Part shown: piece after piece, positions 1-64,000 of the stretch | Layout of the letters: each line of letters starts with the position of its first letter | Position numbering within the stretch: the first letter of the stretch is position 1 | DNA from: a virus | Reading direction: 5' to 3' (one strand) | Length of the DNA stretch: 64,000 nucleotides | Virus record (IMG/VR): IMGVR_UViG_3300025861_000007 | Made by a program: the position numbers and the translations under genes | The notes under the pieces: model-generated | Seen by the model: only the letters and a program-made list of their open reading frames with translations | The model's database searches: none | Told to the model about the DNA's origin: nothing

Positions 1-1
1 T

Positions 2-1990
2 CCTGACCTTATCGAAGAAAAGAAATTTGTTATAAAAACAAAAAAGAAATCTGAACCAGCAACCGATTTTGATTTCGGCGGTGGAGAAGGTGGTGGAAAT
101 GAAACCCCTGATTTTAACTTTGGTGGAGATGAGGGTGGAGATACACCTGATTTTGACTTTGGTGGTGGAGAAGAAGGTGGTGATACTGAAGAAGTTGATT
201 TCGGAGGTGGAGATGACTTAGATTTAGAAGGTGGAGATGATGAATTATCCGATGAAGATGACCCAATCAAGAGTATCCAAAAAATGACTGGTAAATTAGG
301 TCAAAAAATTAGAGATACTGAAGATATATCTTCAGATATGAGTAAATGGGTTGCCAAAAGTGTTCTTTCAGCTTTAGATTTAGATGGAATGGATAATGAA
401 GATAAGAAAGACCTTATCCGCACCATTAAAAATGATGAAGCAGAAGGTTCTGATGAAGAAATTGACTTCATGGATGATGACGATTGTGTAAATTGTGATG
501 GTTCTGGATATGATGAAAATTATGAAGAATGTGTTAACTGTGGTGGTACTGGTGAAGTAGAATCAGATGACATGGTTGATTGGAATTCAATGAGTCCTGA
601 AGAAAAATCTGAATTTGTTCAAGCTTCTTTCCCTGGTGATAGTGAAAAACCTATGATGGATTGGGATGAAGATGCTCAAATAGGTAAATACGATGATTTA
701 GTTTCACAAGATGAACCATATAGAAGAACTGGTGAATCACAATATATGTTATTCGACCCAGAAGAGGTTGATGTTGATTATATGAGTGATGAAGAAGAAC
801 TTTATGGTCCTGGTGATGAGACAATTGAACAAGGTGAGGAACTTTTGAATGATGAGTTACCATATTATGAAGATGAAAATCGACAAGAATATTTTGGTGA
901 CGAGGATTGGATGTCTGATGAAGATGAGACTTATCCATACTATGAAAAAAATACTGATTATATGTCTAAATTCGCTGGAGATGTTAAACGTGGTTTAAGT
1001 TCTGGCGGTAGAAATTTAGAAATGTATGAGTTAGATACACATTTAAGAAAAATTAAAGCCAAATTAGGTGGTAGAACTACACATATTGATAACAATATGG
1101 TTGTGGGTTCTTTCGGATTTGTTAAAGTAACTAATAACGGATATGAATTACACAGAGAGGGTGAAAGATTCCCTAGAACATTCAGATTTGATGAATTAGG
1201 TAAACTTAAAAACGCTTTAAGTGGTGTTGACTATATGGACTACATGGAAGATGATGTTCGTAACCCAGCTCCAGCACCAACTAAACCAACAACAAAACCT
1301 GATGTAAAACCAGGTAAACCTGGCACGGACAAACCAAGTCCAAGTAAACGTCCATTTACTCCTCCACCTCATATTACGCCAGGTGAGGAACCAGCTCCAA
1401 AGGCTAAAGATAAATGGTCAAGAACAAAACCTTACGATGAGAAGTATGTAGACTATCCTTACGAACACTTTGAAGGTGAATATGATTATATGGATGATGA
1501 TGATAGTTGTCCAACATGTCAAGGTAGAGGTCATATGAGACAACCAATCGGTTTCAACAGAGGTAGTATTCCACAATGTACTGAATGTGGTGGTTCTGGT
1601 AAAAGATTTGTAGGTGATCAACCTAACATTAGTAGTGAAGATGAAATAACCGAACCTTATGTAAATAACCCTTTTGGTTACGAATCAAATAGTACATTAC
1701 CTAACGGTTTAGATTATACAATAGATTATAAAGAGAAATTCAGTTTCCCTTTCCCTGTTGGAAATATTGATTATATGGATGATTTTGATGATATTTTACC
1801 AAGTAACAAAAAAAGATTTAGACCAATGAATCCAGCTCCAGCACCAACTAAACCTAGTACTAAACCTGATGTAAAACCAGGTAAACCAGGTACAGATAAA
1901 CCAAGCCCTTCTAAGAGACCGTTTACTCCTCCACCTCATATTACGCCAGGTGAGGAACCATCTCCAAAGGCAAGAAATCGTAGATTCTAA
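2..1990 (+). CDS. Acidic low-complexity modular protein, probably head-associated (5' end outside window)
   Basis: Frame is open from base 2 (PDLIEEKKFVIK...DFDFGGG...) into the track ORF at 284; four CxxCxGxG motifs, repeated DYM(D/E/S) motifs, duplicated Pro-rich 49-aa block. Confidence 0.75.
   Translation, partial: PDLIEEKKFVIKTKKKSEPATDFDFGGGEGGGNETPDFNFGGDEGGDTPDFDFGGGEEGGDTEEVDFGGGDDLDLEGGDDELSDEDDPIKSIQKMTGKLGQKIRDTEDISSDMSKWVAKSVLSALDLDGMDNEDKKDLIRTIKNDEAEGSDEEIDFMDDDDCVNCDGSGYDENYEECVNCGGTGEVESDDMVDWNSMSPEEKSEFVQASFPGDSEKPMMDWDEDAQIGKYDDLVSQDEPYRRTGESQYMLFDPEEVDVDYMSDEEELYGPGDETIEQGEELLNDELPYYEDENRQEYFGDEDWMSDEDETYPYYEKNTDYMSKFAGDVKRGLSSGGRNLEMYELDTHLRKIKAKLGGRTTHIDNNMVVGSFGFVKVTNNGYELHREGERFPRTFRFDELGKLKNALSGVDYMDYMEDDVRNPAPAPTKPTTKPDVKPGKPGTDKPSPSKRPFTPPPHITPGEEPAPKAKDKWSRTKPYDEKYVDYPYEHFEGEYDYMDDDDSCPTCQGRGHMRQPIGFNRGSIPQCTECGGSGKRFVGDQPNISSEDEITEPYVNNPFGYESNSTLPNGLDYTIDYKEKFSFPFPVGNIDYMDDFDDILPSNKKRFRPMNPAPAPTKPSTKPDVKPGKPGTDKPSPSKRPFTPPPHITPGEEPSPKARNRRF
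1262..1972 (+). repeat. Two ~145 bp intragenic direct repeats (about 1262-1405 and 1829-1972)
   Basis: Both encode NPAPAPTKP(T/S)TKPDVKPGKPGTDKPSPSKRPFTPPPHITPGEEP(A/S)PKA, with mostly synonymous differences. Confidence 0.95.
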
Positions 1991-2412
1991 TGGGTAAAGA
2001 ATTATACTTAATATATATAAATAAAATTGGAACTAACTTTAAAGGGGAACACATGTTTGAGTTCCTCTTTTCTGATAAAACCAATTTAGATTGGGATGAA
2101 AGTTGGTACGAATCTTCTGTTATTTCTGATAAGAATGATTTGACACCTGACCCAAGTTTTATTAAATTTGTAGGGAACTTAAGAACTAATGAATTAGATT
2201 TAGAATTAGTTCAAAATTCTGGAGTTTTCCAAGTTTACAACGCTGTTGAGGGTATAATTGCATTAGGTTGGGAAAAATTAGAAGACAGTGATGAAGACTA
2301 CCCTGAAGAAAGATTAGTCTTTAGGTTTGGTGAAACACGAGAATCTGTTGAAGAGAAATTGTATTCTATAGATTTGGTGTTTAATAATACTGAAAGTAAA
2401 GTATCAAAATAA
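1990..2412 (+). CDS. Hypothetical protein
   Basis: 140-aa ORF, TAATG-coupled to upstream gene. Confidence 0.75.
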   Translation: MGKELYLIYINKIGTNFKGEHMFEFLFSDKTNLDWDESWYESSVISDKNDLTPDPSFIKFVGNLRTNELDLELVQNSGVFQVYNAVEGIIALGWEKLEDSDEDYPEERLVFRFGETRESVEEKLYSIDLVFNNTESKVSK

Positions 2413-4166
2413 TGGGTAGAAGATTAAGGGAGGTTGAAGAAACTTATGATGATAAGTTAAGGTTTATAGATGATAAATTAAATTCCTTAAATTTAAAATC
2501 TAAAGAACTAGAAGACCAAGTACAAAATAGTAAAGTTCAAGCTTCTGCAGCTCAATCCCAAGCGAGTAGAGCAGTAGGTGTTAATCCTGAATCAGAGGCA
2601 CAAGATAAAAAAATGAAACAGGCTTTAGCGGCCAAATCAAGATCTGATATGAAATATTATCAGGACGAACTTCAAAAGCTTAAATCTGAAATTGATTTAG
2701 CTAACCAAGAAAAAGTTAACTTGCTGAACCAAAAAAAAATGCAAGGGGTTCAAAAAGAACAAAAGATGGCAAAAGTGAGTAAAGAACAAATTCTTAGAAT
2801 GGTTGAATCGAATGAACCAGCTAGGATGAAAAAAAGAGAATTGATAGAAAGTATTTCTAACCTTATATTAAAAGAAGACATGAATGACGATATTAGACGT
2901 AAAATAGAGAGTGGTGAGAATGACTACTCCGAACATTTAGATGCTGACACAGTTAAAAGAATGGCTGACAGTATCATGAATGATGTAAGAGCCAACCTAC
3001 AAGCAAGAATGGGTCGTGGTAATGCAAATATGGACCAAGCAAGTAGAGTGTTAGCCCAAGGTTTAATGGGGGCTTTACCTAAAGAAATGCGTCATAAAAG
3101 AGAATTAGAACAATTAGCCGTACAATTAGTACGTCAAGAATATGATGTTCCTGAAGATGTTGTAGATTTTGAAGCACACATTACTGGACATCCTGAAATG
3201 GGTGGTGAACCTATCCGTAAAACAGGTTTAAAATTGAGAAGAGGTAATAAAAGACCACCTCAAGGAAAAACCGAACAAGAATTAAAACCAAACATTACTA
3301 AACGTAGGTTAATGAACGCGATGATGCACGGTGCAGCACGTAAAGGTCAAAACTTGTTCCATATGGCACAGGACCAATTGAATCGTATCGACCCAAGTTT
3401 AGTACAAGATTATAGTAAGTTAATGGCAGGTAACGACTTCATGTATTGGGGTCTTGATGACCAAACCATTGCTAACGAAAGTGAGGGTGGTACACACGCA
3501 GGACAAGTTAGGGTAGATTTATCTGGCCCAAGACCAAAAGTAATTGCTCACGGTATGACTTTCCCTTTCTTATTACACGAATTAACTAAAGGTATATTAG
3601 AATTGATGTCTTTACATGGGTTAGATGCTGATAAAGAAACTAGAGACTATGTATTAGATAAAACAGATAACTTAGAAGCTGAACCTTGGGATATCCGTCT
3701 AGGGCCAAAAATTTGGGAGAAATTCCTAGAGGCACTTGATGTTGATGATTTACCTATGAAGAGTCATATCTTCAATAGATTAGCAACACTTCCACCAGCT
3801 GAATTCAATTCAATTGTACATGGATTATTAAACGACCAAGAACAAGCTAAAAATGCTGTTAGAGAATTAGCTGAAGAAGTTCGTAGAGAACTTAACCAAG
3901 AAGAAGTTGATTCAGCTTTAGGTCAATTCAGTGATGAAGGTAGTGCTGAAGAACATCCTGACGGTCCTCAAGAGGATGATGATGAAGATCCAGTGTTAAA
4001 AGGTCTTTTAGGTAATAAAGGAGAAGAACCACAAGGTGAGGAAGAATATGACGACCCTGAAAATTGGTCTAAGAGAGAATTGGAACAAGAAATTGATGCC
4101 GCTCTTGATGATGGTGACTATGATACCGTTAGAAGATTATCTGACATCCTTAATAGAAAATACTAA
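2412..4166 (+). CDS. Hypothetical protein upstream of terminase; N-terminal coiled coil, C-terminal UVR-like helical motif
   Basis: 584-aa ORF; ends ELEQEIDAALDDGDYDTVRRLSDIL. Confidence 0.7.
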   Translation: MGRRLREVEETYDDKLRFIDDKLNSLNLKSKELEDQVQNSKVQASAAQSQASRAVGVNPESEAQDKKMKQALAAKSRSDMKYYQDELQKLKSEIDLANQEKVNLLNQKKMQGVQKEQKMAKVSKEQILRMVESNEPARMKKRELIESISNLILKEDMNDDIRRKIESGENDYSEHLDADTVKRMADSIMNDVRANLQARMGRGNANMDQASRVLAQGLMGALPKEMRHKRELEQLAVQLVRQEYDVPEDVVDFEAHITGHPEMGGEPIRKTGLKLRRGNKRPPQGKTEQELKPNITKRRLMNAMMHGAARKGQNLFHMAQDQLNRIDPSLVQDYSKLMAGNDFMYWGLDDQTIANESEGGTHAGQVRVDLSGPRPKVIAHGMTFPFLLHELTKGILELMSLHGLDADKETRDYVLDKTDNLEAEPWDIRLGPKIWEKFLEALDVDDLPMKSHIFNRLATLPPAEFNSIVHGLLNDQEQAKNAVRELAEEVRRELNQEEVDSALGQFSDEGSAEEHPDGPQEDDDEDPVLKGLLGNKGEEPQGEEEYDDPENWSKRELEQEIDAALDDGDYDTVRRLSDILNRKY

Positions 4167-4172
4167 AAATAT

Positions 4173-4247
4173 ATCACGTTTAGGACCGTGATTGTTACGA
4201 GGTGAAAACCCTCACTAACCCGTCTGTTCGCTCCAGACGGGTTTTTT
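4173..4247 (+). terminator. Intrinsic terminator preceded by two small hairpins
   Basis: AACCCGTCTG-TTCGCTC-CAGACGGGTT plus T-tract at 4217-4247; ATCACG/CGTGAT stem at 4173-4192. Confidence 0.75.
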
Positions 4248-4299
4248 ATTATGTTTTGATGGCGTTCTGATATTTATATAATAAAAGAACGTCATTTTT

Positions 4300-6120
4300 A
4301 TGCCTAATATACCACAAAATAAAGGACAAAAATTATTAGAGATAGCCAAGTGTATCAAAGACCCTATCTATGCGATAGAAAGTTATCTCGAGACTTTCGA
4401 CCAAACACAAAAAGGTTTTGTTAATTTTAAATTGTTCCCTAAACAGAAAGAATTAGTTGATTCTTATAGACGAGAAAGATTTAATATAGTGATGAAACCC
4501 CGTCAGGCGGGAGTATCAACTACAACAGCGGCTTATATAGCTGTTATGACGGCATTAGCCGACCCAAACAGTCCACAAAGGGTTCTTATTCTTGCTAATA
4601 AACAAGAAACAGCAATTGAATTCCTTAAAAAAGTTAAAGATTTTACATCACAACTACCCGCATGGATGAATGTGTGGGCAGGACCTGGTAGTGATTCTTG
4701 GTTCGACCCTGAAAAAAATTCAGCTAAACATTATCGTCTAAGAAACGGTTCTGAGGTTAAAGCGGTAGCAACTTCAATGGATGCTTTACGTGGTTATACC
4801 CCTACACTCCTTGTCATGGATGAGGCAGCATATATTGAGGGTGGTGAAGAAGTTTATTCAGCAGCTCAACCAGCACTTTCTACAGGTGGTAGGGCAATTC
4901 TTATTAGTACACCTAATGGTATGGACCCATTGTACTATAAAACCTACATGTCAGCTAAAACTAAAGAAAAAACAAACAATCCATTTAACATTGTTGAGAT
5001 GAGATGGTTCCAAGACCCTCGTTACAACAAAGATATGAAATGGCAGAAGAAAAATGAGGCAGGTGAGGTTATAGAAGAGAAAATCGATATGGATTACTCT
5101 CATTTCACACAATTAGAAGAAGAGGGGTGGGAACCAACAGCACCTTGGTTTGAAATGATGTGTGGTCAGTTAAATAACAACGCTAGGATGATTGCACAAG
5201 AGTTATTATGTGCCTTCAACGGTTCTGGTGATAACGTTATTAACTCAAAATATATTGAATATCATAGAAAACATAATGTTCAAGACCCTATTAGAACTGA
5301 ATGGTTAGATGGTGGTATGTGGATATGGGAAGACCCAATCCTAGGACATGAATATATAATGTCTGTCGACGCTGCGTCTGGTTCAGCTGACGACTTTGCA
5401 TCTATTTGTATTACCGATTTCACAACAGGTAATCAAGTAGCTGAATACCACGGTAAAATAGCCCCTGATGTTTTGGGTGAGATAGCAACTGAATATGGTA
5501 ATCGTTATGAGGCTTATGCTGTTGTTGATATTACAGGCGGTTATGGTGTTTCTTCTGTATTAAAAATGATTGAGTTGGGTTATCCAGCAAAAAGAATGTA
5601 TTATGACCAAGTAATTGGTATTGATTCTGTTAATAATAATAAGAATCTAGAAAAACATATGAGAGATGGTAAATTACCAGGTCTCAACTTCCAAAAGAAT
5701 AGAAATACAATTGTTACCAAACTAGAAGAATCTATACGTTTGAATTCGTTTAAAGTTAGGTCTGTTAGGGCTTTAGCTGAGATGGATACATTCGTATTTA
5801 AAAATGGTAGACCTGACCATATGAAAGGTTATCATGATGACTTATTAATGGCTATAGCTATGTGTTGTTTCGTTTCTCAAACATCGTTTAAGGATTTTGA
5901 GAAGAGTAAGGGTGTAGCTAAAGCGATGTTAGATTCTTGGGTTGTTTCTACTACAACAAATGAAACAATAACTGAATTAAACACAACTGAAAATAATTTC
6001 ATGTCGATGAGAGGTGATTTGACAAATCACGTACAAACAGCAGACTCACCACATAATTGGGTATTTCTTGGTTTAACAGGTTTCAAGGATAAAGATAAAA
6101 ATAGAAAAATTATAAAATAA
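4300..6120 (+). CDS. terL: Terminase large subunit (T4 gp17-like)
   Basis: Walker A KPRQAGVSTT, Walker B LLVMDEAA, nuclease motifs SVDAASG and HDDLLMA. Confidence 0.95.
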   Translation: MPNIPQNKGQKLLEIAKCIKDPIYAIESYLETFDQTQKGFVNFKLFPKQKELVDSYRRERFNIVMKPRQAGVSTTTAAYIAVMTALADPNSPQRVLILANKQETAIEFLKKVKDFTSQLPAWMNVWAGPGSDSWFDPEKNSAKHYRLRNGSEVKAVATSMDALRGYTPTLLVMDEAAYIEGGEEVYSAAQPALSTGGRAILISTPNGMDPLYYKTYMSAKTKEKTNNPFNIVEMRWFQDPRYNKDMKWQKKNEAGEVIEEKIDMDYSHFTQLEEEGWEPTAPWFEMMCGQLNNNARMIAQELLCAFNGSGDNVINSKYIEYHRKHNVQDPIRTEWLDGGMWIWEDPILGHEYIMSVDAASGSADDFASICITDFTTGNQVAEYHGKIAPDVLGEIATEYGNRYEAYAVVDITGGYGVSSVLKMIELGYPAKRMYYDQVIGIDSVNNNKNLEKHMRDGKLPGLNFQKNRNTIVTKLEESIRLNSFKVRSVRALAEMDTFVFKNGRPDHMKGYHDDLLMAIAMCCFVSQTSFKDFEKSKGVAKAMLDSWVVSTTTNETITELNTTENNFMSMRGDLTNHVQTADSPHNWVFLGLTGFKDKDKNRKIIK

Positions 6121-6121
6121 A

Positions 6122-6364
6122 ATGGCAAACCGAAACATTTCACAAAACAACCCATTTCAAGGTCAACCAAACGTAAGACGTGGAGCTGGACCTCAAAATT
6201 ATAAATGGAAACCATTACCTTTTGAAAAAACTAGTAAGTTCATACCTAAAAGACAAGGTACGGTTACTTGTGATAATGTAATAGATAATGTAACTACATA
6301 TGTGTATGACGTAATGCCAGACGGTAATCATTTGGCATACGTATATTGTGATTACGTTGTTTAA
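6122..6364 (+). CDS. Hypothetical protein
   Basis: 80-aa ORF between terminase and portal. Confidence 0.65.
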   Translation: MANRNISQNNPFQGQPNVRRGAGPQNYKWKPLPFEKTSKFIPKRQGTVTCDNVIDNVTTYVYDVMPDGNHLAYVYCDYVV

Positions 6365-6442
6365 CATTCACATTTATATTCATTGGTTTACCTTTAGAAT
6401 GAATATTTATGTTTAATAACAAGTTTCGAAACTTAACAATTA

Positions 6443-8362
6443 ATGGCAGATAATAAAGACTTAACAGTATATCAAAAGTTGTTCTACCTTTTTGGGCAGA
6501 ATAAACCTACTCAAAGAGCAACTCCTAAATATAGTTTTAGTGATGGTGATTTAATGAGATCACAAGAGGAGTATAATAAACAAAAACTAGAACTACAACA
6601 ACAAAACTATCTTGAAGCTCAATGGCAAAGAGTGGATAGTGAATTGTACCAAAAAGCAGTTTACTATGAAACATCAAGGATTGCGTCTTATATGGATTAT
6701 GAGGCTATGGAGTTTACACCAGAAATTTCAGCCGCTTTAGATATTATGGCAGAAGAATCTTGTACACCTAGTGAACAAGGTAAAATTCTTACAATTCAAT
6801 CAAATTCAAAAAGGGTAAAAAATGTGTTAGAAGATTTATTCTATAATATTTTAGATATCCAAACAACATTACCAATGTGGACCCGTAACACATGTAAGTA
6901 CGGTGACAATTTCGTCTTCTTAAAAATTGACCACAAAAAGGGTATTATTTCTTCCGCTCAACTTACAAACATTGAAGTTGAACGTAAGGAAGAAGGTATG
7001 TTCACTCAAATACAAAAAGAGGGTGACCAAACACCAAAGAAAAGACAAGTTACTTTCCAATGGAGAGATAAAAATATGACTTTTAACCCATGGGAAATTG
7101 CACATTTCCGTTTATTGGGTGATGATAGAAGATTACCTTACGGTACTTCTATGTTAGAGAAAGCTAGAAGGATTTGGAAACAATTATTACTTTCTGAAGA
7201 TGCGATGTTAGTTTATCGTGTTGTTAGAGCACCTGAAAGACGTGTATTTAAAGTCTATGTGGGTAATATTGATGACAAAGACGTTGATGCTTACGTAAAT
7301 AAAGTTGCTAATAAATTTAAACGTCAACAAGTCACTGACCAAAAAACAGGTCAAGTTGATTTACGTTATAACACATTAGCCGTAGACCAAGATTATTTCG
7401 TTCCTGTTCGTGATCCTAACGCTCCGAACCCAATTGATACTTTACCTGGTGCATCTAACTTAGACCAAATTGCTGATATTGAATATATCCAAAGAAAATT
7501 ATTAACAGCATTACGTGTTCCTAAACCTTTCTTAGGGTTTGATGAGCCAACTGGTGATGGTAAAAACCTTTCTTTATTAGATATTCGTTTTGCACGTACA
7601 ATTAACCGTATTCAACAATCTATGATTCAGGAGTTGAATAAATTGGCAATTATACACCTATATATTTTAGGTTTTACAGACGATTTAAATAATTTCACAT
7701 TAAATCTTACTAACCCATCTACACAAGGTGAGATGTTGAAGATTGAACAATGGAAAGAGAAAGTTCTCCTTTACAAAGATTTAGTATCTCAAGTTGATGG
7801 TGGTATTGCACCTGCATCACATACTTGGGCTAAGAAAAATATCTTCAATTGGACTGATGATGAAATTAAAACCGACCTTGAACAACAAAGAATGGAACGT
7901 GCAGCCTCTAAAGAATTGGAGAATACACCTTCCGTTATCAAGAAAACAGGTTTCTTCGAAAGAGTTGATAAATTATACGGTGATGGTACTGGTCCACAAC
8001 AACCTACTGAAGAAGGTACTGGTGGTGGTGAAGACCTCGGTGGAGGTGGTGGAAGCTTCGGTGGAGGCGGAGGTGGATTTGATTTAGGTGGTGGTGAAGG
8101 AGAAGGTGAATTTGGTGCTGAAGGTGGACCTGAAATGGGTGGACCTGAAACCGCTGGAGAACCTGAGGTAGGTACTGAAACTGAATTTGGTGAAGGTTTC
8201 CGTAGTCAAAACAAAACTATTATTGATAAGTTATTAATGGAAGGTAGACGTAAAAATGAAGACATTATTATGATGACAGAAGGTATTAAAAACCTAATCG
8301 GTGATGATGATTCGGAAAACGAAGAAGAAGATGAAGATGATCTTAATTTATTAGAGAATTAA
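6443..8362 (+). CDS. Portal protein (T4 gp20-like) with Gly/Glu-rich tail
   Basis: YGTSMLEKARRIWKQL, EDAMLVYRVVRAPERRVFKVYVGN, DQDYFVPVR, IDTLPG, ALRVPK motifs. Confidence 0.95.
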   Translation: MADNKDLTVYQKLFYLFGQNKPTQRATPKYSFSDGDLMRSQEEYNKQKLELQQQNYLEAQWQRVDSELYQKAVYYETSRIASYMDYEAMEFTPEISAALDIMAEESCTPSEQGKILTIQSNSKRVKNVLEDLFYNILDIQTTLPMWTRNTCKYGDNFVFLKIDHKKGIISSAQLTNIEVERKEEGMFTQIQKEGDQTPKKRQVTFQWRDKNMTFNPWEIAHFRLLGDDRRLPYGTSMLEKARRIWKQLLLSEDAMLVYRVVRAPERRVFKVYVGNIDDKDVDAYVNKVANKFKRQQVTDQKTGQVDLRYNTLAVDQDYFVPVRDPNAPNPIDTLPGASNLDQIADIEYIQRKLLTALRVPKPFLGFDEPTGDGKNLSLLDIRFARTINRIQQSMIQELNKLAIIHLYILGFTDDLNNFTLNLTNPSTQGEMLKIEQWKEKVLLYKDLVSQVDGGIAPASHTWAKKNIFNWTDDEIKTDLEQQRMERAASKELENTPSVIKKTGFFERVDKLYGDGTGPQQPTEEGTGGGEDLGGGGGSFGGGGGGFDLGGGEGEGEFGAEGGPEMGGPETAGEPEVGTETEFGEGFRSQNKTIIDKLLMEGRRKNEDIIMMTEGIKNLIGDDDSENEEEDEDDLNLLEN

Positions 8363-8388
8363 TAATATTTATATCTAAAAGAGAAGTC

Positions 8389-9177
8389 ATGAATTTTGGA
8401 AACATAAAAGACATATACGCTAAATTTTTAGTTGATTCATATTTGAATGAATCGAAACAAAGTAAACATAAGAAACATTATAAGAATTTCATTAAAATGA
8501 TTTCTGAGAATCAAATTCTTAGAACACAATTCATTGTGTATAAAAACATTGAGAATGGTTACTTAACGTCTGAGGTTAGTGCGTCTGACTACTTAAAAGA
8601 AAATATTTCACTTTTTGATAAATTCTCTAAAAGAGATATTATTAGAGAAAATGAAAGGTTGTTATCTAAAACACCTTCTGATTATCTATTTGAACAAGGT
8701 TATGTTGGTTATACTGAGAAAAAGGAATTATATGAATCAATCCATAATTTAATTACTTTAGAAAAAAAGGCTGAAACTATTAATACTCTTCACGAATCTT
8801 TTGAATATATTAAAAATTGGTTGACAACGCCTAAAGAAATTGTTGAAACAAAGAAGCCTAAAGTTAACGCAAATAAATTCTTAAATGTTGCTGTAGAAAA
8901 GTATAACGAAAAATACTCAACACTAAGTGAGGAAGATAAAAAAGTACTTAAAACTATCATGTCCTCAAATAATGAGGAAAAAGAAACACTTTTAAAAGAT
9001 ATGGTTAAAGAATCCATAACTTTAATTAATAGTGCTCTTAAAGAATACGGTAGTAACTTAGAAGTTAAATCCAAATTATTAGAGGCTAAAGATGTAGTTT
9101 ATAATATTGAATTTAATGTGGATACCTACAAAGAAGACATCTCTAAGATTTACGACTTAAAGAAAAGTTTAAGTTAA
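8389..9177 (+). CDS. Hypothetical helical protein in head module
   Basis: 262-aa ORF after portal. Confidence 0.7.
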   Translation: MNFGNIKDIYAKFLVDSYLNESKQSKHKKHYKNFIKMISENQILRTQFIVYKNIENGYLTSEVSASDYLKENISLFDKFSKRDIIRENERLLSKTPSDYLFEQGYVGYTEKKELYESIHNLITLEKKAETINTLHESFEYIKNWLTTPKEIVETKKPKVNANKFLNVAVEKYNEKYSTLSEEDKKVLKTIMSSNNEEKETLLKDMVKESITLINSALKEYGSNLEVKSKLLEAKDVVYNIEFNVDTYKEDISKIYDLKKSLS

Positions 9178-9203
9178 TAACAATAAAGTTTAATCGGTTT
9201 CCA

Positions 9204-9446
9204 ATGGCTAAATCAGATAATTTAAAAAAACTATACGAAATTGTTGAGTCTTTTGAGTCGCAAAAAAACCAAAACATGGGTGATGTGACACAATATAAAG
9301 AATTAAATGATAGGATAGATATTTTAATACATTCTGAATTAGAAAAAATTGAAAAAGAAAAAGATAATAAACGTAAACTTAAAAGTTGTGAGACTTTATT
9401 CACTGCTATTATAGGTATACTTGAAGCTACTAAACAAATTGTGTAA
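9204..9446 (+). CDS. Hypothetical protein
   Basis: 80-aa ORF, coupled to next gene. Confidence 0.6.
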   Translation: MAKSDNLKKLYEIVESFESQKNQNMGDVTQYKELNDRIDILIHSELEKIEKEKDNKRKLKSCETLFTAIIGILEATKQIV

Positions 9447-9784
9447 TGTCAGAAGATTTTAAATCATTGTGGGCTGAATATTCGAAACTTGTACTAAAGG
9501 AATTGGACAGGATGAATTCTAATGTCGAAAACCTTAGAAGTGATTTTGATGAAAAGTTCAATCAAATAAATGAAAAACTTAGTGATGTTAAAAACACTGA
9601 GAAGGCTGTTACCGATTTAAAAATTTGGCAAGAAAAAGTAAATGAGGTATGGTCTCCTTCACAAATGAAAGAGGCTAAAGATGAAATTTATAAACAAAAA
9701 AATAAATGGATAGCTACAATAGCTATTTTAGCTTTCATTCAAATAATAATAGGAATAATCGTATCAATCAAAGGTGTATTATGA
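9446..9784 (+). CDS. Coiled-coil protein with C-terminal transmembrane helix (possible lysis accessory)
   Basis: Ends WIATIAILAFIQIIIGIIVSIKGVL. Confidence 0.6.
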   Translation: MSEDFKSLWAEYSKLVLKELDRMNSNVENLRSDFDEKFNQINEKLSDVKNTEKAVTDLKIWQEKVNEVWSPSQMKEAKDEIYKQKNKWIATIAILAFIQIIIGIIVSIKGVL

Positions 9785-10107
9785 CAACTGAAAAGAAAAA
9801 ATGGTATCAATATATTAGAATACAGTTATTAGCTGACATTCTAAAAGAAAAAGGAAAATATTCTCAAGGTAGAGTTTATTTGTTAATATCAATTTTAGCT
9901 TACTATCTTACTTTAGGTATTCTAACACATAGTGGGATTAAAAAAGGTTCTGAAATTGATTTAGCAACATTTAATAACATCATAGATGCATTACAATGGT
10001 CAATGGGTCTCTTCGCTGGGTACGTTTTCGGTGGTAAGGGTATTGAGGCCTTAAAAACAATAATAGGTAAGTCTGACACCCCAAAAACAGAAGGAACTAA
10101 TGTATAA
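9781..10107 (+). CDS. Small two-TM membrane protein (holin-like)
   Basis: Likely start MTTEKKKWY at 9781; hydrophobic segments VYLLISILAYYLTLGIL and ALQWSMGLFAGYVFG. Confidence 0.55.
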   Translation: MTTEKKKWYQYIRIQLLADILKEKGKYSQGRVYLLISILAYYLTLGILTHSGIKKGSEIDLATFNNIIDALQWSMGLFAGYVFGGKGIEALKTIIGKSDTPKTEGTNV

Positions 10108-10138
10108 AAGAAAACCCCGTTTGGGGTTTTTCTTTTTT
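10107..10138 (+). terminator. Intrinsic terminator
   Basis: AAAACCCC-GTTT-GGGGTTTT followed by T-rich run. Confidence 0.8.
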
Positions 10139-10210
10139 ATAGCGGTTTTCTAATTGAAGAAAAATCATTATAATTGATTATATAATAAATTTAAGCAAAA
10201 TGGCAAAATT

Positions 10211-11329
10211 ATGAGTAAAGTATTTTTAGAGTACATTTGGCTTGATGGTAATAAACCTCAAAAACTTCGAAGTAAAACTAAGGTGGTTAATGAGACTGAT
10301 ATCATTAATGCTGAAATTAAAGATTATCCACTATGGAGTTTTGATGGTAGTTCTACTAAACAAGCCGGTGATGAAGAATATGGTTTTAAAGGTACCGATT
10401 GTGTATTAAAACCTGTCTACATTGTTCCTGATCCCTTTAGAGAAAAAGGTCAACACAAATTAGTTTTATGTGAAGTTTACAATCCAGATGGTAAAACACC
10501 TCACAAAACAAACACAAGAAGTAAGTTAACAGAACTACTTAAAGAACTTAAGTTCAAAGAATATGATGCTAATTTAAAAGAAGTTCCTTGGTTTGGGTGG
10601 GAACAAGAATACATCATTACACACCCAGCAAACCAATCATCCCCATTTCAATTCGACGGGGGAATCCCATTAGGCTTTAACGCAAATCAAGAACACCCTA
10701 GACCACAAGGTGATTACTACTGTGGTGTTGGTGGATTAAATGTTATCGGCCGTGAAATAGTTGAGGAACATTTAAAAAAATGTGCTCAAATTGGGTTAAG
10801 TATTGGAGGTATTAATGCAGAAGTTTTAATAGGTCAGTGGGAATACCAAATTGGCCCTGTTACCGCTATTAATGGTTCCGACCAATTATGGATTTCACGT
10901 TATATTCTACAAAGAATTGCTGAAAACTATGGATTTGACATATCTTATCACCCAAAACCTGTTAAAGGTGATTGGAATGGTAGTGGATGTCACGTTAATT
11001 TCTCAACCAAAGAGATGAGAGAAAAAGGTGGACTTAAAAAAATATTAGAAGCGTGTGAAAAACTAGCGGAAAGACATAAAGAACATATCGATGTCTACGG
11101 TGAAGAAAATCATCTACGATTAACTGGTAAACATGAGACTTCTAGTATAGAAAAGTTCAGTTTTGGTAATTCTGATAGGGGTTCTAGTGTGAGAATTCCT
11201 GTACATACTTACACAAATGAAAAGGGTTATTTTGAAGATAGAAGGCCGGCAGCTAACTGTGACCCATATAAAGTTTCATTGGTGATGATTGAAACCGTAT
11301 TCGATAAAGCCGGTATAACAGTACAATAA
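10211..11329 (+). CDS. glnII: Glutamine synthetase type II
   Basis: EYIWLDG, WSFDGSST, WFGWEQEY, GINAEV..GQWEYQIGP, PKPVKGDWNGSGCHVNFST, RLTGKHET, GYFEDRRP; 372 aa. Confidence 0.95.
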   Translation: MSKVFLEYIWLDGNKPQKLRSKTKVVNETDIINAEIKDYPLWSFDGSSTKQAGDEEYGFKGTDCVLKPVYIVPDPFREKGQHKLVLCEVYNPDGKTPHKTNTRSKLTELLKELKFKEYDANLKEVPWFGWEQEYIITHPANQSSPFQFDGGIPLGFNANQEHPRPQGDYYCGVGGLNVIGREIVEEHLKKCAQIGLSIGGINAEVLIGQWEYQIGPVTAINGSDQLWISRYILQRIAENYGFDISYHPKPVKGDWNGSGCHVNFSTKEMREKGGLKKILEACEKLAERHKEHIDVYGEENHLRLTGKHETSSIEKFSFGNSDRGSSVRIPVHTYTNEKGYFEDRRPAANCDPYKVSLVMIETVFDKAGITVQ

Positions 11330-11340
11330 TTTATGGTTTC

Positions 11341-11772
11341 ATGAAAAGAGGGAAAGAAATCAAACTCAACCTACCTTACGAATATAATGTTATTTCAGGA
11401 GCAGTTGACAACAAAAATCCAGAGTCTATTTACATACAGATATCGGCTTGGGGAAAACCAAAAAACAAAGAAGAAGATAATTTTGATTCAATAATTAAAA
11501 ACAAATCTAAAGTAGTAAAAAGAAAATTATATGAAGTTTTAGACTACAATCAATTTTTACCTAACGCAATAGTGGATTTTAATATGGCATCATCTGGTGT
11601 GTCCTACGATAAACGTAGTTTCATGTCAGTAGAACTGACCTTATTTCAAAAAACACCCACCCCCGTTAATTCCGAAAAGTTACTACCTACCCTTAACAAA
11701 ATATCTGAAAAAATAATAACAGATGTTTTCGAACAGGATGAAGATTTTAAGTTTTATAGAAGAAAAGTTTAG
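11341..11772 (+). CDS. Hypothetical protein
   Basis: 143-aa ORF. Confidence 0.7.
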   Translation: MKRGKEIKLNLPYEYNVISGAVDNKNPESIYIQISAWGKPKNKEEDNFDSIIKNKSKVVKRKLYEVLDYNQFLPNAIVDFNMASSGVSYDKRSFMSVELTLFQKTPTPVNSEKLLPTLNKISEKIITDVFEQDEDFKFYRRKV

Positions 11773-11776
11773 AAAC

Positions 11777-11805
11777 AAAAAACCCCGAGTAATCGGGGTT
11801 TTTTT
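11777..11805. terminator. Bidirectional intrinsic terminator
   Basis: AAAAAACCCCGA-GTAA-TCGGGGTTTTTT between convergent genes. Confidence 0.85.
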
Positions 11806-11850
11806 ATTATGCCTTAGGAGATTTTAATTGAAGTTGTGGTTCAACTTCGG

Positions 11851-12426
11851 CTAAGATACTTTTTTATCCTTTGAGAATTTGTAGATAGTGTCAATGAAAC
11901 CTTTTTTCACTGAGTACTTAGTTTCACCTACGATAAGGTTTTCCTTATCTTCCTTTGAGATTTGTTCACACTTCTCAATTAATTCAGAGATAACTTCTTG
12001 GTTACGTTCAAGAACCTCGTTATTAAATTTGTAGGTTGTTTGTTCATCAACAACTTCTTCACCATATGTTTCTTTGAGATATTCTGCTCTTTCTTCGTTG
12101 ATGTTCTTATACTTGTCTTGTACAACAACCATCACGGACGCACCCTGTTCTGATGCTAAAATGAATGATGATTCACGTTTACCTGTACGTTCAATAAGGT
12201 TACTAAATTCGGACATCCCCAAGTCACGAACATAACCATCAGCATCTTTAATTTCAGCCTCTAATTTGTCAATCTGTTCTTTTAATGTAGCTAACTTTAC
12301 AAGTTTAGCATGGAATTCAGCCATCTCCACGGGAGATTCAAATTTTGGAATGACGTGAGATTTGTCATTAGATTTTGTTTTCTTCTCGGTTGATTTCGAT
12401 TTCGCTTTATTAAACAGATTTGCCAT
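11851..12426 (-). CDS. Hypothetical early protein
   Basis: 191-aa ORF behind a host-type promoter. Confidence 0.75.
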   Translation of the reverse strand: MANLFNKAKSKSTEKKTKSNDKSHVIPKFESPVEMAEFHAKLVKLATLKEQIDKLEAEIKDADGYVRDLGMSEFSNLIERTGKRESSFILASEQGASVMVVVQDKYKNINEERAEYLKETYGEEVVDEQTTYKFNNEVLERNQEVISELIEKCEQISKEDKENLIVGETKYSVKKGFIDTIYKFSKDKKVS

Positions 12427-12458
12427 ATTGAGTTATAAATTTTAAGTGGTTAACAGTA

Positions 12459-12489
12459 CAAAGATATAAACTTATTTCATTTAGGCAAA
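12459..12489 (-). promoter_or_regulatory. Bacteroidota-type primary sigma promoter
   Basis: Minus strand reads TTTG-N19-TATCTTTG (-33/-7 consensus). Confidence 0.8.
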
Positions 12490-12500
12490 AAAAATCTCGT

Positions 12501-13823
12501 TTAAAACGAGATTTCTTCTAACTTACCTTCCACTTCAAAAGGGAATATTGGAATCCACTCCGTTATCTCATTGGCCATAGCTGGTTTACCACCTTCTTTT
12601 CTGTTTATAGCAATAGTGATATGTGGGTCTCTATTTTTAGTTACGAATTGAGTTTCAACTTTAACAGCAACCACCTTATCAGTATAACCAATATGTGTAA
12701 CCAACAAATCAAATGACTGTCCTAATAATGGTCTATATTCTTCCTTAAGAGGCCCCATATTGATTGTCATATGATGAGCTAATAACTCCCATTCACCCTT
12801 TCTTAAGGCCTTTTTTAGGTCTTTATCTGTAATTGCGTTATCAAAAATATAATTCATCATTTCAGTTTTAGTTTTGTTTGTTAAAACAATACCTGAATAA
12901 GCAATTTTTCTTTTTGATTCACTCATTATCTTTTGGAATTTTTCTTTCTCTAACCTATCTTTTTCAATACCAATTTCTTTACCCTTAAATCCTAACTTCA
13001 TTAATTCATCACCAGAAGTGGTAATACGATATCTTAAAAATGAATCAATTAACTTGTTTGGTAATCCCATGAACTGACCAAATGTTTTTAATGTTTCATC
13101 TTTCATTCTAATAGTATCAAACCTTTCACGTAATTTATAATGTGAACCACTTATTGTTTGATAGAATTTTATTAAGAAAGCAATCTCTCTCGCTTCTTCA
13201 GAAGTATACTTAAGATTGTTAACTAATGTTCTTTCAACCAATGTAGGGTCGTTACTTCTCAATAAAGAAGCTATAAGTACGATTGGATCCTTCGTCTCAA
13301 TCAAAGGTTCTGTTGATACAACTAACCTACCAAATATCCAATCCCAAAGGTTGTATTTAGTAATTAATTGAATGAAATAACCTACAGATTGTGATTGTTT
13401 AATACCTTTAATAAATTCATCCCTAATTCTTTCTTGAGATAATGAAAGACCATTCCCACTTACTGGCGTTTTATCTTTCTTTATTGCATTTTGTATATCT
13501 TCATCTAATTCGGAACCTACACGGGCAGCAAATCTAAACGCTCTAAGTATACGTAATTTATCTTCATCGAATCTCTCAGATGCTGAACCAACAGTACGAA
13601 CTACGTTTCTTTCAAGGTCACCAATACCACCAACTAAGTCAACTACTTCACCTTTATCGATATCATAGAAAAGAGCATTGATGGTTAAATCTCTACGTAA
13701 AACGTCTTGGTCTATTGAAGTAAATTCAACAGAATCAGGTCTTCTACCTGAACCAGTAAATTTCATGAATTCACTATACTCTTTAGGTAGTAATTCTTTA
13801 GCTATTTGTTCCCAGTTTTCCAT
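12501..13823 (-). CDS. cca: CCA-adding tRNA nucleotidyltransferase, C-terminal piece, fused to a 2H phosphoesterase
   Basis: GSGRRPDSVEF, RRDLTINALFYD, RFDEDKLRILRAFRFAAR; C-terminal HHMTI...PHITI pair. Confidence 0.85.
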   Translation of the reverse strand: MENWEQIAKELLPKEYSEFMKFTGSGRRPDSVEFTSIDQDVLRRDLTINALFYDIDKGEVVDLVGGIGDLERNVVRTVGSASERFDEDKLRILRAFRFAARVGSELDEDIQNAIKKDKTPVSGNGLSLSQERIRDEFIKGIKQSQSVGYFIQLITKYNLWDWIFGRLVVSTEPLIETKDPIVLIASLLRSNDPTLVERTLVNNLKYTSEEAREIAFLIKFYQTISGSHYKLRERFDTIRMKDETLKTFGQFMGLPNKLIDSFLRYRITTSGDELMKLGFKGKEIGIEKDRLEKEKFQKIMSESKRKIAYSGIVLTNKTKTEMMNYIFDNAITDKDLKKALRKGEWELLAHHMTINMGPLKEEYRPLLGQSFDLLVTHIGYTDKVVAVKVETQFVTKNRDPHITIAINRKEGGKPAMANEITEWIPIFPFEVEGKLEEISF

Positions 13824-14031
13824 TTTTATCTTGTTTAATAATTATATGTGAAGACCATCTATGTGGGAAACTACCAAAAGTGGCTAATTCACACTTTGTA
13901 TCTTCACTATATTCTTCAATAGTTTTATCTATTATATTACGTAATTCAATTAACGAACCCTCAAAGTTAAAAGTTCCATTAATAGTTAAATCACCATCTC
14001 TATTTATATAGGTTGTTTTATTTTCGTTCAT
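13798..14031 (-). CDS. Small hypothetical protein inside the cca insertion
   Basis: MNENKTTY start overlaps the endonuclease stop; 3' end overlaps the cca C-half start. Confidence 0.55.
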   Translation of the reverse strand: MNENKTTYINRDGDLTINGTFNFEGSLIELRNIIDKTIEEYSEDTKCELATFGSFPHRWSSHIIIKQDKNGKLGTNS

Positions 14032-14702
14032 TTTAATTTCCATTTATAACCACCACATTTATTTCTATTACCATTTATTACTGACCAAATATTACCTTGA
14101 CTTAAACCAAGATGTTCGGCAGCGTATTTAGCACTCCTCCACTCTTTTATCACCTTACCTTCTTTATCTAATTGTAAAACTGACTGTGCATTCCAACTCA
14201 CAGTACCCTTTTTACTTTCAGATATTTTTTTCTTTGTTTCTTCACTATGTTTAGATCCCTTATGTCTATTATTACCAATAAGTGATTTACTAATTTTATC
14301 TCTAAATTCTTTAGTCCTCATATGTGACCTATCCATTTTTTTAGAAACCTCAGATATTTTCCTTTTAGCCTCATCACTATGTTTATGACCCATAGAACCT
14401 ACATCACCACCGATTGTTAGATTAGTTAATTTATGTCCGTTATTTTTAAACTCACTAATCCAAAACACCTCACGTTCGTTTAAAATGTATAAATCACATT
14501 CTTCTAAAATTTCTATTTTAACATCGTTTAATAAACCCTTATCTCTTAAACCAATTAACCAGCTATTTTTATGGCTAATACTTTTATCAATATCATTTAA
14601 ATGTCGATATAATCTAACTTTAAGTTTTTGTATAGTTTTACCGATATATCTACATTCATTATTTGTTGGATCTATTAATTTGTAAATGTAACCTTTTTCC
14701 AT
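14028..14702 (-). CDS. GIY-YIG homing endonuclease
   Basis: GYIYKL...RYIGKT, EREVFWI, NUMOD3-like HSDEAKRKISE repeats, C-terminal NUMOD1-like HTH; own ATATTTAT promoter. Confidence 0.9.
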   Translation of the reverse strand: MEKGYIYKLIDPTNNECRYIGKTIQKLKVRLYRHLNDIDKSISHKNSWLIGLRDKGLLNDVKIEILEECDLYILNEREVFWISEFKNNGHKLTNLTIGGDVGSMGHKHSDEAKRKISEVSKKMDRSHMRTKEFRDKISKSLIGNNRHKGSKHSEETKKKISESKKGTVSWNAQSVLQLDKEGKVIKEWRSAKYAAEHLGLSQGNIWSVINGNRNKCGGYKWKLK

Positions 14703-14742
14703 GATATTTTATTTATAAATATCATGATATTTCTGAATGTAG

Positions 14743-15162
14743 TTATTTCATTTTTAGTTTCTCTAAAAATAGTTCATAACTACCGTTATTTAACGTTTTC
14801 AAATACACTAAAAAAGAACTCATACTTTTATCTTTAAAAGATAAATCACGTCTAAAAGTAGCTATTTCATACTGACCATCTTCGGTAACCACGTTAACAA
14901 TAGCAAACTGTTCACCCATATCAATGGTACGATACATACGTAACATAGATTTAACTTTATCTGGTGTTGCATCTGTGGCTAGGTCAAAATCTTTAGGTTG
15001 ATTACCCATTAATAAATCTCTAACAGCTCCACCAACAACGTATAATTCATGACCGTTTTCTTTAAAAATACGATTCATCCTTAATACGGATTCGGGTAAA
15101 TCCATACCTATCTTCTTTCTTACAATTTCCTCTTTCAATAAATTTCTAACCGTGTTCCTCAT
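14743..15162 (-). CDS. cca: CCA-adding tRNA nucleotidyltransferase, N-terminal piece
   Basis: YVVGGAVRDLLMG...KDFDLAT (catalytic DxD), YEIATFRRD, then a non-homologous 33-aa tail. Confidence 0.85.
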   Translation of the reverse strand: MRNTVRNLLKEEIVRKKIGMDLPESVLRMNRIFKENGHELYVVGGAVRDLLMGNQPKDFDLATDATPDKVKSMLRMYRTIDMGEQFAIVNVVTEDGQYEIATFRRDLSFKDKSMSSFLVYLKTLNNGSYELFLEKLKMK

Positions 15163-15211
15163 ATATTGTAAATATCAATATTTATGGCATATTTATAAAT
15201 AAAATCTACAC

Positions 15212-16048
15212 ATGAAAATTTTAAAACCAGGTGAAACAAACGTAAAAGGATTCCTAGTGGAATACGATTCAGGTTTCATATCACCCAATTTAGAATACAA
15301 AGGTAAGAAAAATTTAGATTTAATTAAAGAACATCTAACTCCAATGAGTTTCTTAAATGAATTTAAATCAGGTACCAATATAGGCAAAGATGGTAGTTTA
15401 CCAGATGTTGTTATAGTATATGCTGTATTACAAAAATGGGGTGTTGAAAATAAAAACGGAAGAATATATCCAAAAGAAATTCTCGAGAGAGAAAATAAAA
15501 AATATCAAGAATACATTAAGATGGGAACTTCTCTAGGTGAGTTAAATCACCCAGAGTCTTCAATTATCGATGCTGATAGGGTTTCACATAGAATTACTGA
15601 AACTTGGTGGGAAGGTAAAACCTTAATGGGTAAATTAGAATTAGATACCACACCTGGTTATCATAAACTTGGTGTTATTAGTTCTGTTGGTGACAAAGTT
15701 GTCAACATGATTAGAAAAGGGTGGACTGTTGGTATCTCATCTCGTGGTGTTGGATCCCTTAAACAAGAAGGTGGTAAAAATGTAGTACAAGACGATTTCG
15801 AATTAATCTGTTGGGATATCGTTACATCACCATCGACTCCAGGTTCTTGGATTTCTACTGATGACGGTGATTTAAAACAATTTACAGAATCCTATAGTAG
15901 AGATAATAATTGTAATGGATATACATGTCAATGGAATTTAGTAGAAGGATCATCTTCAATAACAATACCAAGTGATACTATTTTTAACGTACAAGGTACA
16001 AATAGAGATGTTAAATTATTAGACGGGTTAAACAAATTTTTAAAATGA
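15212..16048 (+). CDS. Prohead core protease (T4 gp21-like)
   Basis: NKNGRIYP, LGELNHP, VGISSRGVGS, DFELICWDIVTSPSTPGS. Confidence 0.93.
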   Translation: MKILKPGETNVKGFLVEYDSGFISPNLEYKGKKNLDLIKEHLTPMSFLNEFKSGTNIGKDGSLPDVVIVYAVLQKWGVENKNGRIYPKEILERENKKYQEYIKMGTSLGELNHPESSIIDADRVSHRITETWWEGKTLMGKLELDTTPGYHKLGVISSVGDKVVNMIRKGWTVGISSRGVGSLKQEGGKNVVQDDFELICWDIVTSPSTPGSWISTDDGDLKQFTESYSRDNNCNGYTCQWNLVEGSSSITIPSDTIFNVQGTNRDVKLLDGLNKFLK

Positions 16049-16422
16049 AAAAAGTAGTTAGACTTAAAGAAAATGATATTGAGAAACTCGTTAAGAAAAT
16101 CATCAGAGAAAATGATGAACAGTTGGGTATGGATCCTGAAGAAGAAGAATTTGGGGAGGAAGATGAAGATTACGGACAAGGTTATGAAATGGGGGAAGAA
16201 TTTGCAGGAGGACTTTTAGAAGAAATTCAATCTATTAGAGATAATGAAGAATTACTAGATACAGCTTTAAGAGGTTTTGTAGATGGTTTTAATGCGGAAA
16301 TGGAATCCAACGGAATTAACTTAGAACTTTCACACCTAATGCAAGGTTGGAGAGAAGGTATGGTGGAATCTTATAAGTTAAAAAATATTATTGACTATAA
16401 GAGAACTAAACGTAAAAAATAG
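16045..16422 (+). CDS. Acidic protein with putative capsid-targeting leader
   Basis: MKKVVRLKENDIEKLVKKIIREN; leader nearly identical to that of 24345..24779. Confidence 0.7.
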   Translation: MKKVVRLKENDIEKLVKKIIRENDEQLGMDPEEEEFGEEDEDYGQGYEMGEEFAGGLLEEIQSIRDNEELLDTALRGFVDGFNAEMESNGINLELSHLMQGWREGMVESYKLKNIIDYKRTKRKK

Positions 16423-16433
16423 ATATTTAAATT

Positions 16434-16472
16434 GCGCAGCTGCGCTTTTGCAAAAGCAGCTTAGCAAGCAGC
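16434..16472. other. GC-rich overlapping palindromes in intergenic DNA
   Basis: GCGCAGCTGCGC (16434-16445) and GCTTTTGCAAAAGC (16444-16457), plus AGCAGC repeats. Confidence 0.7.
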
Positions 16473-16493
16473 AAAAGATCAAAAAATTAAAAA

Positions 16494-17122
16494 ATGGAAA
16501 ATAGAATTAATAGACTTATTTGGGAAGCAAAAAATCAGGAAAACCTGTAAATCCTTGGGCTATTTGCACATCTTCAGTTGGTGGTAAAATTGGTGACACC
16601 AAAAGAACTGACTGGACTAAAGATCAAAAAGAAAGATATGAAAAATGTGTTAAAGATGTTAAGAAAAAATCTCCAATAAAAGAACATCATGGTGAAGATT
16701 GGAATCCAAAGATTTTAGATATGTCTTTAAATACTTTCTTAGATAAACTTAAGAATATTGATAAGTCTGGTTATGATAGAATAGAAGATATTATCGATAG
16801 AAATAAATCCAAAATTGTTAAGGAAGGTAGAATTAATGAATATGGTGGTTACGATGATCCAAGTATGTACGCTAGACACGCTGGTTCTTACATGGGTAAC
16901 GTAAAAGATGGGTATAATGCTATCGCAACAGTTTTAAATCATTTCGATAAATTAAGTGCTGAGATATTGGATGATAAATTACGTAAAGAAGTTGAAAAGT
17001 TTCTACTCCAAGTTCAAAATCCTTTAACTAGTTTAGGTAAAACAATTATCGATACTGAGAAAAGACATATAGGAAATCTTAGAGGTGGAAGACCAACTCC
17101 AAGACCTGAAGAAGGAGAGTAA
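16494..17122 (+). CDS. Putative head protein requiring a -1 frameshift at A6 (16529-16534)
   Basis: ATG 16494 gives MENRINRLIWEAK then stops at 16548; the -1 frame continues KSGKPVNPWAICTSSVGG to 17122. Confidence 0.65.
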
Positions 17123-17142
17123 TAAATAAAAATACTATAAAT

Positions 17143-17178
17143 AGGGGGATATGATTTACATATCCCCTTATTTTTTTT
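17143..17178 (+). terminator. Intrinsic terminator
   Basis: GGGGATATG-ATTTA-CATATCCCC followed by T-run. Confidence 0.75.
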
Positions 17179-17215
17179 ACTCTTAATTCAACATAAACAA
17201 TCAAAAATTTTAAAA

Positions 17216-17446
17216 ATGGATAGTGTAGTAAAGTACTTCTTAGTGAAAGTAGAATTTGAAACCATTAACGAGAGTAATGGAAAACAAAAAAAGATTAAAA
17301 CACAGTATCTTGTAGATGCTATGACGTGTACTGAGGCTGAAGCTCGTGTACGTACGTATTTGAAAGATTCTGTAATGGATTACGAAATTGTGAGCACAGC
17401 GAAAAGTCCTATTGAGGACGTAATTCAAGTTCCTGTAAAAGCTTAA
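17216..17446 (+). CDS. DUF4494-like small protein (Bacteroidota family)
   Basis: YFLVKVEFET..NGKQKKIKTQYLVDAMTCTEAEARV. Confidence 0.65.
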   Translation: MDSVVKYFLVKVEFETINESNGKQKKIKTQYLVDAMTCTEAEARVRTYLKDSVMDYEIVSTAKSPIEDVIQVPVKA

Positions 17447-17916
17447 TGACGATATTTTTTAGGTAAACCAACACGGTCAGCTAAATCTTGGAATATTCCT
17501 CCATGATTTCTTGCTTCTTCATCTTCGATACCGTGTGCCGCATGAATTAATTCATGTTTAATAATATCTTCAACGTAATCAGTGTCATTTAAGGCCTTGG
17601 GGTGTATTTTCATTACTCCAAGGTCTTTTTCATTTTCTGGGTGTTTAAAAGCACCTATCTTTCCGTCTTTAATATTATCATCAACTTTGATTACAATATT
17701 ATCACCGTTAACAGGTTCTTCACCTGTTAAGTCTTCGTAAGCATCCTCAACGTCCTGTTGAATCTGATCCTTCATATAAGAAACTTTTCTAGTAGCTTTT
17801 GGATATTTTGAATTCTTATCCAATTTTTTTTGCATATAGTCTGCCTTATCAGAAATATCGTTTTTTGTACGATTTTCAACGAATTCTCTTAGTACTCTTT
17901 TAATATTGTGTCTCAT
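17443..17916 (-). CDS. SprT-like zinc metallopeptidase
   Basis: IIKHELIHAAH followed by NHGGIFQDLADRVG; leader MRHNIKRVLRE; ATATTTAT upstream. Confidence 0.7.
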   Translation of the reverse strand: MRHNIKRVLREFVENRTKNDISDKADYMQKKLDKNSKYPKATRKVSYMKDQIQQDVEDAYEDLTGEEPVNGDNIVIKVDDNIKDGKIGAFKHPENEKDLGVMKIHPKALNDTDYVEDIIKHELIHAAHGIEDEEARNHGGIFQDLADRVGLPKKYRH

Positions 17917-17994
17917 TTACAATAAATATCTTTCTTTTTTAATAAAATTTTTTTCTTTTTTCTATTGACTCTTTGCACTTTGCGTGTGGCACAC

Positions 17995-18002
17995 ATATTT
18001 AT
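17995..18002 (+). promoter_or_regulatory. Putative phage late promoter ATATTTAT (example; about 18 copies in the window)
   Basis: Sense-strand copies shortly upstream of starts: + at 4270, 6403, 15189, 21514, 22476, 24322, 55489, 62432; - at 14715, 17922, 28144, 31712, 48390, 52573, 56658, 58416, 62164. Confidence 0.7.
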
Positions 18003-18004
18003 AT

Positions 18005-18167
18005 GACGGAGCGCTGCAAAGAATATATTAAAGCAAGGAATAAACATATTGTCTGGTTGTGGGATGCAGTCGGACACAAAACAAAAACAGGAGGAGGCGT
18101 TACCATTAGGTGAGTCTATGATTCCTGAAGCCCAACCTATCGCCTCTGGCGTGGGTGGGTAGTTCAC
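18005..18167 (+). mobile_element. Internally deleted IS200/IS605 element (tnpB 3' end / omegaRNA region)
   Basis: Starts GACGGAGCG; encodes TnpB tail AAKNILKQG...SGCGMQSD...EAQPIASGVGG*; ends TAGTTCAC. Confidence 0.8.
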
Positions 18168-18224
18168 TAATGAAATCTTGCACCTAATGTGCAAGTGATA
18201 ACCATTAAAAAGAAAAAATAGAAA

Positions 18225-19649
18225 ATGGCAAAAGAAAAAAAATCAATTATTGAGGAAGCTCTTCTTGAGGCTGAACAAATTGACGCCACTTTCAAATCTA
18301 ACGCAAAAGAAATACTAGCTCATACAATGAGTTCAGAAATTGAAGAAATGGTAAAGGAATCATTAACTGGTTCGAAAAAAAGAAGATTGAAAGAAGACGA
18401 AGAGGAAGAAGAAACAGATTTAAACCTTGATTTAGATTCTGACGAAGGTTCTGAAGATTTAGACCTAGATATTGACACTGAAGAAGGTGACGATGAAGGT
18501 GCTGAAGATTTAGACTTAGACGATGAATCTGAAGATGGTGAAGAAACTGAGGAAGATGAGTTGGATTTAGATTCTGATGATGAAGGTACTGAAGATGATT
18601 TAGACCTTGATTTAGGAGGAGAAGAAGACTTTGACCTTGGTGGTCTTGACTTAGGTGGTGAAGAACTTGAGGGTGGTATGGATGTCGACACTGTAGATCT
18701 TACAGGTGCTAGTGACTCCGATGTAATCTCCGTTTTTAAGAAAATGGGCCCAGAGGATGAAATCGAAGTTGTTAACGACAACGGTATGGTTACTCTCAAA
18801 GACAACAAATCTGGTTCTGAATATAGAATCGAACTTAACACTGGAGCAGGTGTTCCTTCAGTAGAAACTGAAGAACTTCAACTTGGTGAAAGTGAAGAAG
18901 AAGTAGATTCTGAAGAGGTTATCTATGAAATCGAAGTAGATGATGAGGATGAAATGTCTGACTATATGGAAATGGAAGACGATATGTCTTACATGAATAT
19001 GGGAAGTGAAGATTACATGTACAATGAACACCCAGTTTCCGATGAAGATGCGGTTAACGCAATGGGTCGTGAAGATGAAATGTCTGACTACATGTCACGT
19101 ACTTCTTATAATCAAGGACCTAACAACAAGCCTTTCCACAGAGAAGAGGGTACTGGTCATAGAAGAACTCCATACACAGGATTGGGTGAATCTACAAACC
19201 TTAAGACTCAAAAACTCATCAAAGAAAATACAAACTTAAATGTTAAAAATTCAACTCTTGAAAGTGAGAATAAAGAATTAAAAGAAAACCACGAAAAAAT
19301 GGTGGACGCTTTAAAACAATTCAGAAAGAAACTTCAAGAAGTGGCTGTGTTCAACAGCAATCTTACTTACGCTGTAAGACTATTCACTGAAAATTCAACT
19401 ACAAAAGAAGAAAAGAATGAAATTCTTAAAAGATTAGATTCTGCTAAGACTTTAAAGGAATCTCAATCTATTTATAAGCAACTTGTTAAAGAATATTCAA
19501 ATGGTAAAGCTCCTATTAAGGAATCTGTTGAAGAAAAAATAAACAAGACTGCAACTAGTGGTTCTGCACAAATCAGTGAACAAAGCGTTTTTGTACACCC
19601 TGAGTTACAAAGTATGAAGAAACTTTGGGAATATAGTTACAAAAAATAA
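18225..19649 (+). CDS. Prohead scaffold/core protein
   Basis: Very acidic, C-terminal coiled coil, lies between protease and capsid gene. Confidence 0.8.
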   Translation: MAKEKKSIIEEALLEAEQIDATFKSNAKEILAHTMSSEIEEMVKESLTGSKKRRLKEDEEEEETDLNLDLDSDEGSEDLDLDIDTEEGDDEGAEDLDLDDESEDGEETEEDELDLDSDDEGTEDDLDLDLGGEEDFDLGGLDLGGEELEGGMDVDTVDLTGASDSDVISVFKKMGPEDEIEVVNDNGMVTLKDNKSGSEYRIELNTGAGVPSVETEELQLGESEEEVDSEEVIYEIEVDDEDEMSDYMEMEDDMSYMNMGSEDYMYNEHPVSDEDAVNAMGREDEMSDYMSRTSYNQGPNNKPFHREEGTGHRRTPYTGLGESTNLKTQKLIKENTNLNVKNSTLESENKELKENHEKMVDALKQFRKKLQEVAVFNSNLTYAVRLFTENSTTKEEKNEILKRLDSAKTLKESQSIYKQLVKEYSNGKAPIKESVEEKINKTATSGSAQISEQSVFVHPELQSMKKLWEYSYKK

Positions 19650-19683
19650 TAATAAAATAAAAACAAAAAAAAACCAATTTAAA

Positions 19684-21426
19684 ATGGGATATTTATTAAA
19701 ATCAGGTGAGGTTGGAAATATCGGATTAAAACACCAAAAGGCTATCCGTGAGGCAACCGTAAACAAATGGGATTCATTAGGATTCCTAGAAGGTCTTGAA
19801 GGCCACATCAGAGAGAACATCGCTTTGTTATATGAAAACCAAGCATCAGTTCTTATTAACGAATCTACACAAGCTACTGGTGGTCAATCTACTGGTTCTT
19901 TCGAAACTGTAGTATTCCCTATCATAAGACGTGTGTTCTCTAAATTATTAGCTAACGACATCGTATCAGTTCAAGCATTGAACTTACCTATCGGTAAATT
20001 ATTCTACTTCATCCCTAAAACGGCTGATAGAAACGTTGACGGTACACACGATTCAATGTTCGTAGCAAACTGTGTTAACTGTTCTGAGTCTACATTCTCA
20101 GATTGTATGAAGAATCTTTACGATATTTTCTACAACGATGGTATGTATGATAACTCTAAAGGTGCTATCACAGTAGTAGCTGCTACAGGTACAGCAGTAA
20201 CTTGGACAGCTTGTACAACAGGTCATACCATGGAATTTGCAGCAGGTAAAACTCCAGCAGCAACTGACGGTACATTACGTCACCAAATCATCGAAGTTAA
20301 AGGTTTCTCTTCTTCAGCTCCTGGTCGTTTAATCGGTCCTGATGGAAATGAAATGGATACAGAATCTTTCTTAGCTTCATTAACTGTTGTAGCTAACGCT
20401 AACATCCTTGACCCAGATGGTCAAACTATCTTGTCAGTAGGTGACACAGTTCCTTTCCGTTTAGTAGCTCAAAAATACGGTAGAGGTATCGTAGATTACG
20501 GTGATATTTGTTCTCCTGATGGAAAACTTTACATCGAAATCGATTTAACTCACCCAACTTGTGTTTCTTGTTCAAGAAACACATTCGATGGATACATCGG
20601 TGCTAACTATACAGCAACAACAATCAACAACTCTAGTATGTTAATCACTTTCAGACAGTACGCTGACCTTGAAATGGAAGACAGAATGGGTGAAGTAACT
20701 TTCGAACTTGAATCTGTAACTGTATCTGTTACTGAACGTAAGTTGAGAGCTACATGGACTCCTGAATTAGCTCAAGACGTTAGTGCATTCCACAACATTG
20801 ATGCTGAGGCAGAATTAACAGCATTGTTATCTGAACAAATTGCAGCTGAAATCGACCGTGAAATCTTGATGGATTTACGTAAAGGTGCAGCATGGCAATT
20901 ACGTTGGGATTACAACGGTTGGAAGCGTTTACCAAACAACAATGGTTACACTCAAAAAGATTGGAACCAAACGTTGATGACAGCTATCAACCAAATTTCA
21001 GCTCAAATCCACAAAGCTACATTGAGAGGTGGTGCTAACTTCGTAGTTGTATCTTCTGAAGTATCAGCAGTATTCGATGATTTAGAATACTTCCACGTAT
21101 CAAACGCAGCTCCTGAGCAAGACCAATATAACATGGGTATCGAAAGAGTTGGTTCATTAAGCGGTCGTTACACTGTTTACCGTGACCCATATTCTCCTTC
21201 TTACTCTGTGTTAATCGGACACAAAGGTAAGTCATTGTTAGACACTGGTTACATCTACGCTCCATACGTACCGATGCAGTTGACTCCTACAATGTACAAT
21301 CCGTTCAACTTCGTACCTGTTAAAGGTATCATGACTCGTTACGCTAAAAAAATGGTCAATAACCGCTTCTACGGGCATATCCGTGTAGATGGTTTAAGAA
21401 CATTTGACGTAAGAGAATTAAGATAA
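19684..21426 (+). CDS. Major capsid protein (T4 gp23-like)
   Basis: RKLRATWTPELAQD, IDAEAELTALLSEQIAAEIDREIL, YIYAPYVP, GIMTRY. Confidence 0.96.
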   Translation: MGYLLKSGEVGNIGLKHQKAIREATVNKWDSLGFLEGLEGHIRENIALLYENQASVLINESTQATGGQSTGSFETVVFPIIRRVFSKLLANDIVSVQALNLPIGKLFYFIPKTADRNVDGTHDSMFVANCVNCSESTFSDCMKNLYDIFYNDGMYDNSKGAITVVAATGTAVTWTACTTGHTMEFAAGKTPAATDGTLRHQIIEVKGFSSSAPGRLIGPDGNEMDTESFLASLTVVANANILDPDGQTILSVGDTVPFRLVAQKYGRGIVDYGDICSPDGKLYIEIDLTHPTCVSCSRNTFDGYIGANYTATTINNSSMLITFRQYADLEMEDRMGEVTFELESVTVSVTERKLRATWTPELAQDVSAFHNIDAEAELTALLSEQIAAEIDREILMDLRKGAAWQLRWDYNGWKRLPNNNGYTQKDWNQTLMTAINQISAQIHKATLRGGANFVVVSSEVSAVFDDLEYFHVSNAAPEQDQYNMGIERVGSLSGRYTVYRDPYSPSYSVLIGHKGKSLLDTGYIYAPYVPMQLTPTMYNPFNFVPVKGIMTRYAKKMVNNRFYGHIRVDGLRTFDVRELR

Positions 21427-21454
21427 TCTTAGTTGAATAAGATAAACAAAAATT

Positions 21455-21481
21455 AAAGGGAGACTAAGTCTCCCTTTTTTT
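21455..21481 (+). terminator. Intrinsic terminator after capsid gene
   Basis: AAAGGGAGAC-TAA-GTCTCCCTTT plus T-run. Confidence 0.9.
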
Positions 21482-21526
21482 ATACCCTATTTACAACAAA
21501 CGTTATTACGGTTATATTTATAATAT

Positions 21527-22207
21527 ATGAAACGTAAAAAATTTTCACAAGAAGAAGTAAATAAAATTATTAAAATGTATACTGAAGAGTATAAAGGTAC
21601 GCCTACAATATCTGAAGAGTTTAATTGTTCTAAAGCTGTTATTAATCGTACATTACGTGAAAATAATATACAGTTAGGCCCTTCTGGTCGTAAATGGACT
21701 GGTGGTAAAGAAGTTGCTGATAAAAAATGGAGAGAAAAGAATAAAGATAAAATAAACGACTACCATAAAGAATGGTTTCAAAAAAATAAAGACCATCGTA
21801 AACAATACCATAAAGAATGGCGGGAGAAGAACAAAGAAACCTATCAAGAATATCGTCGTAATTACGAAAAAACCAAAAAAGATTCCGACCCAAGTTACAG
21901 ATTGGCAAGTTATACCCGTACAGCAATTTATACTTGTTTAAAAGAACGTAATATTAACAAGTATAAAAATACATTTGATTTATTACCTTATAACTTGGAA
22001 GATTTAATAGTACATTTGGAAAATAAATTTCAAGATGGTATGAATTGGGAAAACTATGGTCAATGGCATGTTGACCATATTAAACCAATGAGTTCTTTTG
22101 TTTTTGAAAATTTCGAAGATAAAGAATTTCAAGAATGTTGGTCGTTAACCAATCTCCAACCATTGTGGGGTCAGGAAAACTTGTCTAAAGGGTCTAAAAT
22201 TATTTAA
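21527..22207 (+). CDS. HNH homing endonuclease
   Basis: WHVDHIKP...WSLTNLQPLWGQENLSKG; N-terminal HTH; own ATATTTAT. Confidence 0.85.
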   Translation: MKRKKFSQEEVNKIIKMYTEEYKGTPTISEEFNCSKAVINRTLRENNIQLGPSGRKWTGGKEVADKKWREKNKDKINDYHKEWFQKNKDHRKQYHKEWREKNKETYQEYRRNYEKTKKDSDPSYRLASYTRTAIYTCLKERNINKYKNTFDLLPYNLEDLIVHLENKFQDGMNWENYGQWHVDHIKPMSSFVFENFEDKEFQECWSLTNLQPLWGQENLSKGSKII

Positions 22208-22440
22208 TCTTCCTCATCATAGATATCACTGTTATCCCTATAAGCTTTTAAATTAGCCAATTCAATAGAAATTCTTTTATTTTCGTCATTTAATATTTTA
22301 ATATCTTCTAACTTTTCGGAAAATAAGTTAAACCCGGATTCAATAATAGTCATTTCATTGTCAGTTAAATCTTCTAAACTAACTGATATTTTATTAGCCA
22401 TCAACTCAATATATTGTTCTTTAAGTGATTTAAATTTCAT
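22204..22440 (-). CDS. Hypothetical protein
   Basis: 78-aa ORF with TATATTTG (-7 box) just upstream. Confidence 0.65.
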   Translation of the reverse strand: MKFKSLKEQYIELMANKISVSLEDLTDNEMTIIESGFNLFSEKLEDIKILNDENKRISIELANLKAYRDNSDIYDEED

Positions 22441-22487
22441 AAGACAAATATATGAATTATTTTTAAAAAAACCTTATATTTATAATT

Positions 22488-22802
22488 ATGAAAGACTTAA
22501 TATATAAAATATTAAAAGAATCGGAATTTGATTGGTTACCAGATAGTCCTTTTGGTATCGACGATAATTTAATGAATTATCTGATTCAAAACTATCCTGT
22601 TGGTAAATACCGTGAAAGTGCTGCAGAATTTTTAGGTGACAAATATGTAATGGTAGATGAAAAGCCATATCCACTTGAAAATCGTAAAAAACAAATAACT
22701 AATAAAATTTATTGGGAGGTTGTTGATGAATTTCCTAATGTAAACGAACCTGTTTTAAGAAGAACAATTAAAACGTTTTTAAACAATGCCGCTGGTAATT
22801 AA
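22488..22802 (+). CDS. Hypothetical protein with putative capsid-targeting leader
   Basis: MKDLIYKILKESEFDW; ATATTTAT at 22476. Confidence 0.7.
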   Translation: MKDLIYKILKESEFDWLPDSPFGIDDNLMNYLIQNYPVGKYRESAAEFLGDKYVMVDEKPYPLENRKKQITNKIYWEVVDEFPNVNEPVLRRTIKTFLNNAAGN

Positions 22803-23123
22803 ATGTTGCCACATATTACCATCCCAAAATTCTAATCGATGCAGTTCTTGATTCCAAATTACGGTTCCAATTGCGTGCAATCTACCTGTAATTCGCATAT
22901 CACCATCAGCATCTAAAACAAGTCTTTCTTGACCCCCTAAATTAACTTGCCACATGTTTGGGTATGTATCGTTTGTAAGTGGGCCACCGATGGTTATTAC
23001 ATCACCTAAATCGATATCATAATGTAATTCCTCCGAACATAATATAAGACGGTGTTTTTTAATTCTTTTTTTAATCACAAAGCAAAAATAAAAATGGGAA
23101 GTACTTTTGTAAATACTCCCCAT
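22779..23123 (-). CDS. Hypothetical protein (start uncertain)
   Basis: C-terminal GTVIWNQELHRLEFWDGNMW resembles fibre/chaperone motifs. Confidence 0.45.
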   Translation of the reverse strand: MGSIYKSTSHFYFCFVIKKRIKKHRLILCSEELHYDIDLGDVITIGGPLTNDTYPNMWQVNLGGQERLVLDADGDMRITGRLHAIGTVIWNQELHRLEFWDGNMWQHLITSGIV

Positions 23124-23163
23124 TCTATTATATATTTGTTAAATCTATTTATTCTACCTCTAG

Positions 23164-23937
23164 CTATAATAAATTAGAATTTCCTTTGTAAGTATCGTCT
23201 TTAATACCTCTTTCTTTTGCCAACTCTTTGTTGGACTTACCTTTGAGAGTTGTATTAACAATTTTCATAACATCTTGTGGGATAACTTCCATCAATTCCA
23301 TCATACCCATAGCGTTCAATTGAGCGTCTTTGGAGTCCCAAATGGTTGTAGCTGACTGACCAGTTTTGGTTTTATCGTGGTGGAAAGCTACTTTTGAATA
23401 GATGTTATCACGAGTTTGTTCTTCTTTAACTCTCTTGTCGATTACATACACAAGAACACCGTTCTCAGTATATTGGTTGAAGTACTTCTTGAAATCATTT
23501 GATTCAGAAGCCACACACCACTTAGTAGACTTACCGTAAACATTAGAACTACGAGAAGTAAGTGGTTGGATAACTAAGAAGTTATTATCTTCATGGAGAG
23601 TCACAGTTTCAAACTTCTTAACTTGACTCTTAGTTACTTTTTCACGAGCCAATTTTATTGTGTCGACAATTTCTTGGTTAGAACCATAGGCGTAGATATC
23701 CTTGTTCTCCAATAAATTCTTTTGTGATAATTCTTCAAATTCTTTCACAATGTCAAACATTTCTTTAAATGTATTGGTCTTAAGTTCTTCTTTTAACCAA
23801 TCAACCCAAGTCTCTGCTTGTTTAATCATGAAAGGAAGATATTTGTTTGTAGCTGTAGGATCGTTCTCAGCTAAAATTTCGATAATATCAACACTAAACT
23901 TAGGATTTTGTTCTTTTAGGTCTTTCTTTTTTGCCAT
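23164..23937 (-). CDS. Hypothetical protein
   Basis: 257-aa ORF with YGKSTKWCVAS motif. Confidence 0.75.
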   Translation of the reverse strand: MAKKKDLKEQNPKFSVDIIEILAENDPTATNKYLPFMIKQAETWVDWLKEELKTNTFKEMFDIVKEFEELSQKNLLENKDIYAYGSNQEIVDTIKLAREKVTKSQVKKFETVTLHEDNNFLVIQPLTSRSSNVYGKSTKWCVASESNDFKKYFNQYTENGVLVYVIDKRVKEEQTRDNIYSKVAFHHDKTKTGQSATTIWDSKDAQLNAMGMMELMEVIPQDVMKIVNTTLKGKSNKELAKERGIKDDTYKGNSNLL

Positions 23938-24008
23938 AATTCGAAACGGTTATTCTTTTATTTGATTACAATATTAAAATTACTAATTTGATTTGATTGT
24001 GTCAACAA

Positions 24009-24287
24009 TTACACGACATATTCACTTAAATTAATTTCAATGCCTGTTTGTTTTTTAATAGTCCAAGAAATATTATGGAAGGCTTTATAAACATGACCTG
24101 CATGTTGTAAAGATGAACTATATGGTGATACCCACATAAATTGTCCTCCACTCATGTGATGGGTGTTAACTCTAGTTAATTTCCATCCTTTAAGAAATTT
24201 ATCGACAATATCTTTTTGTGGTTTTGTGAATTTTATCTTATAAACTGATAAAATATTATTTAGTTGACAATTTTCTTTCACTTCCAT
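24009..24287 (-). CDS. Hypothetical early protein
   Basis: Likely start MEVKEN at 24287, directly after host-type promoter. Confidence 0.65.
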   Translation of the reverse strand: MEVKENCQLNNILSVYKIKFTKPQKDIVDKFLKGWKLTRVNTHHMSGGQFMWVSPYSSSLQHAGHVYKAFHNISWTIKKQTGIEINLSEYVV

Positions 24288-24291
24288 AACA

Positions 24292-24322
24292 CAAAGATAG
24301 TGAATTTTATTCATTTACCAAA
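24292..24322 (-). promoter_or_regulatory. Bacteroidota-type promoter, back-to-back with a late motif
   Basis: TTTG-N19-TATCTTTG on - strand; ATATTTAT at 24322 on + strand. Confidence 0.8.
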
Positions 24323-24344
24323 TATTTATAGTAAAAGAAATTTC

Positions 24345-24779
24345 ATGAAAAAGGTAATTAGACTTAAAGAAAATGATATAGAGAGACTTGTGAAGAAAAT
24401 CATCAAAGAAGATGATGGCCAACCACAAGTAGAAAAGAAAGAAAAAACACCAGAACCGATTAGAATGCATCAAGTTGGTGATGGAGTTCTTCCAACAATA
24501 GATGATATTATATTAGCAATCCAAAAGGCTAAAATGTCTTTCGAATCTTTGGTTAACACAAAATTAACAGGTAAAGAGGGTTACGTAAAAGAAATTGATG
24601 GAATTGTTAATGACTTCACTAAACTTGAAGATAAGGTTAGAAAGTCTAAAGAAAAAATTTCTTCATTCGTAATCCAACAACGTGAAAAAAAGAAAGTTGA
24701 TCACATGGCTCACAGAAAGATGGAGATGAGAAACAAAAGACGTGAGGCTGAAGATAATGGAAACCTATACGCGTATTAA
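24345..24779 (+). CDS. Hypothetical protein with putative capsid-targeting leader
   Basis: Likely start MKKVIRLKENDIERLVKKIIKED at 24345. Confidence 0.7.
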   Translation: MKKVIRLKENDIERLVKKIIKEDDGQPQVEKKEKTPEPIRMHQVGDGVLPTIDDIILAIQKAKMSFESLVNTKLTGKEGYVKEIDGIVNDFTKLEDKVRKSKEKISSFVIQQREKKKVDHMAHRKMEMRNKRREAEDNGNLYAY

Positions 24780-24834
24780 ATAACGTGAGGCCGAAAAGAC
24801 GGTACTATCACGACAATATAAAAACAAAAACAAA

Positions 24835-25071
24835 ATGGAAGTAAATTTTCAAGGTAATAAGGATATCATCCTTGTACAAGAACAAAAAGTAAGTGTTAAC
24901 AAATTAACTATTAATAGAATGGTTGATTTACCAGCACAAAAAAAGGTTGTAGTTTTCGTAAAAGAAATTCCTAAACCAATTGTGTTATGGGAAGGTGATG
25001 CTTATGATGCTGCTGGACAATGGAGTGATGCTGATGTCGCTACTAGGTTACAACAAATCTACGGAGCTTAA
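24835..25071 (+). CDS. Hypothetical protein
   Basis: 78-aa ORF with A-rich leader. Confidence 0.7.
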   Translation: MEVNFQGNKDIILVQEQKVSVNKLTINRMVDLPAQKKVVVFVKEIPKPIVLWEGDAYDAAGQWSDADVATRLQQIYGA

Positions 25072-25114
25072 TCAATAGACTTTACATAGGGAAATGTGTT
25101 TGTATTTTTATAAA

Positions 25115-25327
25115 GACGGAGCGTAAAACCAAACCATCTTTAGTGGTTTGGATGTAAGCGACAAAATTTGTATATTTGCATTGTCAGTATAAGACATTAA
25201 AACCTCGTAAGGGACTTGCGAGTACACGAGTGGAGCAAAAATAAGACTTCTAACTTCTTCGGAAGCAGTAAGCACAAGCTATGAAACTCGAAGCACATTC
25301 ATCACGAAGTGTGGATGTGTAGTTCAC
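25115..25327 (+). mobile_element. Miniature non-autonomous IS200/IS605 derivative
   Basis: Left end GACGGAGCG plus hairpin CCAAACCA-TCTTTAG-TGGTTTGG; TnpB-tail-like GTCEYTSGAKIRL; right end TAGTTCAC. Confidence 0.75.
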
Positions 25328-25343
25328 ATAAACACATTTTTTT

Positions 25344-26168
25344 ATGCAAAAAATTCACTTAATAGCAGGACTACCAAGAAGTGGTTCTACACTTTTATGT
25401 AATCTTTTAAACATGAATCCTAAGTTTCATGCAACAGCAACATCTCCTTTATTGGATGTTATGAGAAATATTAGGACCACGTTTTCACACAACCCAACTT
25501 ATAAATCACACAATAGATTAGAAGAGTTAGATAATATCAAAAGAGCTACTAAAGCTTTCATTGAAAATTATTACGACCCAACAAAAGAAGTTGTTTTCGA
25601 TAAATCTCGTGGGTGGGTTTCTAATCTTATGATTTTAGATGAGATTTTAGGTCATAAAGAGACTAAAATTATTTGGACTTACCGTGACCCCGTTGAGATT
25701 ATTTCTAGTATTGAAAAACATCACAATAAAACCTTAATGTTTGAAAATGTTGATGAATCAAATGGTTTAGATTTTTCTACATTAGAGGCTCGTGTTAATA
25801 ATTTTATCAATGATAATGGTATTGTGGCTAGACCAGTATGGTTATTAAATGATGCTTATGATATGGGATTCAACGATAGAATTTTAATAATCAGATATGG
25901 TGATTTAACGATGTATCCACAAGAAACCTTAAATAAAATACATGATTTCTTAGGGTTAGAGAAATACCACTATTCTCAAAATGATTTTAAAGATTTAAAA
26001 CAAAGTACTTTTGAATGGGACGGAATCTATAACTATAAATTCCCCCACACAATTAAAGAGGGTGAGGTTAAGTACGTTAAACATAATGTAAAATTACCAG
26101 ACCATATTAAAGAGAAAATTAATACTAGATTTTCTTGGGTTAACGACTTAGTCCGAGGAATGAAATAA
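25344..26168 (+). CDS. Sulfotransferase family protein
   Basis: IAGLPRSGSTLL (5'-PSB), FDKSRGW, YRDPVEIISS (3'-PB), IRYGDL. Confidence 0.85.
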   Translation: MQKIHLIAGLPRSGSTLLCNLLNMNPKFHATATSPLLDVMRNIRTTFSHNPTYKSHNRLEELDNIKRATKAFIENYYDPTKEVVFDKSRGWVSNLMILDEILGHKETKIIWTYRDPVEIISSIEKHHNKTLMFENVDESNGLDFSTLEARVNNFINDNGIVARPVWLLNDAYDMGFNDRILIIRYGDLTMYPQETLNKIHDFLGLEKYHYSQNDFKDLKQSTFEWDGIYNYKFPHTIKEGEVKYVKHNVKLPDHIKEKINTRFSWVNDLVRGMK

Positions 26169-26198
26169 AAAAACCCCGAATATTCGGGGTTTTTTATT
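26167..26198. terminator. Bidirectional intrinsic terminator
   Basis: AAAAAACCCCGAA-TA-TTCGGGGTTTTTT. Confidence 0.85.
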
Positions 26199-26218
26199 GG
26201 AAGAAATCTTTGGACTTG

Positions 26219-26573
26219 TCAGCGAAAAGCCTCATTCACAGGATTAAATACGTTAAATCTTTTCCATGAATAAGGGTCAATAGACATTTTTAAATAATCT
26301 AAAGCCCAATCAAAATCATCACCCTCTACATAGGCCTGACCTTTCCATTTTTGGATAGTGGCAATTGTATACCTAACATTTTCTTTAGTTGGATTTAATT
26401 TTAATTCAGCTATTGCCTCACCAATCTCATCATCTGATTGATATGCCTGACCCCCCCATTCTTCAAGGACCTTTTATTCCGTCCTCAACCCAAGGTAAAT
26501 AAACGTTCATTGGTTTAATATCATCAAACCATTCTTGTTCTTCTTTTAATATTTTCTTGATTAAACTTCTCAT
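26219..26573 (-). pseudogene. Frameshifted gene (missed by ORF track) with putative capsid-targeting leader
   Basis: MRSLIKKILKEEQEWFDD...GIKGP* (stop 26463-26465); +1 frame continues VLEEWGGQAYQSDDE...NEAFR* to 26219. Confidence 0.6.
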
Positions 26574-28129
26574 TAACACCAATCTTTTTCAGATACAACT
26601 TCAAAAGGTATGATATCAGGATAAGTTCTAACCTCATTACCTGATTCTATTTTAATTTCTAAGAAATAATCGTTTGGAATAAACCAAGAAGTATCAACTA
26701 AGAAGAAGTTACCGTCAGGAGTTCTACTTACCTCCTGCCAGTCAATATAATCGATTTGGATGTGTCCACCTTCTTTAATAAATATTCTATAGTAAACTTT
26801 ATCTAAAGTTGCCGTTTGGTCATATGTGTAAGGAATACGTACTGCAACGTTAACACGTCTTGTATCACCCCTTTTAATTTTTTCTTTTCTCTTAATACCC
26901 GTTACATTAAATTCATAATCATAGATAGAAAGATTGTTTGTACTACCAACACCTAAACCGTTAGCTCCAGCCGCGTTAGACGAACCAATATTATAATAAC
27001 CTTTATCATCTAATACAATAAAGTTAAGTTCAACATCACCTAAGTTTTTAGAACCTATAGTTACATCTTCCCAAACATCACGGAATTGAATGTTACCACA
27101 ATAACCTGAAACAGGATCGTCATCTACACAAACATTCACACAATAAACACCTGTTGTTACTTGAGTAATTCCTGAAGGTGGTATAGTTTGATATACATAA
27201 TCATTTTGGTCATAGATTGTAACACCTGAGAAGGTTGCATTTACAGCCTGCCCTCCAGCGTTAACATATAAACAAAGATTATTACATTTATTTAAATAAA
27301 ATTTGTTACGGTCATCCTTAATCATATCATCCCAAGTGGTTTCAATGAAAGGTTCATAAACAGTATTGGTTTCACGACCAAAGAACCCAACATATTCAGC
27401 ATCCTCTAAAGGAGCTATTTCCAATGGGTTATGGAAGGCTAAACCTAATCCGTATGTTAAACCCGTATATCCACTGCTTATGAGACCGTTAATGTAGTCT
27501 GTAATATCAATACATACGTTTTCATTACCGTGGTCGAAGTGTTGTGTGGCAATGATTAAATTAGTTCCTCCACTACATACCGTTGTGCCTGTTGTACCAC
27601 TAGTACCACCACTTGTAGTACCTGAAGAACACCAATTTGTTGGGTCATCGTATATACCTGGGTTTGACCAACAAGTGATTAAATCTTCTCTAACAAACCA
27701 ATTGGATGGCCCTTCACAATAAGTCTTATCACTATCAGCACAAGAAACTCTTGTGTATGTATAATCGTAACCGTTACCCTCACACCACGCTTCAGGTACT
27801 TCGAATAAGATTAAATCAAAACAAGTAGCTCTTTTAACATCACCTAAACAAGAGGCAACAGTTTTACAGAATTGTTCTTGGTCGAAACAAGATGTGTTAG
27901 TCATCTTGAGAACATGTCTCATATTATTAACCTCACTAATTTCTTTAGTATTAATTTTTTGGATTATTTCTTCAAAATTTAAATCAAAAATATATCTTGA
28001 ATATTTTACCTCATCGGGGTTTAATGAACCACCGTGAAATAATTCAACAATAGGATTTCTACCCGTATTAACATACGAATTTCTAACTATTGTATTGTCT
28101 TTGGAGAAGTATGTACGTAGTATTCCCAT
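26573..28129 (-). CDS. Cys-rich putative virion structural protein
   Basis: 518 aa, SGT-rich linker, ATATTTAT upstream, next to baseplate gene. Confidence 0.65.
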   Translation of the reverse strand: MGILRTYFSKDNTIVRNSYVNTGRNPIVELFHGGSLNPDEVKYSRYIFDLNFEEIIQKINTKEISEVNNMRHVLKMTNTSCFDQEQFCKTVASCLGDVKRATCFDLILFEVPEAWCEGNGYDYTYTRVSCADSDKTYCEGPSNWFVREDLITCWSNPGIYDDPTNWCSSGTTSGGTSGTTGTTVCSGGTNLIIATQHFDHGNENVCIDITDYINGLISSGYTGLTYGLGLAFHNPLEIAPLEDAEYVGFFGRETNTVYEPFIETTWDDMIKDDRNKFYLNKCNNLCLYVNAGGQAVNATFSGVTIYDQNDYVYQTIPPSGITQVTTGVYCVNVCVDDDPVSGYCGNIQFRDVWEDVTIGSKNLGDVELNFIVLDDKGYYNIGSSNAAGANGLGVGSTNNLSIYDYEFNVTGIKRKEKIKRGDTRRVNVAVRIPYTYDQTATLDKVYYRIFIKEGGHIQIDYIDWQEVSRTPDGNFFLVDTSWFIPNDYFLEIKIESGNEVRTYPDIIPFEVVSEKDWC

Positions 28130-28159
28130 TAAATCTTTTTACTATAAATATCACAAGAT

Positions 28160-29263
28160 TTAGTTAGTTTTCACACCTTTACTTAGGAACCTACAGTTTT
28201 CTATTTCTTTGTATTTTGTACCATCAGGAGATTCTTTTTCTACAATATTACCCATATTGTTATTGAACCATTTGATTAAATCATTTTTAGTTTGGTCACC
28301 GTCTGGTTCTCTTCTGGAACCTTTATGAATATGACCTTCAACATAGGCTCTCATTTTAGTCATAAATTCCCATATCACATCACCATAGGGAAGTGGATGT
28401 AATTTTTCGTTCTCAATTTTTATTTGGGTTAAAATATCATCCCCTTTAATGATGGGTTTAACAAAACCTTTTTTACTAGAACCCTCATGACTGATAAGGT
28501 TAAGTTTGTCTGCAACGATATTAACATGTGTTCTATCTTTGTCTAGGTTAAGTTTTTTATTTGTTTCTCTACCAGATGCACTAGAACTATATGTTTGTGG
28601 TAAGGTGTGGTTTATTGTAATATAAGCAGGATTTTTTTTATTTAACTTAAAACTACCACCTTGTACGTTATTTTCATTTTCGTTCTGATTACCTATTATC
28701 GATTGATAGTCTATTTTACCTGCTCTTAAAATAACCTCATCATAGTTTTCTTTATAACGTAAAATAAAGTCAGTGTTTCTTCTACCTGATATACCAATAT
28801 CTTCTTTATCGGGATAAATCTTCCAATCACCATCAATTGATTCTGGTTCTTGTGTCCAAGCACCGTTATAGTTATCCACTTCTACTTTCCATTTCGATGG
28901 AAAGAAAGGTGAATTCATAAAATCAGGCGGTCTTTGTTGTACAATAACAGGACCTATATATTCTCTTCTAATTTTTTTGTTACGATAATCAAAAACAGCT
29001 ATCTTAACAGTCTCACCAACCTTAGGAATTACATTGATAAACTTAGGCATTAATGGTTGACACCAAGGTAAACCACCTTTAATTGGATCATTTAATTCTG
29101 TGGCTTGAGGTACATCATTATCGACACCTTCAATACGAACTCTTATTCTACCAGCATCATAAGGATCATCAATAGAAACAACAATCCCATAATACCATAA
29201 AGGAAACGTTTTTTGGTCGGCTTTTATATTACCCCAACCTAAATCATATCTTTTCTCACTCAT
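28160..29263 (-). CDS. Baseplate hub/spike protein (T4 gp5 N-terminal OB-fold-like)
   Basis: YYGIVVSIDDPYDAGRIRVRI, LPWCQPL, PKVGETV; no lysozyme domain seen. Confidence 0.75.
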   Translation of the reverse strand: MSEKRYDLGWGNIKADQKTFPLWYYGIVVSIDDPYDAGRIRVRIEGVDNDVPQATELNDPIKGGLPWCQPLMPKFINVIPKVGETVKIAVFDYRNKKIRREYIGPVIVQQRPPDFMNSPFFPSKWKVEVDNYNGAWTQEPESIDGDWKIYPDKEDIGISGRRNTDFILRYKENYDEVILRAGKIDYQSIIGNQNENENNVQGGSFKLNKKNPAYITINHTLPQTYSSSASGRETNKKLNLDKDRTHVNIVADKLNLISHEGSSKKGFVKPIIKGDDILTQIKIENEKLHPLPYGDVIWEFMTKMRAYVEGHIHKGSRREPDGDQTKNDLIKWFNNNMGNIVEKESPDGTKYKEIENCRFLSKGVKTN

Positions 29264-29442
29264 TTGTTATTAACACCAAATCTTTCGTTTAATTCTTCTT
29301 CGATTTCTTTGTAGTTCTTTTCAATAGACATCCAATAATCGTAAAGTTTAATTAAATCAATTCTAACCTTTTCAAATTCAGTTTTAAGTTCTAACTTAAT
29401 TTTATTTAGTTCTGAATTTGATTTATTTTTAATATTTTCCAT
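29260..29442 (-). CDS. Hypothetical protein
   Basis: 60-aa helical ORF, coupled. Confidence 0.55.
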   Translation of the reverse strand: MENIKNKSNSELNKIKLELKTEFEKVRIDLIKLYDYWMSIEKNYKEIEEELNERFGVNNK

Positions 29443-29870
29443 TATCTCATAATTGCGTTACCTGCTGCAATACCGACAACTGTTCCTGCCACCTGTACAG
29501 GACCACCCGCATTACCACCTGTACCTTGAATTACCGTACCAGGTTTGATAGCGACATCCATCACAGCCTCTGTTGTTATTGCTTTAATGATTTCTTCAAC
29601 CCTAATTCTTTCCATAATTTCATCTGGAGATATTTCTCCACTAGGTAGTGGACCCACGGGTATACCTGCCTCAGCTTGACGTTGTATTATTCTGGCCGCC
29701 ACCTTTGAAGGACTTAACCCTGGTCTAGCTGTTGAAGCTAAAATCAATGGTGTAGGCATACTTTGTGACCTTGAGGTTGGTATTTTAAACAGATTTAAAA
29801 TCGAAGATAAAATAGATTTTGGATTTTTAAAATCTGTTTGGTTTGGATTAATTTCTTTACACTTTGCCAT
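29442..29870 (-). CDS. Hypothetical protein in baseplate region
   Basis: 142-aa ORF. Confidence 0.7.
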   Translation of the reverse strand: MAKCKEINPNQTDFKNPKSILSSILNLFKIPTSRSQSMPTPLILASTARPGLSPSKVAARIIQRQAEAGIPVGPLPSGEISPDEIMERIRVEEIIKAITTEAVMDVAIKPGTVIQGTGGNAGGPVQVAGTVVGIAAGNAIMR

Positions 29871-29874
29871 ACTA

Positions 29875-31308
29875 TTATGTAAATTCAGATGTGTTAGGTA
29901 CTGGTATTGTAGATATTAAACCTTCTGTAAAACCAGTTACAATACTTGCTATAGCTTTTATTCTTAAATCGTCCTGTTCTTTTACAATTTTCAAAGCGAT
30001 TTCACCAACTAATTTCATAATTTCATCTTTAACTTCCCTAAAAATGATTTCTAATAAAGCCGCTAAAGATTCACGAGTAACAAACTCAAAGAATACTTTT
30101 GTTGCTTTTGCGTAATCAAAACCATCCGTGGCATTAACAGTAATATCATTAACTGTTTTAGATGATATTTGATACAGTACAACTATCTTAGGTTCTAATG
30201 CAATGTTAGTAAATACCTTTGGTATGTTGTTTATTAATTTAGCGTTGATAGATAATTTGGCTACCTTTTTATCTTCTTCAGGGACATTATTAGTTAAATT
30301 ATCGTTTAAAGATTCTATGGATTTTTTAATAACAACATCAACCTTAGATGGTGGTGTATTTCTAATTTCATCAAATACATTTTTAACTAAAGTAGGATCT
30401 ACTGTAATCTCTTGAATACCACAACCTAAATCTAATTTAGTAACACCTTTATATTTTTGGTTGGCAGAATCTTCCATTTCAAATAACTCATCGTTAGTGA
30501 AGGTGAAAAAACTATCATCATATTCATACTCTTCTTTACAAGGATCGGTACTATTAATTTTGTCTTGAAGATTATTAACTTTTTCAATTGCCAATAACTT
30601 ATCTACACTCATGTTTGTATTAGGTAGACTAGCACCCATTGAACCTGTTAGTCCATTCATTAATTTAGACATCATACCTTCCAAAGATAAAAGTTCCATA
30701 GAATTAATGAAATCAAGTAGAAATTCGTCGAATTTTCTACCGCTATATGAATTATTAACCTTAATTTTTAAATCTTGGGTTGTAGGAAAATATGTTAAAT
30801 CAAGAATATTTTTCCAAGTTGCTGACCCACCCGATTGAACAAGATTATAGAGAAACCAATTGAAATCGTTAGTGGCATTTTTACCATAAAAAGTGGAACC
30901 AACATCACTATTGGGGTCTATTTTTAATAAATCAGTAAAATCTATTTTATTAAGATTAACTGTGGTTTCAGGAGTTGGACTTGGTATTGTAAAATCAGCT
31001 CCACAAGCTAATCCAGCTTTGATACCTTGAATAAAACCCTCTTTTAGTATTCTAACTAATGCAGGAAAAAATTGTACTAAAATATGTATAAGAATTACTG
31101 TGGCCTCACATTTAGCTCTATCCTTAGGGTTCTTAGAGTTATCTTTACAAGTAACACTTAATAAGTCAATTAAAAACGGTAATAAATTTTTACTTGTTGA
31201 ATTAACAGAATCCAATGAGGAAGTTACTCTTCCTTTTGGTAGATTGCCCAAAACTTCGAAGAGTGCAACATTATTAACTGATTGTTTCTTATCATCAATA
31301 AACCCCAT
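29875..31308 (-). CDS. Hypothetical (probably structural) protein
   Basis: 477-aa ORF in late operon. Confidence 0.7.
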   Translation of the reverse strand: MGFIDDKKQSVNNVALFEVLGNLPKGRVTSSLDSVNSTSKNLLPFLIDLLSVTCKDNSKNPKDRAKCEATVILIHILVQFFPALVRILKEGFIQGIKAGLACGADFTIPSPTPETTVNLNKIDFTDLLKIDPNSDVGSTFYGKNATNDFNWFLYNLVQSGGSATWKNILDLTYFPTTQDLKIKVNNSYSGRKFDEFLLDFINSMELLSLEGMMSKLMNGLTGSMGASLPNTNMSVDKLLAIEKVNNLQDKINSTDPCKEEYEYDDSFFTFTNDELFEMEDSANQKYKGVTKLDLGCGIQEITVDPTLVKNVFDEIRNTPPSKVDVVIKKSIESLNDNLTNNVPEEDKKVAKLSINAKLINNIPKVFTNIALEPKIVVLYQISSKTVNDITVNATDGFDYAKATKVFFEFVTRESLAALLEIIFREVKDEIMKLVGEIALKIVKEQDDLRIKAIASIVTGFTEGLISTIPVPNTSEFT

Positions 31309-31694
31309 TATTTAACGTTGTATTCTTTTTTGTCATCATCTTTATCGTCCTTATTGAATATGTCACGTAACATTGCCATATCCTCAGGAGTTAAATTACC
31401 ATCACCCTTACTACCTTCACCACCAGCACCTGGTTTGAAGATTAATTGACTCATCAATTTAACCAATGTAAGTTTTTTATCAATTGTAGTGTCAACTATT
31501 TTAAGTAAATCAGTGTTGGCTTTGTTTAGGTTGGTTAAATCGTGCATATCTTCAACATTAACTTTATTTTTATTTTCGTTAATGGTTCTAATACACGTAC
31601 TTCTTTGTTCGACTAACTCATTATAGGCCTCTTGTGCCATCGATAGGAAACTATCAGTGGTTAGTTGAATCTCTTTTTTCTTAGGTCTTGCCAT
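31308..31694 (-). CDS. Hypothetical protein
   Basis: 128-aa ORF, ATATTTAT upstream. Confidence 0.7.
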   Translation of the reverse strand: MARPKKKEIQLTTDSFLSMAQEAYNELVEQRSTCIRTINENKNKVNVEDMHDLTNLNKANTDLLKIVDTTIDKKLTLVKLMSQLIFKPGAGGEGSKGDGNLTPEDMAMLRDIFNKDDKDDDKKEYNVK

Positions 31695-31733
31695 ATGAAA
31701 TTGTTTTGCCTATAAATATCAAAATGGTGGTTT

Positions 31734-32510
31734 TTATAAACCACCATCTTTAATAAACTTATATATTGTCTTATATCGTTTCATTGCGTTCCTAATATCT
31801 TTAGTACCTAGGGAAGTCATTTCTCTCATATAATAAAGTATTAAGTTTTTATTATACTTGTTGGTGGCATCCTTACCTTCAAAAACATTCTCCCAATTTT
31901 CTAAGATTGAAATTAATGCGTTACCCACCCTAATTTCATTCTCTGTTAGAATTTTACTCTGTAATTCTTCCTTTATTGAGGAACAGATATCGTCAATGAG
32001 ACTTGATAAATCAATATCGTGTTTGTCCATCTCATATGAATATTCCTCATCCTCTTCAAGGTCTGGAGCAACATCTTCATATGAAATAAGTGTTTTTAAT
32101 TTTTTATCGTCTTTAATAAGTTTACCTAGAAGGTAGTGTTTACAAACAGTACCGTAGTAAGAGTAAGATTTCTTCCCTTTTGATGGTTTAAACTTATGGA
32201 ATTTTATCATTAAAAATGATAAAGTATCAGAATGTAGGTCTTCGAAGGACATACTCTTGGAGTAGAGTTTATACCTTCGAATAATACTTTCTATCATTTT
32301 ATCTAATGGGGCTTGTAGATGTAAACGATAAATTTCATTTCTTCGAAATTCATCTTTTGTGGTGCCAGTCCATCTAAAACCTTCTAATGCATTAGGATCT
32401 TCAACTAAGCCACCTAAAGAAAGAAATTCTTTAACAGCCGTTTCCTCCACATGTCCAAAGTAAGGATCTTTCGATGGTTTTCTTCCCCTCTTCTTTTCTT
32501 CTGTAGACAT
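31734..32510 (-). CDS. Phage RNA polymerase sigma factor (gp55-like, probably late)
   Basis: Region-2-like EDLHSDTLSFLMIKFHKFKPSKGKKSYSYYGTVCKHYL. Confidence 0.6.
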   Translation of the reverse strand: MSTEEKKRGRKPSKDPYFGHVEETAVKEFLSLGGLVEDPNALEGFRWTGTTKDEFRRNEIYRLHLQAPLDKMIESIIRRYKLYSKSMSFEDLHSDTLSFLMIKFHKFKPSKGKKSYSYYGTVCKHYLLGKLIKDDKKLKTLISYEDVAPDLEEDEEYSYEMDKHDIDLSSLIDDICSSIKEELQSKILTENEIRVGNALISILENWENVFEGKDATNKYNKNLILYYMREMTSLGTKDIRNAMKRYKTIYKFIKDGGL

Positions 32511-33304
32511 TATTGGATTGTAGCATTTTCTCTATCAAATTTTATTCCCCTATCTTGTTTAAAATAACACTCTTTTCTTGCTGTATTGAACCAAAATCTA
32601 GCTTCAATAACATCGATTTTCTCACTTTCAACATTGTAGTAGTTAAAGAATAGAGAGTCTGGTCTCATATTTGTTTTCTTGTAACCCAATTTAGGGATTG
32701 TCATCATTTTTTTATCATAATATGACATTCTTAATAAGAATTCATAAACAAAATGAAGTCTGATACTTGACTTTAAACCACCTACCGCTTTGAAAGCACT
32801 AACTTTAATTACTGCTCCTGATAGTTGGAAATTGGGGAAATTTAATAAAGCGTCATTATCTAAGAATCCCATTTTATCGGAAAATTCTTTTGCCCATACA
32901 GGTTCGTTTGTGAAATGTAAGAATCTACCTTCAACACTTACGTCTAAAACAATCGGTAAAAACACATCAACATCTTCGTAAGCGGTGATATATTTTGCTA
33001 CATTGTCAAACCAAATTTTAGAATACTCATCATCAATTTCAAGGATACTGAAATATTCAGTCTTAGTGTTTTCAACACCAAAGTTAACTTGTGAAGCGAA
33101 ATCAGTTTTACCTTCATTTTCTACAATACGATAGTTAACGTCCTTTAAAATTTCTTTATTCAATTCTAAACCTTTAGGGATTACAATCAATAATTCTTCA
33201 GGTTTTACTTTTTGTTGTTCAATACTCTTAATCGCTTTTTCAAAATAAGAATTAAGATTTTCATCCATCTTATGGATTGGTAATATTACTGTTGTTTTTG
33301 TCAT
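32510..33304 (-). CDS. Glycosyltransferase, GT2-like (GT-A)
   Basis: TTVILPIH, VNFGVEN..TEYFSILEIDD. Confidence 0.8.
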   Translation of the reverse strand: MTKTTVILPIHKMDENLNSYFEKAIKSIEQQKVKPEELLIVIPKGLELNKEILKDVNYRIVENEGKTDFASQVNFGVENTKTEYFSILEIDDEYSKIWFDNVAKYITAYEDVDVFLPIVLDVSVEGRFLHFTNEPVWAKEFSDKMGFLDNDALLNFPNFQLSGAVIKVSAFKAVGGLKSSIRLHFVYEFLLRMSYYDKKMMTIPKLGYKKTNMRPDSLFFNYYNVESEKIDVIEARFWFNTARKECYFKQDRGIKFDRENATIQ

Positions 33305-33309
33305 ATCAA

Positions 33310-34383
33310 TTAGTTTTGTGTTTCTACATTATTTTCAACTTCAACTGGTAGAGACGATTTTAATTCGTTAATTCTATCATTGATTATTTTTTCATACACT
33401 TCTTTGATTTTAACCTTTTGTTGTTCAACAGTATATGAATCATTCATTTTTGACATTTCTTCATATAATTCTTTCGGTTCACCATCTTCTAACCATGCTT
33501 GGAAATAGTTAGCCGCTAAATCAGATATAACTAAATTATCATGTGTCCATAAACCATTTTTATCTGTCATCCATTCTGGGACCATATTAGGAACTTTACC
33601 TAATACAGGAACACCACATTTCATAGCCTCAATAGGGAATGTACCGAAAGATGAAACTTCATCAACCCAAATAGCTAAACATGATTCAGCTAAAGATTTA
33701 GCGAAAGTTTCTCTTGGTAACCCTCTCATATCACGGAATGATACCCATTTAAGGTGAGGATATTTTACATAAAATGCTTTATAGATTTTAACCAAATCTC
33801 TTTGGTCACGCGTTGAAATTGCAATGATTGGTTTTTTAGGTTTGTCTGAAGCTTTAAAATAGGAAGGAATACTAACAGGAACTACTTCAGCTTGAACTCT
33901 CTTGGAGAATAAGTTTTCTACGTATTCTTTTTGTCTTTCGGATGTTGTGATAACAGTATTAATACCGTAGTCAGCCCAATTTTTACCTGGCATCAACATT
34001 TCGAAAATATAATCATATGACTGAGCGAACACAATTCTTTTACTAGGTAATTTGGAGGTCTGTTCCATTACGTTAGCAAAAATTTCAGGAATCACAATAA
34101 AATCCTGAGTGTTAACTTTTAATTGTTGTTTATCGATTGATACGTGAGGTATCTCAGCGTATTCCTCACCCAATGAAGTACCTACAGGTGTGTAGTCACT
34201 TTTTTCATGTAACATTTGGGCATCATACCCTAATTCACGTAATAATTTAGCGTGTTCATAAATGTTAGTTAAACTAGCTACAGGATTACCTTTGGTATCC
34301 ATTACGAAGAAATAAATTTTGAATTCCTTCTTTTCAAGATTGCTTACAGCATCTTTGATGAGATTTTTTAAATTATCTTCCAT
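33310..34383 (-). CDS. Glycosyltransferase, GT-B fold
   Basis: SFGTFPIEAMKCGVPV. Confidence 0.8.
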   Translation of the reverse strand: MEDNLKNLIKDAVSNLEKKEFKIYFFVMDTKGNPVASLTNIYEHAKLLRELGYDAQMLHEKSDYTPVGTSLGEEYAEIPHVSIDKQQLKVNTQDFIVIPEIFANVMEQTSKLPSKRIVFAQSYDYIFEMLMPGKNWADYGINTVITTSERQKEYVENLFSKRVQAEVVPVSIPSYFKASDKPKKPIIAISTRDQRDLVKIYKAFYVKYPHLKWVSFRDMRGLPRETFAKSLAESCLAIWVDEVSSFGTFPIEAMKCGVPVLGKVPNMVPEWMTDKNGLWTHDNLVISDLAANYFQAWLEDGEPKELYEEMSKMNDSYTVEQQKVKIKEVYEKIINDRINELKSSLPVEVENNVETQN

Positions 34384-34771
34384 CTTCTTTGATTATTTGG
34401 TATTTTAATAGAGTGTTAAATGATATTTTGAAAGGAATAGAAAGTTGTTTACTCAATTGCCCATATCCCATGGCCTCATCTACAGGACCTTGTTCACTAA
34501 GAACAGATTCTATCATAACTTTTGTGGTTTCCCACTTAGTTACGTCAATGATTTGGGTGTAAAGTTCATGAGGTACTTCTTCCGTTTCTTCATCATTTTC
34601 ATTATTTTTATTTTCTAATTCTTTTTTTGCCTCACCTAAAATGTCATCGACACTTTCAGATTTTTCAATACGTATAAACTGACTTAATGCATCTAAGTCG
34701 AAATAATACTTACTTCCAGCAACGTCAAAAAGTTCTGAGGAATCATCCCCACTGTTTCTTAGTCTATTCAT
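34373..34771 (-). CDS. Hypothetical protein
   Basis: 132-aa ORF. Confidence 0.7.
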   Translation of the reverse strand: MNRLRNSGDDSSELFDVAGSKYYFDLDALSQFIRIEKSESVDDILGEAKKELENKNNENDEETEEVPHELYTQIIDVTKWETTKVMIESVLSEQGPVDEAMGYGQLSKQLSIPFKISFNTLLKYQIIKEDGR

Positions 34772-34809
34772 GAGATATATTTAAACATGAAATGTTATAA
34801 GTAAACCTT

Positions 34810-35466
34810 TTAGTTAAACAAGTCTAAACCTTCAAGTTCTTTTATAGTATTAATACTATAATCAGAAGGTATGTGTTGATTAAACGGTTTCTCGATTTTA
34901 ATAGTAATCTTACCCTCAGGTTTTGATTGTAAAATTTCAGGATGGTCTGTAATCATACAGTCTACGTCTTTCCAACAATCAACAGTTGAGGTTGTAAACT
35001 TAAGATTAGGTATCATACAACCAGTTTTTGAGAGAAAGAAAAGTGTTGCTGAAACACCTCTACCGGCTTCACGACTTGTGATAACAAATTCATGTTTACC
35101 TGTACTGAATAAAGCTACATCATTTAAAGTTTGTACTGCCCCATCGATAACTTCATCAGCATAACCGAATATTTCTAAACAACATTTATCGTAAATGAAA
35201 TCTTCTACAGTTATACCGTCATCTTTAACTTCTTGTAACTCAAAAGTTGCATCAGTTTTTATAAATTCTTTCTCATCGAAATTTGGGTTGAATTCGATTT
35301 CTTGACGTACAATTTCTTCTTCTGGAAATTTAACCCACTCTTCTAAATTGTAATCTCTTACAACAATCTCTTCACCGTCTTCTGGGTTAAAGTATTTTGT
35401 GTGTGTTTTTTCTATTTGTCCAAAAAAATCTCTTAACACACCATTAATGGAAACACCTATTTTCAT
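34810..35466 (-). CDS. HAD-like 5'(3')-nucleotidase homologue with degenerate motif I
   Basis: MKIGVSINGVLRDF (DxD replaced by SxN), DCMITDHP, KPFNQ. Confidence 0.65.
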   Translation of the reverse strand: MKIGVSINGVLRDFFGQIEKTHTKYFNPEDGEEIVVRDYNLEEWVKFPEEEIVRQEIEFNPNFDEKEFIKTDATFELQEVKDDGITVEDFIYDKCCLEIFGYADEVIDGAVQTLNDVALFSTGKHEFVITSREAGRGVSATLFFLSKTGCMIPNLKFTTSTVDCWKDVDCMITDHPEILQSKPEGKITIKIEKPFNQHIPSDYSINTIKELEGLDLFN

Positions 35467-36254
35467 TAGTCTTTTAAAATTTGTTTTTTTGTTATTTTCT
35501 CTTCTTCTAATTGGTCGAAGATTTCTTCAATCACTTTGATAATTGGATTTCTAACAATATCTTCCTCATTTCTAAGTTCTACTGTACCAAACCCTTTTTT
35601 ATCTTTAAACCTATCGATAACTACCTCCAAAGAACTTTCTTTCTTGTTACGTATATCTTTTTGTTTAACATCACCTAGGATTATAATTTTTGAATTATCA
35701 CCAATACGTGTCATCAAAGTTCTCATATTATCTAAACTAATATTTTGTGCCTCATCTATAATAATAATAGACTTGTCAATACTTCTACCACGTACATAAG
35801 CGATTGGTTTAATTTGAATAAAACCTAAATCTCTTAATTTATTGGTGTTTGCTTCACCGATGATTTTATTGAAGTTGTCTAAGAATGAATCCATAAAAGG
35901 TTCCATCTTTTCTTCCATAGTTCCTTTTAGGAAACCAATTTCTTCATCCTTAAGAGTAGTAACTGATTTAACTAAAATTATTTTCTGAAAACTATTTTGT
36001 GGGTTTTTGATTAATTTCAACGCTTCAGCACAAGCCAAGAAAGTTTTACCTGTTCCAGGGTAACCAGATGCTATTGTAATTTCATTTTCTTTGATAGCTG
36101 TAACCAATTTTTTTTGGTTTTCAGTTTTAGGTTTAACCTCAATCCTAATGGTATTGAGTGTTTTTCCTTCTTCTGGTGTTTTACGATACATAAAGTTGTC
36201 CACATCTGTGGCCTCTTCATCGGTTAGTTTTTTGTTACTTCTTCTTCTGCTCAT
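35466..36254 (-). CDS. phoH: PhoH-like ATPase
   Basis: GYPGTGKTFLA, IGFLKG, YVRGRSI, IIIDEAQN, GDVKQKD, DIVRNP. Confidence 0.93.
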   Translation of the reverse strand: MSRRRSNKKLTDEEATDVDNFMYRKTPEEGKTLNTIRIEVKPKTENQKKLVTAIKENEITIASGYPGTGKTFLACAEALKLIKNPQNSFQKIILVKSVTTLKDEEIGFLKGTMEEKMEPFMDSFLDNFNKIIGEANTNKLRDLGFIQIKPIAYVRGRSIDKSIIIIDEAQNISLDNMRTLMTRIGDNSKIIILGDVKQKDIRNKKESSLEVVIDRFKDKKGFGTVELRNEEDIVRNPIIKVIEEIFDQLEEEKITKKQILKD

Positions 36255-36263
36255 AGTTTTAAT

Positions 36264-37256
36264 TTATCTTAAAGATTTTTTACCTTGCAAAACATCCATC
36301 CAATGATCACACATTTCATGCATCATCCCTTCAAAGGTGTAGGTTGGTTTCCAGCCTGTGAGTTCTCTTAATTTAGTGGAATCTCCCTTTAAATACGGTA
36401 ACTCTTCTGGTCTTAAAAATTTATCATTTTGTACTACATAATCCCTGTAATCTAAACCTAGATATGAGAACACAACTTCACACATTTCTCTAACTGAATG
36501 TGTCTCCATTGTTGAGACAACGTAGTCTCCAGGTTCATCTAGGTTCATAATCAAATGCATCGCTCTAACGTAGTCTTTTGAGTGACCCCAATCTCTATAT
36601 GAATCCATATTACCTAATTCTAACTTATCGGTTAAACCTAGTTTAATACTACAAGCTGCTTTAACAACTTTATTTGTTACGAAGTTAGAACCTCTTCTTG
36701 GTGATTCGTGGTTGAATAATATTCCGTTTACTGCGTGTAAACCGTAAGCTCTTCTATAGTGTCTAACCATATTGTAGGCGAACACTTTAGAACATCCGTA
36801 GGGTGAAACTGGGTTCATTACGGTTGTTTCCCTTTGAAAACCGTCTGGTTCAACGGTTAATCCAAACATTTCTGATGATGATGCTTGGTAAAATTTAGCC
36901 TCAGGACAAATCCTTTTATAGGCTTCCAACATATTAACAACACCAACAGAATTTGTTTGTACTGTAAATTGTGGTATATCAAAACTAACTCTTACATGAC
37001 TTTGAGCTCCAATGTTGTAAATTTCATCTGGCTTAATTTCGGATAATAATCTTTCAATTGAAGTTTGGTCTAATAAATCACCGTAATAAGTATGGATTTT
37101 ATCCTCAACTTTTGATAATCTACTAGATTGATTTTCTGATGTAGAATTTCTTCTAATCATTCCGTGAACTTCATAACCTAATTCTACTAAGTATTCAGCT
37201 AGGTAACTGCCGTCTTGTCCACCGATACCTGTAATAAATGCTTTCTTTTTATTCAT
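36264..37256 (-). CDS. gmd: GDP-mannose 4,6-dehydratase
   Basis: ITGIGGQDGSYLAE, AQSHVRVSF, QASSSEMFG, PVSPYGCSK, LFNHESPRRG, LGNMDSYRDWGH. Confidence 0.95.
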   Translation of the reverse strand: MNKKKAFITGIGGQDGSYLAEYLVELGYEVHGMIRRNSTSENQSSRLSKVEDKIHTYYGDLLDQTSIERLLSEIKPDEIYNIGAQSHVRVSFDIPQFTVQTNSVGVVNMLEAYKRICPEAKFYQASSSEMFGLTVEPDGFQRETTVMNPVSPYGCSKVFAYNMVRHYRRAYGLHAVNGILFNHESPRRGSNFVTNKVVKAACSIKLGLTDKLELGNMDSYRDWGHSKDYVRAMHLIMNLDEPGDYVVSTMETHSVREMCEVVFSYLGLDYRDYVVQNDKFLRPEELPYLKGDSTKLRELTGWKPTYTFEGMMHEMCDHWMDVLQGKKSLR

Positions 37257-37416
37257 TCTCTAAATGTGATTTTTTTATGATACCATCTTTGTCTGTTATA
37301 ATGGTGTTTTTATTTTCTTTGAAAATAATGTATAATTCGTCAAAGTCACCTCTATCGATTAAAAAAAGAGGTAAAATATCAGTTTCGTCCTCACATATTT
37401 GCCATAGTTCGTACAT
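37249..37416 (-). CDS. Small hypothetical protein (55 aa, below track cutoff)
   Basis: MYELWQICEDETDILPL...SHLENE*, fills the gap between DegT and gmd. Confidence 0.55.
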   Translation of the reverse strand: MYELWQICEDETDILPLFLIDRGDFDELYIIFKENKNTIITDKDGIIKKSHLENE

Positions 37417-37424
37417 AGTCGATA

Positions 37425-38042
37425 TTAATTACTTTTTACTAGTTTATTTTTGAAAACTTCCATTTCTGTTAAATCAGGCCAATCACTCACAACCCATTGT
37501 CTAGGTTTTGTGTTTATGGCGTTTTCTAATTTATCTAATCCTATTTTTGCTGACTCTGGTGTCATATAATAGTGATAACCAATAGTATCAATATTTTGAT
37601 TTCTCCAAGGTATATTAGGTAATCTACCATCGTAAGTCATTTTCTTTAACATTTCAGCATCTTCTTTGTTATCACAAAGTATCATACCACCTCTACCAAT
37701 GTTTAAATGTTTTTGGTATTGGAAACTAAGACACATAAATGTGTTAGGTATGTAACTACCCTTTTTCCATAGAACAGCCGCATCGATAATCTTCTTATCA
37801 CCAAAGTTAACTGTATAATAATCAACCCAATCCTCATCTCTCCATACTCTTTCTAAACCCATTTTTTCGGCTAAAAATGGTACAGATAGATAAGTTCTTT
37901 TAGGTACTGTTATTCTTTTCTCATTTGTATAACGTAAACATAGTTCGATACCATGTGTACAACTATCGACTGCGATAGCGTATGGTGCACCAAAAAATTC
38001 GGCCACTTTATTTTCTAATTCAGTAACAACGTTAAAATCCAT
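37425..38042 (-). CDS. Compact DegT/DnrJ/EryC1 PLP aminotransferase
   Basis: AVDSCTHGIELCL, IIDAA, SFQYQKHLNIGRGGMI (PLP Lys). Confidence 0.8.
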   Translation of the reverse strand: MDFNVVTELENKVAEFFGAPYAIAVDSCTHGIELCLRYTNEKRITVPKRTYLSVPFLAEKMGLERVWRDEDWVDYYTVNFGDKKIIDAAVLWKKGSYIPNTFMCLSFQYQKHLNIGRGGMILCDNKEDAEMLKKMTYDGRLPNIPWRNQNIDTIGYHYYMTPESAKIGLDKLENAINTKPRQWVVSDWPDLTEMEVFKNKLVKSN

Positions 38043-38836
38043 TATTTTATAAATTTTTCATATATGTAATCCTCTGCAATAGGTAAATTCATAGCTATTT
38101 CAAAGTTATTCTTAACAGAATCTATTTTAGAAAAATAGAGTTCTTTACTTAAGTCTGTTGGTTTAAATTCTTCTGTTAATTTAATAATACCATTGGCATC
38201 AAAGATGGTTGATATCTCATCACATCCATAATATATCGGTATTGTCCCAGTAACAAAACAATCAGTTATTTTTTCACTGTAGGCAATTGGATAGGTATGG
38301 TTTTCCATTGTAATAGAAAAGTAGTAATCATTAAGACCATCTTCTTTTCTGTTTAAATTATGGTATCCACGACCGTAATGATCCATCTGACCTCTAAATT
38401 TTTGTATTATGTGTTGTCTATATCTATGTTCTTCACACATAACCTTAGATGATGCTATCATAGATAGTAACTTACTTTTGTTATGTATACCACAGTCTTT
38501 AACCCAAGGTAATGCACTACAAACAACCCATTTAAACTTATCACTTAACTTAAGTAATTCTAAGTCATGTGTGAATAGTAATTCAAAATTGTTCTCGATA
38601 TAATCAACATTCTTTTTACACCACTCATACACACCTGAGTTTATAGTTTTAGATTCAGATAACCAAGCGTAATTTTTCTTGGTTGGGTCAGGTTTAATTC
38701 CGATGACTCCGTGGTCTATATGAATTGAGATTGGGGCTTCACCCTTTACCCATTCTATTAATTTAGGTACACTCCCAGCTGATGAACAAACATCATGTTG
38801 AAAGCCTCCACCAACCATATTTATTTTTTGTTTCAT
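38042..38836 (-). CDS. GT10-like (alpha-1,3-fucosyltransferase-like) glycosyltransferase
   Basis: YYFSITMEN...YSEKITDCF..GTIPIYYG. Confidence 0.7.
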   Translation of the reverse strand: MKQKINMVGGGFQHDVCSSAGSVPKLIEWVKGEAPISIHIDHGVIGIKPDPTKKNYAWLSESKTINSGVYEWCKKNVDYIENNFELLFTHDLELLKLSDKFKWVVCSALPWVKDCGIHNKSKLLSMIASSKVMCEEHRYRQHIIQKFRGQMDHYGRGYHNLNRKEDGLNDYYFSITMENHTYPIAYSEKITDCFVTGTIPIYYGCDEISTIFDANGIIKLTEEFKPTDLSKELYFSKIDSVKNNFEIAMNLPIAEDYIYEKFIK

Positions 38837-39375
38837 TTTAAGTCAGACTCTTCTTTTCTTAAATTTTCAGCGTGTTTTAATATTAGTTCTTTATCTCTAA
38901 GTTTAACCGCTTTAGCTGGGGAACCTACATATATAGTCCAAGGCTCTGTTGATTTTGTTACAACCGAACCAGCTCCAATAACTGAACCTTCAGCTAATGT
39001 CACCCCCGGCATTATAACACAATTAACACCAACACAGGCGAATTTTTCTATGGTAACAGTAGTGAATTTAGTTTCTTTATATTTTAAAGGTATTTGTGGG
39101 TTTAACATTCCTTTAGTGAAATCATCACTTCCACAAACTATTTTCGAACCAGCTGCAATACCACTAAAGTCACCCATAACTAATTTAGCCTTTGCTCCAC
39201 CAATTACACAAACATATGGAGCTATATGTACATAATCACCTATAGTACTTTCAGTTGATAAATACACTCCAACATCTATCGCCACATGGTCACCAAATTC
39301 GGTTAACTGCGGTTGTTTAATGATAGCTGTGTCATGAACAAATAAATCAATTCCTTCTTTTTTAAATTTTTCCAT
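38833..39375 (-). CDS. Hexapeptide-repeat acyltransferase
   Basis: TIGDYVHIAPYV, VIMPGVTLAEGSVIGAGSVVTK, YVGSPAK. Confidence 0.88.
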   Translation of the reverse strand: MEKFKKEGIDLFVHDTAIIKQPQLTEFGDHVAIDVGVYLSTESTIGDYVHIAPYVCVIGGAKAKLVMGDFSGIAAGSKIVCGSDDFTKGMLNPQIPLKYKETKFTTVTIEKFACVGVNCVIMPGVTLAEGSVIGAGSVVTKSTEPWTIYVGSPAKAVKLRDKELILKHAENLRKEESDLK

Positions 39376-40022
39376 TATAGTAATCCTCCACTTATGTTTA
39401 TATTTTGTCCTGTTATATATTCCGTTTCAATTAAGTAATCTATCGTTTGTGATAGTTCTTCAAGGGTACCCCATCTCTTTAATCCGATAGAATTTTTTAT
39501 AGGTTCTACAAATTTTTCTGGTAACCTATGACACATACCACCATCAAAATAACCTAACCTAATACTGTTACAAGTTATACCTTTACTAATGTTTTCAGAA
39601 CTAGCCGTTTTAACCAAACTATCAATGAAAGATTTAGCACCACTATAAAGTGATGTTCCATGTACTACTTTTTCTGATAACACCGAAGACACCAATATAA
39701 TTCTACCATATTTTTTATCTCTCATACTTGGTAGTGCTGAGGCTAAAATATTGACATTACCTTTAATGTTGATGTCTACCATCTTATCGATATTAGACTC
39801 ATCACTAACTTCTAACTTATGTAAGAGTGAATCAAAATTATAACCCGATAAGTTAATAATCACATCAAATTCTTTTTTATCGAAAAAAGATTTCACCTCG
39901 GTTAGATTACTAACATCAACTTCATTCGATGAGGGTGATGTCACCTCATATTTTTTTTCTAAAAGTGGTTTTAATTGAGAACCTAAACCCCCGCTACCAC
40001 CGAATAATAATACTTTTTTCAT
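39375..40022 (-). CDS. SDR family oxidoreductase
   Basis: GGSGGLG, YSGAK (YxxxK), ITGQNINISGG. Confidence 0.88.
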   Translation of the reverse strand: MKKVLLFGGSGGLGSQLKPLLEKKYEVTSPSSNEVDVSNLTEVKSFFDKKEFDVIINLSGYNFDSLLHKLEVSDESNIDKMVDINIKGNVNILASALPSMRDKKYGRIILVSSVLSEKVVHGTSLYSGAKSFIDSLVKTASSENISKGITCNSIRLGYFDGGMCHRLPEKFVEPIKNSIGLKRWGTLEELSQTIDYLIETEYITGQNINISGGLL

Positions 40023-40801
40023 ATTTTATATGTTTTATTTATTGTTTTTGAAAATCCCATTGAGGTGTTATTTAAATTACTAGGTTTATATATCAATGTA
40101 GAACATTTGGATAGGGATATCATGTCTAAAAACGAATCCTCCCAAAAAGACTTGGTGTGCATTTCTCTTGCCATGTATAGTCCATAATCTTTACCCCCAC
40201 CTTCCATATGGTGTCTATTACCAACCTCATTGGTTAAGACAATGTCACCGTAATATTTTTTTAATGTGTTTAGTGATTCTACATTATCGGAGGCAATAAA
40301 CAATTTATTATTACTGGTTAATATAGAATCTATTTTATCTATATAATTTTGTGTTGTATGTTGGTTATGGTGTTCTGGGTGGTAAGCTGCCATATCAGTT
40401 AGTCTAACATGTACACCTATTGTGTTTTCATCAATATTTTTATTAACCCTATCTAAAACAGAATTTTTTATTTTTATCTTATCACATATTAAACGAAATC
40501 TATTAAATTGTTCAACCATTTTAGTTGTTAATATATCATGATCCGTATATGACTGTCTTGGGATTGCAGGTATAACCACATGTGGAACTAAAAGTTCTTG
40601 GTCTAAAACAAAATCAAAAGGGTTTTTAGTTTCATTTTCAATTACTCTTGGTTGAGTGTTTCTATCTAACCTACCGTAGTCGACGTTTATATAGATACTA
40701 TCAATATCTTTTATGTCGATATTAGTATCAATTAAACTTTGTACCCCAACCATAAATTTGGAGAAAATTCCACCACCTACTGTTTTGATTAAGACATTCA
40801 T
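40019..40801 (-). CDS. NodZ/O-fucosyltransferase-like glycosyltransferase
   Basis: GGGIFSKF, IGVHVRLTD, LFIASDN, DMISLSKC. Confidence 0.6.
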   Translation of the reverse strand: MNVLIKTVGGGIFSKFMVGVQSLIDTNIDIKDIDSIYINVDYGRLDRNTQPRVIENETKNPFDFVLDQELLVPHVVIPAIPRQSYTDHDILTTKMVEQFNRFRLICDKIKIKNSVLDRVNKNIDENTIGVHVRLTDMAAYHPEHHNQHTTQNYIDKIDSILTSNNKLFIASDNVESLNTLKKYYGDIVLTNEVGNRHHMEGGGKDYGLYMAREMHTKSFWEDSFLDMISLSKCSTLIYKPSNLNNTSMGFSKTINKTYKI

Positions 40802-40803
40802 TT

Positions 40804-41220
40804 TTAAGATTCAATAAAAACTTTATCTAAGGCCTGACCTTCATAAGGTCCTGTTTTATATTCATAAACAATAGTATCATCATCTAAAATTTGATACGTA
40901 TGTCCCCCGTGTAAAGTGAAACTAGCATCACCAGCACCAATTATTGGTGTAGCGATTATTGTGTCGTCAATATCGTATAAAATACACTTAACCCTACCTT
41001 TGATTACAACCCAAGATTCTTGTGCTATTTGGTTTGTATAGGTACGTTCTTTTTCGATATGTTTATGTGGTGGGAATGTTTTTCCTTTTTCCATTCTAAG
41101 TGTTGCACATTGAATGAAATTTTCTTCAGGTACAACATCATTTCTTTTTTCAATTTCAGAAACACGATTTATTATGTGTAATAATTTATTCGGTTCTACT
41201 TTAGAATATATTTTTTCCAT
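40804..41220 (-). CDS. WbuC-like cupin
   Basis: FPPHKH...QESWVVIKG, GGHTY, EYKTGPY. Confidence 0.65.
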   Translation of the reverse strand: MEKIYSKVEPNKLLHIINRVSEIEKRNDVVPEENFIQCATLRMEKGKTFPPHKHIEKERTYTNQIAQESWVVIKGRVKCILYDIDDTIIATPIIGAGDASFTLHGGHTYQILDDDTIVYEYKTGPYEGQALDKVFIES

Positions 41221-41223
41221 AAC

Positions 41224-42033
41224 TTAAATTTTAATCCATTCATTAGGTAAGACATCATTCGTATTCCAAGTACGATATGCAATACCGAACCAATTAATTG
41301 GTCCTACTACTATTTTATCTTGGTGGTTATTTAACCAAGCACCCCACCAAGAAAAACTTGAGTTGGCGATTATATTATTATTACACATAGACATTAAGTA
41401 TAATTCAATGTAGTCCTTTTCGTTTTCAATGAAGATAAATTCATCACCAATGAAAACACTTTTACACCAAGCCACATCATCACTAAAAATAACGTACTTA
41501 TCGGTAACATCTTTTGTCAATGATAACGCCTGACGATAATAATCTAAAGTTTGTACTGGGTGGTGATTTGGGTGATTCAAATAGTCACCTCTTCTAACAT
41601 GTATAGAAGTTGTTCTATATGTTAAAAGGTCACTATATCTTTCTTTAATAGTTTCTACAATTTCATCTGTAGGTCTAAATAAGAATCTAATCTCTTTTTC
41701 ATTATTTTTAAAATATTTTTCACTCTGAAAGAACCCATCCAAACCAATTTCTTCACCAATTAGTTCTTTATGTTCGTAATGAAATGGGTAGTAATAAGGT
41801 ATAACGTTTTGAGGTAGTGGGTCTGTTCTTAAATCTTTAATGAAGTTTAATTTTTTATATTCAAAAGCATCACCCATTCTTCTGTTTAAATGTCTGTGTT
41901 GATTGAGGTATGTTAAATGGTTATCTAAACTATGAAACGAACAATCAGTGTTATTATCCATGGCTATCGATTTGACAGCTGCAATTTGGAACATCATATT
42001 CGCTAACCCACCTCTTAATGTAAAATGAATCAT
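41224..42033 (-). CDS. Alpha-1,2-fucosyltransferase-like (GT11)
   Basis: GGLANMMFQIA, GFFQSEKYF, SIHVRRGDY, IFSDD, IIANSSFSWWGAWL. Confidence 0.88.
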   Translation of the reverse strand: MIHFTLRGGLANMMFQIAAVKSIAMDNNTDCSFHSLDNHLTYLNQHRHLNRRMGDAFEYKKLNFIKDLRTDPLPQNVIPYYYPFHYEHKELIGEEIGLDGFFQSEKYFKNNEKEIRFLFRPTDEIVETIKERYSDLLTYRTTSIHVRRGDYLNHPNHHPVQTLDYYRQALSLTKDVTDKYVIFSDDVAWCKSVFIGDEFIFIENEKDYIELYLMSMCNNNIIANSSFSWWGAWLNNHQDKIVVGPINWFGIAYRTWNTNDVLPNEWIKI

Positions 42034-42035
42034 AC

Positions 42036-42695
42036 TTAGTATTTTTTTAAAAAGTTATAATCCATATAAGCACCTTGTATATCTGAATGACCGTCTTTTT
42101 GCCAAGCCAAATGAGGTATAGAACAATACACATTCAAAACCCTGTGTAGTTTAGCTAAAAAATAGTCAGCAGCAACCGAAGGTTTGAACATGGTATCTCT
42201 GTTATTAACAACTTTATTTATACTGTCCTCTAAGAAGGATATTAGTAAATCAAAAGATGAGTTTTTAATACCACAAGCGTGGATTGCATAACTACCACCT
42301 AATTTGACAACACCTTCGGAGACTGGTTGCATACCACCAACGTGATTACCACCGAAAAATATAATATCCCAATCTTTAGGTGTGTTTTGAATAAACTTAG
42401 AGAATAACTCATTACTGTCGTCTCTAAAAACCACATCATCTTCTAATAAAAGTAGATTTTGTACATTTTCTTCTTTAGCTTTTTTAAGTGCAGCTAGATG
42501 ACTCATACTACCAGCCAATTCAGAGTTATAGGTTTGTCCGTGTGGTAAATCTAAAAGTTTACCATCTGTAGCGGAAAATCTTTCAACGGTTAACCCCAAT
42601 TTTTTAAATTGTGGTAAACAATTTTCTTCCCATCTATCAGGTCTTCTATCAAGATTTATACAATAAATCTTATCGAAATATTCATTTATTCTCAT
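42036..42695 (-). CDS. GT25-like glycosyltransferase
   Basis: YCINLDRRPDRW, FSATDG, MSH, LLLEDD. Confidence 0.85.
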   Translation of the reverse strand: MRINEYFDKIYCINLDRRPDRWEENCLPQFKKLGLTVERFSATDGKLLDLPHGQTYNSELAGSMSHLAALKKAKEENVQNLLLLEDDVVFRDDSNELFSKFIQNTPKDWDIIFFGGNHVGGMQPVSEGVVKLGGSYAIHACGIKNSSFDLLISFLEDSINKVVNNRDTMFKPSVAADYFLAKLHRVLNVYCSIPHLAWQKDGHSDIQGAYMDYNFLKKY

Positions 42696-43465
42696 ACAAA
42701 TAGATTATCAACTTTTTTAACTGTGTGTAATGTACTTGGTAGTCCTCCCCATAGAACTTTATCTGGATATTTCCAATTATTGTAGTGATTTACAATCTTA
42801 TTAATGTCATTACTGAAATTACCCGAAGCCGAACTATTAACTAACTTTGTCCTTATGTTGTCTCTAATGTAGGAACCGTGATGCATTTGAATCTGTTCTC
42901 TAGTTAAGATTAAAGGTTTGTTAGTTGGTGACATTCTTCTTGTAGGGTCTACCAAAACTGGTGCTGGAGCACCTAAAACATATGATGATTCTGTTTTTAT
43001 TTTAAAAATAAGGGAAACATAATAATCTTCGGGTGGGTTTAATGAGTACTCCCAAGATTTATAGTAGGTTTGCATTTGACAAAAAGAAGAATCATAATCA
43101 TTCTCCTCTACCAATTTTTTTAGACCTTCAAATTCTGATGCAATATAATACTCATCAGAATCCATTGACATGTGGTGAGTACATCCAGCTCCTTGGGATA
43201 GAGCTAGACCAATATTTCTTTTTTGAATTTCATTGGAATGTCCACCTTTATTAACTTTTGGGACATATTCGAAGAGTTCGTCTACTAACCCTTCTGATTT
43301 TAATCTTTCTAAGAGTGGAACCAATCCTGGATTGCAGGGGTTACCAAAGTTAGATGTTGTCTGATAGACTACACTCACATAGTCTACTAATTTTCTGATT
43401 TGTTTGATTGATCCTTCTAATAATTCTTCTCCGTCAAATAAGTTATACGAAATTCCTAAACGCAT
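42692..43465 (-). CDS. Putative glycosyltransferase
   Basis: SYNLFDGEELL, KRNIGL, MSMDSDEYY (DxD). Confidence 0.65.
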   Translation of the reverse strand: MRLGISYNLFDGEELLEGSIKQIRKLVDYVSVVYQTTSNFGNPCNPGLVPLLERLKSEGLVDELFEYVPKVNKGGHSNEIQKRNIGLALSQGAGCTHHMSMDSDEYYIASEFEGLKKLVEENDYDSSFCQMQTYYKSWEYSLNPPEDYYVSLIFKIKTESSYVLGAPAPVLVDPTRRMSPTNKPLILTREQIQMHHGSYIRDNIRTKLVNSSASGNFSNDINKIVNHYNNWKYPDKVLWGGLPSTLHTVKKVDNLFV

Positions 43466-45044
43466 TTTGTACATCAGTTGTTGTTAACTGCTTACTTCTT
43501 TCCATTAAAGTTTCAAAATCTCTTGCTTTAATGTTATTGAAGTAGTTATATGTTTTTTTATTCTTAAGAATAAATGGGATTAGACGTTTTGTGTAGTCTT
43601 CACCCTCACGTTTAAGTTTTTCTTCGTCTTTATTTCTTGTTTGACTTTCATAGTGATAACAAACTGCATTACCAAGGAATATGTTTTCTTTACCTCGATT
43701 AATACATTCAATGTTTAATTCAACATCTTCAAAACATTCACGATATGAAGTATTAAAACCGCCAATATCATCGAATAATTTTTTACTAATCATCATGAAA
43801 GCAGCTGTATTACCAAACACATTTCTCATCATCGAACTGTGGTAAGTATGGTAAGAACGTAAACCGTGGTGCGTTATACCAATACCCATGTCTTGTCTTA
43901 CGAACATCATAATACCAGAATGTTGGATTGTGTTGTCCCCGTAATGTAAACGAGCACCGATAGTACCAACAGTTTTCTTATTTTTAAGGTAGGTATCTAC
44001 CATTAAATCAATAGCATTGTTAATTACCTTAATATCGTTATTACAGAATAACAATAACTCAGTATCTTTTTCAACATGATTTTCAACCACATCGTTATTA
44101 ATTACAGCGAAGTTATAAAAATCATATTCAACAACTTTTACAAAATGAGCATGATTGGATCTAAATTGTAATCCACTAACATAACTCTTTAACTCTTCTA
44201 ATTCTTCAGGTGTAGATCCAGTATCAGCTATAATAGTTCTCATAGCGTGACCTAAATAACCACCTTGTCCGTATAGAGATTCAACACATTGTTTAACCAA
44301 CTCAATATTACCTTTGGTTGGGATGATTATAGAAACTTTAGGATATTCCTTTAAAGGTTTATGTTTAACCTCATATCTAATTTCAGGTTTTATGTTGTGG
44401 GGTAATTTTTCTTTATACTTTTCAACGAATTGTTCACGATTTTTTTCCCACTCGTCATTAGTCTTACCGATAGACTTATGAGTGATTTTAAAATCAAACA
44501 TTACACCTACTTTAACACCGTTAATATGGTTATTGAATGTGAAATCTATATCATAGAAGTGGAACCCTTTAAAAGATTCATCAAATCTTTCTTTAATTCT
44601 TTCTTTATGTACAACAAAAAATAAACCATCTAAAATGACGGTTTCTATGATTTCATCTGAAAAATTATTGGAATATCTATTCTCCCAAGTCTTACCTTCA
44701 TGAGAATGTGAAACAATACCAACCATTTTGGTTGAATCTTGCCACCAACGACCTATTTCAGGCATGTCAGTAGTACCAGCCTTACCTAAAATACCATAAT
44801 CGGTATTCTTGAAGTGTTTTAAAACCTTTTTACCCCAACCTTCACCTAAGATGATATCGTCGTGACAAAAAACAACTATGTTATTTTTACTTCTATCTAA
44901 CCCTTGATTGTAACATTCAGTTAGAGAGAATTCACCGTTATTTACGATTTCAATTATCTCGAAATCTTTAACCCCTATTGTTTTATTAACGTGATTCTGA
45001 AATTCCTTGTTCGGGGTCCTGGTTGAATAAACGACTGTTATCAT
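43443..45044 (-). CDS. Two-domain GT2-like glycosyltransferase
   Basis: Domain 1 VFCHDD, GFHFYDID; domain 2 VSIIIPT, FCNNDI, EDVEL. Confidence 0.85.
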   Translation of the reverse strand: MITVVYSTRTPNKEFQNHVNKTIGVKDFEIIEIVNNGEFSLTECYNQGLDRSKNNIVVFCHDDIILGEGWGKKVLKHFKNTDYGILGKAGTTDMPEIGRWWQDSTKMVGIVSHSHEGKTWENRYSNNFSDEIIETVILDGLFFVVHKERIKERFDESFKGFHFYDIDFTFNNHINGVKVGVMFDFKITHKSIGKTNDEWEKNREQFVEKYKEKLPHNIKPEIRYEVKHKPLKEYPKVSIIIPTKGNIELVKQCVESLYGQGGYLGHAMRTIIADTGSTPEELEELKSYVSGLQFRSNHAHFVKVVEYDFYNFAVINNDVVENHVEKDTELLLFCNNDIKVINNAIDLMVDTYLKNKKTVGTIGARLHYGDNTIQHSGIMMFVRQDMGIGITHHGLRSYHTYHSSMMRNVFGNTAAFMMISKKLFDDIGGFNTSYRECFEDVELNIECINRGKENIFLGNAVCYHYESQTRNKDEEKLKREGEDYTKRLIPFILKNKKTYNYFNNIKARDFETLMERSKQLTTTDVQNAFRNFV

Positions 45045-45184
45045 CCTTTAATTTTTTTAATTCTTCTATTTTTTCTCTTATCCACATCAAACACCAACCC
45101 ATCATGGTATCCACCCATGGCTAGTTCAACTTTTAACCTGTTAAGTTCCTTTTCTATCTTTTCGTCTATCATCATACGAATCAT
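45041..45184 (-). CDS. Small hypothetical protein (47 aa)
   Basis: MIRMMIDEKIEKELNRLKVELAMGGYHDG..., ATGA overlaps at both ends. Confidence 0.45.
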   Translation of the reverse strand: MIRMMIDEKIEKELNRLKVELAMGGYHDGLVFDVDKRKNRRIKKIKG

Positions 45185-45366
45185 AGAGTTTCATGAGTTT
45201 GTAAAGAACCAATCTTTTCGATTAGTTTATTAATGTCCTTGTCTCTAAAAACAACGACATCTTGGTTTAAACCACCCATATATAAAGTGGCCTCACTTCT
45301 TAAAAAGGCATTCCACTCTTCTGTGTAAATGTTGAAGTGGAATAGGTAATCATATAAATTTTCCAT
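45181..45366 (-). CDS. Hypothetical protein
   Basis: Likely start MENLYDYLFHFN. Confidence 0.6.
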   Translation of the reverse strand: MENLYDYLFHFNIYTEEWNAFLRSEATLYMGGLNQDVVVFRDKDINKLIEKIGSLQTHETL

Positions 45367-45402
45367 TTTTTTATTATTTGTAAAATTAAACTTCATTTAA
45401 AA

Positions 45403-45894
45403 TCATTTATTTACCGTAATTATATTTATCGGTTCTTCACATAGAATCGATAAATGACAAGCTGTTTTAATTGCGTCACTAACGGAAGAACCTAGATATA
45501 AGGCCGCTAAGGCGAAATCCATACCAGCTCCGATTGCTGCATAATCTTTAATTTCTTTAACATAAAATCCTTCAACTAAGAAAGCCTTACGTTCGAATAT
45601 GATTATATAACTGTTTGATAATTCGTTGTTTTCTGTTTTTTCTTTATTCCATTGGAAAAAATCAAACATATATTCAGTTATTGCTTCAACACTAGATTCT
45701 CTAGGTTTTCTAGTTTTAGAAAAGATTTGAAATAACGCACCTTCTTGTGCATCACCTACATCACCTACAGTCATCCATTCATTTTGGAATAACTTGGCTA
45801 ATTTATCTTTTTCTTGGGTATACCCCGAAACTAATATACTATCAGCTCCGATAGTAATCTTATCTTTTTCTACTCTAACAGCTACTACTGACAT
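45403..45894 (-). CDS. Ntn-hydrolase (HslV/proteasome-beta-like) protein
   Basis: MSVVAV...IGADS, AAIGAGMDFALAAL; Ser at the N-terminal nucleophile position. Confidence 0.6.
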   Translation of the reverse strand: MSVVAVRVEKDKITIGADSILVSGYTQEKDKLAKLFQNEWMTVGDVGDAQEGALFQIFSKTRKPRESSVEAITEYMFDFFQWNKEKTENNELSNSYIIIFERKAFLVEGFYVKEIKDYAAIGAGMDFALAALYLGSSVSDAIKTACHLSILCEEPINIITVNK

Positions 45895-46193
45895 TATTTT
45901 TTAGGTTTATAAAATGTATAACTAGCAGTTAATTCTTCTCCTGCTTTAATTTCTCTAATAGTTTCTAAGAAGATGAAATCACCTTCATAGACTACTTTAC
46001 AATTAGGTTTTTCCGAGTGGTTAAAAAATCCACCTAACGGAGTTCTTGAATAACCATCGGGAAACCTAAAATCTCTAACATGTGTAACTCCAATTCTAAA
46101 ATTAGGGTCTATATTGTCTAAAGCAAAAAGACCTAAACCTTCTATATTAGAAGTTTTAATGGTTAGATATTCGGGTAATGGTCTATAACTCAT
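45894..46193 (-). CDS. Minimal SET-domain protein
   Basis: IEGLGLFA, GGFFNHSEKPNC, IKAGEELTASY. Confidence 0.85.
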   Translation of the reverse strand: MSYRPLPEYLTIKTSNIEGLGLFALDNIDPNFRIGVTHVRDFRFPDGYSRTPLGGFFNHSEKPNCKVVYEGDFIFLETIREIKAGEELTASYTFYKPKK

Positions 46194-46837
46194 TATTTTT
46201 TACCTGTTGATCCGAACCCTCCAGTCCCTCTTTCGGTTTCAGACATTTCACTCACTGATTCTAATTCAATCATAGCACCAAAATCATTACTTACTCTAGG
46301 TGCGATAACACCTTGTGCAACTCTCTCACCTTGTTCTATGATTTGTTCTTTATCACTAAGGTTAATCATAATAACTTTGATTTCACCACGATAACCTGTA
46401 TCTACTGTACCTAAAATAGCCATAAGGCCTGTTTTAAATGAATGACCACTACGAGGTCTAATTTGTAACTCGTAACCTGTCGGTAATTCAAAATATAATC
46501 CTGTTGGGATTAAGGTTCTTTCGAGAGGTTTTAAGGTTAGTTTACCACCAACCTCAGATAATTCAGCTCTTAAATCAAAACCTGAATCACCATCTTTTGC
46601 CCAAGTAGGATTCTCATTTTTAGATGTGTTAACAAATTTAATTGGTAATTTGAACGCATCTTTGTCGGCTTTAAATGAATTATTTTTACTATCTAAATCT
46701 TCCATTATTTTAATTAAATTATCTAATTCTTTTGCTTGGTCACCACTTATTACTCCTATGGACTTCAAGTGTTGTAATTCTTTAATGTATTCTTTAATAT
46801 CGTTATTCATTTGAATTGTATTTTTTAATAATTTCAA
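46193..46837 (-). CDS. dut: dUTPase
   Basis: SGFDLRA, QIRPRSG, GTVDTGYRGEI, RGTGGFGSTG. Confidence 0.93.
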   Translation of the reverse strand: MKLLKNTIQMNNDIKEYIKELQHLKSIGVISGDQAKELDNLIKIMEDLDSKNNSFKADKDAFKLPIKFVNTSKNENPTWAKDGDSGFDLRAELSEVGGKLTLKPLERTLIPTGLYFELPTGYELQIRPRSGHSFKTGLMAILGTVDTGYRGEIKVIMINLSDKEQIIEQGERVAQGVIAPRVSNDFGAMIELESVSEMSETERGTGGFGSTGKK

Positions 46838-47540
46838 TTGTTAGTTTTATTTCATTTTCACAATACTCAACAACCTTATCAATTTCATTATTCCAATAAT
46901 AATGAGAAATTTTATCACCCTCAATAGTTGACTCATTTTCTATACCTAATAGATTAGCAACCATAGTTAATGAACTGAAACTTTTGAAACCACCGAAAGT
47001 CCAAACATCCCTTGTATCTAGAGCTTTAATCTCCCAAGGTTTAGTTTCATGAGTTGGTAATAGTACTGGTGGTTTTAATCCGTTAATTAGATAACGTTTT
47101 CCTAAATAAGGGATGTCGAAATTTTTAATATTATGACCACATAATGTATATTTCTGTGATGCTTTATCTAATACAGCTCTAACTTTCAATAAAATGTCTT
47201 TTTCATCACCTCTAAAGGTTGATACTTTAACATTCCCCTCATTATCAAGGGCACCTAAACTCACACAGATAATTTTACCAAATTCTGGATAAATACCTGC
47301 ACATTTTTCATATAGAAAATTAGAATCTATTCTACCGTTCTCTATCCCACTTTTATATTCAGGAAATCTGTCAGCAAAAGAAAACCTACTATCACTAAAA
47401 ATTTTAGCAATAATAGGGTTCTTGGATTCTAAATCTGAAAATGATTTTTCTTGTGAAGCAGTTGCTATTTCAATAAACAACAACTTATTTAAGTCAAAAT
47501 TTGATTCTTCTAATGTACTTGTTTTACTTATTTTTAACAT
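46803..47540 (-). CDS. PolB-related 3'-5' exonuclease homologue with degenerate active site
   Basis: YPEFGKIICVS, GHNIKNFDIPY, KPWE..LDT; ExoI reads FIEIATA, ExoIII reads YCENE. Confidence 0.7.
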   Translation of the reverse strand: MLKISKTSTLEESNFDLNKLLFIEIATASQEKSFSDLESKNPIIAKIFSDSRFSFADRFPEYKSGIENGRIDSNFLYEKCAGIYPEFGKIICVSLGALDNEGNVKVSTFRGDEKDILLKVRAVLDKASQKYTLCGHNIKNFDIPYLGKRYLINGLKPPVLLPTHETKPWEIKALDTRDVWTFGGFKSFSSLTMVANLLGIENESTIEGDKISHYYWNNEIDKVVEYCENEIKLTIEIIKKYNSNE

Positions 47541-47689
47541 TGTTATGCGTTTGCAAATTTAACAACTTCTTTCACTCTTTCACTACCTTCTCTTTACATA
47601 TAATAACCCACCCTTTGTTTTTGCCGTATGATTTTAATGTCTCTACACTAACATTTAATGAGTTTTCTTTTACATAATCTTTAAATGAA

Positions 47690-48373
47690 TTATAACATTA
47701 AGTCATTATTAGGTGTTTTAATTATCCATTTAATTTTTTGTTTTTCTGATATTTTATTTTTAGCGTTTTCTGTATGTCTATATTTTTTATTCTTTTCTGA
47801 TAAAATTTTTTTAGATTTTTCTGTATGAGATTTACCCTTCATCCAAGGTGTTTGACCTTTTTTAGATACACTAATTTTATTTTTAGTCTCTTGTGATAGT
47901 CCCCTACCTTTTATAGAGTGTGGTTTACCTTTTTTGGATTCACTGATTTTTTTCTTGGTTTCTTCAGATAACGGTTTTAATTTTCTATTTTTTAATTTTT
48001 TACTAATTTTTTTCTTAGTCTCTTCTGAGATTATAACAATTTTACCTTTATTAGATTTACTAATTTTATTTTTAGTATCTTCTGAATGTTTTTTCCCTAA
48101 CATAGGTGAACCACCATCACCGCCGTTAGATATGTTATACCCTATTTTAGGGTTTTGTGAGTTAAGTTTTTCTATCCAAAATGTTTCACGTTCATTTAAT
48201 TTTTTACGTGTATCACAATACTCAATTATCTCTTTTTTAAAATTTTCTATACCATATTTTTTTATAGCTCTTTTTAATTTTATTCCAGAACCTAAGTATT
48301 TTGGGTTGTTTTTGACATCCTTGCCAATATAAAATTTATTATTCAATAAATTAGTTGTTTTATATATAACCAT
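47690..48373 (-). CDS. GIY-YIG homing endonuclease (probable +1 frameshift near 3' end, extension to 47572)
   Basis: MVIYKTTN..NNKFYIGK, YLGSG, ERETFWI, repeated SEETKKKISE. Confidence 0.88.
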   Translation of the reverse strand: MVIYKTTNLLNNKFYIGKDVKNNPKYLGSGIKLKRAIKKYGIENFKKEIIEYCDTRKKLNERETFWIEKLNSQNPKIGYNISNGGDGGSPMLGKKHSEDTKNKISKSNKGKIVIISEETKKKISKKLKNRKLKPLSEETKKKISESKKGKPHSIKGRGLSQETKNKISVSKKGQTPWMKGKSHTEKSKKILSEKNKKYRHTENAKNKISEKQKIKWIIKTPNNDLML

Positions 48374-48414
48374 AATAGTATTTTTATATATAAATATTTA
48401 TTACTTAGATGTAG

Positions 48415-49740
48415 TTACCTAAAATTATTAATTTCTTCTGTCAATTTTTTGACATTTTTTTCATTACTGGTCATGATTTGTTTATACCAAGAAGCTCTTG
48501 TTTTGGTTACAACATCGATATGATATTTTTTAACAACAGTATCATAAAGATTTTGACCCATTCTTTCAACCATATGTGGGTTTTTCTCTAAAAATTTAAT
48601 GGCTTTAAACCAATCTTTATGATTCTTAGTTGAATCGACAAGGATTGCATTACCATTCTCATTTATTGTACCACCATACTCAATTACATTGACTAAATCA
48701 ATAGTGTATGGTCCAAAGTTCTGTGCAATTAAGGCTTTCTTGTGGAAACCAGCCTCGATAACTTTAAGTTGGGATTTACACTTATTAAAGATATGGTCCT
48801 TAATTGGTGCCAACGAAATATCGAACATATTATAGTTTGAGGCGTATGTTGTAATCGGTTTAGTCCACACTCTTCTATAATTTTCGTTATTGTCTTTATA
48901 TTCATTATCTTCATCCTGATTGTATTTCAACAAATGTTTTTTATATTCAGGACTGATAATTTTATAATTGTCGGTAAACATTTCTTCATAACGACACCAA
49001 ACACTTTCTTGTGGTAAAATCTTTCTTGTTCTTTGTTCACCTGTTTGTGGGTTTGTTTCTGTGATATTACCTCTTAAGTCAAAACCACAAAGAACTAATT
49101 GTGAATCCTCACCTTGAGGTGAATGCATCCATTGATTCAAACCTTGTCTAACAAGTTCTAAGTCTCTTAAGTGGGAAGAACCACCTAACCAACCAATTCT
49201 CATTTTTTTATTACTGATAACTTCTTTCTTTTGGAACTGTTCTTCAGATGGGTCAATAGCGTTAGGAATTACAACAACATTTTTATTGAACTTAGATATT
49301 TCTTGAGCGAATATTTTAGTAGTCGTTGTTACATAATCAACAACCTTTAAATTGGCTTTAATTTTTTCATCAATTTTAGATTGTTTCAATAATGGGTATG
49401 CTGGGTGATCCATAGTAGGCATCCAATAATCATCTAAATCCATGATTGTGATAATACCCATACCTTTTAATTTATCAAAAATCTTTTTAGCATGTTCATC
49501 ATAAACAGGTTGTAACTGACCATTTACAATGTCACTTACAGTTCTATGGAAATGTACAATATGGAATTGTTTTAAATAGTTATCATCATTCCAATGAACA
49601 CCATCAGTACCTGCTGTTACTATATCAATGAAAAAATCATCAGGAAATAATTCATGTAATTTTAAGTGTGGGTCGACTGACCTAAATTTTGATACCCCAC
49701 TTCTGTCTGAAGGTATTACTAAAACTTTAATTTGACTCAT
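48415..49740 (-). CDS. GT4-like glycosyltransferase
   Basis: IMDLDDYW, VIPNAID, IGWLGGSSH, KSQLKVIEAG. Confidence 0.85.
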   Translation of the reverse strand: MSQIKVLVIPSDRSGVSKFRSVDPHLKLHELFPDDFFIDIVTAGTDGVHWNDDNYLKQFHIVHFHRTVSDIVNGQLQPVYDEHAKKIFDKLKGMGIITIMDLDDYWMPTMDHPAYPLLKQSKIDEKIKANLKVVDYVTTTTKIFAQEISKFNKNVVVIPNAIDPSEEQFQKKEVISNKKMRIGWLGGSSHLRDLELVRQGLNQWMHSPQGEDSQLVLCGFDLRGNITETNPQTGEQRTRKILPQESVWCRYEEMFTDNYKIISPEYKKHLLKYNQDEDNEYKDNNENYRRVWTKPITTYASNYNMFDISLAPIKDHIFNKCKSQLKVIEAGFHKKALIAQNFGPYTIDLVNVIEYGGTINENGNAILVDSTKNHKDWFKAIKFLEKNPHMVERMGQNLYDTVVKKYHIDVVTKTRASWYKQIMTSNEKNVKKLTEEINNFR

Positions 49741-49771
49741 ATTAATTCTTAAATTCTTATTATTATAAAAT

Positions 49772-49802
49772 AAAAAACCCTCTACAAAAGTGAGGGTTTT
49801 TT
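49772..49802 (-). terminator. Intrinsic terminator
   Basis: AAAAAACCCTC...GAGGGTTTTTT. Confidence 0.75.
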
Positions 49803-49822
49803 AGTTTTTTGTAAAGGTTACA

Positions 49823-49879
49823 TTATTTTTTTCCTTTAGGAGTACCTTTCTTGCCTTTACATCCACAACCTTTTTCCAT
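49823..49879 (-). CDS. Putative 18-aa basic micropeptide
   Basis: MEKGCGCKGKKGTPKGKK*, A-rich leader, terminator downstream. Confidence 0.5.
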   Translation of the reverse strand: MEKGCGCKGKKGTPKGKK

Positions 49880-49903
49880 TTTTCTTTTTTTTTAATTTAG
49901 ATG

Positions 49904-50557
49904 TTATCCTTTTCTCTTTGGCATTGGCATTACGGTACCAGAAAAGATAGTGTTACCTGCCTTAAATTGAACATTTTCTTTAACCAAACGAGATTCAAAG
50001 TAGTGTTCGATAATTTTAGGGAGAGCCTTTGTTATTTCTGAAGCTATTAACTTTCTTAAATATTTTTCGTCAACATTAACTGGTTCAGATATTTGTTCTT
50101 GAATTACCCTCTTTTTTTGTGTTTGTGTTCTTCTTACGGGTTTTTCGTACATATCAATCTCATCTTCCTCACTGTAAGTTGAATGATTTTCTCTAACATC
50201 ACCTCTTAATTCTCTAATAGCATCTTCATCTACATCCATTCCCATAAAATCTGGTTGTGGGATTGGGTTTTCTAACATTGCCTTTTGAATTGCTGGAGGT
50301 AATTTACAACTTGTAACTCTTTGATTGTACATCTCAGAGCCGACATCTTTTTTAATTGATGTTACATTCTCCGATACCATCATGTTACCACCTGAATGTG
50401 CCATACCAGCTTCTTCTGCGGTAATTAATTTAGTACCATCGATTTGATCGTATAGACCTGCTGATTTCGATTTTTTGGGTGCCCCGTTATCAAACTTTTC
50501 AGCTGCCTTATCTATTTGTTTGGCCTTTTTTAATATTTCTAATAATTTTGGATCCAT
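49904..50557 (-). CDS. Hypothetical protein
   Basis: 217-aa ORF. Confidence 0.7.
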   Translation of the reverse strand: MDPKLLEILKKAKQIDKAAEKFDNGAPKKSKSAGLYDQIDGTKLITAEEAGMAHSGGNMMVSENVTSIKKDVGSEMYNQRVTSCKLPPAIQKAMLENPIPQPDFMGMDVDEDAIRELRGDVRENHSTYSEEDEIDMYEKPVRRTQTQKKRVIQEQISEPVNVDEKYLRKLIASEITKALPKIIEHYFESRLVKENVQFKAGNTIFSGTVMPMPKRKG

Positions 50558-50943
50558 TAAAACCTTGCTTGTTTATATATTGTTATCATACTTCTATCAC
50601 CTCTAGGGTTATATTTCGGTATATTTCTTACTCTGTCTGAAATTGGTGTTCTAAAAGGTAGTTCTCCAGTTTCATCCCAATCTAATATTCTATCCAATCT
50701 AAAAGTTTTCCATCCTGGTTGTTCAGTATCGGTAACACCTTTATATTGGTAGGCACGTAAAATTGGGTTGCCTGCAAGTGATAGTCCTAGTACATAGGGT
50801 TCAATAAATCTCTCCCCTGGTGCTTCAACCTCATCACCACCATAATTTATTCTAACACGGTTATGGTTTGTGATTGCTCTCTCCACTTCTGACCTGTAGG
50901 CAGCTTCTAAAATAATCTCATTTAGAAGAGAGTAAAGTTTCAT
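50557..50943 (-). CDS. Stand-alone WYL-domain protein
   Basis: Likely start MKLYSLLNEIILEA; INYGG...RFIEPYVLG...LRAY...WKTFRLDRI. Confidence 0.75.
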   Translation of the reverse strand: MKLYSLLNEIILEAAYRSEVERAITNHNRVRINYGGDEVEAPGERFIEPYVLGLSLAGNPILRAYQYKGVTDTEQPGWKTFRLDRILDWDETGELPFRTPISDRVRNIPKYNPRGDRSMITIYKQARF

Positions 50944-50944
50944 T

Positions 50945-51295
50945 TTACCAATGTTGTTCAGGATAGTTTTTATCGTAGTAACCCATACCTGGTTTATATT
51001 TGTTACCAGATGAATAAACAAGTGTGTTTTTAGTCATGATATCAGTCTTAGTACCAACCTGATTATTCATTTCACCACGTCCATGTTCATCCATGTTACT
51101 TAAAGCGTTAAGGTGTTGAGCACCATATCTATCATTATCATTATCCTTATAATCATTAAGGACAGTTAATTTTAGACGTTCAACATCAGCTGTTTGCTTT
51201 AAACTAGGTAATTGGTTTAAAACACCACCTGGTCCCATATCCTGAACACTAGCGTTGTCAGTAAGAACTGGTGAAATTACTTGTCTGTGTGCCAT
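50945..51295 (-). CDS. Hypothetical protein
   Basis: 116-aa ORF. Confidence 0.65.
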   Translation of the reverse strand: MAHRQVISPVLTDNASVQDMGPGGVLNQLPSLKQTADVERLKLTVLNDYKDNDNDRYGAQHLNALSNMDEHGRGEMNNQVGTKTDIMTKNTLVYSSGNKYKPGMGYYDKNYPEQHW

Positions 51296-51813
51296 AATTC
51301 TTTGTTTTTATCGAAAATGTTTATTAAGGATTCCATCATTCTCATTTCTTGGATTCCTCTATTATCATAAATATGCCTTGATGAAGAACTTATTTTACCA
51401 TTTTTAACTTTAACATTGTCTGTTGAGATTCCGTCTTTAGTATGTGTCTTCATATATTGATTTTGCATACCCGTATTCTTCTTAGCCTCTTTAGGGTTTT
51501 TAATTGCCTCTCTAGCTTTATTTAAACTATCATTAACCCAAAATCTCATTTTAGAACCACCATTAAGAATAAATTCGGTATCTTGTTTCTTATCATCCAT
51601 GTCTTTAACTCCAGCTGTTTTATGTGAATCAAAAAAGTTTTTAATTCTTTTTAATTCTTCATAACTAACTTTTGGTGTGTTGACTAGATTTCTAAGTCTT
51701 TGATAACCTTTTTGGTTTTTATCACCTTTGTAGGCATTTAAAGTTTTTTTGAGGTGATTTTGTAATTCCTCAGGTATGTTCCAAGTATATCCCTGTAAAG
51801 AACTATTTGCCAT
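51277..51813 (-). CDS. Hypothetical protein
   Basis: 178-aa ORF; VSYEELKRIKNFFDSH...LNGGSKMRFWV. Confidence 0.7.
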   Translation of the reverse strand: MANSSLQGYTWNIPEELQNHLKKTLNAYKGDKNQKGYQRLRNLVNTPKVSYEELKRIKNFFDSHKTAGVKDMDDKKQDTEFILNGGSKMRFWVNDSLNKAREAIKNPKEAKKNTGMQNQYMKTHTKDGISTDNVKVKNGKISSSSRHIYDNRGIQEMRMMESLINIFDKNKELWHTDK

Positions 51814-52556
51814 TATCTTAATTTTTTTAACATTTCTTGTTTATATTCGTTAGGAATATCTACAGTACCAATATTATTGATTAAGAAATTAAGAATAATT
51901 CCTTTTTGTTCTCCACTTGCTTGATTCTTCTCAATGATGTCAATTAAGTTTTTAACTTTTCTAACTAAAACAGGGTTTTCTTCAATAACGTCTATATTTG
52001 GAATTCCGTTTCTACGAATTTCACCGTCTGATTTAATCTTATTCAAAACATCTTTAGAGAAATTTTTAGAAACAATATCCTCAACATATTCCTCCATTTT
52101 AGCTTTTGATGCCTCTTTAATTCTTTCTTTAGATTTAGTTACCTTATCAATCATTTTATCTCGATAAGAATCATTACCCTTTTTTTCGGGTATGTTATGA
52201 GAAGGATTATGTTTTAAAGTTTTCTTAGACTTTTCAACCTTTTTTCTCATTTTATCTCTATAACTTTCTTTTTCATCCTCCATATAATCACTAGTACTTT
52301 CATCATCACTAACTGTTCTAGCAATACCAGCCGCACGTGCTGGAAGTGGTACTAAACTGTACGGAAATTTTCTATATCCTTGTTGACGTGTACTTTGAAC
52401 TGTGGAATTTTTTAATTGATCACCATCTTCAGGGTTGAACATGGGGTCCATAGTACTATTAGAGGCAGATTTGGCGTTATCAACACTTAATTTAACATTG
52501 TTACCACCAATTCTAACACCATCTTTATCTACAAATTCATTTATCCAATTAATCAT
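51813..52556 (-). CDS. Hypothetical protein
   Basis: Likely start MINWINE after ATATTTAT; internal SYRDKM..KV.KSK duplication; SDYMEDE motif. Confidence 0.7.
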   Translation of the reverse strand: MINWINEFVDKDGVRIGGNNVKLSVDNAKSASNSTMDPMFNPEDGDQLKNSTVQSTRQQGYRKFPYSLVPLPARAAGIARTVSDDESTSDYMEDEKESYRDKMRKKVEKSKKTLKHNPSHNIPEKKGNDSYRDKMIDKVTKSKERIKEASKAKMEEYVEDIVSKNFSKDVLNKIKSDGEIRRNGIPNIDVIEENPVLVRKVKNLIDIIEKNQASGEQKGIILNFLINNIGTVDIPNEYKQEMLKKLR

Positions 52557-52599
52557 GTTAAATTCTTTTCTTATAAATATCAAAGAATTTTCATTTATT

Positions 52600-55425
52600 T
52601 TATTGGTTTTCTTGAATTTCAGGAATTTCTTTAAAACGGTCTCTAATCATATACTCGGAAGAGATACCCTTACTTCTCCAAAATTCAACCTCACCATCAC
52701 TCATAGTCATTAATTCTTCAAGTGTATCTTGGTCTTCAGGATTTGTTGGAATACCACCTACTAATTCTAATTCTTTTGAAGTGAAGAATTGTTTTAACTC
52801 AGGATTATCGATGATTAACGATTCTCTAACGTGGAGTGGGAATACAACCAATAAAGGTTCTACTTTCTTGTTGAAAGCTTCAATATATTTTGGAACATTA
52901 TAGTCACCGGTTAAATCAGGATTCTTTTTAATTTGTTCTTCTGTAATTAAATAACAATTAAATTTAAGTTCCCCTTCAGGTGTTTTTTTAGTTTTACTAA
53001 AAGATATATCCGCGTGTGACTTACGAGTACCATTATTAACGTAATATAAAGTGTCCCCTAAATTAACATGTACTTGGTCACGAATAATTAATTCCATGTG
53101 TGCTTGTCTAGGTAAATCTCTACCGTTTTTATCTAAACCTCTTTTAAGGTAAGACTCAACAGTTTTTTTAACCTTTGATTTGTTAGCAATATCAACTAAT
53201 GGGATTTGTTTATTGTAAATTTTCTCTAAATACTCATAATAGAAATCAACAAATTCCTTACCCTTACCGTCTAAAAGTAATCTGATACCTTTAGCTAAGA
53301 ACTTCTCAATATATTTTGGTATGGTTTTACCTTTGATTGTATTACCTGTTAATTTTACTTTACCACCTGGTTTTAAAATGGCGTAATTCTTTCTTGAAAA
53401 GTTTACAGTGGCCTCCATAATATCGTCGATATCAAGACCCATAGCCCCGAACATATATCTTTCATTATATTCAGCAACATCGGCATCAATACCTTCATAG
53501 ACAACATCTTTCTTAACAAAACGATGTAATCCTTTACCTGTATATCTTCTAGTCTCAACATCATCAGGACAAGAGAAGTTAACACCGTCAGTATCTAATA
53601 CTAATGGTTTGTAACCCCTATCCATAAAGAATTTAATCATCAAACGTAAATACTGACGACCTGTACAAGTAATTTGTTCACCAATATCAATATCACCCCA
53701 AGGGAAGATATAAGGAGCGGAAATAGAACCGAAGGCAGAGTTATTTAAAATCTTAATCGGTAATTGTTTTTTATCATACATTGAAGCCATTCTAGCATTA
53801 CCTGCTGCATTAGCCTCATTCATTAACCCTTTATATTTGTTACGAGTATCAGATAGATATTTTAACATAGCTCGTAAAGCACCTGTGATATCACAATCAG
53901 GAAACACTTCATGAGTTAACTGAATCGATGGATAAAGTGATGCGTAGTCAAACTTAGCAACTTTTCTACTATAACCTAAGTTTAATAACCTCGATAAACC
54001 ACCAACGAAATCACGTTTTGGTAACATGTCAGGGAGTGCTAGGTTATTTTCATAAGACCAAGCCATCATCAATAATTTCCACATTGTGGCCGTACCCATT
54101 GTGATTGAACGACCAAATGTTGTTGGTACCAAAGCCGCCGTTAAGAAACCGGCTTGTGTGTAGATATCATCAACTTGTTCGGTTTCTAACAAGTCATCCG
54201 TTAAGTATTCTGTAATTAAAAAACGACCATCAACAACTTCCCATCTATCCTCATAACCATCAATAACAACTATTTCACCTTTTTTATTTTCATGTGTTTT
54301 AGGTTCTGGTTTAATACCATCTAAATCATACCACTGTCCACTTGTTGGGTTATAGTTATAATTTTTATTTTCAACCCACATTCTACCCAATTGAGCACCA
54401 TCTACATATACACGAGTAGGTCTTTCTACTTTTGCTTCTTTTGCAATATATTTCAAACCAGCTTCACGAATATTTGAGTTAAGAGCTTGTGCTTGTCTAA
54501 CTCTGTGTAATGTATCTAAAATATTAGTACCCCACATTACAGTTTGTTCATACTGTTCAAGTTCAGCACCTAATTTTAAACTTGCCTCTTTTCTTTTTAA
54601 ATCAATTAATGGGTGTTTGGTTTTAGCTACCTTGGTAATATCCATTCCAAGAAGTCTTGCTCGACCTAGAATATAATACCAGTCAAAGTTCTCAGAGTTA
54701 TATCCTGTAATAATTGAAACATTACGTTCATGGATAATATCAAAAAACTTTTTAATCATGTTACGTTCACACTCTTCTGAATGTTTCTTCCCATTCTCAT
54801 CGTATGAATCAAGAATTGTACGGAAACCACGGTTATCTTTAATACCTATTAAGAAGATATGTCCTTCTTCTGGGTCTAAAGACGTGGTCTCAATATCGAA
54901 TACTAATTTGTGAACTTCTGTATAATCCTCAAATCCTTTAAACAAACGTTTACCTGTTTGAATCATAAATTGTTCAATAGGTTGTACCATTTGAATTAAG
55001 TCTCTTCTTTTCCAAGGGTCTAATCCACCTCTTTTAAAGAAATTAACTAAATCACGATAAGTACCTGAACTTTTTACTATGAATTTAAAACCCTCTTCAA
55101 GACGTTCATTATCGTCAGTTCTAAGTTTCTCGGTGAAAATACCGTACTTCTTAGCCTCTTTACGCATTTTCTCTACGTCATCACCATAAAATCCACTACC
55201 TCTTAAAGATTTTGTCCATAAGAATGGTGTAAACTTTTGTGTTTTAATCATCTTACCCTTTTTAGGGTCGTCAATAATAGTATAAACTCGGTTGGATTCA
55301 TCTACTGACCAATCGTCTGTTTGGTCAAGTTCTACAGCCACTATATATTTTTCGGAGTCGTGGCCTTCTAAGAACACCTTAATATCTTCAGGTGTTGCCT
55401 GTATAATTTTTTCTTTCTTACTCAT
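52600..55425 (-). CDS. polB: Family B DNA polymerase
   Basis: FDIETT (ExoI), GYNSENFD, FDYASLYPS, KKQLPIKILNNSAFG, LDTDG; no intein seen. Confidence 0.95.
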   Translation of the reverse strand: MSKKEKIIQATPEDIKVFLEGHDSEKYIVAVELDQTDDWSVDESNRVYTIIDDPKKGKMIKTQKFTPFLWTKSLRGSGFYGDDVEKMRKEAKKYGIFTEKLRTDDNERLEEGFKFIVKSSGTYRDLVNFFKRGGLDPWKRRDLIQMVQPIEQFMIQTGKRLFKGFEDYTEVHKLVFDIETTSLDPEEGHIFLIGIKDNRGFRTILDSYDENGKKHSEECERNMIKKFFDIIHERNVSIITGYNSENFDWYYILGRARLLGMDITKVAKTKHPLIDLKRKEASLKLGAELEQYEQTVMWGTNILDTLHRVRQAQALNSNIREAGLKYIAKEAKVERPTRVYVDGAQLGRMWVENKNYNYNPTSGQWYDLDGIKPEPKTHENKKGEIVVIDGYEDRWEVVDGRFLITEYLTDDLLETEQVDDIYTQAGFLTAALVPTTFGRSITMGTATMWKLLMMAWSYENNLALPDMLPKRDFVGGLSRLLNLGYSRKVAKFDYASLYPSIQLTHEVFPDCDITGALRAMLKYLSDTRNKYKGLMNEANAAGNARMASMYDKKQLPIKILNNSAFGSISAPYIFPWGDIDIGEQITCTGRQYLRLMIKFFMDRGYKPLVLDTDGVNFSCPDDVETRRYTGKGLHRFVKKDVVYEGIDADVAEYNERYMFGAMGLDIDDIMEATVNFSRKNYAILKPGGKVKLTGNTIKGKTIPKYIEKFLAKGIRLLLDGKGKEFVDFYYEYLEKIYNKQIPLVDIANKSKVKKTVESYLKRGLDKNGRDLPRQAHMELIIRDQVHVNLGDTLYYVNNGTRKSHADISFSKTKKTPEGELKFNCYLITEEQIKKNPDLTGDYNVPKYIEAFNKKVEPLLVVFPLHVRESLIIDNPELKQFFTSKELELVGGIPTNPEDQDTLEELMTMSDGEVEFWRSKGISSEYMIRDRFKEIPEIQENQ

Positions 55426-55501
55426 ATGTCTTTATCTTTTTTGGACAGGGTAAAGATTTAACCGTTCGTAATTTTATTTTAATCATAAATATTTATTATA
55501 T

Positions 55502-56221
55502 ATGAGTAAACGGTTAACAAAAAATGATTTTATATTAAAAGCTAAAGAAAAACATGGGGATAAATATGATTATTCTTTAGTGGTTTATAAAAACAATAAA
55601 GATAAGGTTGAAATCATTTGTCCCATTCATGGTGTTTTTAATCAAAGACCTAAAGATCATATGAGAGGTGATGGTTGCCCCAAACATAAAAATCAGGGTG
55701 ATAAATTATCTCACAATAATGATATTTTCATAGAAAAGGCTAAAATAATTCATGGTGATAAATTCGAGTATGATTTAGTAGATTATAAAAATAATTACAC
55801 TAAAGTTAAGATAAAGTGTAGGTTACATGGTATTTGGGAACAAAAACCATCTCACCATTTATATGGAAAGGGGTGTCCATCTTGCAATACGTCAAAAGGG
55901 GAATTAAAAATTCAAAATATTTTAAAAAATAAAAATATTAAATACTTAACGCAATATAGTTTTGTTGATTGTAAATATAAAAAACCTTTAAAATTTGATT
56001 TATATTTACCCGATTATAACACCTGTATAGAATATGATGGACAGCAACACTTTCAACCTATATTAAAATTTGGTGGTGATAAAAAATTAGAGTTGAATCA
56101 ATTACGAGATAAAATTAAAGAAAATTATTGTATAGAAAATAATATTAATTTAATACGTGTTAAATATTGTGATAATATAGAAGAATTGTTTTCCAAAATA
56201 CCCACTCGTTTTAAAAATTAG
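55502..56221 (+). CDS. Zn-ribbon / PD-(D/E)XK (Vsr/Hef-like) homing endonuclease
   Basis: Repeated C..HG.......H..G.GCP modules; FDLYLPDYNTCIEYDGQQH. Confidence 0.8.
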   Translation: MSKRLTKNDFILKAKEKHGDKYDYSLVVYKNNKDKVEIICPIHGVFNQRPKDHMRGDGCPKHKNQGDKLSHNNDIFIEKAKIIHGDKFEYDLVDYKNNYTKVKIKCRLHGIWEQKPSHHLYGKGCPSCNTSKGELKIQNILKNKNIKYLTQYSFVDCKYKKPLKFDLYLPDYNTCIEYDGQQHFQPILKFGGDKKLELNQLRDKIKENYCIENNINLIRVKYCDNIEELFSKIPTRFKN

Positions 56222-56262
56222 TAACTAAATAAAAATCGTAAAAAATTGGTGCGTTGTAAATA

Positions 56263-56652
56263 TTAACAAACAATTTTAGCGTTAGTAAAACTGTCAAGTA
56301 CATTCACATATAAATCTTCTCTGATTGGGATAATTAAAGAACATCCATCATCTAGAAAATCAATTCTAAACTCAGCTTTGAAAGAACCAGATTGATTTGT
56401 GTCTTTAACATCAAATTTGTAACCTAAATAATATTCACCATCTTCAGGACAAATCTCCTTATCAACAGGTAACAATAAACCTTGTTTATTGAATACTTTA
56501 TAATTACCTTTTTCATCCATCATAGAGAATGTGATGGCAGCATTTTCTAATCTATCGTAAATTTTACGAAAATCAGCTCTACCATCATTAATTACCTTCA
56601 ATTTGAGAAGGGGTAAATTTGAATTTTTTCTTATAAAGAAATTTTGTGCCAT
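56263..56652 (-). CDS. BppU N-terminal-like baseplate/tail protein
   Basis: FFIRKNSNLPLL...DTNQSGSFKAEFRI. Confidence 0.5.
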   Translation of the reverse strand: MAQNFFIRKNSNLPLLKLKVINDGRADFRKIYDRLENAAITFSMMDEKGNYKVFNKQGLLLPVDKEICPEDGEYYLGYKFDVKDTNQSGSFKAEFRIDFLDDGCSLIIPIREDLYVNVLDSFTNAKIVC

Positions 56653-56664
56653 ATCTAATAAATA

Positions 56665-58410
56665 TTAATCACACGGTATAAAAATATACGGTGGTAATGG
56701 TCCACTTTTACATTGTCCACAAAGATTTGAATCAGGTTGGACTATTTGTGATCCTCCGAATGTATCGGGTCTACAATATCTTCTACAATCAACAAAGAAG
56801 TTATTTCTAATCTCTAGGACATTTAATGGTTTTTCATAAAATCTTAATTGTGATAATTCACCTTCAAAAGTACCTGCAAAATTTTCTTGTAATAATTGGT
56901 TTCTATCTGCCATATCAGGACCACCAAAAGTTTGACTTTCTGCTAAACCTTGTGTTCCACCACCCCAACTCATGTTAAATGGTACCCCAATTTGTTTATC
57001 ACTCCACTCATTAAGAGCACGAAGTTGTAGACCAATGAAATCTTCTACTTTATACTTAACCAAACCATTAACCCAAAATCTTAAAGTCCCTGACGGTAAA
57101 GTATTTTTAATACCACTACCTGCTGTATAAGTTACAGCAATGTGATTCCAAGTATTACCTGTTGGCACCATATTAGGTTCTGAATAACCCTCTTCCATTG
57201 TAGTACCTGTAATTCTAAATTTATTGTTGAAACAGTTACCAGCAACAGTCATTTTTCTATAACCAATTCGGCCGTCATCGGTAATTCTAAACCCTAAAGC
57301 ATTTTCAGATAATTGGTCACAATAATTTGATGTTTTACCTGTTGTTACACTACTTTGTGTATTTCCAGTACATCCACTACAACATGTATTACAACAACCA
57401 AAATCCCAACCAAAATCAGAAATGGCAAACCAATTTTGACCACCATCTATAATATTTGATTCGTATTCTGTTGAAGCAGTCCAAGATAATGGTATTCCCG
57501 TAGAAGTTTCTAAACCTGTTTCACCTGAAAACTCATTCCAAAATTTATTTTCAGCTCTTGTACCGATATAAAAGAAGAAGTTTTTATTATTAGGATAAAC
57601 ATCATTTAAAGTAGTACCTGTAATACAAACTGTATCCCCCGAAGTTTCACCCGTAATACATTGACAGTATTCATTATCCCATTTAATCCAAGTTTCCATG
57701 GACCAACCTACTGGAAAATCTGTTGGCATTACTTGCCAAGCGGTAGTTGCTGAAACGGCGGATAATGTATAACCACTATGTCCGCAATCATCAACCGTTA
57801 ATATTTTTGTTGGTGCTGGTTTTTCGGTGTCTAATTTAAAGAATCCTTGATAGAATCCACCATCCAAACAAACTGTATTACCAACAGGACATCCTGCAGC
57901 ACTTGTAGTACCTGAATGAAATACCCAAGGATAATAATATAATCCAGAACTTACTGTACATCCCGTTGTACAACCTGAAGTACTTCCTGAAGTACAACCT
58001 GTTAAATTATAAGTAATTGTATAACCAGTAACGGGATATAAAACTAATTTTGTATCGGCAGATGTGATAACTAAAGTTTCACCCGATAAACAATCAACCC
58101 TACCATTATCAACACCCGTTAACCCCCAATCATGTAATGTAAAACCTGAAGACGGGGTTATAGTCTTACCCGACCATTCAATTAATGAAGTTAAAGAAGT
58201 ACCATCTAAAGTAGTACCACTTTTATTAATATCAAACCAAACAACCAAACCGTCAGATACAATATCATATTTACAAGAATCTTTACAGTTTGTGGCATAA
58301 TTTAAACAATCACCAATCCTATCGGGAGTAAGATTGAAATCCCAATATTCGTTGTATACTAAATGTATACCGTCAAAGTTTTTAAAGTAGTAATTGTTGT
58401 TAATATCCAT
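56665..58410 (-). CDS. Cys-rich LamG/ConA-like virion protein
   Basis: WSMETWIKW, WNHIAVTY, FWVNG, FEGELSQLRFYEKPL. Confidence 0.75.
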   Translation of the reverse strand: MDINNNYYFKNFDGIHLVYNEYWDFNLTPDRIGDCLNYATNCKDSCKYDIVSDGLVVWFDINKSGTTLDGTSLTSLIEWSGKTITPSSGFTLHDWGLTGVDNGRVDCLSGETLVITSADTKLVLYPVTGYTITYNLTGCTSGSTSGCTTGCTVSSGLYYYPWVFHSGTTSAAGCPVGNTVCLDGGFYQGFFKLDTEKPAPTKILTVDDCGHSGYTLSAVSATTAWQVMPTDFPVGWSMETWIKWDNEYCQCITGETSGDTVCITGTTLNDVYPNNKNFFFYIGTRAENKFWNEFSGETGLETSTGIPLSWTASTEYESNIIDGGQNWFAISDFGWDFGCCNTCCSGCTGNTQSSVTTGKTSNYCDQLSENALGFRITDDGRIGYRKMTVAGNCFNNKFRITGTTMEEGYSEPNMVPTGNTWNHIAVTYTAGSGIKNTLPSGTLRFWVNGLVKYKVEDFIGLQLRALNEWSDKQIGVPFNMSWGGGTQGLAESQTFGGPDMADRNQLLQENFAGTFEGELSQLRFYEKPLNVLEIRNNFFVDCRRYCRPDTFGGSQIVQPDSNLCGQCKSGPLPPYIFIPCD

Positions 58411-58560
58411 TAACTATAAATATTAGGATATTGGTTATATGATAACCCAATTTTTAGGTGATCCTGTCAAACTATTTATAGCTGAAATACTAGCATTTGT
58501 TTGAAAATCCCAATAAGTTACAACTTTATTATTGGAATTGAATACGCCTCTACTCATTTA

Positions 58561-61008
58561 TTATGTGTAATCATTACCCACAGTCCAATACATAGCAGAA
58601 CCGTTATACGTGAAACTTAATATATCTATAGCGTTAGCTGTTGCTGTTAATGTTGGTGATCCACCCCCACCGTTTACCACTCTATGTGTTGATGCCGCAC
58701 CATTTACGGTACCAAAAGTTAAAGTACGTGAACCGACAGCATCCTGTTGTACTATAATAGTACCATATTCACCATTTCTAACATTAGTTAAATTTAATGT
58801 TGTGTTACCCGTTAAAGTTGTTTGATAATTTGTTGAATTTCCTGATACATCCCAAGTAAATGTTGTTGTAGAAGGTTGTGGGTAGTAAGGATCAATTGTA
58901 GGTCCACTAGAACCACCACCACCAGTTGTACCAGTTACCACAAATCCGTTGGCGTCTAAACCTAAATTTATTACAGATGTTCCCGTACCTATGATACCTA
59001 TGTTTAAATTAGGGACATAAGTTGTGTTTGAACTAACGTTTGTTAAGTTATCAACACCTAAGACTGTAATTTTTGTTTTATCATCACCTATTGTATTGTG
59101 ACTACCACCGATAATATTAATAAAAGTATTACCACTGTTTATTGTATTACCAATACCGTTAATTATAGCATTAAAGTGTGTGTCATTAGTAATACCAATA
59201 CCGTACGCGTATATCGTATTACCACTAGTGTTTAATAATAAATTACCTACGTGATTTGTTATACCCGCATCATTATTACCAACTATAGTGTCATATAATG
59301 AATTTATTAATGTGGATTGATAATTAACACTATCTATGAGGGAGTTCTCTGTGTTTATCATAACACCCCCATCACTAGTAGTTCCACCAGATATAACAAT
59401 AGCAGCTGAATCAAACATCAACCAAGGACCTGTTGAATTTAGATTAAGGTCTGCAGAATTTATAATAAATGGATTGTTTATACCCACAAAATTAGATTGA
59501 GATACGGTAAATAGTTTTAAATCATTACTATTAGATGCATAAACCCCAGTACTGTTAAAACTAACAGATTCATCGGAACTTATAAAAGTATTGGGGTCCC
59601 CATCACCACCAAAGATAAATGAAAGTTGTGAGGAACTAACTGTATTGTTATTTGTATTTAATACTATAGATTTATAGGATTCAAAAATACTACTATCAGT
59701 ACTACCTATAATTGTTGAATATGATGATGAGTTTGAAGTACCTGTAATACCACATCCCTTACTACCGATAATAGTTTCATGAACACCTATCTCAACAGGA
59801 CCATGTATTGTATTATCCCTACCACCAATAATAGATGCGTATGTATGTTGGTTTACTGTATTACCAGAACCACCCATAATTGATGAGTAGTTGGAACCAC
59901 TAATAATTGTGTTGTAAATACCATTTATAATAGTGGCCGCATTACTAGAATCTAAGTTATTATAACCACCGTTAATAATTGAAGAAGCTAATGACTGACT
60001 TAAATAATTACCTCTACCATTAGTGATTTCACTATATCTAGAGTTATATACCGTATTACCAGAACCAGAACCAATTAAATCATAAGTCGCTGTCGATAAT
60101 GTATCAATTATCTTATTTTGTTTACCAGAGTTTATGACACTATGAGCAACAGCCCTACCTAATTCATTTTGAAGTCCATTTACTATAGTACTATAACTAC
60201 TAGCGCTAATAATATTACTATTACCATTTAATATTGTAATACTATTATTACCGCCTTGTACCATATTATTTAAAGTACCAGTACCTATTAAACAATATGT
60301 TTGATTTGTTCCACTAATAGCGTTACTTAAACCACCAAGAATAGTATTGTAAGTACCACCTTCAAGTGGTAGGTATATAGTGTTCGTATTACCGTTTAAT
60401 ATTGAATTATATTGGGTAAAACTATTAACTCTTTGGATTAAGTTATTCTGACCACCACCAATGAATGAATATCTACTGTTTATGATGTCGTTAGTTAATC
60501 CATTAACAATGGTAGAACCTTGTGATGTTGTTGATGTACCTGAAATTTCATTACCAGTACCACCTAAAATTACACTATAATTCGAATATGTTGTGTTACT
60601 CCCTGAAAGTGGGATAATATCACCTGAGTTTGAACCAAAAATATAAGGTCCAGTACTACCTGTTAAAAGAGTGGATGCTGGGTACCAAGTAACACGACCT
60701 GTCGCATCTAAACCACCTAAAATATATCCTGTTACATCAACAGTTGTTGTACCTGTTGATCCACTTTGTAAAATAATTGGGGGTTCTACGATAAAAGATG
60801 AAGGTTCACCGATATTAATATAACCAGCAACACCGGCAATAACATATTGTGTACTAGCTGACGTACTACCTGTAAAATCTAATAAAGGTCCGTTTATACG
60901 GATAAAACCATTATTATCTATATAAGTTTGACCTGACAAAGAAATGGTTTCACCACTCCATTGTACTATTTGTCTATCTTCAAAATGGGGTCTAGTTAAA
61001 AATGGCAT
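58561..61008 (-). CDS. Tail fibre / receptor-binding protein with IIGGxxN-type repeats
   Basis: Dozens of (S/T)I(I/L)(G/N)GxxN units; C-terminal IVQQDAVGSRTLTF...DILSFTYNG. Confidence 0.8.
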   Translation of the reverse strand: MPFLTRPHFEDRQIVQWSGETISLSGQTYIDNNGFIRINGPLLDFTGSTSASTQYVIAGVAGYINIGEPSSFIVEPPIILQSGSTGTTTVDVTGYILGGLDATGRVTWYPASTLLTGSTGPYIFGSNSGDIIPLSGSNTTYSNYSVILGGTGNEISGTSTTSQGSTIVNGLTNDIINSRYSFIGGGQNNLIQRVNSFTQYNSILNGNTNTIYLPLEGGTYNTILGGLSNAISGTNQTYCLIGTGTLNNMVQGGNNSITILNGNSNIISASSYSTIVNGLQNELGRAVAHSVINSGKQNKIIDTLSTATYDLIGSGSGNTVYNSRYSEITNGRGNYLSQSLASSIINGGYNNLDSSNAATIINGIYNTIISGSNYSSIMGGSGNTVNQHTYASIIGGRDNTIHGPVEIGVHETIIGSKGCGITGTSNSSSYSTIIGSTDSSIFESYKSIVLNTNNNTVSSSQLSFIFGGDGDPNTFISSDESVSFNSTGVYASNSNDLKLFTVSQSNFVGINNPFIINSADLNLNSTGPWLMFDSAAIVISGGTTSDGGVMINTENSLIDSVNYQSTLINSLYDTIVGNNDAGITNHVGNLLLNTSGNTIYAYGIGITNDTHFNAIINGIGNTINSGNTFINIIGGSHNTIGDDKTKITVLGVDNLTNVSSNTTYVPNLNIGIIGTGTSVINLGLDANGFVVTGTTGGGGSSGPTIDPYYPQPSTTTFTWDVSGNSTNYQTTLTGNTTLNLTNVRNGEYGTIIVQQDAVGSRTLTFGTVNGAASTHRVVNGGGGSPTLTATANAIDILSFTYNGSAMYWTVGNDYT

Positions 61009-61009
61009 A

Positions 61010-62149
61010 TTATATTACGAACATTCCTAAAGGTCTATATTGTAATGCTTTATTTAACATCTCAGCCTCAGTAGCCTTACGTGTTAACATAGCGTCAGGT
61101 CTCAATCTCTCTAACCTTTCATTAAGTCTTTCCATTAAAGCTGTTTTATCTTCTTTAGCTTCACTTAATAACGATTCGTAGTCCATTGTAACTTCAGCAT
61201 CAGTAACACCAAGTGCACCACCGAATTTACCACGAACTCTACCTAGGGTTTCTTTACATAAAGCGGTAAAATAATCCCTTACCCATTGTTTTGATGGGCT
61301 ATTTAATTCACTAAAATTAACAACATCGACAGGAACGTCTGAAGGTAATTTAACAATATCTTTATTTGCGTTTAAACATCTTTGTCTATCTTCATCAGAA
61401 GTTGTTTCATAGTACCAATACCAAACCTTACTACCTGTAACGTTTATACGTTGTCCACCAATACCACCACCAAATACTAATCTACTACCTGGAGTAGACA
61501 TTAAGTGGAGTAATTTAGTTCCATTAGGACCGCCTGTAATTTTATATACAAGGTCCGAACTAATCATTCTTTGTTTTAAATTGTAATCAGCATTTCTTAA
61601 TGCAATATCAAAGGCTGGGGCTAAATAAAAACCACCATAACCGAAACCACCTGCCGCAGCACCATAAGGTAATTGACCTACACCACCACCAAATCCGTAA
61701 TCTCCGAATCCGTAGTTAGAATATAATGCGTAATCAATTGTTGGTGGTTGGAAGTATAATACTTCGTTTATTTCTCTACCAGCTGGTATGGAATAAACTT
61801 GTTGTCCTGCTTGAATTGTAACGAAATCTTGTTTCAATTCCCAAGGACCTCTAGCTTGTAAACCAACGATTTTGGAATAGGCATAAGTGAAAGAATCTTC
61901 ATACCCTAAACTTCTTGTTGTTAAAGCTTTTGCTAAATCAGCTGTATCTAAGTTAATACCATCTAAAGATGACCATTGGGTTTCAATTAACCAGTCATTG
62001 ATGTAGGATGAATGGTCTTCAATTGCAATCTCCAATAAAGTGCACATTTGTTCATCCTCCAACTCAATTTTTCTAAGTGGAGCTCCCAATCTATGTCTTA
62101 CTTGACGAAATAATTTTTGTTTTTCTGCTTCTTCTATTTGTAGCGACAT
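61010..62149 (-). CDS. Neck protein (T4 gp13-like)
   Basis: RLGAPLRKIELEDEQ, WVRDYFTALCKETLGRVRGKF. Confidence 0.7.
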   Translation of the reverse strand: MSLQIEEAEKQKLFRQVRHRLGAPLRKIELEDEQMCTLLEIAIEDHSSYINDWLIETQWSSLDGINLDTADLAKALTTRSLGYEDSFTYAYSKIVGLQARGPWELKQDFVTIQAGQQVYSIPAGREINEVLYFQPPTIDYALYSNYGFGDYGFGGGVGQLPYGAAAGGFGYGGFYLAPAFDIALRNADYNLKQRMISSDLVYKITGGPNGTKLLHLMSTPGSRLVFGGGIGGQRINVTGSKVWYWYYETTSDEDRQRCLNANKDIVKLPSDVPVDVVNFSELNSPSKQWVRDYFTALCKETLGRVRGKFGGALGVTDAEVTMDYESLLSEAKEDKTALMERLNERLERLRPDAMLTRKATEAEMLNKALQYRPLGMFVI

Positions 62150-62200
62150 GTGGACTTTATTTGATAAATATCCACAACATAGATTAATGATAAGTTAATA

Positions 62201-62404
62201 TTACATTTTTAACTTCTTGATTGGACCCATTTTTATTAGTTCTTTAAATAAGTCCTCATCTATCGTTACTTCTGTATTAGTTTCACCCATAACAGTACTG
62301 ATAATATCTCTTTTTCTTTGTAGAATATTAAAGATTTGGATATCTAAAGTGTTGTCAGCAATAGGGTAGTAGATATTAACAGTATTTTGTTGACCGATAC
62401 GGTA
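62201..62404 (-). pseudogene. Stranded alternative 3' end of the SNF2 helicase
   Basis: YRIGQQNTVNIYYPIADNTLDIQIFNILQRKRDIIS aligns with the helicase WRIGVEHIVNVYYPIAVGTIDEMIYNVLDKKKRIIS. Confidence 0.85.
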
Positions 62405-62444
62405 AAATTTTGTCCTAATCAGTATGCCCACATATTTATATAAT

Positions 62445-63158
62445 ATGAAAGGTGTGTACTTAATTAAAAATATTAAAACAGGAAAAGTCTATATTGGTTC
62501 TAGTATTAAGTTAGAGGCTAGGGAACAAAGACACTTTAAAAATTTAATAGATGGTAATCACCATTCTAATAAATTACAAAATTCATATAATAAATACGGT
62601 AAAGATTTTTTTATTTTTGAATCTATTGAAGAGTATGAAGAAATAGATAACAATAAGTTAATTCAAAGGGAACAATATTGGATTGATTATTATAACAGTT
62701 ACAATAATGGTTATAATTGTAGACCTAAAGCTGAAAATAATTATGGACATGAACACTCTGAAGAAACTAAAAAATTAATGTCTAAATTACATAGCGGTAA
62801 AAATAATGCTATGTATGGTAGGAAATTATCTGAAGAAACTAAAGAAAAAATTAGACAAAAGATGTTGGGGAGATTTGTTAGTGAAGAAACTAAAGAAAAA
62901 AAGAGAAAGATTGCGTTAAATAGAAAACACTCTAAAAAAACTAAACTTAAACAAAGTAGAATTAAAAAATCAAAACCAATATTACAATTAGATAAAAATT
63001 TTAAGATAGTGAAAGAGTGGTATTCTAAACGTGAGCCTTTACGTGAATTGGGTGTTAGAGTAGATTACGTGGTTAAAAGTAAAAATAAATTTTCTAAGGG
63101 TTTCTATTGGGTATATAAAAATGAATATGAATTATTTTTTAAAAATAGAACTAATTAA
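62445..63158 (+). CDS. GIY-YIG homing endonuclease
   Basis: MKGVYLIKN..TGKVYIGSS, REQYWID, NUMOD3 repeats; ATATTTAT at 62432. Confidence 0.9.
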   Translation: MKGVYLIKNIKTGKVYIGSSIKLEAREQRHFKNLIDGNHHSNKLQNSYNKYGKDFFIFESIEEYEEIDNNKLIQREQYWIDYYNSYNNGYNCRPKAENNYGHEHSEETKKLMSKLHSGKNNAMYGRKLSEETKEKIRQKMLGRFVSEETKEKKRKIALNRKHSKKTKLKQSRIKKSKPILQLDKNFKIVKEWYSKREPLRELGVRVDYVVKSKNKFSKGFYWVYKNEYELFFKNRTN

Positions 63159-63998
63159 ATCTTCAGATATATCAAGTTCTTCAAAATTTTCTCCTATAGC
63201 TTGTGATATTATACGTTTTTTCTTATCTAATACATTATATATCATCTCATCTATGGTACCAACGGCAATCGGATAGTAAACATTAACAATATGTTCAACC
63301 CCGATACGCCACGCACGATCCTCAGCTTGAGCATGGTTAGCAGGAACGAAATCTAAATCATTCATAATAACAATTTGTGCTGCAGTTAAAGTGATGGCAG
63401 AACCTGCTGAAATAAGATTACCAACAAAAACCATAACATTTGGGTTTTCTTGGAATTGGTCTATTGAGTTTTGTTTTTGTTTCTCGTTCATTCTACCGTT
63501 ATGTCCAACAGCTAGTTTACCAAAATGTGACATTAAAGCATCAAATGAATGTGTGAAGTTGGTGAAGATAATTACTTTCTGACCATTTTCAATTGCCTGT
63601 TCAGCTAATTCAATACTGTGTCTAACTTTTTCTTCTGCCAAATATTTTCTAAGAACTACTAATTCAACCATGTGTCGACCAGCACCTAGATTTTTACCCT
63701 CACTTTTAGCCCATTCAAGATACTCATCAAAAACTCTTTCATATTTACCCATATCATCGAGTTCTATGTAGTAAGGTGATACAATTTTAGGTGGTAAATC
63801 TAGATGGTCTTCCTTCTTTCTTCTTAAGATTAAATTTTTAGTTCTTTTATGTAGTTCTTCCAAATTAGAAGCACCATCTGTAACCCAAATTATTCTTTCT
63901 TTACCTAATTTAGTTTTCTTTCTAAATCTTTTAGCTGCACAATAACGGAAAGCGTAGAACTGCCAGTTGGCAGTTACTGGGGAATTACAAAGATGTAA
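63132..63998 (-). CDS. SNF2-family (HARP/SMARCAL1-like) helicase, C-terminal part (5' end outside window)
   Basis: Frame open to window edge (FRYC...GASNLEELH); KVIIFTNF, GITL-like AITLTAA, HAQAEDRAWRIG. Confidence 0.9.
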   Translation of the reverse strand, partial: LHLCNSPVTANWQFYAFRYCAAKRFRKKTKLGKERIIWVTDGASNLEELHKRTKNLILRRKKEDHLDLPPKIVSPYYIELDDMGKYERVFDEYLEWAKSEGKNLGAGRHMVELVVLRKYLAEEKVRHSIELAEQAIENGQKVIIFTNFTHSFDALMSHFGKLAVGHNGRMNEKQKQNSIDQFQENPNVMVFVGNLISAGSAITLTAAQIVIMNDLDFVPANHAQAEDRAWRIGVEHIVNVYYPIAVGTIDEMIYNVLDKKKRIISQAIGENFEELDISEDLISSIFKK

Positions 63999-64000
63999 TA

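Follow-up and report, generated by a model that had tools for sequence, protein, structure and literature searches.

Positions 12,501 to 15,162 of a viral DNA stretch of 64,000 nucleotides (IMG/VR record IMGVR_UViG_3300025861_000007; the whole stretch is referred to as the window) encode a CCA-adding enzyme in two pieces, which are separated by a gene for a free-standing GIY-YIG endonuclease and by a small ORF (Table 1). All coordinates and counts given for this arrangement in the original prediction, which had been made from the nucleotide sequence without database searches, were confirmed. Including its tail, the N-half comprises 139 aa (14743-15162, minus strand) with the motif ATFRRD ending at residue 106, while the C-half comprises 440 aa (12501-13823, minus strand) and starts with a 22-aa head followed by TGSGRRPD. 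Between the halves, only 40 nt are non-coding (14703-14742). The PolyA_pol head domain profile of Pfam (PF01743) is divided accordingly, with profile positions 1-80 on the N-half and 74-126 on the C-half. No tRNA genes were found in the 64-kb window, and no PF01743 match was obtained in the nearest record, the 47-kb fragment G001.

Table 1. Features of the divided CCA-adding enzyme locus. Coordinates refer to the window.
Feature	Position	Strand	Evidence
N-half, canonical part, residues 1-106	14845..15162	(-)	ORF; PF01743 profile 1-80, E 2e-19; phrog_2244
N-half tail, 33 aa LSFKDKSMSSFLVYLKTLNNGSYELFLEKLKMK plus TAA stop codon, cassette-supplied	14743..14844	(-)	Motif conservation, dN/dS, modelled interface
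Perfect 10-bp hairpin with endonuclease ATG within the 3′ arm	14700..14726	(-)	Repeat scan; relatives
GIY-YIG endonuclease gene, 224 aa, free-standing, NUMOD3/I-HmuI-like C-terminus	14028..14702	(-)	Pfam, phrog_314
Small cargo ORF, 77 aa	13798..14031	(-)	ORF; optional
C-half head, ATG plus 22 aa MENWEQIAKELLPKEYSEFMKF, cassette-supplied	13758..13823	(-)	Head motif; alignment to solved enzymes
C-half, canonical part (rest of flexible loop, motifs B and D, neck, body)	12924..13757	(-)	ORF; PF01743 profile 74-126; PHROG; 1miv, 6ibp, 4x4w and others
C-half extension, ~140 aa, 2H/CPD phosphoesterase-like	12501..12923	(-)	PF08302 tRNA_lig_CPD, E 0.0011 (below cut-off)
Mobile block common to window and related locus L004	13735..14859	(-)	2 differences in 1125 nt

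The chain is interrupted directly after the BxA motif (R104-R-D106) and ahead of DxxRRD, where the flexible loop begins. This position fits the flexible-loop region between BxA and DxxRRD delimited in the work of Hoffmeier et al. 2010 (PMC2910056), in agreement with the predicted break inside this loop. Uninterrupted alleles of close relatives read straight through the site with the sequence ATFRKD[IVL]GKGRRPDSVEF, and the extra 33 and 22 residues are absent there; the break and the additional residues are therefore real. Motif A is located on the N-half with GGAVRD (residues 44-49) and DFDLAT (residues 58-63). On the C-half, the remainder of the loop (TGSGRRPDSVEF), motif B with DVLRRD (in DQDVLRRD), and motif D with EDKLR, reading ERFDEDKLRILRAFRF, were identified, and BxA and DxxRRD thus reside on separate polypeptides. 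EDxxR was reportedly described by Li et al. in 2002 as motif D with the nucleotide-templating residues. Taken together, the two pieces contain motif A, BxA, DxxRRD, and motif D of the class II tRNA nucleotidyltransferases, and the poly(A) polymerase signature [LIV][LIV]G[RK][RK]F (PMC2910056) is absent from the N-half. Solved CCA enzymes align to the C-half only from residue 22-26 on. A profile scan of genome contigs with the N-half alignment, using generic patterns, yielded only ordinary bacterial cca and pcnB genes. The 2H-like extension fused to the C-half carries two HxT motifs (HHMTI and PHITI) and is missing from 64 of the 69 split C-halves listed; it is a matter separate from the split.

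For the endonuclease, Pfam matches to GIY-YIG (PF01541; 32 bits, cut-off 22.6), NUMOD3 (PF07460; 46 bits) and I-HmuI_NUMOD-like (PF22083; 42.6 bits) were obtained, as well as a match to the PHROG family phrog_314 'homing endonuclease' (E 8.5e-26) and weak matches to I-TevI (1ln0) and I-HmuI (1u3e). The C-terminal domain is kept across cassettes. The hairpin at the start of the gene was found in nine of nine loci; 95% of the cells were paired in comparison to 32-60% when the pairing was slid, and two pairs showed compensatory changes. The element TATAAATA (14710-14717), which stretches from the end of the 5′ arm across the loop, is modestly enriched in the window (22 occurrences vs. 13.5 expected) and is tentatively considered a late promoter. 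A scan for sigma-70 promoters gave fewer promoter-like sites than shuffled sequence, and the single terminator-like site found in a terminator scan corresponds to the expectation from shuffling. In T4 and Aeh1, endonuclease starts located in an RNA hairpin and tied to a late promoter have been described (PMC2988022), and by analogy with I-TevI, segB, and mobE the hairpin likely serves the translational control of the endonuclease. The ATG of the small ORF overlaps the TGA of the endonuclease gene, and its 3′ end overlaps the start of the C-half. With the ATG at 14031 as start it encodes 77 aa, and with 14043 as start 81 aa; it gave no Pfam, PHROG or Atlas match. It is 73% identical to a 65-aa ORF of L025 and is missing in L003 and in the DNA variant from run X5; other cassettes have unrelated ORFs at this position.

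Comparison with related loci provided information on the mobility of the insert. Window and L004 are ~100% identical across 13735-14859, whereas their exons are only 70-83% identical, and the reverse of this pattern was found for window and L003. The shared block is composed of 15 nt of the upstream exon (T-F-R-R-D codons), the tail, the endonuclease gene, the small ORF, the head, and ~23 nt of the downstream exon. Judged from this pattern of identity, the flanking exon pieces are co-conversion tracts, and the mobile unit is the entire block, i.e. the tail, the endonuclease gene, the optional small ORF, and the head. Uninterrupted alleles at the same site (L005-L012) reveal a presence/absence polymorphism, and the syntenic phage L111 carries a third cassette type. 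In L111, the endonuclease is cut to 168 aa and has lost the GIY and YIG motifs, and both cca halves are intact. Almost every other copy has an intact endonuclease, so L111 is the single case indicating that selection acts on the halves irrespective of endonuclease activity. Direct repeats flanking the cassette, which would be able to support programmed excision, were not found.

Both peptides added at the break are widespread and conserved. Among the metagenomic sequences listed, at least 54 N-halves carry tails of 28-33 aa with the pattern F..[YFH]LK, which is retained in more diverged tails of 35-37 aa, and at least 69 metagenomic C-halves begin with M..WEQIAKE[FL][FL]P.E[FY]..F. The tail stop codon and the head ATG are kept in >50 homologues. 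In nine further loci, the enzyme gene is split by a free-standing endonuclease gene, and the order N-half, endonuclease gene, small ORF, and C-half was observed on seven further contigs. For tail and head, NG86 dN/dS values of 0.16, 0.16, and 0.14 were obtained in three independent pairs (Fisher p ~1e-5 to 3e-5). These are similar to the exon values, which were 0.08-0.13 for the split alleles L025/L026 and L027/L108, where the cassettes diverged alongside. Relaxed selection in the halves was looked for, and purifying selection was found both in tail and head (dN/dS ~0.15) and in the exons. The codon substitutions thereby show that tail and head are translated and under selection at the protein level. 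In 17 pairs, FL-type tails occur solely with LLP..EFM heads and FK-type tails solely with FFPKEF..FKR heads, and in the window's own lineage tail and head types were swapped together. Instead of physical co-evolution, descent in two clades could account for this association of types.

The organization of the locus allows several explanations of how, or whether, an active enzyme is formed. Translational bypass was ruled out, as the 920-nt gap contains two ORFs. A further possibility is that the 1.1-kb insert is a self-splicing group I intron with an endonuclease ORF, so that tail and head would be open intron RNA and one mRNA and one protein would result. T4 GIY-YIG genes are often intron-encoded (I-TevI, I-TevII), the ~140 nt 5′ and 270 nt 3′ of the endonuclease gene would be enough for a core, and the Rfam model may miss ORF-bearing phage introns. 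However, no group I or II intron was detected with Rfam in the window at E<=10 or in four related loci at E<=1, and RF00028 gave no match at the locus on the records carrying L003 and L004, in a search in which it exceeded the cut-off in two control genomes. The lack of a splicing element, as originally predicted, thus held for the window and six related loci or records. The RNA-labelled runs X20 (probably DNA) and X21 each gave single contigs located wholly within the endonuclease gene, away from any putative splice junction. In addition to the missing RF00028 core, tail and head evolve as codons (dN/dS 0.14-0.16, p ~1e-5) with conserved stop and ATG, fused single-chain forms translate them as protein, and L003 has just 69 nt from the endonuclease stop codon to the canonical exon. 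A group I intron was rejected on these grounds, and we consider an intron very improbable.

Loss of function deserves hardly more credit. Both halves and all catalytic motifs are intact across dozens of diverged copies, the exons of L025/L026 and L027/L108 as well as tail and head are under purifying selection, and the halves of L111 have remained intact despite truncation of the endonuclease. Even if cca is probably dispensable to the phage, it is thus very unlikely that the insertion inactivated the gene and that the ORFs are decaying, or that the C-half, with the 2H-like domain fused to it, is all that is still useful. Finally, the halves might be joined post-translationally by a tiny split intein or by another kind of protein ligation, since a free-standing endonuclease gene is located between split-intein halves in phage 'fractured genes' (PMC2677866). 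For such a ligation we see practically no chance: tail (28-37 aa) and head (~22 aa) are much too small for a HINT fold and gave no Pfam intein match, the first residue of the tail varies (L, Q, R, V, I, N), as does the head/exon junction, and a Cys, Ser, Thr or Asn is conserved at neither place. A split intein was rejected for these reasons. The locus is, with fairly good probability as judged from comparative sequence analysis, a cca gene from a T4-like phage, coding for a tRNA nucleotidyltransferase, that was fragmented by a GIY-YIG cassette and whose separately translated halves would dock via tail and head.

For this fragmented enzyme, modelling of the two pieces as a complex resulted in a score of 0.73, with 0.01 for the best control; of 78 solved complexes, 51 attained this mark, as did 2 of 108 mismatched pairs. 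The model passed the controls, although a pass is expected for halves of one single-chain fold, and it is therefore to be read as likeness to solved structures and not as binding. Between the modelling runs, at least 88% of the contacts agreed, and the pLDDT of the partner was at least 82. The modelled interface includes tail residues 112-136 with helical spacing and head residues 4, 7-8, 11-12, 15-16, and 19-20; tail-head contacts are not among the model's most confident pairs. Of the predicted evolved docking pair, the evolved and selected character of the peptides stood (dN/dS ~0.15, conserved, matched, and located in the modelled interface), while physical docking is what we infer from these properties. 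Tail and head of the cassette probably hold the halves together.

Two single-chain enzymes, P0387 (475 aa) and P0250, carry, within the loop, an in-frame insert of 55-70 aa that is part tail-like and part head-like, and the insert of the fused form was modelled as three helices with a pLDDT of only 50-74. Because such fused forms exist, the earlier description of tail and head as 'foreign' needs qualification: they belong to the mobile cassette, but may descend from an older loop insert. With respect to origin and not to function, tail and head might accordingly be the halves of an older helical loop insert into the middle of which the endonuclease gene landed, and now be co-conversion tracts. 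The fused enzymes are in line with this, and homing copies everything between the nearest homology stretches. We nevertheless regard this origin as rather unlikely. Fused forms are rare (two clear cases among the best 150 cluster representatives listed vs. ~70 split), no cellular cca carries such an insert according to the comparison with solved structures, and in P0250 the initiator Met of the head is found right behind the terminal K-M-x of the tail, a pattern suggestive of a split gene that has secondarily lost its endonuclease gene. It is conceivable, though we lean slightly against it, that the cassette is a distinct self-neutralising element, i.e. a homing endonuclease gene with a portable, co-evolving heterodimerisation pair ('protein splint'), which diversified to give matched types and can remain as a loop insert upon loss of the endonuclease gene. 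With a portable pair of this kind, an enzyme gene could therefore be invaded in its catalytic core without RNA or protein splicing.

For a cca gene fragmented by a cassette and working through docked halves, the following course of events can be proposed. A cassette around a free-standing GIY-YIG gene would enter cca right behind the BxA motif and supply an in-frame 33-aa tail with stop codon for the upstream half, while the downstream half would receive an ATG and a 22-aa head, with a cargo ORF as an option. These supplied parts would render the invasion harmless, and the hairpin with the late-promoter-like element probably limits translation of the endonuclease. The halves would be translated separately, with neither RNA nor protein splicing. 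The amphipathic tail and head may then pack as a small helical module at the beta-hairpin tip, and this module would hold the halves together, whereby the sheet of the head domain and the active site would be rebuilt. During co-infection, the cassette would home into uninterrupted cca alleles and take tail and head along as a matched pair, given the putative activity and target site of the endonuclease. A corollary of the 'protein splint' view is that a two-chain module of such bulk, placed at the flexible-loop hinge, may influence how the enzyme changes from adding C to adding A. The altered specificity (CC vs. CCA) considered in the original prediction found no support in this analysis.

The locus can serve as a test case for the extent to which the flexible loop can be altered in class II CCA enzymes, and the split explains many annotations of 'truncated' tRNA nucleotidyltransferases of ~130-150 aa and ~295 aa in phage metagenomes. 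With class II CCA enzymes such as those of B. stearothermophilus (1miv) and human TRNT1 (1ou5/4x4w), motif A, BxA, DxxRRD, and EDxxR are shared, and head, neck, and body align. In contrast to these enzymes, the chain is interrupted here right after BxA, a 55-aa two-chain module stands for the N-terminal hinge of the loop, and a 2H-like domain is appended instead of an HD domain. The endonuclease shares with the GIY-YIG homing endonucleases of the I-TevI/Seg type the GIY-YIG domain, a modular DNA-binding domain, and a site polymorphism with an identity mosaic; cleavage is predicted. Likewise, T4 I-TevI (td) and I-TevII (nrdD) (PMC2988022) have a GIY-YIG domain, NUMOD-type modules, a hairpin with late promoter at the start, and homing into a conserved enzyme gene in common with the locus described here, whereas the search for a ribozyme core was negative here and the flanks code for protein. 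In fractured genes (2009, PMC2677866), a phage enzyme gene is likewise broken into two pieces on either side of an endonuclease gene, and expression signals also come with the cassette. However, the flanks there are N- and C-inteins which ligate the exteins, while the peptides found here are too short and lack protein-splicing nucleophiles.

The closest counterpart is the Aeh1 NrdA-a/mobE/NrdA-b system (2007, cited in PMC2988022; PMC3045599), and the analogy drawn to it in the original prediction holds (Crona et al. 2011, PMC3045599): a gene is split by an endonuclease, with tails at the break. A T4-like phage, a free-standing endonuclease splitting an enzyme gene, the absence of intron and intein, and a tail on each half are shared, as is an endonuclease start sequestered in a hairpin with late promoter in the case of mobE. 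In Aeh1, the tails of split NrdA are essential for activity and are needed for higher-order assembly, but not for the a/b heterodimer. By analogy, the role of the tails described here could likewise differ from docking. A split enzyme held together by such peptides has so far been shown experimentally only for the Aeh1 ribonucleotide reductase, and from this single example Crona et al. regarded insertion-derived tails as a possible general neutraliser of gene fragmentation by mobile elements. The same solution would here be realized in another enzyme and as a large natural family, which offers evidence from evolution for selection on the tails, for their movement together with the endonuclease gene, and for a constant matching of tail and head types. 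If the pair docks as proposed, nature would have provided a set of short heterodimerising peptides that has already diversified. By analogy of organization, the locus belongs to the Aeh1 NrdA kind, with a portable and family-wide putative docking pair. It differs from Aeh1 in that cca and not nrdA is split and in that the endonuclease is of the GIY-YIG and not of the HNH type; furthermore, one instance has been described for Aeh1, whereas dozens of tail variants are present here, which move as matched pairs, occur also fused as a loop insert, and for which we infer the function.

The window derives from a T4-like phage, and its cca gene for tRNA nucleotidyltransferase is part of a unit of four closely packed minus-strand ORFs, as revealed by ORF analysis. 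The PolyA_pol head profile (Pfam) is distributed over two of these, with profile positions 1-80 matching the N-half and positions 74-126 the C-half. The N-half ends with ATFRRD followed by 33 additional residues (tail), and the C-half starts with 22 additional residues (head) before TGSGRRPD. The observation in the original prediction is accurate down to its details. Tail, endonuclease gene, small ORF and head are termed cassette here, and the flanking canonical coding parts exons. Across and just past the C-half stop (12485-12519, minus strand), a hairpin is followed by a U-run (GAAAUCUCG UUUUAAA CGAGAUUUUUUUU). It surfaced solely via weak MCS4 and rimP-leader matches and looks like a terminator of the cca-N/endonuclease/ORF/cca-C unit.

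Features of the split cca locus and its neighborhood in the window
Feature	Coordinates	Strand	Detail	Source
gp21-type prohead protease gene	15212-16048		divergent from minus-strand cca unit	PF03420
N-half of class II tRNA nucleotidyltransferase	14743-15162	-	139 aa	ORF, Pfam
Perfect 10-bp hairpin	14700-14726	-	endonuclease ATG in 3' arm	repeat search
GIY-YIG/NUMOD3/I-HmuI-like endonuclease	14028-14702	-	224 aa	ORF, Pfam
Small ORF	13798-14031	-	77 aa; ATG overlaps endonuclease stop	ORF
C-half	12501-13823	-	440 aa; ATG within 3' end of small ORF	ORF, Pfam
Glutamine-synthetase-like gene	10211-11329			Pfam

In class II enzymes, the flexible loop extends from the BxA motif to DxxRRD of motif B (Hoffmeier et al., PMC2910056). 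Since BxA (R104-R-D106) forms the final canonical residues of the N-half and DQDVLRRD lies in the C-half, the gene is cut at the N-terminal hinge of this loop. Motif A (GGAVRD, DFDLAT), motif B and motif D (EDKLR) are all intact across the two halves, and the alignment of solved CCA enzymes to the C-half begins only at residue 22-26. The last ~140 aa of the C-half (12501-12926, minus strand) contain two HxT motifs. This C-terminal extension is present in just 5 of 69 split C-halves and weakly resembles the fungal tRNA-ligase CPD domain (PF08302, E 0.0011, below cut-off); the C-half P0328 has another, LigT-like 2H domain.

For comparison with uninterrupted alleles, proposed as a check in the original prediction, eight close relatives from IMG/VR (L005-L012) were available. 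In these, cca is a single continuous gene without cassette, reading ATFRKD[IV]GKGRRPDSVEF, and further uninterrupted alleles were found among database proteins. Some uninterrupted alleles (642-769 aa; L010:3317-5257) have an N-terminal extension of at least ~135 aa before the cca head domain. Two relatives split like the window, L003 and L004, show complementary identity mosaics. In L004, the exons are only 70-83% identical to those of the window, whereas the block 13735-14859 has 2 differences in 1125 nt; in L003, the exons are 98-100% identical, but the cassette only 63-87%, and the small ORF is absent. As the block shared with L004 spans tail to head, including a few flanking exon codons, the moving unit consists of tail, endonuclease gene, facultatively the small ORF, and head. 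In a contig of the subsurface metagenome run X5, the sequence between 13817 and 14031 is replaced by 14 other nucleotides, which gives a cassette lacking the 77-aa ORF, like that of L003.

Protein searches yielded numerous N-halves (128-150 aa) and C-halves (~295 aa). Tails of 28-33 aa following the motif D-L-[ED]-x-F-x-x-[YF]-L-K...Y-E-x-F were present in 54 of the 120 best N-half matches, and the pattern is retained in more diverged tails (35-37 aa); the start M-x-x-W-E-Q-I-A-K-E-[FL]-[FL]-P-x-E-[FY]-x-x-F was found in 69 of the 120 best C-half matches. One gene order was seen in all seven contigs inspected: the N-half is followed by a GIY-YIG endonuclease gene (product 223-236 aa), a small ORF that varies between contigs (52-187 aa) and the C-half. 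The surrounding genes are those usual for large phages (Endonuclease VII, NAPRTase, NadR, dNMP kinase, tRNA genes). The cassette endonucleases combine two kinds of catalytic N-domain with one strongly conserved DNA-binding C-terminus, which would fit a single target site. In L111, syntenic with the window and carrying a different tail/head type again, both cca halves are intact and the endonuclease (L111:2273-2779) is shortened to 168 aa, with a TTG start and the GIY and YIG motifs deleted; the remaining sequence arose by recombination between the two catalytic-domain types.

Several deviating loci were also observed. In L026 (1-3979) and L027 (1-3926), the split cca is directly preceded by genes encoding a TonB-dependent receptor, PnuC and NadR, which is unusual for phage; phage, prophage or chimeric origin of these contigs are all possible. 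P0248 and P0253 carry the conserved head and C-half behind unrelated 100-170-aa N-terminal domains in a single ORF, either by fusion of an upstream cargo ORF to the C-half or by merging of two genes in the gene call. In related large phages (L114:3001-5076), a second break site in cca follows motif D (...RILRFFRFFSRFN*), giving a 192-aa N-part, a 289-aa ORF with weak Vsr/DUF559/DUF6831 matches and a 200-aa C-part; Rfam gave no intron at this split, and many 191-193-aa proteins from the N-half search are of this type. The N-fragment P0094 departs from cca before the common break point is reached, following ...TSETPEGY, and continues directly as NUMOD3-like sequence, suggesting a third insertion site of an endonuclease gene.

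The 5' arm and loop of the hairpin at the endonuclease start are spanned by TATAAATA. A hairpin holding the ATG was obtained for 9 of 9 cassettes folded. In the alignment of eight of these, 95% of cells were paired compared to 32-60% with partners slid, and two pairs showed compensatory changes. The same hairpin layout controls I-TevI, segB and Aeh1 mobE (PMC2988022).

As expected, no splicing element was detected. Rfam searches at permissive thresholds detected no intron in the window, L003, L025, L027 or L109, RF00028 alone gave nothing at the locus in the records containing L003 and L004, and in L003 the canonical exon begins just 69 nt after the endonuclease stop. No direct repeats suggesting excision flank the cassette in the window. 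A split intein was rejected, as tail and head are much too short and the junction residues variable. Tail and head together showed dN/dS values (Nei-Gojobori) of 0.16 (window/L003), 0.16 (L025/L026) and 0.14 (L027/L108), with an excess of synonymous differences (p ~1e-5 to 3e-5), and the exons 0.03-0.13. The low values for tail and head exclude a non-coding intron RNA and argue against pseudogenes; relaxed selection, named beforehand as counterevidence, was not seen.

Tails and heads also occur in matching types: SFLxYLK...YELF tails pair with KELLPxEFxEFMxF heads, and GFKxYLK...YEEF tails with KEFFPKEFxxFKR heads. Matching was found in 17 of 17 pairs, including a joint swap within the window's own lineage (P0003/P0126, the proteins of L111). 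This would fit co-evolving contact surfaces; two clades could give the same pattern. The two-piece complex model, another proposed check, scored 0.73 (best control 0.01); 51 of 78 solved complexes attained this mark, against 2 of 108 mismatched pairs. Contact agreement between runs was at least 88%, and partner pLDDT at least 82. As each chain is one half of a fold whose structure has been solved in single-chain form, this pass shows likeness to that fold, not binding. What the model adds is the predicted interface, in which residues 4, 7-8, 11-12, 15-16 and 19-20 of the head and 112-136 of the tail lie in helical spacing, coinciding with the conserved hydrophobic positions.

Searching a head-region profile against 1.8 billion representatives revealed single-chain enzymes retaining tail and head in frame. 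In P0250 (...YKLFLKMN-MKNWKNIASEFF...; one read-sized contig), the head's Met directly follows the tail end, which suggests loss of the endonuclease gene from a split gene. The order may also be reversed, with an old loop insert invaded afterwards. P0387 is a 475-aa enzyme with a ~70-aa insert between ATFRKD and GSGRRPD; its AlphaFold model has pLDDT 87.6 overall, the insert forming three helices at only pLDDT 50-74. Part of its contig (L113:1-6313) forms a palindrome: ORFs of 142 aa and 152 aa appear in mirror image, and cca occurs a second time in truncated form. This is probably an assembly artefact; the 475-aa ORF is intact despite this structure.

Our literature search found no paper describing a split cca gene. 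Assembly and activity of the split enzyme as well as endonuclease function are putative, being deduced from sequence, and any effect on CC versus CCA specificity would be hypothetical. The nearest known system is Aeh1 NrdA-a/mobE/NrdA-b, in which the insertion-derived tails are essential for activity (PMC3045599). The cca locus appears to be of the same kind, and the predicted parallel holds, with a gene split by an endonuclease cassette and extra tails at the break. In contrast to Aeh1, the cca locus involves a different enzyme and a different endonuclease family, and its tails form a conserved, diversified family, move in matched pairs along with the cassette, are retained where the endonuclease has been truncated, and also occur fused as a loop insert.

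Follow-up and report, generated by a model that had tools for sequence, protein, structure and literature searches.

A CCA-adding enzyme joined to a very small CNPase-like domain in a large T4-like phage: a probable tool for mending cut tRNA ends

The CCA addition and repair protein of E. coli, Cca, is reportedly multifunctional (Yakunin and colleagues are said to have described it in 2004) and combines a class II nucleotidyltransferase (NTase) with an HD phosphohydrolase. The healing modules of Trl1-type tRNA ligases and of CNPase consist of a P-loop kinase and a 2H domain, and CNPase and the Trl1 CPD leave 2'-PO4/3'-OH ends. T4-like phages contain genes in pieces, in which a GIY-YIG gene lies between the halves of an essential-type enzyme and each half has its own start and stop codons; Aeh1 nrdA, split by mobE, is an example involving a free-standing homing endonuclease. 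In eukaryotic quality control, tRNAs cut by ANKZF1/Vms1 are repaired at N73 by ELAC1, a metallo-beta-lactamase RNase Z homologue, which removes the cyclic phosphate, and by TRNT1, which then adds CCA (PMC10275265). Immune systems that act by disabling tRNAs are a rapidly expanding subject, and Cas12a3 provides a demonstrated case of tRNA 3'-tail clipping (PMC12851939).

The window, a 64,000-nucleotide stretch of viral DNA (IMG/VR record IMGVR_UViG_3300025861_000007), encodes on its minus strand a 440-aa open reading frame (12501..13823; stop codon, 12501..12503) that contains the C-terminal part of a CCA-type NTase (12918..13754, residues 24-302) followed by a 2H phosphoesterase domain, here called mini-2H (12504..12917, residues ~303-440, as recognized from the AF2 model, Foldseek and VIA). 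The earlier note on this DNA had reported two HxT motifs about 50 aa apart near the C-terminus and no evident HD motif, and both observations were borne out. A motif scan and alignment placed H351-M-T353 within LAHHMTINM (12765..12773, minus strand) and H401-I-T403 within DPHITIAINR (12615..12623, minus strand), 50 residues apart in the last ~138 aa, and no further H-x-[TS] motif occurs in the open reading frame. Each is followed by a hydrophobic residue (H351-M-T-I and H401-I-T-I), as in the 2H superfamily motif, and the conserved loop next after the second motif is GGKPxMSN. When the C-terminal 141 aa were shuffled 20,000 times, only 104 of the shuffled sequences contained two or more HxT-hydrophobic motifs. 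In the alignment of 53 relatives (A1), T353, H401 and T403 (columns T64, H112 and T114) were invariant and H350/H351 (H61/H62) was kept in at least 90%; the residues of both motifs did not vary among 35 full-length CCA fusions. The HD dipeptide occurs nowhere in the 440-aa sequence, which gave no Pfam match to an HD domain at E<=0.1.

The structural model indicated that mini-2H is a genuine 2H fold, as the earlier note had proposed. The AF2 model of the domain (pLDDT 95.9, pTM 0.86) is a compact, two-lobed alpha+beta structure with its first strand predicted to begin at residue ~307, and its extent agrees with the domain coordinates given in the earlier note. The best Foldseek matches of the model were CNPase catalytic domains (E 1e-5), and CNPase accounted for nearly all of the 46 PDB matches at E<=1e-3. 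VIA, which is independent of Foldseek, aligned 134 residues with the mouse CNPase catalytic domain (2xmi) at Z 13.1 and an rmsd of 2.8 A; no other 2H family scored above Z 6.6 (AtCPDase, Acb1, LigT, ns2, Usb1, AKAP18 and VP3, Z 4.5-6.6). Almost without exception, the matches of the model in both searches were 2H proteins. Fold comparison alone succeeded in the PDB, where sequence searches with the single domain and with a 53-sequence profile returned nothing meaningful. PHROGs and NCBIfam held no family for the domain, and the sole related Pfam profile was tRNA_lig_CPD (PF08302), whose match to the window protein (E 1.1e-3, 18.9 bits) fell under the 23-bit cut-off. The same profile scored above the cut-off in relatives (31 bits in P0141, 33 bits in P0212 and 27.3 bits in another) and matched 20 of 40 long relatives at E<=1e-3. 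CNPase is thus the nearest structural neighbor of mini-2H, but the sequences share 15% identity, the phage domain is smaller (~125-138 aa vs. ~210 aa) and its HxT motifs are closer together (50 vs. ~80 residues). The family comprises 971 clusters at 50% identity, goes unnamed in current annotation and, at ~125 aa, may be the smallest family of 2H enzymes. That mini-2H is catalytically intact, as judged by its motifs, unusually small and of the CNPase/tRNA-ligase-CPD lineage forms part of the explanation that we favor, on balance, over its being mistaken.

The company kept by mini-2H in other proteins points to RNA ends. Among the 120 clusters listed, the CCA head domain (PF01743) was found in 65 and the P-loop kinase PF13671 in 41, the latter giving the kinase plus 2H layout of the CNPase and Trl1 healing proteins; the fusion partner in the window is a CCA enzyme, whereas that of CNPase and Trl1 is a kinase or ligase. 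The 40 long relatives included 15-16 with CCA domains, five with HAD_SAK_1 and one with HAD_PNKP. P0214 has the architecture 2H + CCA + HAD, and five giant polyvalent proteins share a CCA - LigT-2H - mini-2H block, so the pairing of CCA and 2H occurs in several arrangements with the 2H domain on either side. The CCA, kinase, HAD and second 2H neighbors support a role in RNA 3'-end healing coupled to CCA addition. A different function, the degradation of signals, would make the fusion to the CCA enzyme incidental: mini-2H would be an Acb1-like nuclease directed against CBASS or cyclic oligoadenylates, or an Appr>p esterase. The phage enzyme Acb1 belongs to the 2H superfamily and is about as small, its entries appeared in the BFVD structural list (E about 2e-3) and VIA aligned mini-2H with Acb1 (7t27, Z 6.5) and with the Arabidopsis Appr>p CPDase (Z 6.6). 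These scores are half that of CNPase, however, and the Pfam Acb1 profile (PF23474) did not match the window domain. Acb1 and LigT profiles matched a different, second 2H domain that adjoins mini-2H in the multidomain relatives, the giant proteins among them, and the fusion partners of Acb1 differ from those of mini-2H. That mini-2H turns up repeatedly with CCA enzymes and with domains resembling polynucleotide kinase likewise speaks for RNA ends rather than signals, and we regard signal degradation as improbable.

The NTase part has the features of a class II CCA-adding enzyme. The C-terminal part comprises the head end (RRD), the neck (EDxxR), the body and the tail, and was matched by Pfam PolyA_pol (positions 74-126) and by phrog_2244, tRNA nucleotidyltransferase (positions 69-296, E 1.6e-34); the match to the NCBIfam CCA tRNA nucleotidyltransferase was below its cut-off. 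Class II motifs A to E are complete when this part is combined with a second open reading frame, which supplies GGAVRD and DFD to the RRDLTINA, DEDKLR and ERIRDEF of the C-half, and these motifs were invariant in the alignment of the 35 full-length fusions (A3). NCBIfam profiles did not separate CCA-adding enzymes from poly(A) polymerases here: the intact homologue P0007 scored 191 bits with NF009814 (CCA, cut-off 290) and 184 bits with TIGR01942 (PcnB, cut-off 306), values that are close and both under cut-off. An NTase that acts as a poly(A) polymerase or other RNA-tailing enzyme, with a combined function other than CCA repair, would fit those scores; yet the top PHROG and NCBIfam matches were to tRNA nucleotidyltransferases, RRD and EDxxR do not vary among the 35 fusions, and a related phage that carries the fusion (G002) has many tRNA genes without CCA. 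Of the readings discussed here, we consider RNA tailing the least probable.

The CCA-adding enzyme of a sister phage (G003) ends exactly where the 2H domain starts, with nothing in its place, which indicates that the 2H domain is an addition and not a swap. The earlier proposal that a 2H domain stands instead of an HD domain therefore holds for the absence of HD and overstates the replacement. Like E. coli Cca, the window gene joins a class II NTase to a phosphoesterase of a kind that can act on 2',3'-cyclic phosphates, and the underlying scheme, in which the 3' end is healed before CCA is rebuilt, would be shared. The profile for E. coli-type Cca (NF008137) scored 65-88 bits vs. a cut-off of 451, with the match confined to the NTase part. 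The esterase of E. coli Cca is an HD domain within the body, whereas that of the phage is a metal-independent 2H domain after the tail. Judged from its sequence, the phage fusion appears to lack the 2'-nucleotidase and phosphatase activities of E. coli Cca. The full-length AF2 model had a pTM of 0.46 and a low-confidence linker between the NTase and mini-2H, so the orientation of the domains and the cooperation of the two active sites are not readable from it.

E. coli Cca is one protein, and the earlier note had supposed the same of the phage enzyme; that supposition is wrong for this phage, in which a cassette splits the gene and the head, which contains the catalytic DxD, has a 139-aa open reading frame of its own (14743..15162, minus strand). 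The N-half was recognized by Pfam, PHROG (phrog_2244, positions 2-71), NCBIfam and alignment to unsplit homologues; its residues 1-106, which end with ATFRRD and include GGAVRD and DFD, form the head domain, and a 33-aa foreign tail follows (14844..14746, minus strand). The C-half begins with a 23-aa foreign head peptide (MENWEQIAKELLPKEYSEFMKFT; 13755..13823, minus strand) that is missing from unsplit homologues. Between the halves lie a GIY-YIG homing endonuclease gene (14028..14702, minus strand; GIY-YIG, NUMOD3 and I-HmuI NUMOD-like domains by Pfam and PHROG) and an 81-aa open reading frame (13798..14043, minus strand) with no assigned function and no Pfam or PHROG match. The entire cassette, co-converted exon ends included, spans 13734..14859 (minus strand) by comparison with another phage, L005: over ~1.13 kb the two differ by three mismatches (99.6% identity), the 23-aa peptide is identical, and the flanking CCA coding sequence is ~75% identical. 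The arrangement is that of the T4-like genes in pieces, with the difference that the target is a CCA enzyme and that the cassette brings conserved, complementary peptides. An intron is the less favored alternative: Rfam gave no group I intron match at E<=1 across 3.6 kb or at E<=10 across the 3' portion, and the RNA folding z-scores of the flanks (-1.9 and -3.2) were unremarkable. The flanking cassette peptides are conserved at the protein level in the split gene of G003, which has no homing endonuclease gene, and this favors two translated halves. The GIY-YIG cassette interrupts the gene within its head-coding part and would leave an enzyme of two subunits whose reassembly the 33-aa tail and the 23-aa head peptide may allow. 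A model of the complex predicted binding of the halves with an ipSAE of 0.72 (best control, 0.01), a mark that 51 of 78 solved complexes attained but only two of 108 mismatched pairs, although this may partly mirror memory of intact CCA structures. The predicted interface does include both foreign peptides, the 23-aa head peptide packing onto the 33-aa tail, and the runs agreed in at least 89% of contacts with a partner pLDDT of at least 82.

We consider it somewhat better than an even chance that mini-2H and the split class II CCA enzyme together form a repair machine for tRNA 3' ends that carry a cyclic phosphate. In the proposed mechanism, a metal-independent ribonuclease would leave a 2',3'-cyclic phosphate on the tRNA 3' end; mini-2H, which a flexible linker connects to the body-and-tail part of the class II enzyme, would most likely hydrolyze it and free the 3'-OH; and the NTase of the same assembly would then rebuild CCA on that 3'-OH. 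The analysis establishes the motifs, their conservation, the predicted fold, the partner domains and the split; tRNA>p as the substrate, the nature of the product, the link with CCA addition and the role in the phage are inferred. The order of the chemistry would be that of ELAC1 and TRNT1, with a 2H domain in place of the separate ELAC1 protein and a phage function in place of eukaryotic quality control. The earlier suggestion of a heal-and-rebuild enzyme stands in part: the 2H fold, the class II CCA partner and the healing company agree with it, and the 2'-phosphate left by the nearest relatives calls for a correction. With a CNPase-type product, the healed end may also have to be dephosphorylated, and the window fusion protein contains no phosphomonoesterase. 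An NT5C-like open reading frame (34810..35466) was discarded as a candidate trans-acting phosphatase: its score was below the cut-off, it has S-I-N in place of the DxD motif, and it does not truly resemble the NT5C portions that other proteins have fused to mini-2H. A search of four related phage records (G002-G005) for Tpt1 (PF01885) gave no match. Profile searches of the related phages detected an Rnl1 ligase in G005 only, and RNA_ligase matches in G002 were weak.

The tRNA genes of related phages bear on what the enzyme is for. The 318-kb phage G002 has 22 tRNA genes by ARAGORN, ~18 of them without an encoded CCA, and 24 Rfam tRNA matches above the cut-off; the genes lie in tight arrays with A-rich spacers of 4-6 nt. 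The enzyme might mainly add CCA to phage tRNAs, with the 2H domain tidying occasional cyclic-phosphate ends from processing or turnover. Maturation of T4 tRNAs depends on CCA addition, and the fusion gene holds a conserved position within a structural module and outside any defence island. Given that most G002 tRNA genes lack CCA, ordinary tRNA maturation is a live alternative to counter-defence. RNase P, RNase Z and exonucleases leave 3'-OH ends in normal tRNA 3' processing, however, so maturation offers no reason for a 2H domain, and G003 has more than 50 tRNA genes and no 2H domain, an observation that also weighs against repair. The presence of the mini-2H module in polyvalent proteins beside ART, GNAT and NleE-like domains further suggests a role in conflict. 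Housekeeping is, in our judgement, rather unlikely. The A-rich spacers have to be removed, and mini-2H might do so as a Usb1-like 3' exoribonuclease that trims the short A-rich pre-tRNA trailers and exposes the discriminator base for CCA; Usb1 is a 2H enzyme (VIA Z 5.7). Its similarity is far below that of CNPase, trailer removal is within reach of host exonucleases, and the kinase and HAD partners suit end healing better than trimming; such trimming seems still less probable than signal degradation.

Repair of nuclease damage as counter-defence, the purpose that the earlier note had inferred, ranks in our judgement somewhat ahead of routine phage tRNA maturation. It is possible, and we put it forward tentatively, that mini-2H opens cyclic phosphates as one half of a widespread, hitherto undescribed counter-defence module. 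Together with the CCA enzyme, this half would mend tRNA 3' tails after their clipping by immune ribonucleases that need no metal (HEPN-type toxins and others), and the module would be worth keeping functional as a two-piece enzyme once a homing endonuclease had invaded it and building into giant polyvalent proteins. Cas12a3 and the ELAC1-TRNT1 route are precedents for the repair reading; Cas12a3 also counts against it, since it cuts with a RuvC site and its ends should be 3'-OH, for which a 2H domain is unnecessary. The fusion gene is absent from the nearest related record (G001, a 47-kb fragment), and the CCA-2H fusion from the deposited phages of INPHARED, where CCA matches end at residue ~300 and every copy of mini-2H is a stand-alone protein of a crAss-like Bacteroides phage, annotated as "hypothetical protein". 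A scan of 185,579 species genomes detected only three copies, stand-alone and all in MAGs. No description of the fusion was found in the full texts searched, which do not include Burroughs & Aravind 2016.

The CCA enzyme and very small CNPase-like domain of this large T4-like phage probably serve together to mend tRNA ends that have been cut. The finding raises the question of whether a CCA enzyme can use a 2'-P/3'-OH end of the CNPase type. Damaged CCA ends with a blocked terminus are known to be dealt with by the E. coli CCA/HD enzyme; if our interpretation is true, the phage enzyme would be a second, unrelated solution, common in uncultured phages.

The C-terminal domain of the 440-aa ORF at 12501..13823 (minus strand), here called mini-2H, occupies the last ~138 residues at the 3' end of the ORF and carries two motifs, H351-M-T353 (12773..12765, minus strand) and H401-I-T403 (12623..12615, minus strand), spaced 50 residues apart. 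No other H-x-T/S motif occurs in the ORF, and two such motifs arose in just 0.5% of tail shuffles. The HD dipeptide was absent from the whole ORF and Pfam detected no HD domain in it; the motif scan and Pfam thus bore out the earlier note, which had reported two HxT motifs about 50 aa apart and no HD motif. Residues 345-422 weakly matched the fungal tRNA-ligase cyclic phosphodiesterase family PF08302 (E 1.1e-3, 18.9 bits, cut-off 23). Queried with the last 151 residues, a set of 1.84 billion representative proteins yielded 971 clusters at E<=1e-3. Fifty-three of these clusters were aligned; across them T353, H401 and T403 were invariant, and H350, H351, M352 and a GGKPxMSN loop C-terminal to the second motif were at least 90% conserved.

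An AlphaFold model of mini-2H, built from the 53-sequence alignment, had a pLDDT of 95.9 and a pTM of 0.86, with strands alternating with helices. Sequence searches of the PDB, with mini-2H by itself and with the profile of the 53 sequences, gave no meaningful match. Foldseek with the model gave 46 significant PDB matches, essentially all of them to the mouse or human CNPase catalytic domain (best E 1.1e-5); goldfish RICH and a Pyrococcus LigT came next. VIA-align, run against 48,161 representative chains and independent of Foldseek, agreed: CNPase 2xmi scored Z 13.1 (rmsd 2.8 A, 134/151 residues, 15% identity), and all other 2H families scored Z 4.5-6.6, including Arabidopsis Appr>p CPDase, a Burkholderia phage phosphodiesterase, Acb1, LigT, Deinococcus CPDase, MHV ns2, Usb1, AKAP18 and rotavirus VP3. 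Among predicted viral structures, giant-virus RNA ligases and uncharacterized proteins matched best and Acb1 entries were weaker. The 2H assignment that the earlier note had proposed to check by Foldseek is therefore upheld by the model: in its predicted structure, mini-2H is a real 2H fold, unusually small, whose nearest branch is CNPase/Trl1-CPD. It differs from these structural kin in being ~40% smaller and below the Pfam cut-off.

Most of the rest of the ORF belongs to a CCA-type enzyme. Residues 24-302 correspond to a class II tRNA nucleotidyltransferase: they hold its RRD, EDxxR and ERxxxE motifs along with neck, body and tail, and matched phrog_2244 positions 69-296 (E 1.6e-34) and, below its cut-off, an NCBIfam CCA tRNA nucleotidyltransferase model; the N-terminus corresponded to the second half of the Pfam PolyA_pol head domain. 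The missing N-terminal half was found in a 139-aa ORF (14743..15162, minus strand) covering the first 70 phrog_2244 profile positions, with GGAVRD and the catalytic DFD. Between the halves lie a GIY-YIG/NUMOD homing endonuclease gene (14028..14702, minus strand) and an 81-aa ORF (13798..14043, minus strand). Intact homologues of 507-523 aa run ...EIATFRKDIGKGRRPDSVEF... uninterrupted over the break point. Here, a foreign tail of 33 aa follows ATFRRD and closes the N-half at a stop codon, while GSGRRPD in the C-half is preceded by a 23-aa foreign head. The earlier description of a one-protein enzyme holds for the many intact homologues but probably not for this phage, where the halves are separate ORFs around an endonuclease cassette.

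The block 14859..13734 (~1.13 kb) was 99.6% identical to phage contig L005 (3686-5150), with three differing positions, whereas the flanking CCA coding sequence was only ~75% identical. The cassette comprises the recoded TFRRD end, the 33-aa tail, the GIY-YIG gene, the 81-aa ORF and the 23-aa head peptide. Near identity amid divergent flanks therefore marks the cassette as recently mobile and indicates recent homing with short co-conversion tracts at the exon ends. Just past the N-half stop, a degenerate second target copy (14720-14742, minus strand) reads like E-I-T-T-F-R-N-I, resembling the uninterrupted EIATFRKDI site of intact genes; judged from this likeness, it is a scar of the cassette's origin. 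Two more GIY-YIG/NUMOD3 endonuclease genes were observed at 47690-48373 (minus strand) and 62424-63158 (plus strand). The former lies between a 441-aa ORF without a Pfam match (48415-49740) and a 245-aa PolB-exonuclease-like ORF (46803-47540), a pair that may represent one more split gene. The window's main family B DNA polymerase occupies 52600-55425, and a small WYL-domain protein (50557-51021, minus strand) adjoins this region.

In a related 309-kb phage record, G003, the CCA gene is split at the same point without an endonuclease gene, leaving a gap of 196 nt (L023, 9974-11498). Its tail (...DDFVKFIRAKGPEYEKRLRLFI...) and head (MTWQKIAKEIFPEEFKQFERLNGRRPD) peptides resemble those of the window in protein but not in DNA, which favors translation of these peptides. 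Complex prediction of the two halves passed with an ipSAE of 0.72 (best control 0.01), a value that 51 of 78 solved complexes and 2 of 108 mismatched pairs attained, although two pieces of one fold may also pass because structures of intact relatives have been solved. Runs shared at least 89% of contacts, partner pLDDT was at least 82, and the predicted interface took in the foreign peptides (C-half residues 4-25, N-half residues 112-139). Rfam found no intron in or around the cassette, and we consider it quite probable, over an intron, that the phage makes a two-subunit CCA enzyme. The full-length model (pTM 0.46, linker 387-392 disordered) did not indicate that the two active sites are held in a set geometry.

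The pairing of mini-2H with RNA-end enzymes recurs. Among the best 120 90%-identity clusters sharing the domain in the searched length range (242-770 aa), a CCA head domain was present in 65 and a P-loop kinase (AAA_33) in 41; NT5C-type HAD fusions as well as fragments were among the others. At 50% identity, the best 150 representatives were mostly stand-alone proteins of ~120-180 aa. Forty longer relatives matched PF08302 (20), CCA domains (15-16), a second LigT-type 2H (eight, seven of which also matched Acb1), HAD_SAK_1 (five) and HAD_PNKP (one), and others carried GNAT or ART-PolyVal. Architectures included 2H + CCA + HAD (P0214), CCA + mini-2H + LigT-type 2H (P0164) and NT5C + mini-2H (P0067, P0141). 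Five giant proteins of 1450-2332 aa (P0144, P0243, P0197, P0212 and P0170) each had a CCA enzyme and, after it, a mini-2H at the C-terminus; in four of them a LigT/Acb1-type 2H lay between the two, and the block was preceded by GNAT, NleE-like or ART-PolyVal domains. The position of the 2H relative to the CCA enzyme varies (N-terminal, C-terminal or further downstream), so the association did not arise from one chance event. Among deposited phage genomes (INPHARED), none contained the CCA-2H fusion; mini-2H was present there solely as a free-standing protein of crAss-like phages, annotated "hypothetical protein". Two peptide patterns (HHMTI[NK][ML]G and [VIK]PHIT[IV]AVN) matched three MAGs and nothing else among 185,579 species genomes. 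In a survey of jumbo phages, CCA enzymes and 2H esterases are listed individually among the repair components, with no mention of a fusion (Iyer et al., PMC7824862), and our full-text literature search found no published description of one. Another multi-tool around a CCA enzyme is the 995-aa phage protein at L019 8618-11605, which joins cytidylyltransferase-like, HAD-like (DxDxT) and CCA parts to a C-terminal HExxH motif; the next ORF has an NT5C-like DMDGVL motif.

The window, like its relatives, comes from a T4-like jumbo phage: a Gp23 capsid protein, a T4 portal and an S77 prohead protease are encoded, and contigs extend to 310-318 kb. The CCA gene was always flanked by the prohead protease and a glutamine-synthetase-like gene (Gln-synt_N/C; 10211-11329, plus strand), the latter inside the structural module and syntenic in all relatives examined. 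No further RNA-repair-like genes were found elsewhere in the 64-kb window. A sugar-modifying/glycosyltransferase block (about 29-45 kb) includes an NT5C-like HAD protein (34810-35466, minus strand; 22.6 bits, below cut-off), probably not an active phosphatase because its catalytic DxD reads S-I-N. Tpt1 was not found in four related records, one of which had an Rnl1-type ligase.

The enzyme may alternatively simply serve the phage's own CCA-less tRNAs. The 64-kb window has no tRNA genes. G002, a 96% complete relative with one copy of the CCA-2H fusion, has 22 tRNA genes by ARAGORN and 24 Rfam matches over cut-off (L030, G002:C1:2300-22000), in arrays with 4-6 nt, nearly all A-rich spacers, and in about 18 of the 22 genes the CCA is not encoded. 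In G003, which has more than 50 tRNA genes, the CCA enzyme stops (...ELFKELL) exactly where the 2H of the window protein starts, without a 2H domain.

In the reading with the most support, mini-2H would open 2',3'-cyclic phosphates at the 3' ends of RNA and, through its fusion to the CCA enzyme, would be steered to tRNA acceptor ends before CCA rebuilding. This reading draws on the predicted fold, on both motifs being intact and on the recurrent association of the domain with RNA-end healing or rebuilding enzymes. The closest enzyme in function is the E. coli CCA/HD "addition/repair" enzyme, whose family-defining HD feature is missing from the window protein, which would work alike but is not a member. 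CNPase and Trl1-CPD yield a 2'-phosphate and leave the 3'-OH free. By analogy, such a product would weaken this reading, and CCA extension of these ends is putative; the HAD phosphatase added in some relatives suggests that the 2'-phosphate usually has to be removed. The earlier note had seen the enzyme as a counter-defence. HEPN-type clippers leave a cyclic phosphate. Cas12a3 confers immunity by clipping tRNA tails (PMC12851939), and cutting via its RuvC site should leave 3'-OH ends. A clipper that leaves cyclic phosphates, of the HEPN type, would thus suit mini-2H better than Cas12a3.

What the first reader, a model, noticed from the sequence alone, without database searches (positions are those of the whole stretch)
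14743..50943. Shared N-terminal leader on unrelated genes: a candidate capsid-targeting cargo system
Seen: MRNTVRNLLKEE (cca N-half), MKKVVRLKENDIEKLVKKIIRE (16045), MENRINRLIWEA (16494), MRHNIKRVLREF (SprT, 17916), MKDLIYKILKES (22488), MKKVIRLKENDIERLVKKIIKE (24345), MRSLIKKILKEE (26573), MKLYSLLNEIILEA (WYL, 50943). The bodies of these proteins are unrelated, and several have the ATATTTAT motif upstream. Known: T4 internal proteins carry a ~10-aa capsid-targeting sequence ending in Glu, removed by gp21 at (I/L)xE; a gp21-like protease is at 15212. Inference: this phage packages and injects a tRNA-repair enzyme, a metalloprotease, a WYL protein and several unknowns.
Basis: partly seen in the sequence, partly recalled or inferred. 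Interest (0 to 1): 0.85.

Follow-up and report, generated by a model that had tools for sequence, protein, structure and literature searches.

The report
Shared capsid-loading leader on phage proteins
An uncultured T4-related giant phage from wastewater puts the same 11-residue N-terminal tag, ending in its head protease's cut site, on dozens of unrelated proteins. The tag most likely loads them into the capsid for delivery with the DNA, as T4 does with its three internal proteins, but no virion data exist.

Summary
All eight peptides sit at the stated coordinates.

- **Short leader:** four genes carry M-[KR]-x-L-I-[KR]-K-I-L-[KR]-E: cca N-half, SprT-like, p104 and the 26573 gene. The 16494 gene has a diverged copy.
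- **Long leader:** two genes (16045, 24345) carry a 22-residue double version.
- **WYL:** its N-terminus does not fit the profile.
- **Broken genes:** the 16494 and 26573 genes are frameshifted here but intact in relatives.

The leader is almost only at N-termini: 44 seen against 0.14 expected, on over 55 unrelated protein families in more than 120 viral contigs. Two near-complete 318-380 kb relatives carry about 17 clear copies each. It is essentially absent from 596 Gbp of bacterial genomes.

Conservation stops exactly at Glu11, with Leu/Ile at position 9. That is the L/I-x-E site of T4 gp21, and the phage has a gp21-type protease. Codon usage shows selection on the peptide. Leader genes share the ATATTTAT upstream word with head genes.

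Best reading (about 0.6): a capsid-targeting propeptide. Packaging and cleavage are inferred, not shown. This is a new variant of a known kind. This scan noted analogous leaders, with other sequences, in other phage lineages.

The parts
15212..16048 (+). Prohead protease, T4 gp21 type (Peptidase_S77). His113 and Ser176 align with T4 His85 and Ser140.
   Evidence: Pfam PF03420, E = 6e-30. 33% identity to T4 gp21. PDB 5JBL, E = 3e-20.
14743..15162 (-). N-half of a split CCA-adding enzyme. Short leader MRNTVRNLLKE occupies 15130-15162. The gene runs divergently from the protease gene.
   Evidence: PolyA_pol head domain at residues 40-117. Leader profile 13.4 bits. Intact 510-769 aa orthologues in relatives all start with the leader.
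16045..16422 (+). Acidic 125-aa protein directly after the protease. Long 22-residue leader MKKVVRLKENDIEKLVKKIIRE occupies 16045-16110. It has two L/I-x-E sites. It sits in the position of a T4 gp67/gp68-type core protein and is acidic like gp67.
   Evidence: The second half of the leader matches the short-leader profile at residues 14-23. The same leader sits on at least 7 unrelated bodies just downstream of the protease in relatives. T4 gp67 for comparison.
16494..17122 (+). p209, with a diverged short leader MENRINRLIWE (16494-16526). The gene is broken by a 1-nt shortfall in the A-run at 16526-16531. It was read with X at the break.
   Evidence: The frameshift is reproduced in run X1, which may be the sample this DNA was assembled from. 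It is absent from three other studies. Orthologues keep I/L-x-E.
17443..17916 (-). SprT-like metalloprotease (HExxH). Short leader MRHNIKRVLRE occupies 17884-17916. ATATTTAT lies 13 nt upstream.
   Evidence: Pfam SprT-like, 24.9 bits, just under the 25.6 cut-off. Leader 15.8 bits. 22 orthologues, all with the leader. Upstream word.
18225..19649 (+). gp22-like acidic scaffold protein. Its N-terminus carries I-I-E and L-L-E sites. It is the presumed docking partner of the leader.
   Evidence: Position between protease and capsid gene, plus composition. N-terminal likeness to T4 gp22 by eye. No family hit.
19684..21426 (+). Major capsid protein, gp23 type. A conserved L-[IL]-x-E (I58-N59-E60, 19855-19863) precedes a variable linker. 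This is the predicted propeptide cut.
   Evidence: tblastn to T4-like capsid genes. Alignment of 35 relatives and T4 gp23.
22488..22802 (+). p104. Short leader MKDLIYKILKE (22488-22520) is followed by SEFDW and a 94-aa domain. ATATTTAT lies 12 nt upstream.
   Evidence: Leader 21.2 bits. The same domain recurs as the C-terminal half of two-domain proteins, where it is always preceded by L-x-E.
24345..24779 (+). p144. Long leader MKKVIRLKENDIERLVKKIIKE (24345-24410) on a body unrelated to the 16045 protein. ATATTTAT lies 23 nt upstream.
26219..26573 (-). p36/p118. Short leader MRSLIKKILKE (26541-26573). The gene is broken by a frame change near 26468. It starts on the stop codon of the 518-aa gene upstream.
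   Evidence: 62% identity to the intact L011 orthologue when read with X at the break.
50557..50943 (-). WYL-domain protein. Its N-terminus MKLYSLLNEIILE has the CTS format but is not this leader. Doubtful member.
   Evidence: Pfam WYL at residues 18-89. Absent from the window's 25 best profile scores, all others being under 2.5 bits. The N-terminus is conserved within orthologues only.

Best explanation
The leader is a capsid-targeting propeptide, working like the T4 CTS.

**Proposed mechanism**
1. The 11-residue amphipathic helix has a hydrophobic face (L4, I5, I8, L9) and basic residues at 2, 6, 7 and 10.
2. It docks late-made proteins onto the acidic scaffolding core while the prohead forms.
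3. The gp21-type serine protease then cuts after Glu11, with P3 = Leu/Ile.
4. This frees the mature protein inside the head, and it leaves with the DNA at infection.

**Variants**
- The 22-residue long form is a double leader with two cut sites. It is used by core-type proteins next to the protease gene.
- Two-domain cargo keeps an internal L-x-E at the domain junction, so it may be cut into separate domains.

**Predicted cargo in this window**
- the leader-bearing N-half of the tRNA CCA-adding enzyme
- a SprT-like metalloprotease
- p104, p144, p125, p209 and the 26573 protein

**Shown here:** the leader's existence, position, portability, sharp end at Glu, peptide-level selection and restriction to phages, plus the presence of the protease.

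**Inferred:** docking, cleavage, packaging and injection.
For: - **N-terminal specificity.** 44 hits against 0.14 expected. 58 N-terminal against 2 internal at 12 bits or more.
- **Sharp boundary.** Fixing only residues 1-8, position 9 is Leu or Ile in 62 of 64 and position 11 is Glu in 63 of 64. Conservation collapses at residue 12. This matches the L/I-x-E rule of gp21 (PMC9026906).
- **Peptide-level selection.** Codons at leader positions follow genome usage. Arg6 uses AGA, CGT and CGA.
- **Portability.** About 20 unrelated bodies occur around the head genes and 55 clusters among 85 further ORFs. These include Fe/Mn SOD, NUDIX and L5 gp82-like proteins and a weak Acb1 match, as well as CCA enzyme and SprT.
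- **Protease.** It has the catalytic His and Ser. Every leader-bearing contig that is at least 90% complete has an S77 protease.
- **Capsid protein.** It keeps L-[IL]-x-E at the expected propeptide boundary.
- **Head operon.** Proteins between the protease and scaffold genes, where T4 has its core proteins, carry the leader.
- **Co-regulation.** 31 of 40 leader genes have ATATTTAY within 40 nt upstream, against 258 of 948 other genes. The word also precedes the terminase and protease genes.
- **Phage-only.** More than 120 viral stretches, against 18 stretches in 596 Gbp of cellular genomes. Most of those 18 are chance or out-of-frame matches.
- **Internal junctions.** Junctions of two-domain proteins retain only L-x-E of the leader.
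- **Precedent.** T-even Ip proteins share only a packaging leader (PMC12373910; PMC3012670).
Against: - No virion proteome, N-terminal sequence or expression data exist for this uncultured clade.
- The leader has no sequence similarity to the T4 CTS.
- The closest cultured relatives by capsid gene (Flavobacterium phage immuto, Microcystis phage Mel-JY01) lack it in their capsid-gene regions, the only parts scanned.
- Cargo bodies are net acidic (-0.057 per residue), whereas T4 Ips are basic (PMC9026906).
- About 17 clear copies per genome, spread over the whole genome, is far more than in T4.
- The ATATTTAT word is not proven to be a late promoter. It also precedes homing endonuclease genes.
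- The interface prediction for protease plus leader gave no answer.
Confidence: 0.6

Rival explanations
1. The leader is an N-terminal sorting or binding helix for another purpose. Examples are membrane association, recruitment to a replication or assembly site, or binding to a common chaperone or adaptor. Any cleavage after Glu would be absent or incidental, and the proteins would not be packaged.
For: - It is a basic amphipathic helix, a format that also binds membranes or acidic partners.
- Cargo is numerous, acidic and dispersed over the genome.
- Enzymes such as SOD, NUDIX and the CCA enzyme work well in the cytoplasm.
Against: - It does not explain why conservation ends exactly at an invariant Glu with Leu/Ile at P3.
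- It does not explain why internal junctions keep only L-x-E.
- It does not explain why proteins in the core-protein slot of the head operon carry the leader.
- It does not explain the link with head-gene upstream words.
Confidence: 0.2
2. The leader is a pro-sequence cut by the prohead protease or another protease. Cleavage would activate or time late enzymes, without stable packaging or injection of the products.
For: The same L-x-E evidence applies. Enzymes such as a metalloprotease could need a pro-form.
Against: gp21-type proteases are described as acting on proteins already inside the prohead core (PMC9026906). A substrate that meets the protease would therefore already be inside the head. 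A constant 11-residue helix is more than a cut site needs.
Confidence: 0.1
3. The shared 5' end is a nucleic-acid feature, and the peptide is a by-product. It could be a recombination junction for gene cassettes, a translation-initiation enhancer, or a recognition tag for a modifying enzyme such as a radical-SAM maturase.
For: - The leader is AT-rich and sits right behind a conserved upstream word.
- Leader genes occur in tandem arrays in variable regions.
Against: - Synonymous codons vary as in the rest of the genome, and Lys/Arg swaps cross codon families.
- Radical-SAM genes are absent from 4 of 5 complete leader-bearing genomes, including the two richest.
- A role as a recombination junction is compatible with a CTS and is not an alternative to it.
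Confidence: 0.07
4. The pattern is chance or a compositional artefact of an AT-rich genome rich in Lys, Ile, Leu and Glu.
For: A bare [IL]-x-E occurs in about 9.5% of random 9-residue windows in these proteins. The WYL and dUTPase N-termini may be such cases.
Against: The excess over internal positions is about 300-fold. Reversed-pattern controls give 0-1 hits against 4-19.
Confidence: 0.01

Closest known systems
T4 capsid targeting sequence (CTS) of internal proteins IPI, IPII, IPIII and Alt, removed by gp21
   Same: - N-terminal, 10-12 residues, starting Met-Lys.
- Hydrophobic residues in the middle.
- Ends in L/I-x-E.
- Sits on proteins that share nothing else.
- The phage has a gp21-family protease, a gp22-like scaffold and a gp23-type capsid protein.
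   Different: - No sequence similarity to MKTYQEFIAE.
- One residue longer and strongly basic.
- Roughly 17 carriers per genome and more than 55 families, against 3-4 in T4 and about 10 among the T-evens.
- Cargo includes enzymes of up to 861 aa and is net acidic.
- A long double form and internal L-x-E junctions exist.
- Function is untested.
Propeptides of head and ejection proteins in phiKZ-like giant phages (phiKZ gp175, 201phi2-1, SPN3US gp245)
   Same: Giant phages with a gp21-related protease cut many head proteins after Glu and package many ejected proteins (PMC9026906; PMC5694885).
   Different: As far as I know, those propeptides are long and protein-specific, not one short shared leader. 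Their cleavage motif differs. These points rest on my own knowledge of the field and were not checked here.
T4 prohead core proteins gp67 and gp68
   Same: The 16045 protein is small and very acidic, is encoded next to the protease gene, and has an N-terminal amphipathic helix with L/I-x-E.
   Different: There is no detectable homology. Gene order differs: here the gene follows the protease, whereas in T4 it precedes it.

Membership tests
T4-type capsid targeting sequence / internal-protein system | Short leader at the extreme N-terminus of the precursor | tested here: met
   58 N-terminal hits against 2 internal at 12 bits or more. The module is 11 residues long.
T4-type capsid targeting sequence / internal-protein system | Leader ends in the gp21 site L/I-x-E | tested here: met
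   Position 9 is Leu or Ile in 62 of 64. Position 11 is Glu in 63 of 64. Only residues 1-8 were fixed for this test.
T4-type capsid targeting sequence / internal-protein system | Same leader on proteins with unrelated mature parts | tested here: met
   20 clusters and 55 clusters. The Pfam families differ.
T4-type capsid targeting sequence / internal-protein system | Phage encodes a gp21-family (S77) prohead protease with the catalytic His and Ser | tested here: met
   It is present in every leader-bearing genome that is at least 90% complete.
T4-type capsid targeting sequence / internal-protein system | Sequence relatedness of the leader to the T4 CTS MKTYQEFIAE | tested here: not met
   T4 IPII and IPIII score below zero with the leader profile. 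The likeness is of format only.
T4-type capsid targeting sequence / internal-protein system | Expression together with head genes | tested here: inconclusive
   The upstream word is shared with the terminase and protease genes and is enriched at leader genes. Its timing is not known.
T4-type capsid targeting sequence / internal-protein system | Proteins present in virions, cut after the Glu, and leader sufficient to package a foreign protein | not testable with these tools
   The clade is uncultured. No relative of the SprT-like cargo was found in phage isolates. The complex prediction gave no answer.
Leader recognised by a radical-SAM/SPASM maturase (RiPP-like) | Co-occurrence of the leader with a radical-SAM enzyme gene | tested here: not met
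   PF04055 is absent from G002, G003, G011 and G012. It is present only in G010.
Sec or Tat signal peptide | Hydrophobic core of about 10 or more residues after a basic N-region, or a twin-arginine motif | tested here: not met
   Read from the consensus: charged residues sit at positions 2, 6, 7, 10 and 11, and there is no hydrophobic run.

The most novel reading that the evidence does not exclude
The leader, together with a second portable element, defines a modular cargo-loading code in uncultured T4-related phages, the near-complete ones 295-380 kb. The second element is an acidic-aromatic [DE]-F-[DE]-W-[VI] motif 3-6 residues after the cut site.

Under this reading, dozens of enzymes and effectors per genome are made as leader-tagged precursors or two-domain polyproteins. 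Examples are a tRNA CCA-adding repair enzyme, a SprT-like protease, superoxide dismutase, a NUDIX hydrolase and an Acb1-like protein. They would be cut at each L-x-E by the prohead protease and injected.

The exposed FDW neo-N-terminus would serve as a retention or ejection signal. The tag would then list the injected proteome of a whole uncultured phage group from sequence alone.
Probability: 0.3. Interest if true: 0.8.

Novelty: new variant of a known kind. Interest (0 to 1): 0.62.

Why it matters
**If the leader is a capsid-loading tag.** It would be a sequence-only handle on which proteins an uncultured giant-phage lineage delivers into its host at the first moment of infection. Known examples of such proteins, T4 Ip1-3, are anti-defence factors (PMC12373910).

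The predicted cargo is unusual for virion proteins. It includes a tRNA 3'-end repair enzyme, a metalloprotease, superoxide dismutase and a NUDIX hydrolase. That points to pre-loaded counter-measures against tRNA-cutting, oxidative or nucleotide-signalling defences.

The short, portable tag could also be tested as a protein-packaging tool outside T4.

**If it is not a capsid tag.** A phage-only 11-residue N-terminal module on more than 55 protein families still needs an explanation.

Tried and rejected
- **Interface prediction.** Protease residues 1-235 with p104 residues 1-40 gave no answer: score 0.00, controls not run. This is no evidence either way.
- **AlphaFold2 model.** A two-domain cargo (L030, 280 aa, 9-row alignment) gave mean pLDDT 47. 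Only the C-terminal p104-like domain (about residues 204-280) is confident. The leader helix (2-11) and the LKESEE-FGW junction are low-confidence. This fits a flexible linker, but the alignment is too shallow to count.
- **Cultured relatives.** Megablast of the head region and tblastn of the SprT-like cargo against 50,697 phage records found nothing. The capsid-gene regions of Flavobacterium phage immuto and Microcystis phage Mel-JY01 lack the leader. Only looser amphipathic N-termini with V/I-x-E occur on small proteins encoded next to their protease genes.
- **Literature.** A full-text search for the leader peptide strings found no paper.
- **Radical-SAM rival.** Rejected.
- **RNA-level rival.** Rejected on codon usage.
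- **WYL protein.** Rejected as a member on profile score.
- **dUTPase N-terminus.** MNNDIKEYIKE (46193-46810) fits only the loose pattern and is taken as chance.
- **Late sigma factor.** Pfam and PHROGs scans of 10 window proteins each found nothing that would confirm a late sigma factor.
- **Frameshift at about 26468.** Laying reads did not settle whether it is real. The X1 contig differs from the window by two gap letters somewhere in 25301-26650, and the site was not listed.
Full report
**What the window is.** The window comes from a distant T4-like phage.
- Large terminase at 4300, portal at 6443.
- Peptidase_S77 prohead protease at 15212-16048. It is 33% identical to T4 gp21, with His113 and Ser176 aligned to the T4 catalytic His85 and Ser140.
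- An acidic gp22-like scaffold gene at 18225.
- A gp23-type capsid gene at 19684, whose best cultured matches are only about 40% identical.

The DNA occurs in activated-sludge and wastewater metagenomes from several studies. Relatives that are at least 96% complete are 295-380 kb.

**The observation.**
- **Short leader (four genes).** cca N-half starts at 15162 on the minus strand, SprT-like at 17916 minus, p104 at 22488 plus, and the 26573 gene on the minus strand. They score 13-21 bits against a leader profile, while other window proteins score under 2.5.
- **Diverged short leader.** The 16494 peptide keeps the same spacing: I5, L8, I9, E11.
- **Long leader (two genes).** The proteins at 16045 and 24345 carry a 22-residue form. 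Its second half (LVKKII[KR]E) matches the short leader, and its first half (MKKV[VI]RLKE) ends in another L-x-E.
- **WYL.** Its N-terminus is conserved among WYL orthologues but is a different sequence.

Two leader genes are broken in this strain.
- The 16494 gene lacks one A of an A-run. L030 has the A and an intact gene. Contigs from three other studies carry one extra letter at the same place, which also restores the frame. Run X1, which may be the sample this DNA was assembled from, reproduces the window's version.
- The 26573 gene changes frame near 26468. It aligns over its full length with an intact 128-aa orthologue when read with X at the break.

**Is it more than chance?**
- In the window plus 80 related loci, a strict pattern hits 44 of 1500 N-termini, against 0.14 expected from its internal frequency.
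- A profile gives 58 N-terminal hits and 2 internal at 12 bits or more.
- In five related genomes the back-translated pattern hits 4-19 times each, against 0-1 for the reversed control.
- Fixing only residues 1-8, residue 9 is Leu or Ile in 62 of 64 and residue 11 is Glu in 63 of 64. From residue 12 on there is no conservation.
- Codon choice at the conserved positions follows genome usage, and Arg6 uses AGA, CGT and CGA. Selection is therefore on the peptide.

**How portable is it?**
- Around the head genes the leader sits on about 20 unrelated bodies.
- 85 further leader ORFs fall into 55 clusters of 69-861 aa.
- Most bodies have no Pfam family. Those that do include the CCA-adding enzyme, a SprT-like protease, Fe/Mn superoxide dismutase, NUDIX, L5 gp82-like, GP88, DUF4314 and a weak Acb1 match.
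- In 596 Gbp of bacterial and archaeal genomes there are only 18 stretches. Most are out of frame, internal or chance; one is a FolE N-terminus.
- Two of them look like phage DNA. A contig in a Prochlorococcus single-cell assembly also carries an S77 protease, and a small contig binned with a Planctomycetales MAG encodes a known leader protein behind the phage's upstream word.

**Link to head assembly.**
- The protease family cuts after L/I-x-E (PMC9026906).
- The capsid protein of all 35 relatives compared keeps L-[IL]-x-E at residues 57-60, just before a variable linker. This lies near where T4 gp23 is cut.
- Proteins encoded between the protease and scaffold genes carry the leader. In T4, the core proteins gp67 and gp68 are encoded next to the protease gene.
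- The CCA enzyme gene lies divergently next to the protease gene in every relative examined and always starts with the leader, whether it is 510, 646 or 769 aa.
- Every leader-bearing contig that is at least 90% complete has an S77 protease.

**Link to regulation.**
- The word ATATTTAT[AT] lies 12-30 nt before a start codon in 15 of its 21 occurrences in the window. The genes it precedes include terminase, protease, a 518-aa gene, several homing endonucleases, SprT, p104 and p144.
- It is the most enriched upstream word in the clade.
- It precedes 31 of 40 leader genes, against 258 of 948 other genes. Those genes are related to one another, so the p-value overstates independence.
- The remaining window leader genes sit downstream of genes that have the word.
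- That it is a late promoter is inference.

**A second element.**
- One third of leader proteins (44 of 136) have [FYW]-x-W 3-6 residues after Glu11, typically [DE]-F-[DE]-W-[VI]. The background rate is 0.7%.
- The 94-aa domain of p104 recurs as the C-terminal half of two-domain leader proteins. In all eight such cases the junction keeps L-x-E followed by SEE-FDW, while the residues before the Leu differ.
- Similar I/L-x-E ... FDW junctions occur inside other proteins.
- This fits cleavage at internal sites into separate domains that share one type of new N-terminus. It could also be a structural start of those domains. The AlphaFold2 model was too poor there to decide.

**Interpretation.** The best reading is a capsid-targeting propeptide that works like the T4 CTS. 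The amphipathic basic helix would dock on the acidic core. The protease would cut after Glu11, and the mature proteins would stay in the head and enter the host with the DNA.

None of these steps is shown here. The likeness to T4 is in format and machinery, not in leader sequence.

Points against:
- the large number of carriers and their spread over the genome;
- the acidic cargo;
- the lack of any cultured carrier;
- the unproven timing of the upstream word.

Rivals:
- Another sorting or binding role for the helix (0.2).
- A pro-sequence without packaging (0.1).
- A nucleic-acid-level or maturase-tag role (0.07). This is weakened by codon usage and by the absence of radical-SAM genes from 4 of 5 complete genomes.

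**Known or new?** A shared packaging leader on otherwise unrelated injected proteins is textbook for T-even phages (PMC3012670; PMC12373910). New here are:
- a non-homologous leader in an uncultured, distant lineage;
- the scale, with more than 55 families and roughly 17 copies per genome;
- enzymatic cargo;
- the double leader;
- the L-x-E/FDW junction.

No paper with these peptide strings was found. This scan has noted analogous leaders with other consensus sequences in other phage lineages. It has also noted the FDW module and the ATATTTAT regulon in a related genome. Those are unchecked notes, and I used them only as leads.

Noticed in passing
window 4270-58423 (e.g. 4270, 8365, 14722, 15189, 17929, 21514, 22476, 24322, 28151): ATATTTAT[AT] lies 12-30 nt upstream of a start codon in 15 of 21 occurrences. 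The distances fall in two classes, 12-13 nt and 20-30 nt. The short class would leave almost no 5' leader on the mRNA. The word precedes head genes, leader genes and homing endonuclease genes. It is the top enriched upstream word in the clade.
   Followed up: partly
window 12501-15162: The CCA-adding enzyme gene is split by a GIY-YIG endonuclease gene (14028-14702) and a small ORF. Relatives have intact genes of 510 aa, or 646-769 aa with an extra N-terminal region. Only the 139-aa N-half keeps the leader here.
   Followed up: partly
window 16526-16531: The frameshift in the head-operon gene p209 sits on the heptamer A-AAA-AAT. It is reproduced in the contig of run X1, which may be the source sample. 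Three other studies have one more letter there. It may be a real mutation or a site of -1 slippage.
   Followed up: partly
window 16432-16475, also repeated in relatives: A conserved GC-rich palindromic stretch (GCGCTTTTGCAAAAGCAGC...) lies between the 16045 gene and the 16494 gene. It is nearly invariant across relatives. A separate short stretch near 26170-26210 recurs in both orientations in several relatives. They may be terminators or regulatory hairpins.
   Followed up: no
window 18003-18167 and 25113-25337: Relatives in other studies skip these stretches exactly (three studies for the first, two for the second), so both are insertions in this strain. This fits the miniature-element reading in other notes on this window.
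   Followed up: partly
residues 12-24 of leader proteins, e.g. window 22521-22550; internal junctions in L013, L005, L030, L219: An acidic-aromatic motif [DE]-F-[DE]-W-[VI] follows the cut site in one third of leader proteins. It also follows internal L-x-E junctions. Its function is unknown.
   Followed up: partly
L244 (Prochlorococcus sp. AG-409-L21 single-cell assembly, contig 9): A 64-kb contig in a Prochlorococcus single-cell genome carries two leader genes and an S77 protease. It is probably a phage of the marine branch of this clade caught in or on the sorted cell.
   Followed up: partly
window 21527-22207: One related strain (run X8) shows a joint from the capsid gene's end (21431) to 22505, inside the p104 leader. 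It skips 1073 nt that hold this 226-aa gene and the 78-aa gene, but the contig's own letters at the joint are not known, so other DNA may lie there.
   Followed up: no
window 46193-46810: A dUTPase carries a 65-residue N-terminal extension that starts MNNDIKEYIKE. It fits only the loose leader pattern and is probably chance.
   Followed up: no

Follow-up and report, generated by a model that had tools for sequence, protein, structure and literature searches.

Stand-alone omegaRNA mini-elements related to IS605 transposons have already been published. Cutting of empty alleles by TnpB, followed by homing repair, is established for IS605 TnpBs (PMC10055086), and omegaRNAs encoded by PATEs have been described as being acted on in trans (PMC10055086; PMC10691335). 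TnpB trims only the 5' end of its RNA and tolerates 3' padding (PMC10278001). With respect to transposition, the left guide captures the target by base pairing, and IS608 synapses assemble from separate left- and right-end oligonucleotides (PMC5934647; PMC3201880); in vivo, excision was lost once the left end had been scrambled, the left hairpin and guide being needed in cis (PMC10055086). For comparable elements of Haloquadratum, it could not be decided whether they are mobile or arise by repeated deletion (PMC3119063). Here we describe a mini-element from the window, i.e., the whole 64-kb stretch of viral DNA that was analyzed, whose oddity relative to the published cases is a hairpin-less left junction recurring at three sites. 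Most probably, it arose recently by deletion within a phage-borne IS605 and is now a selfish, non-autonomous element whose sole product is a stand-alone omegaRNA served in trans.

The window comes from a large T4-like phage, with genes for the terminase, portal, prohead protease, and gp23-type capsid, and the sequencing runs bearing it were sampled from activated sludge, biofilm, digesters, and wastewater; runs that shared few words with it were set aside. The mini-element is flanked by a minus-strand gene for an SprT-like protein and by the acidic gene at 18225 ahead of the capsid gene (Table 1). No tnpB or tnpA gene occurs within the window, the mini-element has no match among GenBank phages in either DNA or protein searches, an Rfam search recovered no relevant family, and its junction is absent from the GTDB genomes searched. 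The GTDB search recovered related minis with other left parts in Algoriphagus resistens, a weak pointer to a Bacteroidota host. The chromosome of A. resistens NH1 carries six remnants (L321-L326) with a near-identical omegaRNA core, several of them without tnpB. Elsewhere in the window (12501-15162), a poly(A)-polymerase/CCA-type nucleotidyltransferase is split into two pieces (440 and 139 aa) by a gene for a GIY-YIG endonuclease together with a small ORF (Pfam labels taken from L334). Further, GIY-YIG/NUMOD3 homing endonuclease genes lie directly 3' of a ATATTTAT-type motif at 14028-14702, 47690-48373, and 62424-63158, and several of these fall in strain-variable gaps relative to G001/G002.

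Table 1. Features of the mini-element locus and its surroundings, in window coordinates.
Feature	Position	Strand	Basis or remark
Promoter-like motif ATATTTAT of the phage, native and probably late	17995..18002	+	Kept by the insertion
TAM / left cleavage site TTTAT	17998..18002	+	Family sites and empty alleles
Whole mini-element, 165 bp, no target-site duplication	18003..18167	+	Empty alleles; parent comparison
Left-end stub (IS605 left end, nt 1-10)	18003..18012	+	Identical in L078, L202, L331, L358
Last 49 tnpB codons and stop	18013..18162	+	Codons 18013-18159, then TAG
omegaRNA scaffold, about 118 nt	18050..18167	+	Covariation; ISDra2-like geometry
Stem 1	18050-18076	+	Part of omegaRNA scaffold
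Pseudoknot	18062-18065 with 18162-18165	+	Stem-1 loop pairs with last bases
Stem 2/3	18088-18127	+	Part of omegaRNA scaffold
Right-end hairpin	18130-18160	+	Followed by TEM TCAC
Guide (native flank)	18168..18187	+	Identical to sequence after TTTAT in empty alleles
Native leader hairpin, scaffold mRNA	18177..18195	+	Same place, different sequence in most relatives
Acidic 474-aa gene, putative prohead scaffold	18225..19649	+	Inferred from position; no family match
T4 gp23-like major capsid protein	19684..21426	+	PHROG 138, E 1.8e-63; Pfam Gp23
Second, canonical mini (216 bp) of this IS family, with its left hairpin	25112..25327	+	Precise insertion; empty in L001

The limits of the element are given by empty alleles. 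The closest scaffold relative (L001) runs straight from TTTAT into the sequence at 18168, the site is likewise empty in L349-L351, and in runs X4 and X13, from two further, independent studies, 18002 is joined to 18168 with exactly 165 bases skipped. Because these alleles join 18002 to 18168, the borders of the element are 18003 and 18167, and the insertion is an exact one of 165 bp immediately 3' of TTTAT. As in IS200/IS605 derivatives generally, it lies 3' of a conserved 4-5-nt motif without duplication and has ends homologous to those of an autonomous element. The filled allele is carried by run X2 and contig L334, which possibly come from the same sampling campaign as the window, and presence and absence are polymorphic among strains about 98% identical around the insertion site. 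None of 33 related scaffold-gene loci (0/33) shows this insertion upstream, and neither TnpB nor omegaRNA was found in a 96%-complete related genome. The insertion in the head-gene promoter is recent and polymorphic. Chimeric assembly from IS repeats could in principle yield a similar arrangement, and sample contigs are demonstrably chimeric across IS right ends (L331-L333, L035); however, empty alleles fix both borders, run X2 has the left junction on one contig together with 700 flanking bases and likewise has the right end joined to its flank on a single contig, L334 shows the same structure, and an identical junction recurs at a second site (site B below) in several assemblies. Such an origin is scarcely credible.

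The parent is a 1,786-bp IS605 (L331/L358) with divergent Y1 tnpA and tnpB genes, both intact, on co-occurring phage contigs; its TnpB (P0001) was reached by searching with a partial TnpB. The mini-element corresponds to parent nt 1-10 joined to nt 1632-1786, with a 1-nt microhomology at the junction, and is identical to the parent at 155 of 165 bases. All 10 differences lie in one stem, keep its pairing, and match another IS subtype; these positions mark the copy in the window as a mosaic whose stem 2 derives from that other subtype. In full elements, the 10-nt start is followed by TAAAAC and a hairpin, both of which are deleted from the mini-element along with the left guide, leaving only 10-11 nt of the left end. 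The right-end hairpin is present with its guide (GAAG, preceding it) and TEM (TCAC, at the end), and the palindromes near both termini seen in canonical PATEs are reduced to this one, as the left hairpin and left guide are missing. The tnpB remnant has no in-frame start codon of its own before 18064 and no intact domain, and its 49 residues match the C-termini of full-length (~400-aa) IS605 TnpBs at up to about 90%.

An earlier note on this DNA had correctly placed the blocks ATATTTATAT (17995-18004), GACGGAGCG (18005-18013), the tnpB-like codons, and TAGTTCAC (18160-18167), and its recognition of an intact omegaRNA on an orphaned 3' end of tnpB agrees with the C-terminal match and the covarying scaffold. 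The element starts at 18003, and the final AT of ATATTTATAT plus GACGGAGC are not phage DNA but bases 1-10 of the IS605 left end, such that GACGGAGCG is, by sequence identity, IS605 left-end DNA. The last 155 bases are indeed kept, as it had said of the right end, but the conserved omegaRNA scaffold within them measures about 118 nt. It did not recognize an IS605 deletion derivative with defined limits, placed where it is by the TTTAT target motif. As to a partner in trans, which it had envisaged as a TnpB or a TldR, neither gene is found in the 64-kb window, but an intact cognate TnpB is encoded on the co-occurring phage contigs. This protein is a close homolog of ISDra2 TnpB (E 2e-73) and has intact RuvC residues (D209/E293/D375); its sequence marks it as a nuclease and not a TldR, which speaks against the proposed TldR guide.

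Empty alleles, the parent element, and covariation carry the case for the element and its scaffold; the single-sequence fold alone is not significant (z -1.5). Across 24 aligned relatives, 95.5% of cells are paired and 15 pairs show two-sided changes, a result reached by 0/500 shuffles, with slid controls at 33-46%; because the aligned sequences share ancestry and one of them supplied the structure, this score is not a probability. The conservation of the scaffold may reflect only the youth of the insertion. The locus has the makeup of a stand-alone omegaRNA: a complete scaffold with its pseudoknot, no effector in cis, and a guide taken from the flank that matches a TAM-adjacent target. That target is the empty allele, whose existence in relatives and match to the guide had both been anticipated: behind the TAM, identity to the guide is 20/20 in L001 and 17/20 in L349-L351. 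No further TAM-plus-guide site is present in the window, and the empty allele is the sole TAM-adjacent match of the guide. The leader hairpin of the scaffold mRNA, by its recurrence among relatives, predates the insertion, and guide positions 10-16 are predicted to be paired into it (predicted unpaired probability 0.03). Because TnpB trims the 5' end only and tolerates 3' padding, the guide RNA could be functional while attached to the mRNA, with the leader hairpin as a caveat.

The TAM coincides with part of a phage promoter-like motif. TTTAT precedes 77 of the 79 distinct left-end sites of the IS family and is the core of ATATTTAT, such that insertion preserves the motif and gives ATATTTATA. 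The motif itself occurs 28 times in the window, in 17 cases within 30 nt of a same-strand ORF start (2.25% expected), and it is found upstream of the terminase and prohead protease genes. A version of it, [AC]TATTTAT, precedes the scaffold gene in all 20 relatives checked, consistent with the earlier placement of the element behind a promoter motif. It is probably late, given the genes it serves; a sigma-70 scan detected no promoter, and a literature search on the motif returned nothing relevant. The overlap of the TAM with the promoter core is enough to explain the insertion position and largely accounts for it. A general preference of the IS family for the motif was considered and set aside as weak (7/77 sites against a background of 4-5%, p 0.04-0.11). 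The same promoter-like motif is also located within 25 nt of the start in 15 of the 24 distinct phage-borne tnpB upstream regions of the family (L040, L043, L052, L078, L086-L088, L202, L327, and others; shuffle mean 0.9, maximum 6, the sequences being related and not independent). This arrangement suggests an adaptation of the IS to phage transcription, and TnpB and the RNA of the mini-element would therefore share their timing. In L043/L044, a 1-base deletion in the right end lets tnpB read through into the downstream gene to give a 637-aa fusion.

The position between promoter motif and head genes, with the leader extended from 57 to 222 nt, might evoke a domesticated regulator, whose RNA would guide a TldR or act as a 5' UTR switch of the scaffold/capsid operon, the latter role having also been put forward in the earlier note. 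We consider this highly improbable: the insertion varies between strains of ~98% identity and is missing from all the related scaffold loci and from the nearly complete relative, the cognate TnpB retains its catalytic residues with no RuvC-dead counterpart in the window, the guide is simply the element's own flank and finds a TAM-adjacent match only in the empty allele, and the predicted accessibility of the start region is hardly altered (0.67 vs 0.75).

The identical junction is found at three unrelated TTTAT sites, viz., the window (site A), site B, and site D, two of which have proven empty alleles. Site B, whose copy is identical to the 3' end of the parent, is filled in L034 and other assemblies and empty in L093-L095 and L341-L347; at site D (L091), the contig ends inside the element. 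Neither a hairpin-bearing left end nor a full-length element was seen at sites A, B, or D, and a degenerate junction scan uncovered no further viral sites. Two other candidates were discarded: site C (L057), taken for a fourth mini, is the right end of the full-length parent, and site F, taken for a promoter capture, proved to be a tnpB shortened in frame with the promoter of the IS itself still in place and was left out of the count. After the right end at site B, 17-18 bases are swapped with length unchanged in L035:3156-3173 (also L090, L092); guide reprogramming is the less likely explanation, since the 17 nt are the right flank of the L354 IS copy in the same assembly and occur in one assembly only, making the swap a probable artefact. 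About 120-260 bases upstream of the site-D junction, a tRNA cluster in L091 includes a GC-rich non-coding stretch that may be structured, and an Rfam search of this locus returned one tRNA only. More widely, the 81 sites of the family include 15 terminal-only minis of 47-53 bp and 11 hairpin-bearing ones of 210-356 bp. The terminal-only forms consist of the left start, one hairpin, and the right end (L226, L246-L248, L257, L267, L275, L277, L290, L297, L302, L308, L311, L312), with two identical copies in L302. The canonical mini at 25112-25327 has a Bacteroidota-type promoter-like box, a different omegaRNA-like interior, and near-identical copies in L280 and L284.

Several routes could have brought the hairpin-less form to its three sites. 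Independent identical deletions are unlikely because the junction has just 1 nt of microhomology. Full-length copies already in place could plausibly have been altered by gene conversion, since mosaic copies exist, although the left homology is just 16-19 nt and no intermediate was seen; we rank this route somewhat ahead of mobilization in trans with a borrowed left end. The latter is chemically conceivable because the left guide base-pairs with the target and the ends of IS608 synapse as separate oligonucleotides. In its specific form, a one-hairpin derivative would be excised and inserted at TTTAT by a TnpA dimer, with a full-length copy supplying the left end in trans, and would persist mainly where a TAM-bearing phage promoter drives the omegaRNA, a tentative proposal that we think somewhat unlikely to hold. 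Two of the three junction sites follow ATATTTAT, as opposed to 7/77 hairpin-bearing elements (Fisher p 0.03, in a tiny sample). If the proposal were true, the left hairpin would be dispensable in cis and an upstream TAM would suffice to make any right end mobilizable.

For the preferred reading, that of a selfish derivative served in trans, we propose the following sequence of events. The phage promoter, its core supplying the TAM, would transcribe the element, which would lengthen the 5' leader of the scaffold/capsid mRNA; TnpB from a full-length copy would bind this RNA, trim its 5' end, and cut TTTAT-plus-guide empty alleles, either after excision or in co-infecting relatives, whereupon recombination would copy the insert back by homing repair. 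The single RNA-labelled run analyzed (X17) showed no coverage of the flanks of the element. The targeting of empty alleles in trans, raised in the earlier note, is plausible as a known behavior of such elements. The best reading is that the element is tolerated, not used, by the phage, and any drive is weak or young, because empty alleles are common. Neither the parent nor the site-B contigs overlap the window, and extension from the window ends did not reach the parent contig; we infer that they belong to the same phage lineage from the shared sample series, homologs in scaffold-bearing relatives, and the depth of the element in run X2 (58.7 in its interior vs 15-16 on the flanks), with contigs chimeric across IS right ends limiting the pairing of flanks. 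The element could instead be an inert relic: a full-length IS605 would have inserted, deletion or conversion would have removed most of it, restored head-gene expression would have been favored, and the remaining RNA would lie idle. This accords with the loss of the left hairpin and guide, required in cis for excision in published assays (PMC10055086), with the mosaic nature of the window copy, which implies that recombination among copies happens, and with the predicted partial hiding of the guide by the leader hairpin. Yet the scaffold is complete, 10/10 changes keep pairing, related remnants behind a promoter tend to be trimmed close to where stem 1 begins, and no full-length element is seen at any of the three sites; we thus judge a relic to be distinctly unlikely.

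With an essential phage promoter present in both filled and empty form and its parent IS605 identified, the locus offers a natural test pair for whether an omegaRNA served in trans drives its own spread between phages. Further, the occurrence of the hairpin-less junction at three sites questions the need for the left hairpin in cis in IS200/IS605 transposition, and the TAM of this IS family is the core of a phage promoter motif that also lies ahead of many of its own tnpB genes.

Among known systems, the PATE-like minimal IS200/IS605 elements of Geobacillus stearothermophilus (Meers et al. 2023, PMC10055086) are likewise protein-free and IS605-derived, and they share with the mini-element the location 3' of a TAM (TTTAT, as for ISGst2), the TTCAC end, the lack of duplication, and an omegaRNA needing TnpB in trans. 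Unlike them, it has its left-end hairpin and guide deleted, lacks a promoter of its own, and is phage-borne inside a phage promoter. Mobilized omegaRNAs that stand alone in OMEGA systems (Altae-Tran et al. 2023, PMC10691335) likewise lack effector and transposase and have a flank-derived guide; in comparison, the trans function of the mini-element is putative and three sites are known. The Haloquadratum PATEs and terminal-only core deletions (PMC3119063) are also core-deleted IS605 derivatives with strain-specific insertions, but those deletions lie between 19-22-bp repeats and leave a fused palindrome with both ends, whereas here there is a 1-nt microhomology and the whole omegaRNA is kept. 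The ISDra2 omegaRNA/reRNA (PMC10097598) has a scaffold of 116 nt against about 118 nt, both with a right-end hairpin, and its pseudoknot pair G-105:C-3 corresponds to G-106:C-3; its TAM is TTGAT in place of TTTAT, and the mini-element is not linked to a tnpB ORF in cis. TldR-omegaRNA repressors (PMC10705468) share with it a TnpB-type guide RNA in a phage and near a promoter; relative to them, it has transposon ends and an empty site, its guide targets that site, and no nuclease-dead partner was found for it. With a single palindrome, it falls outside the two-palindrome PATE definition (PMC3119063), and its class is that of a stand-alone omegaRNA IS605 derivative without the left hairpin.
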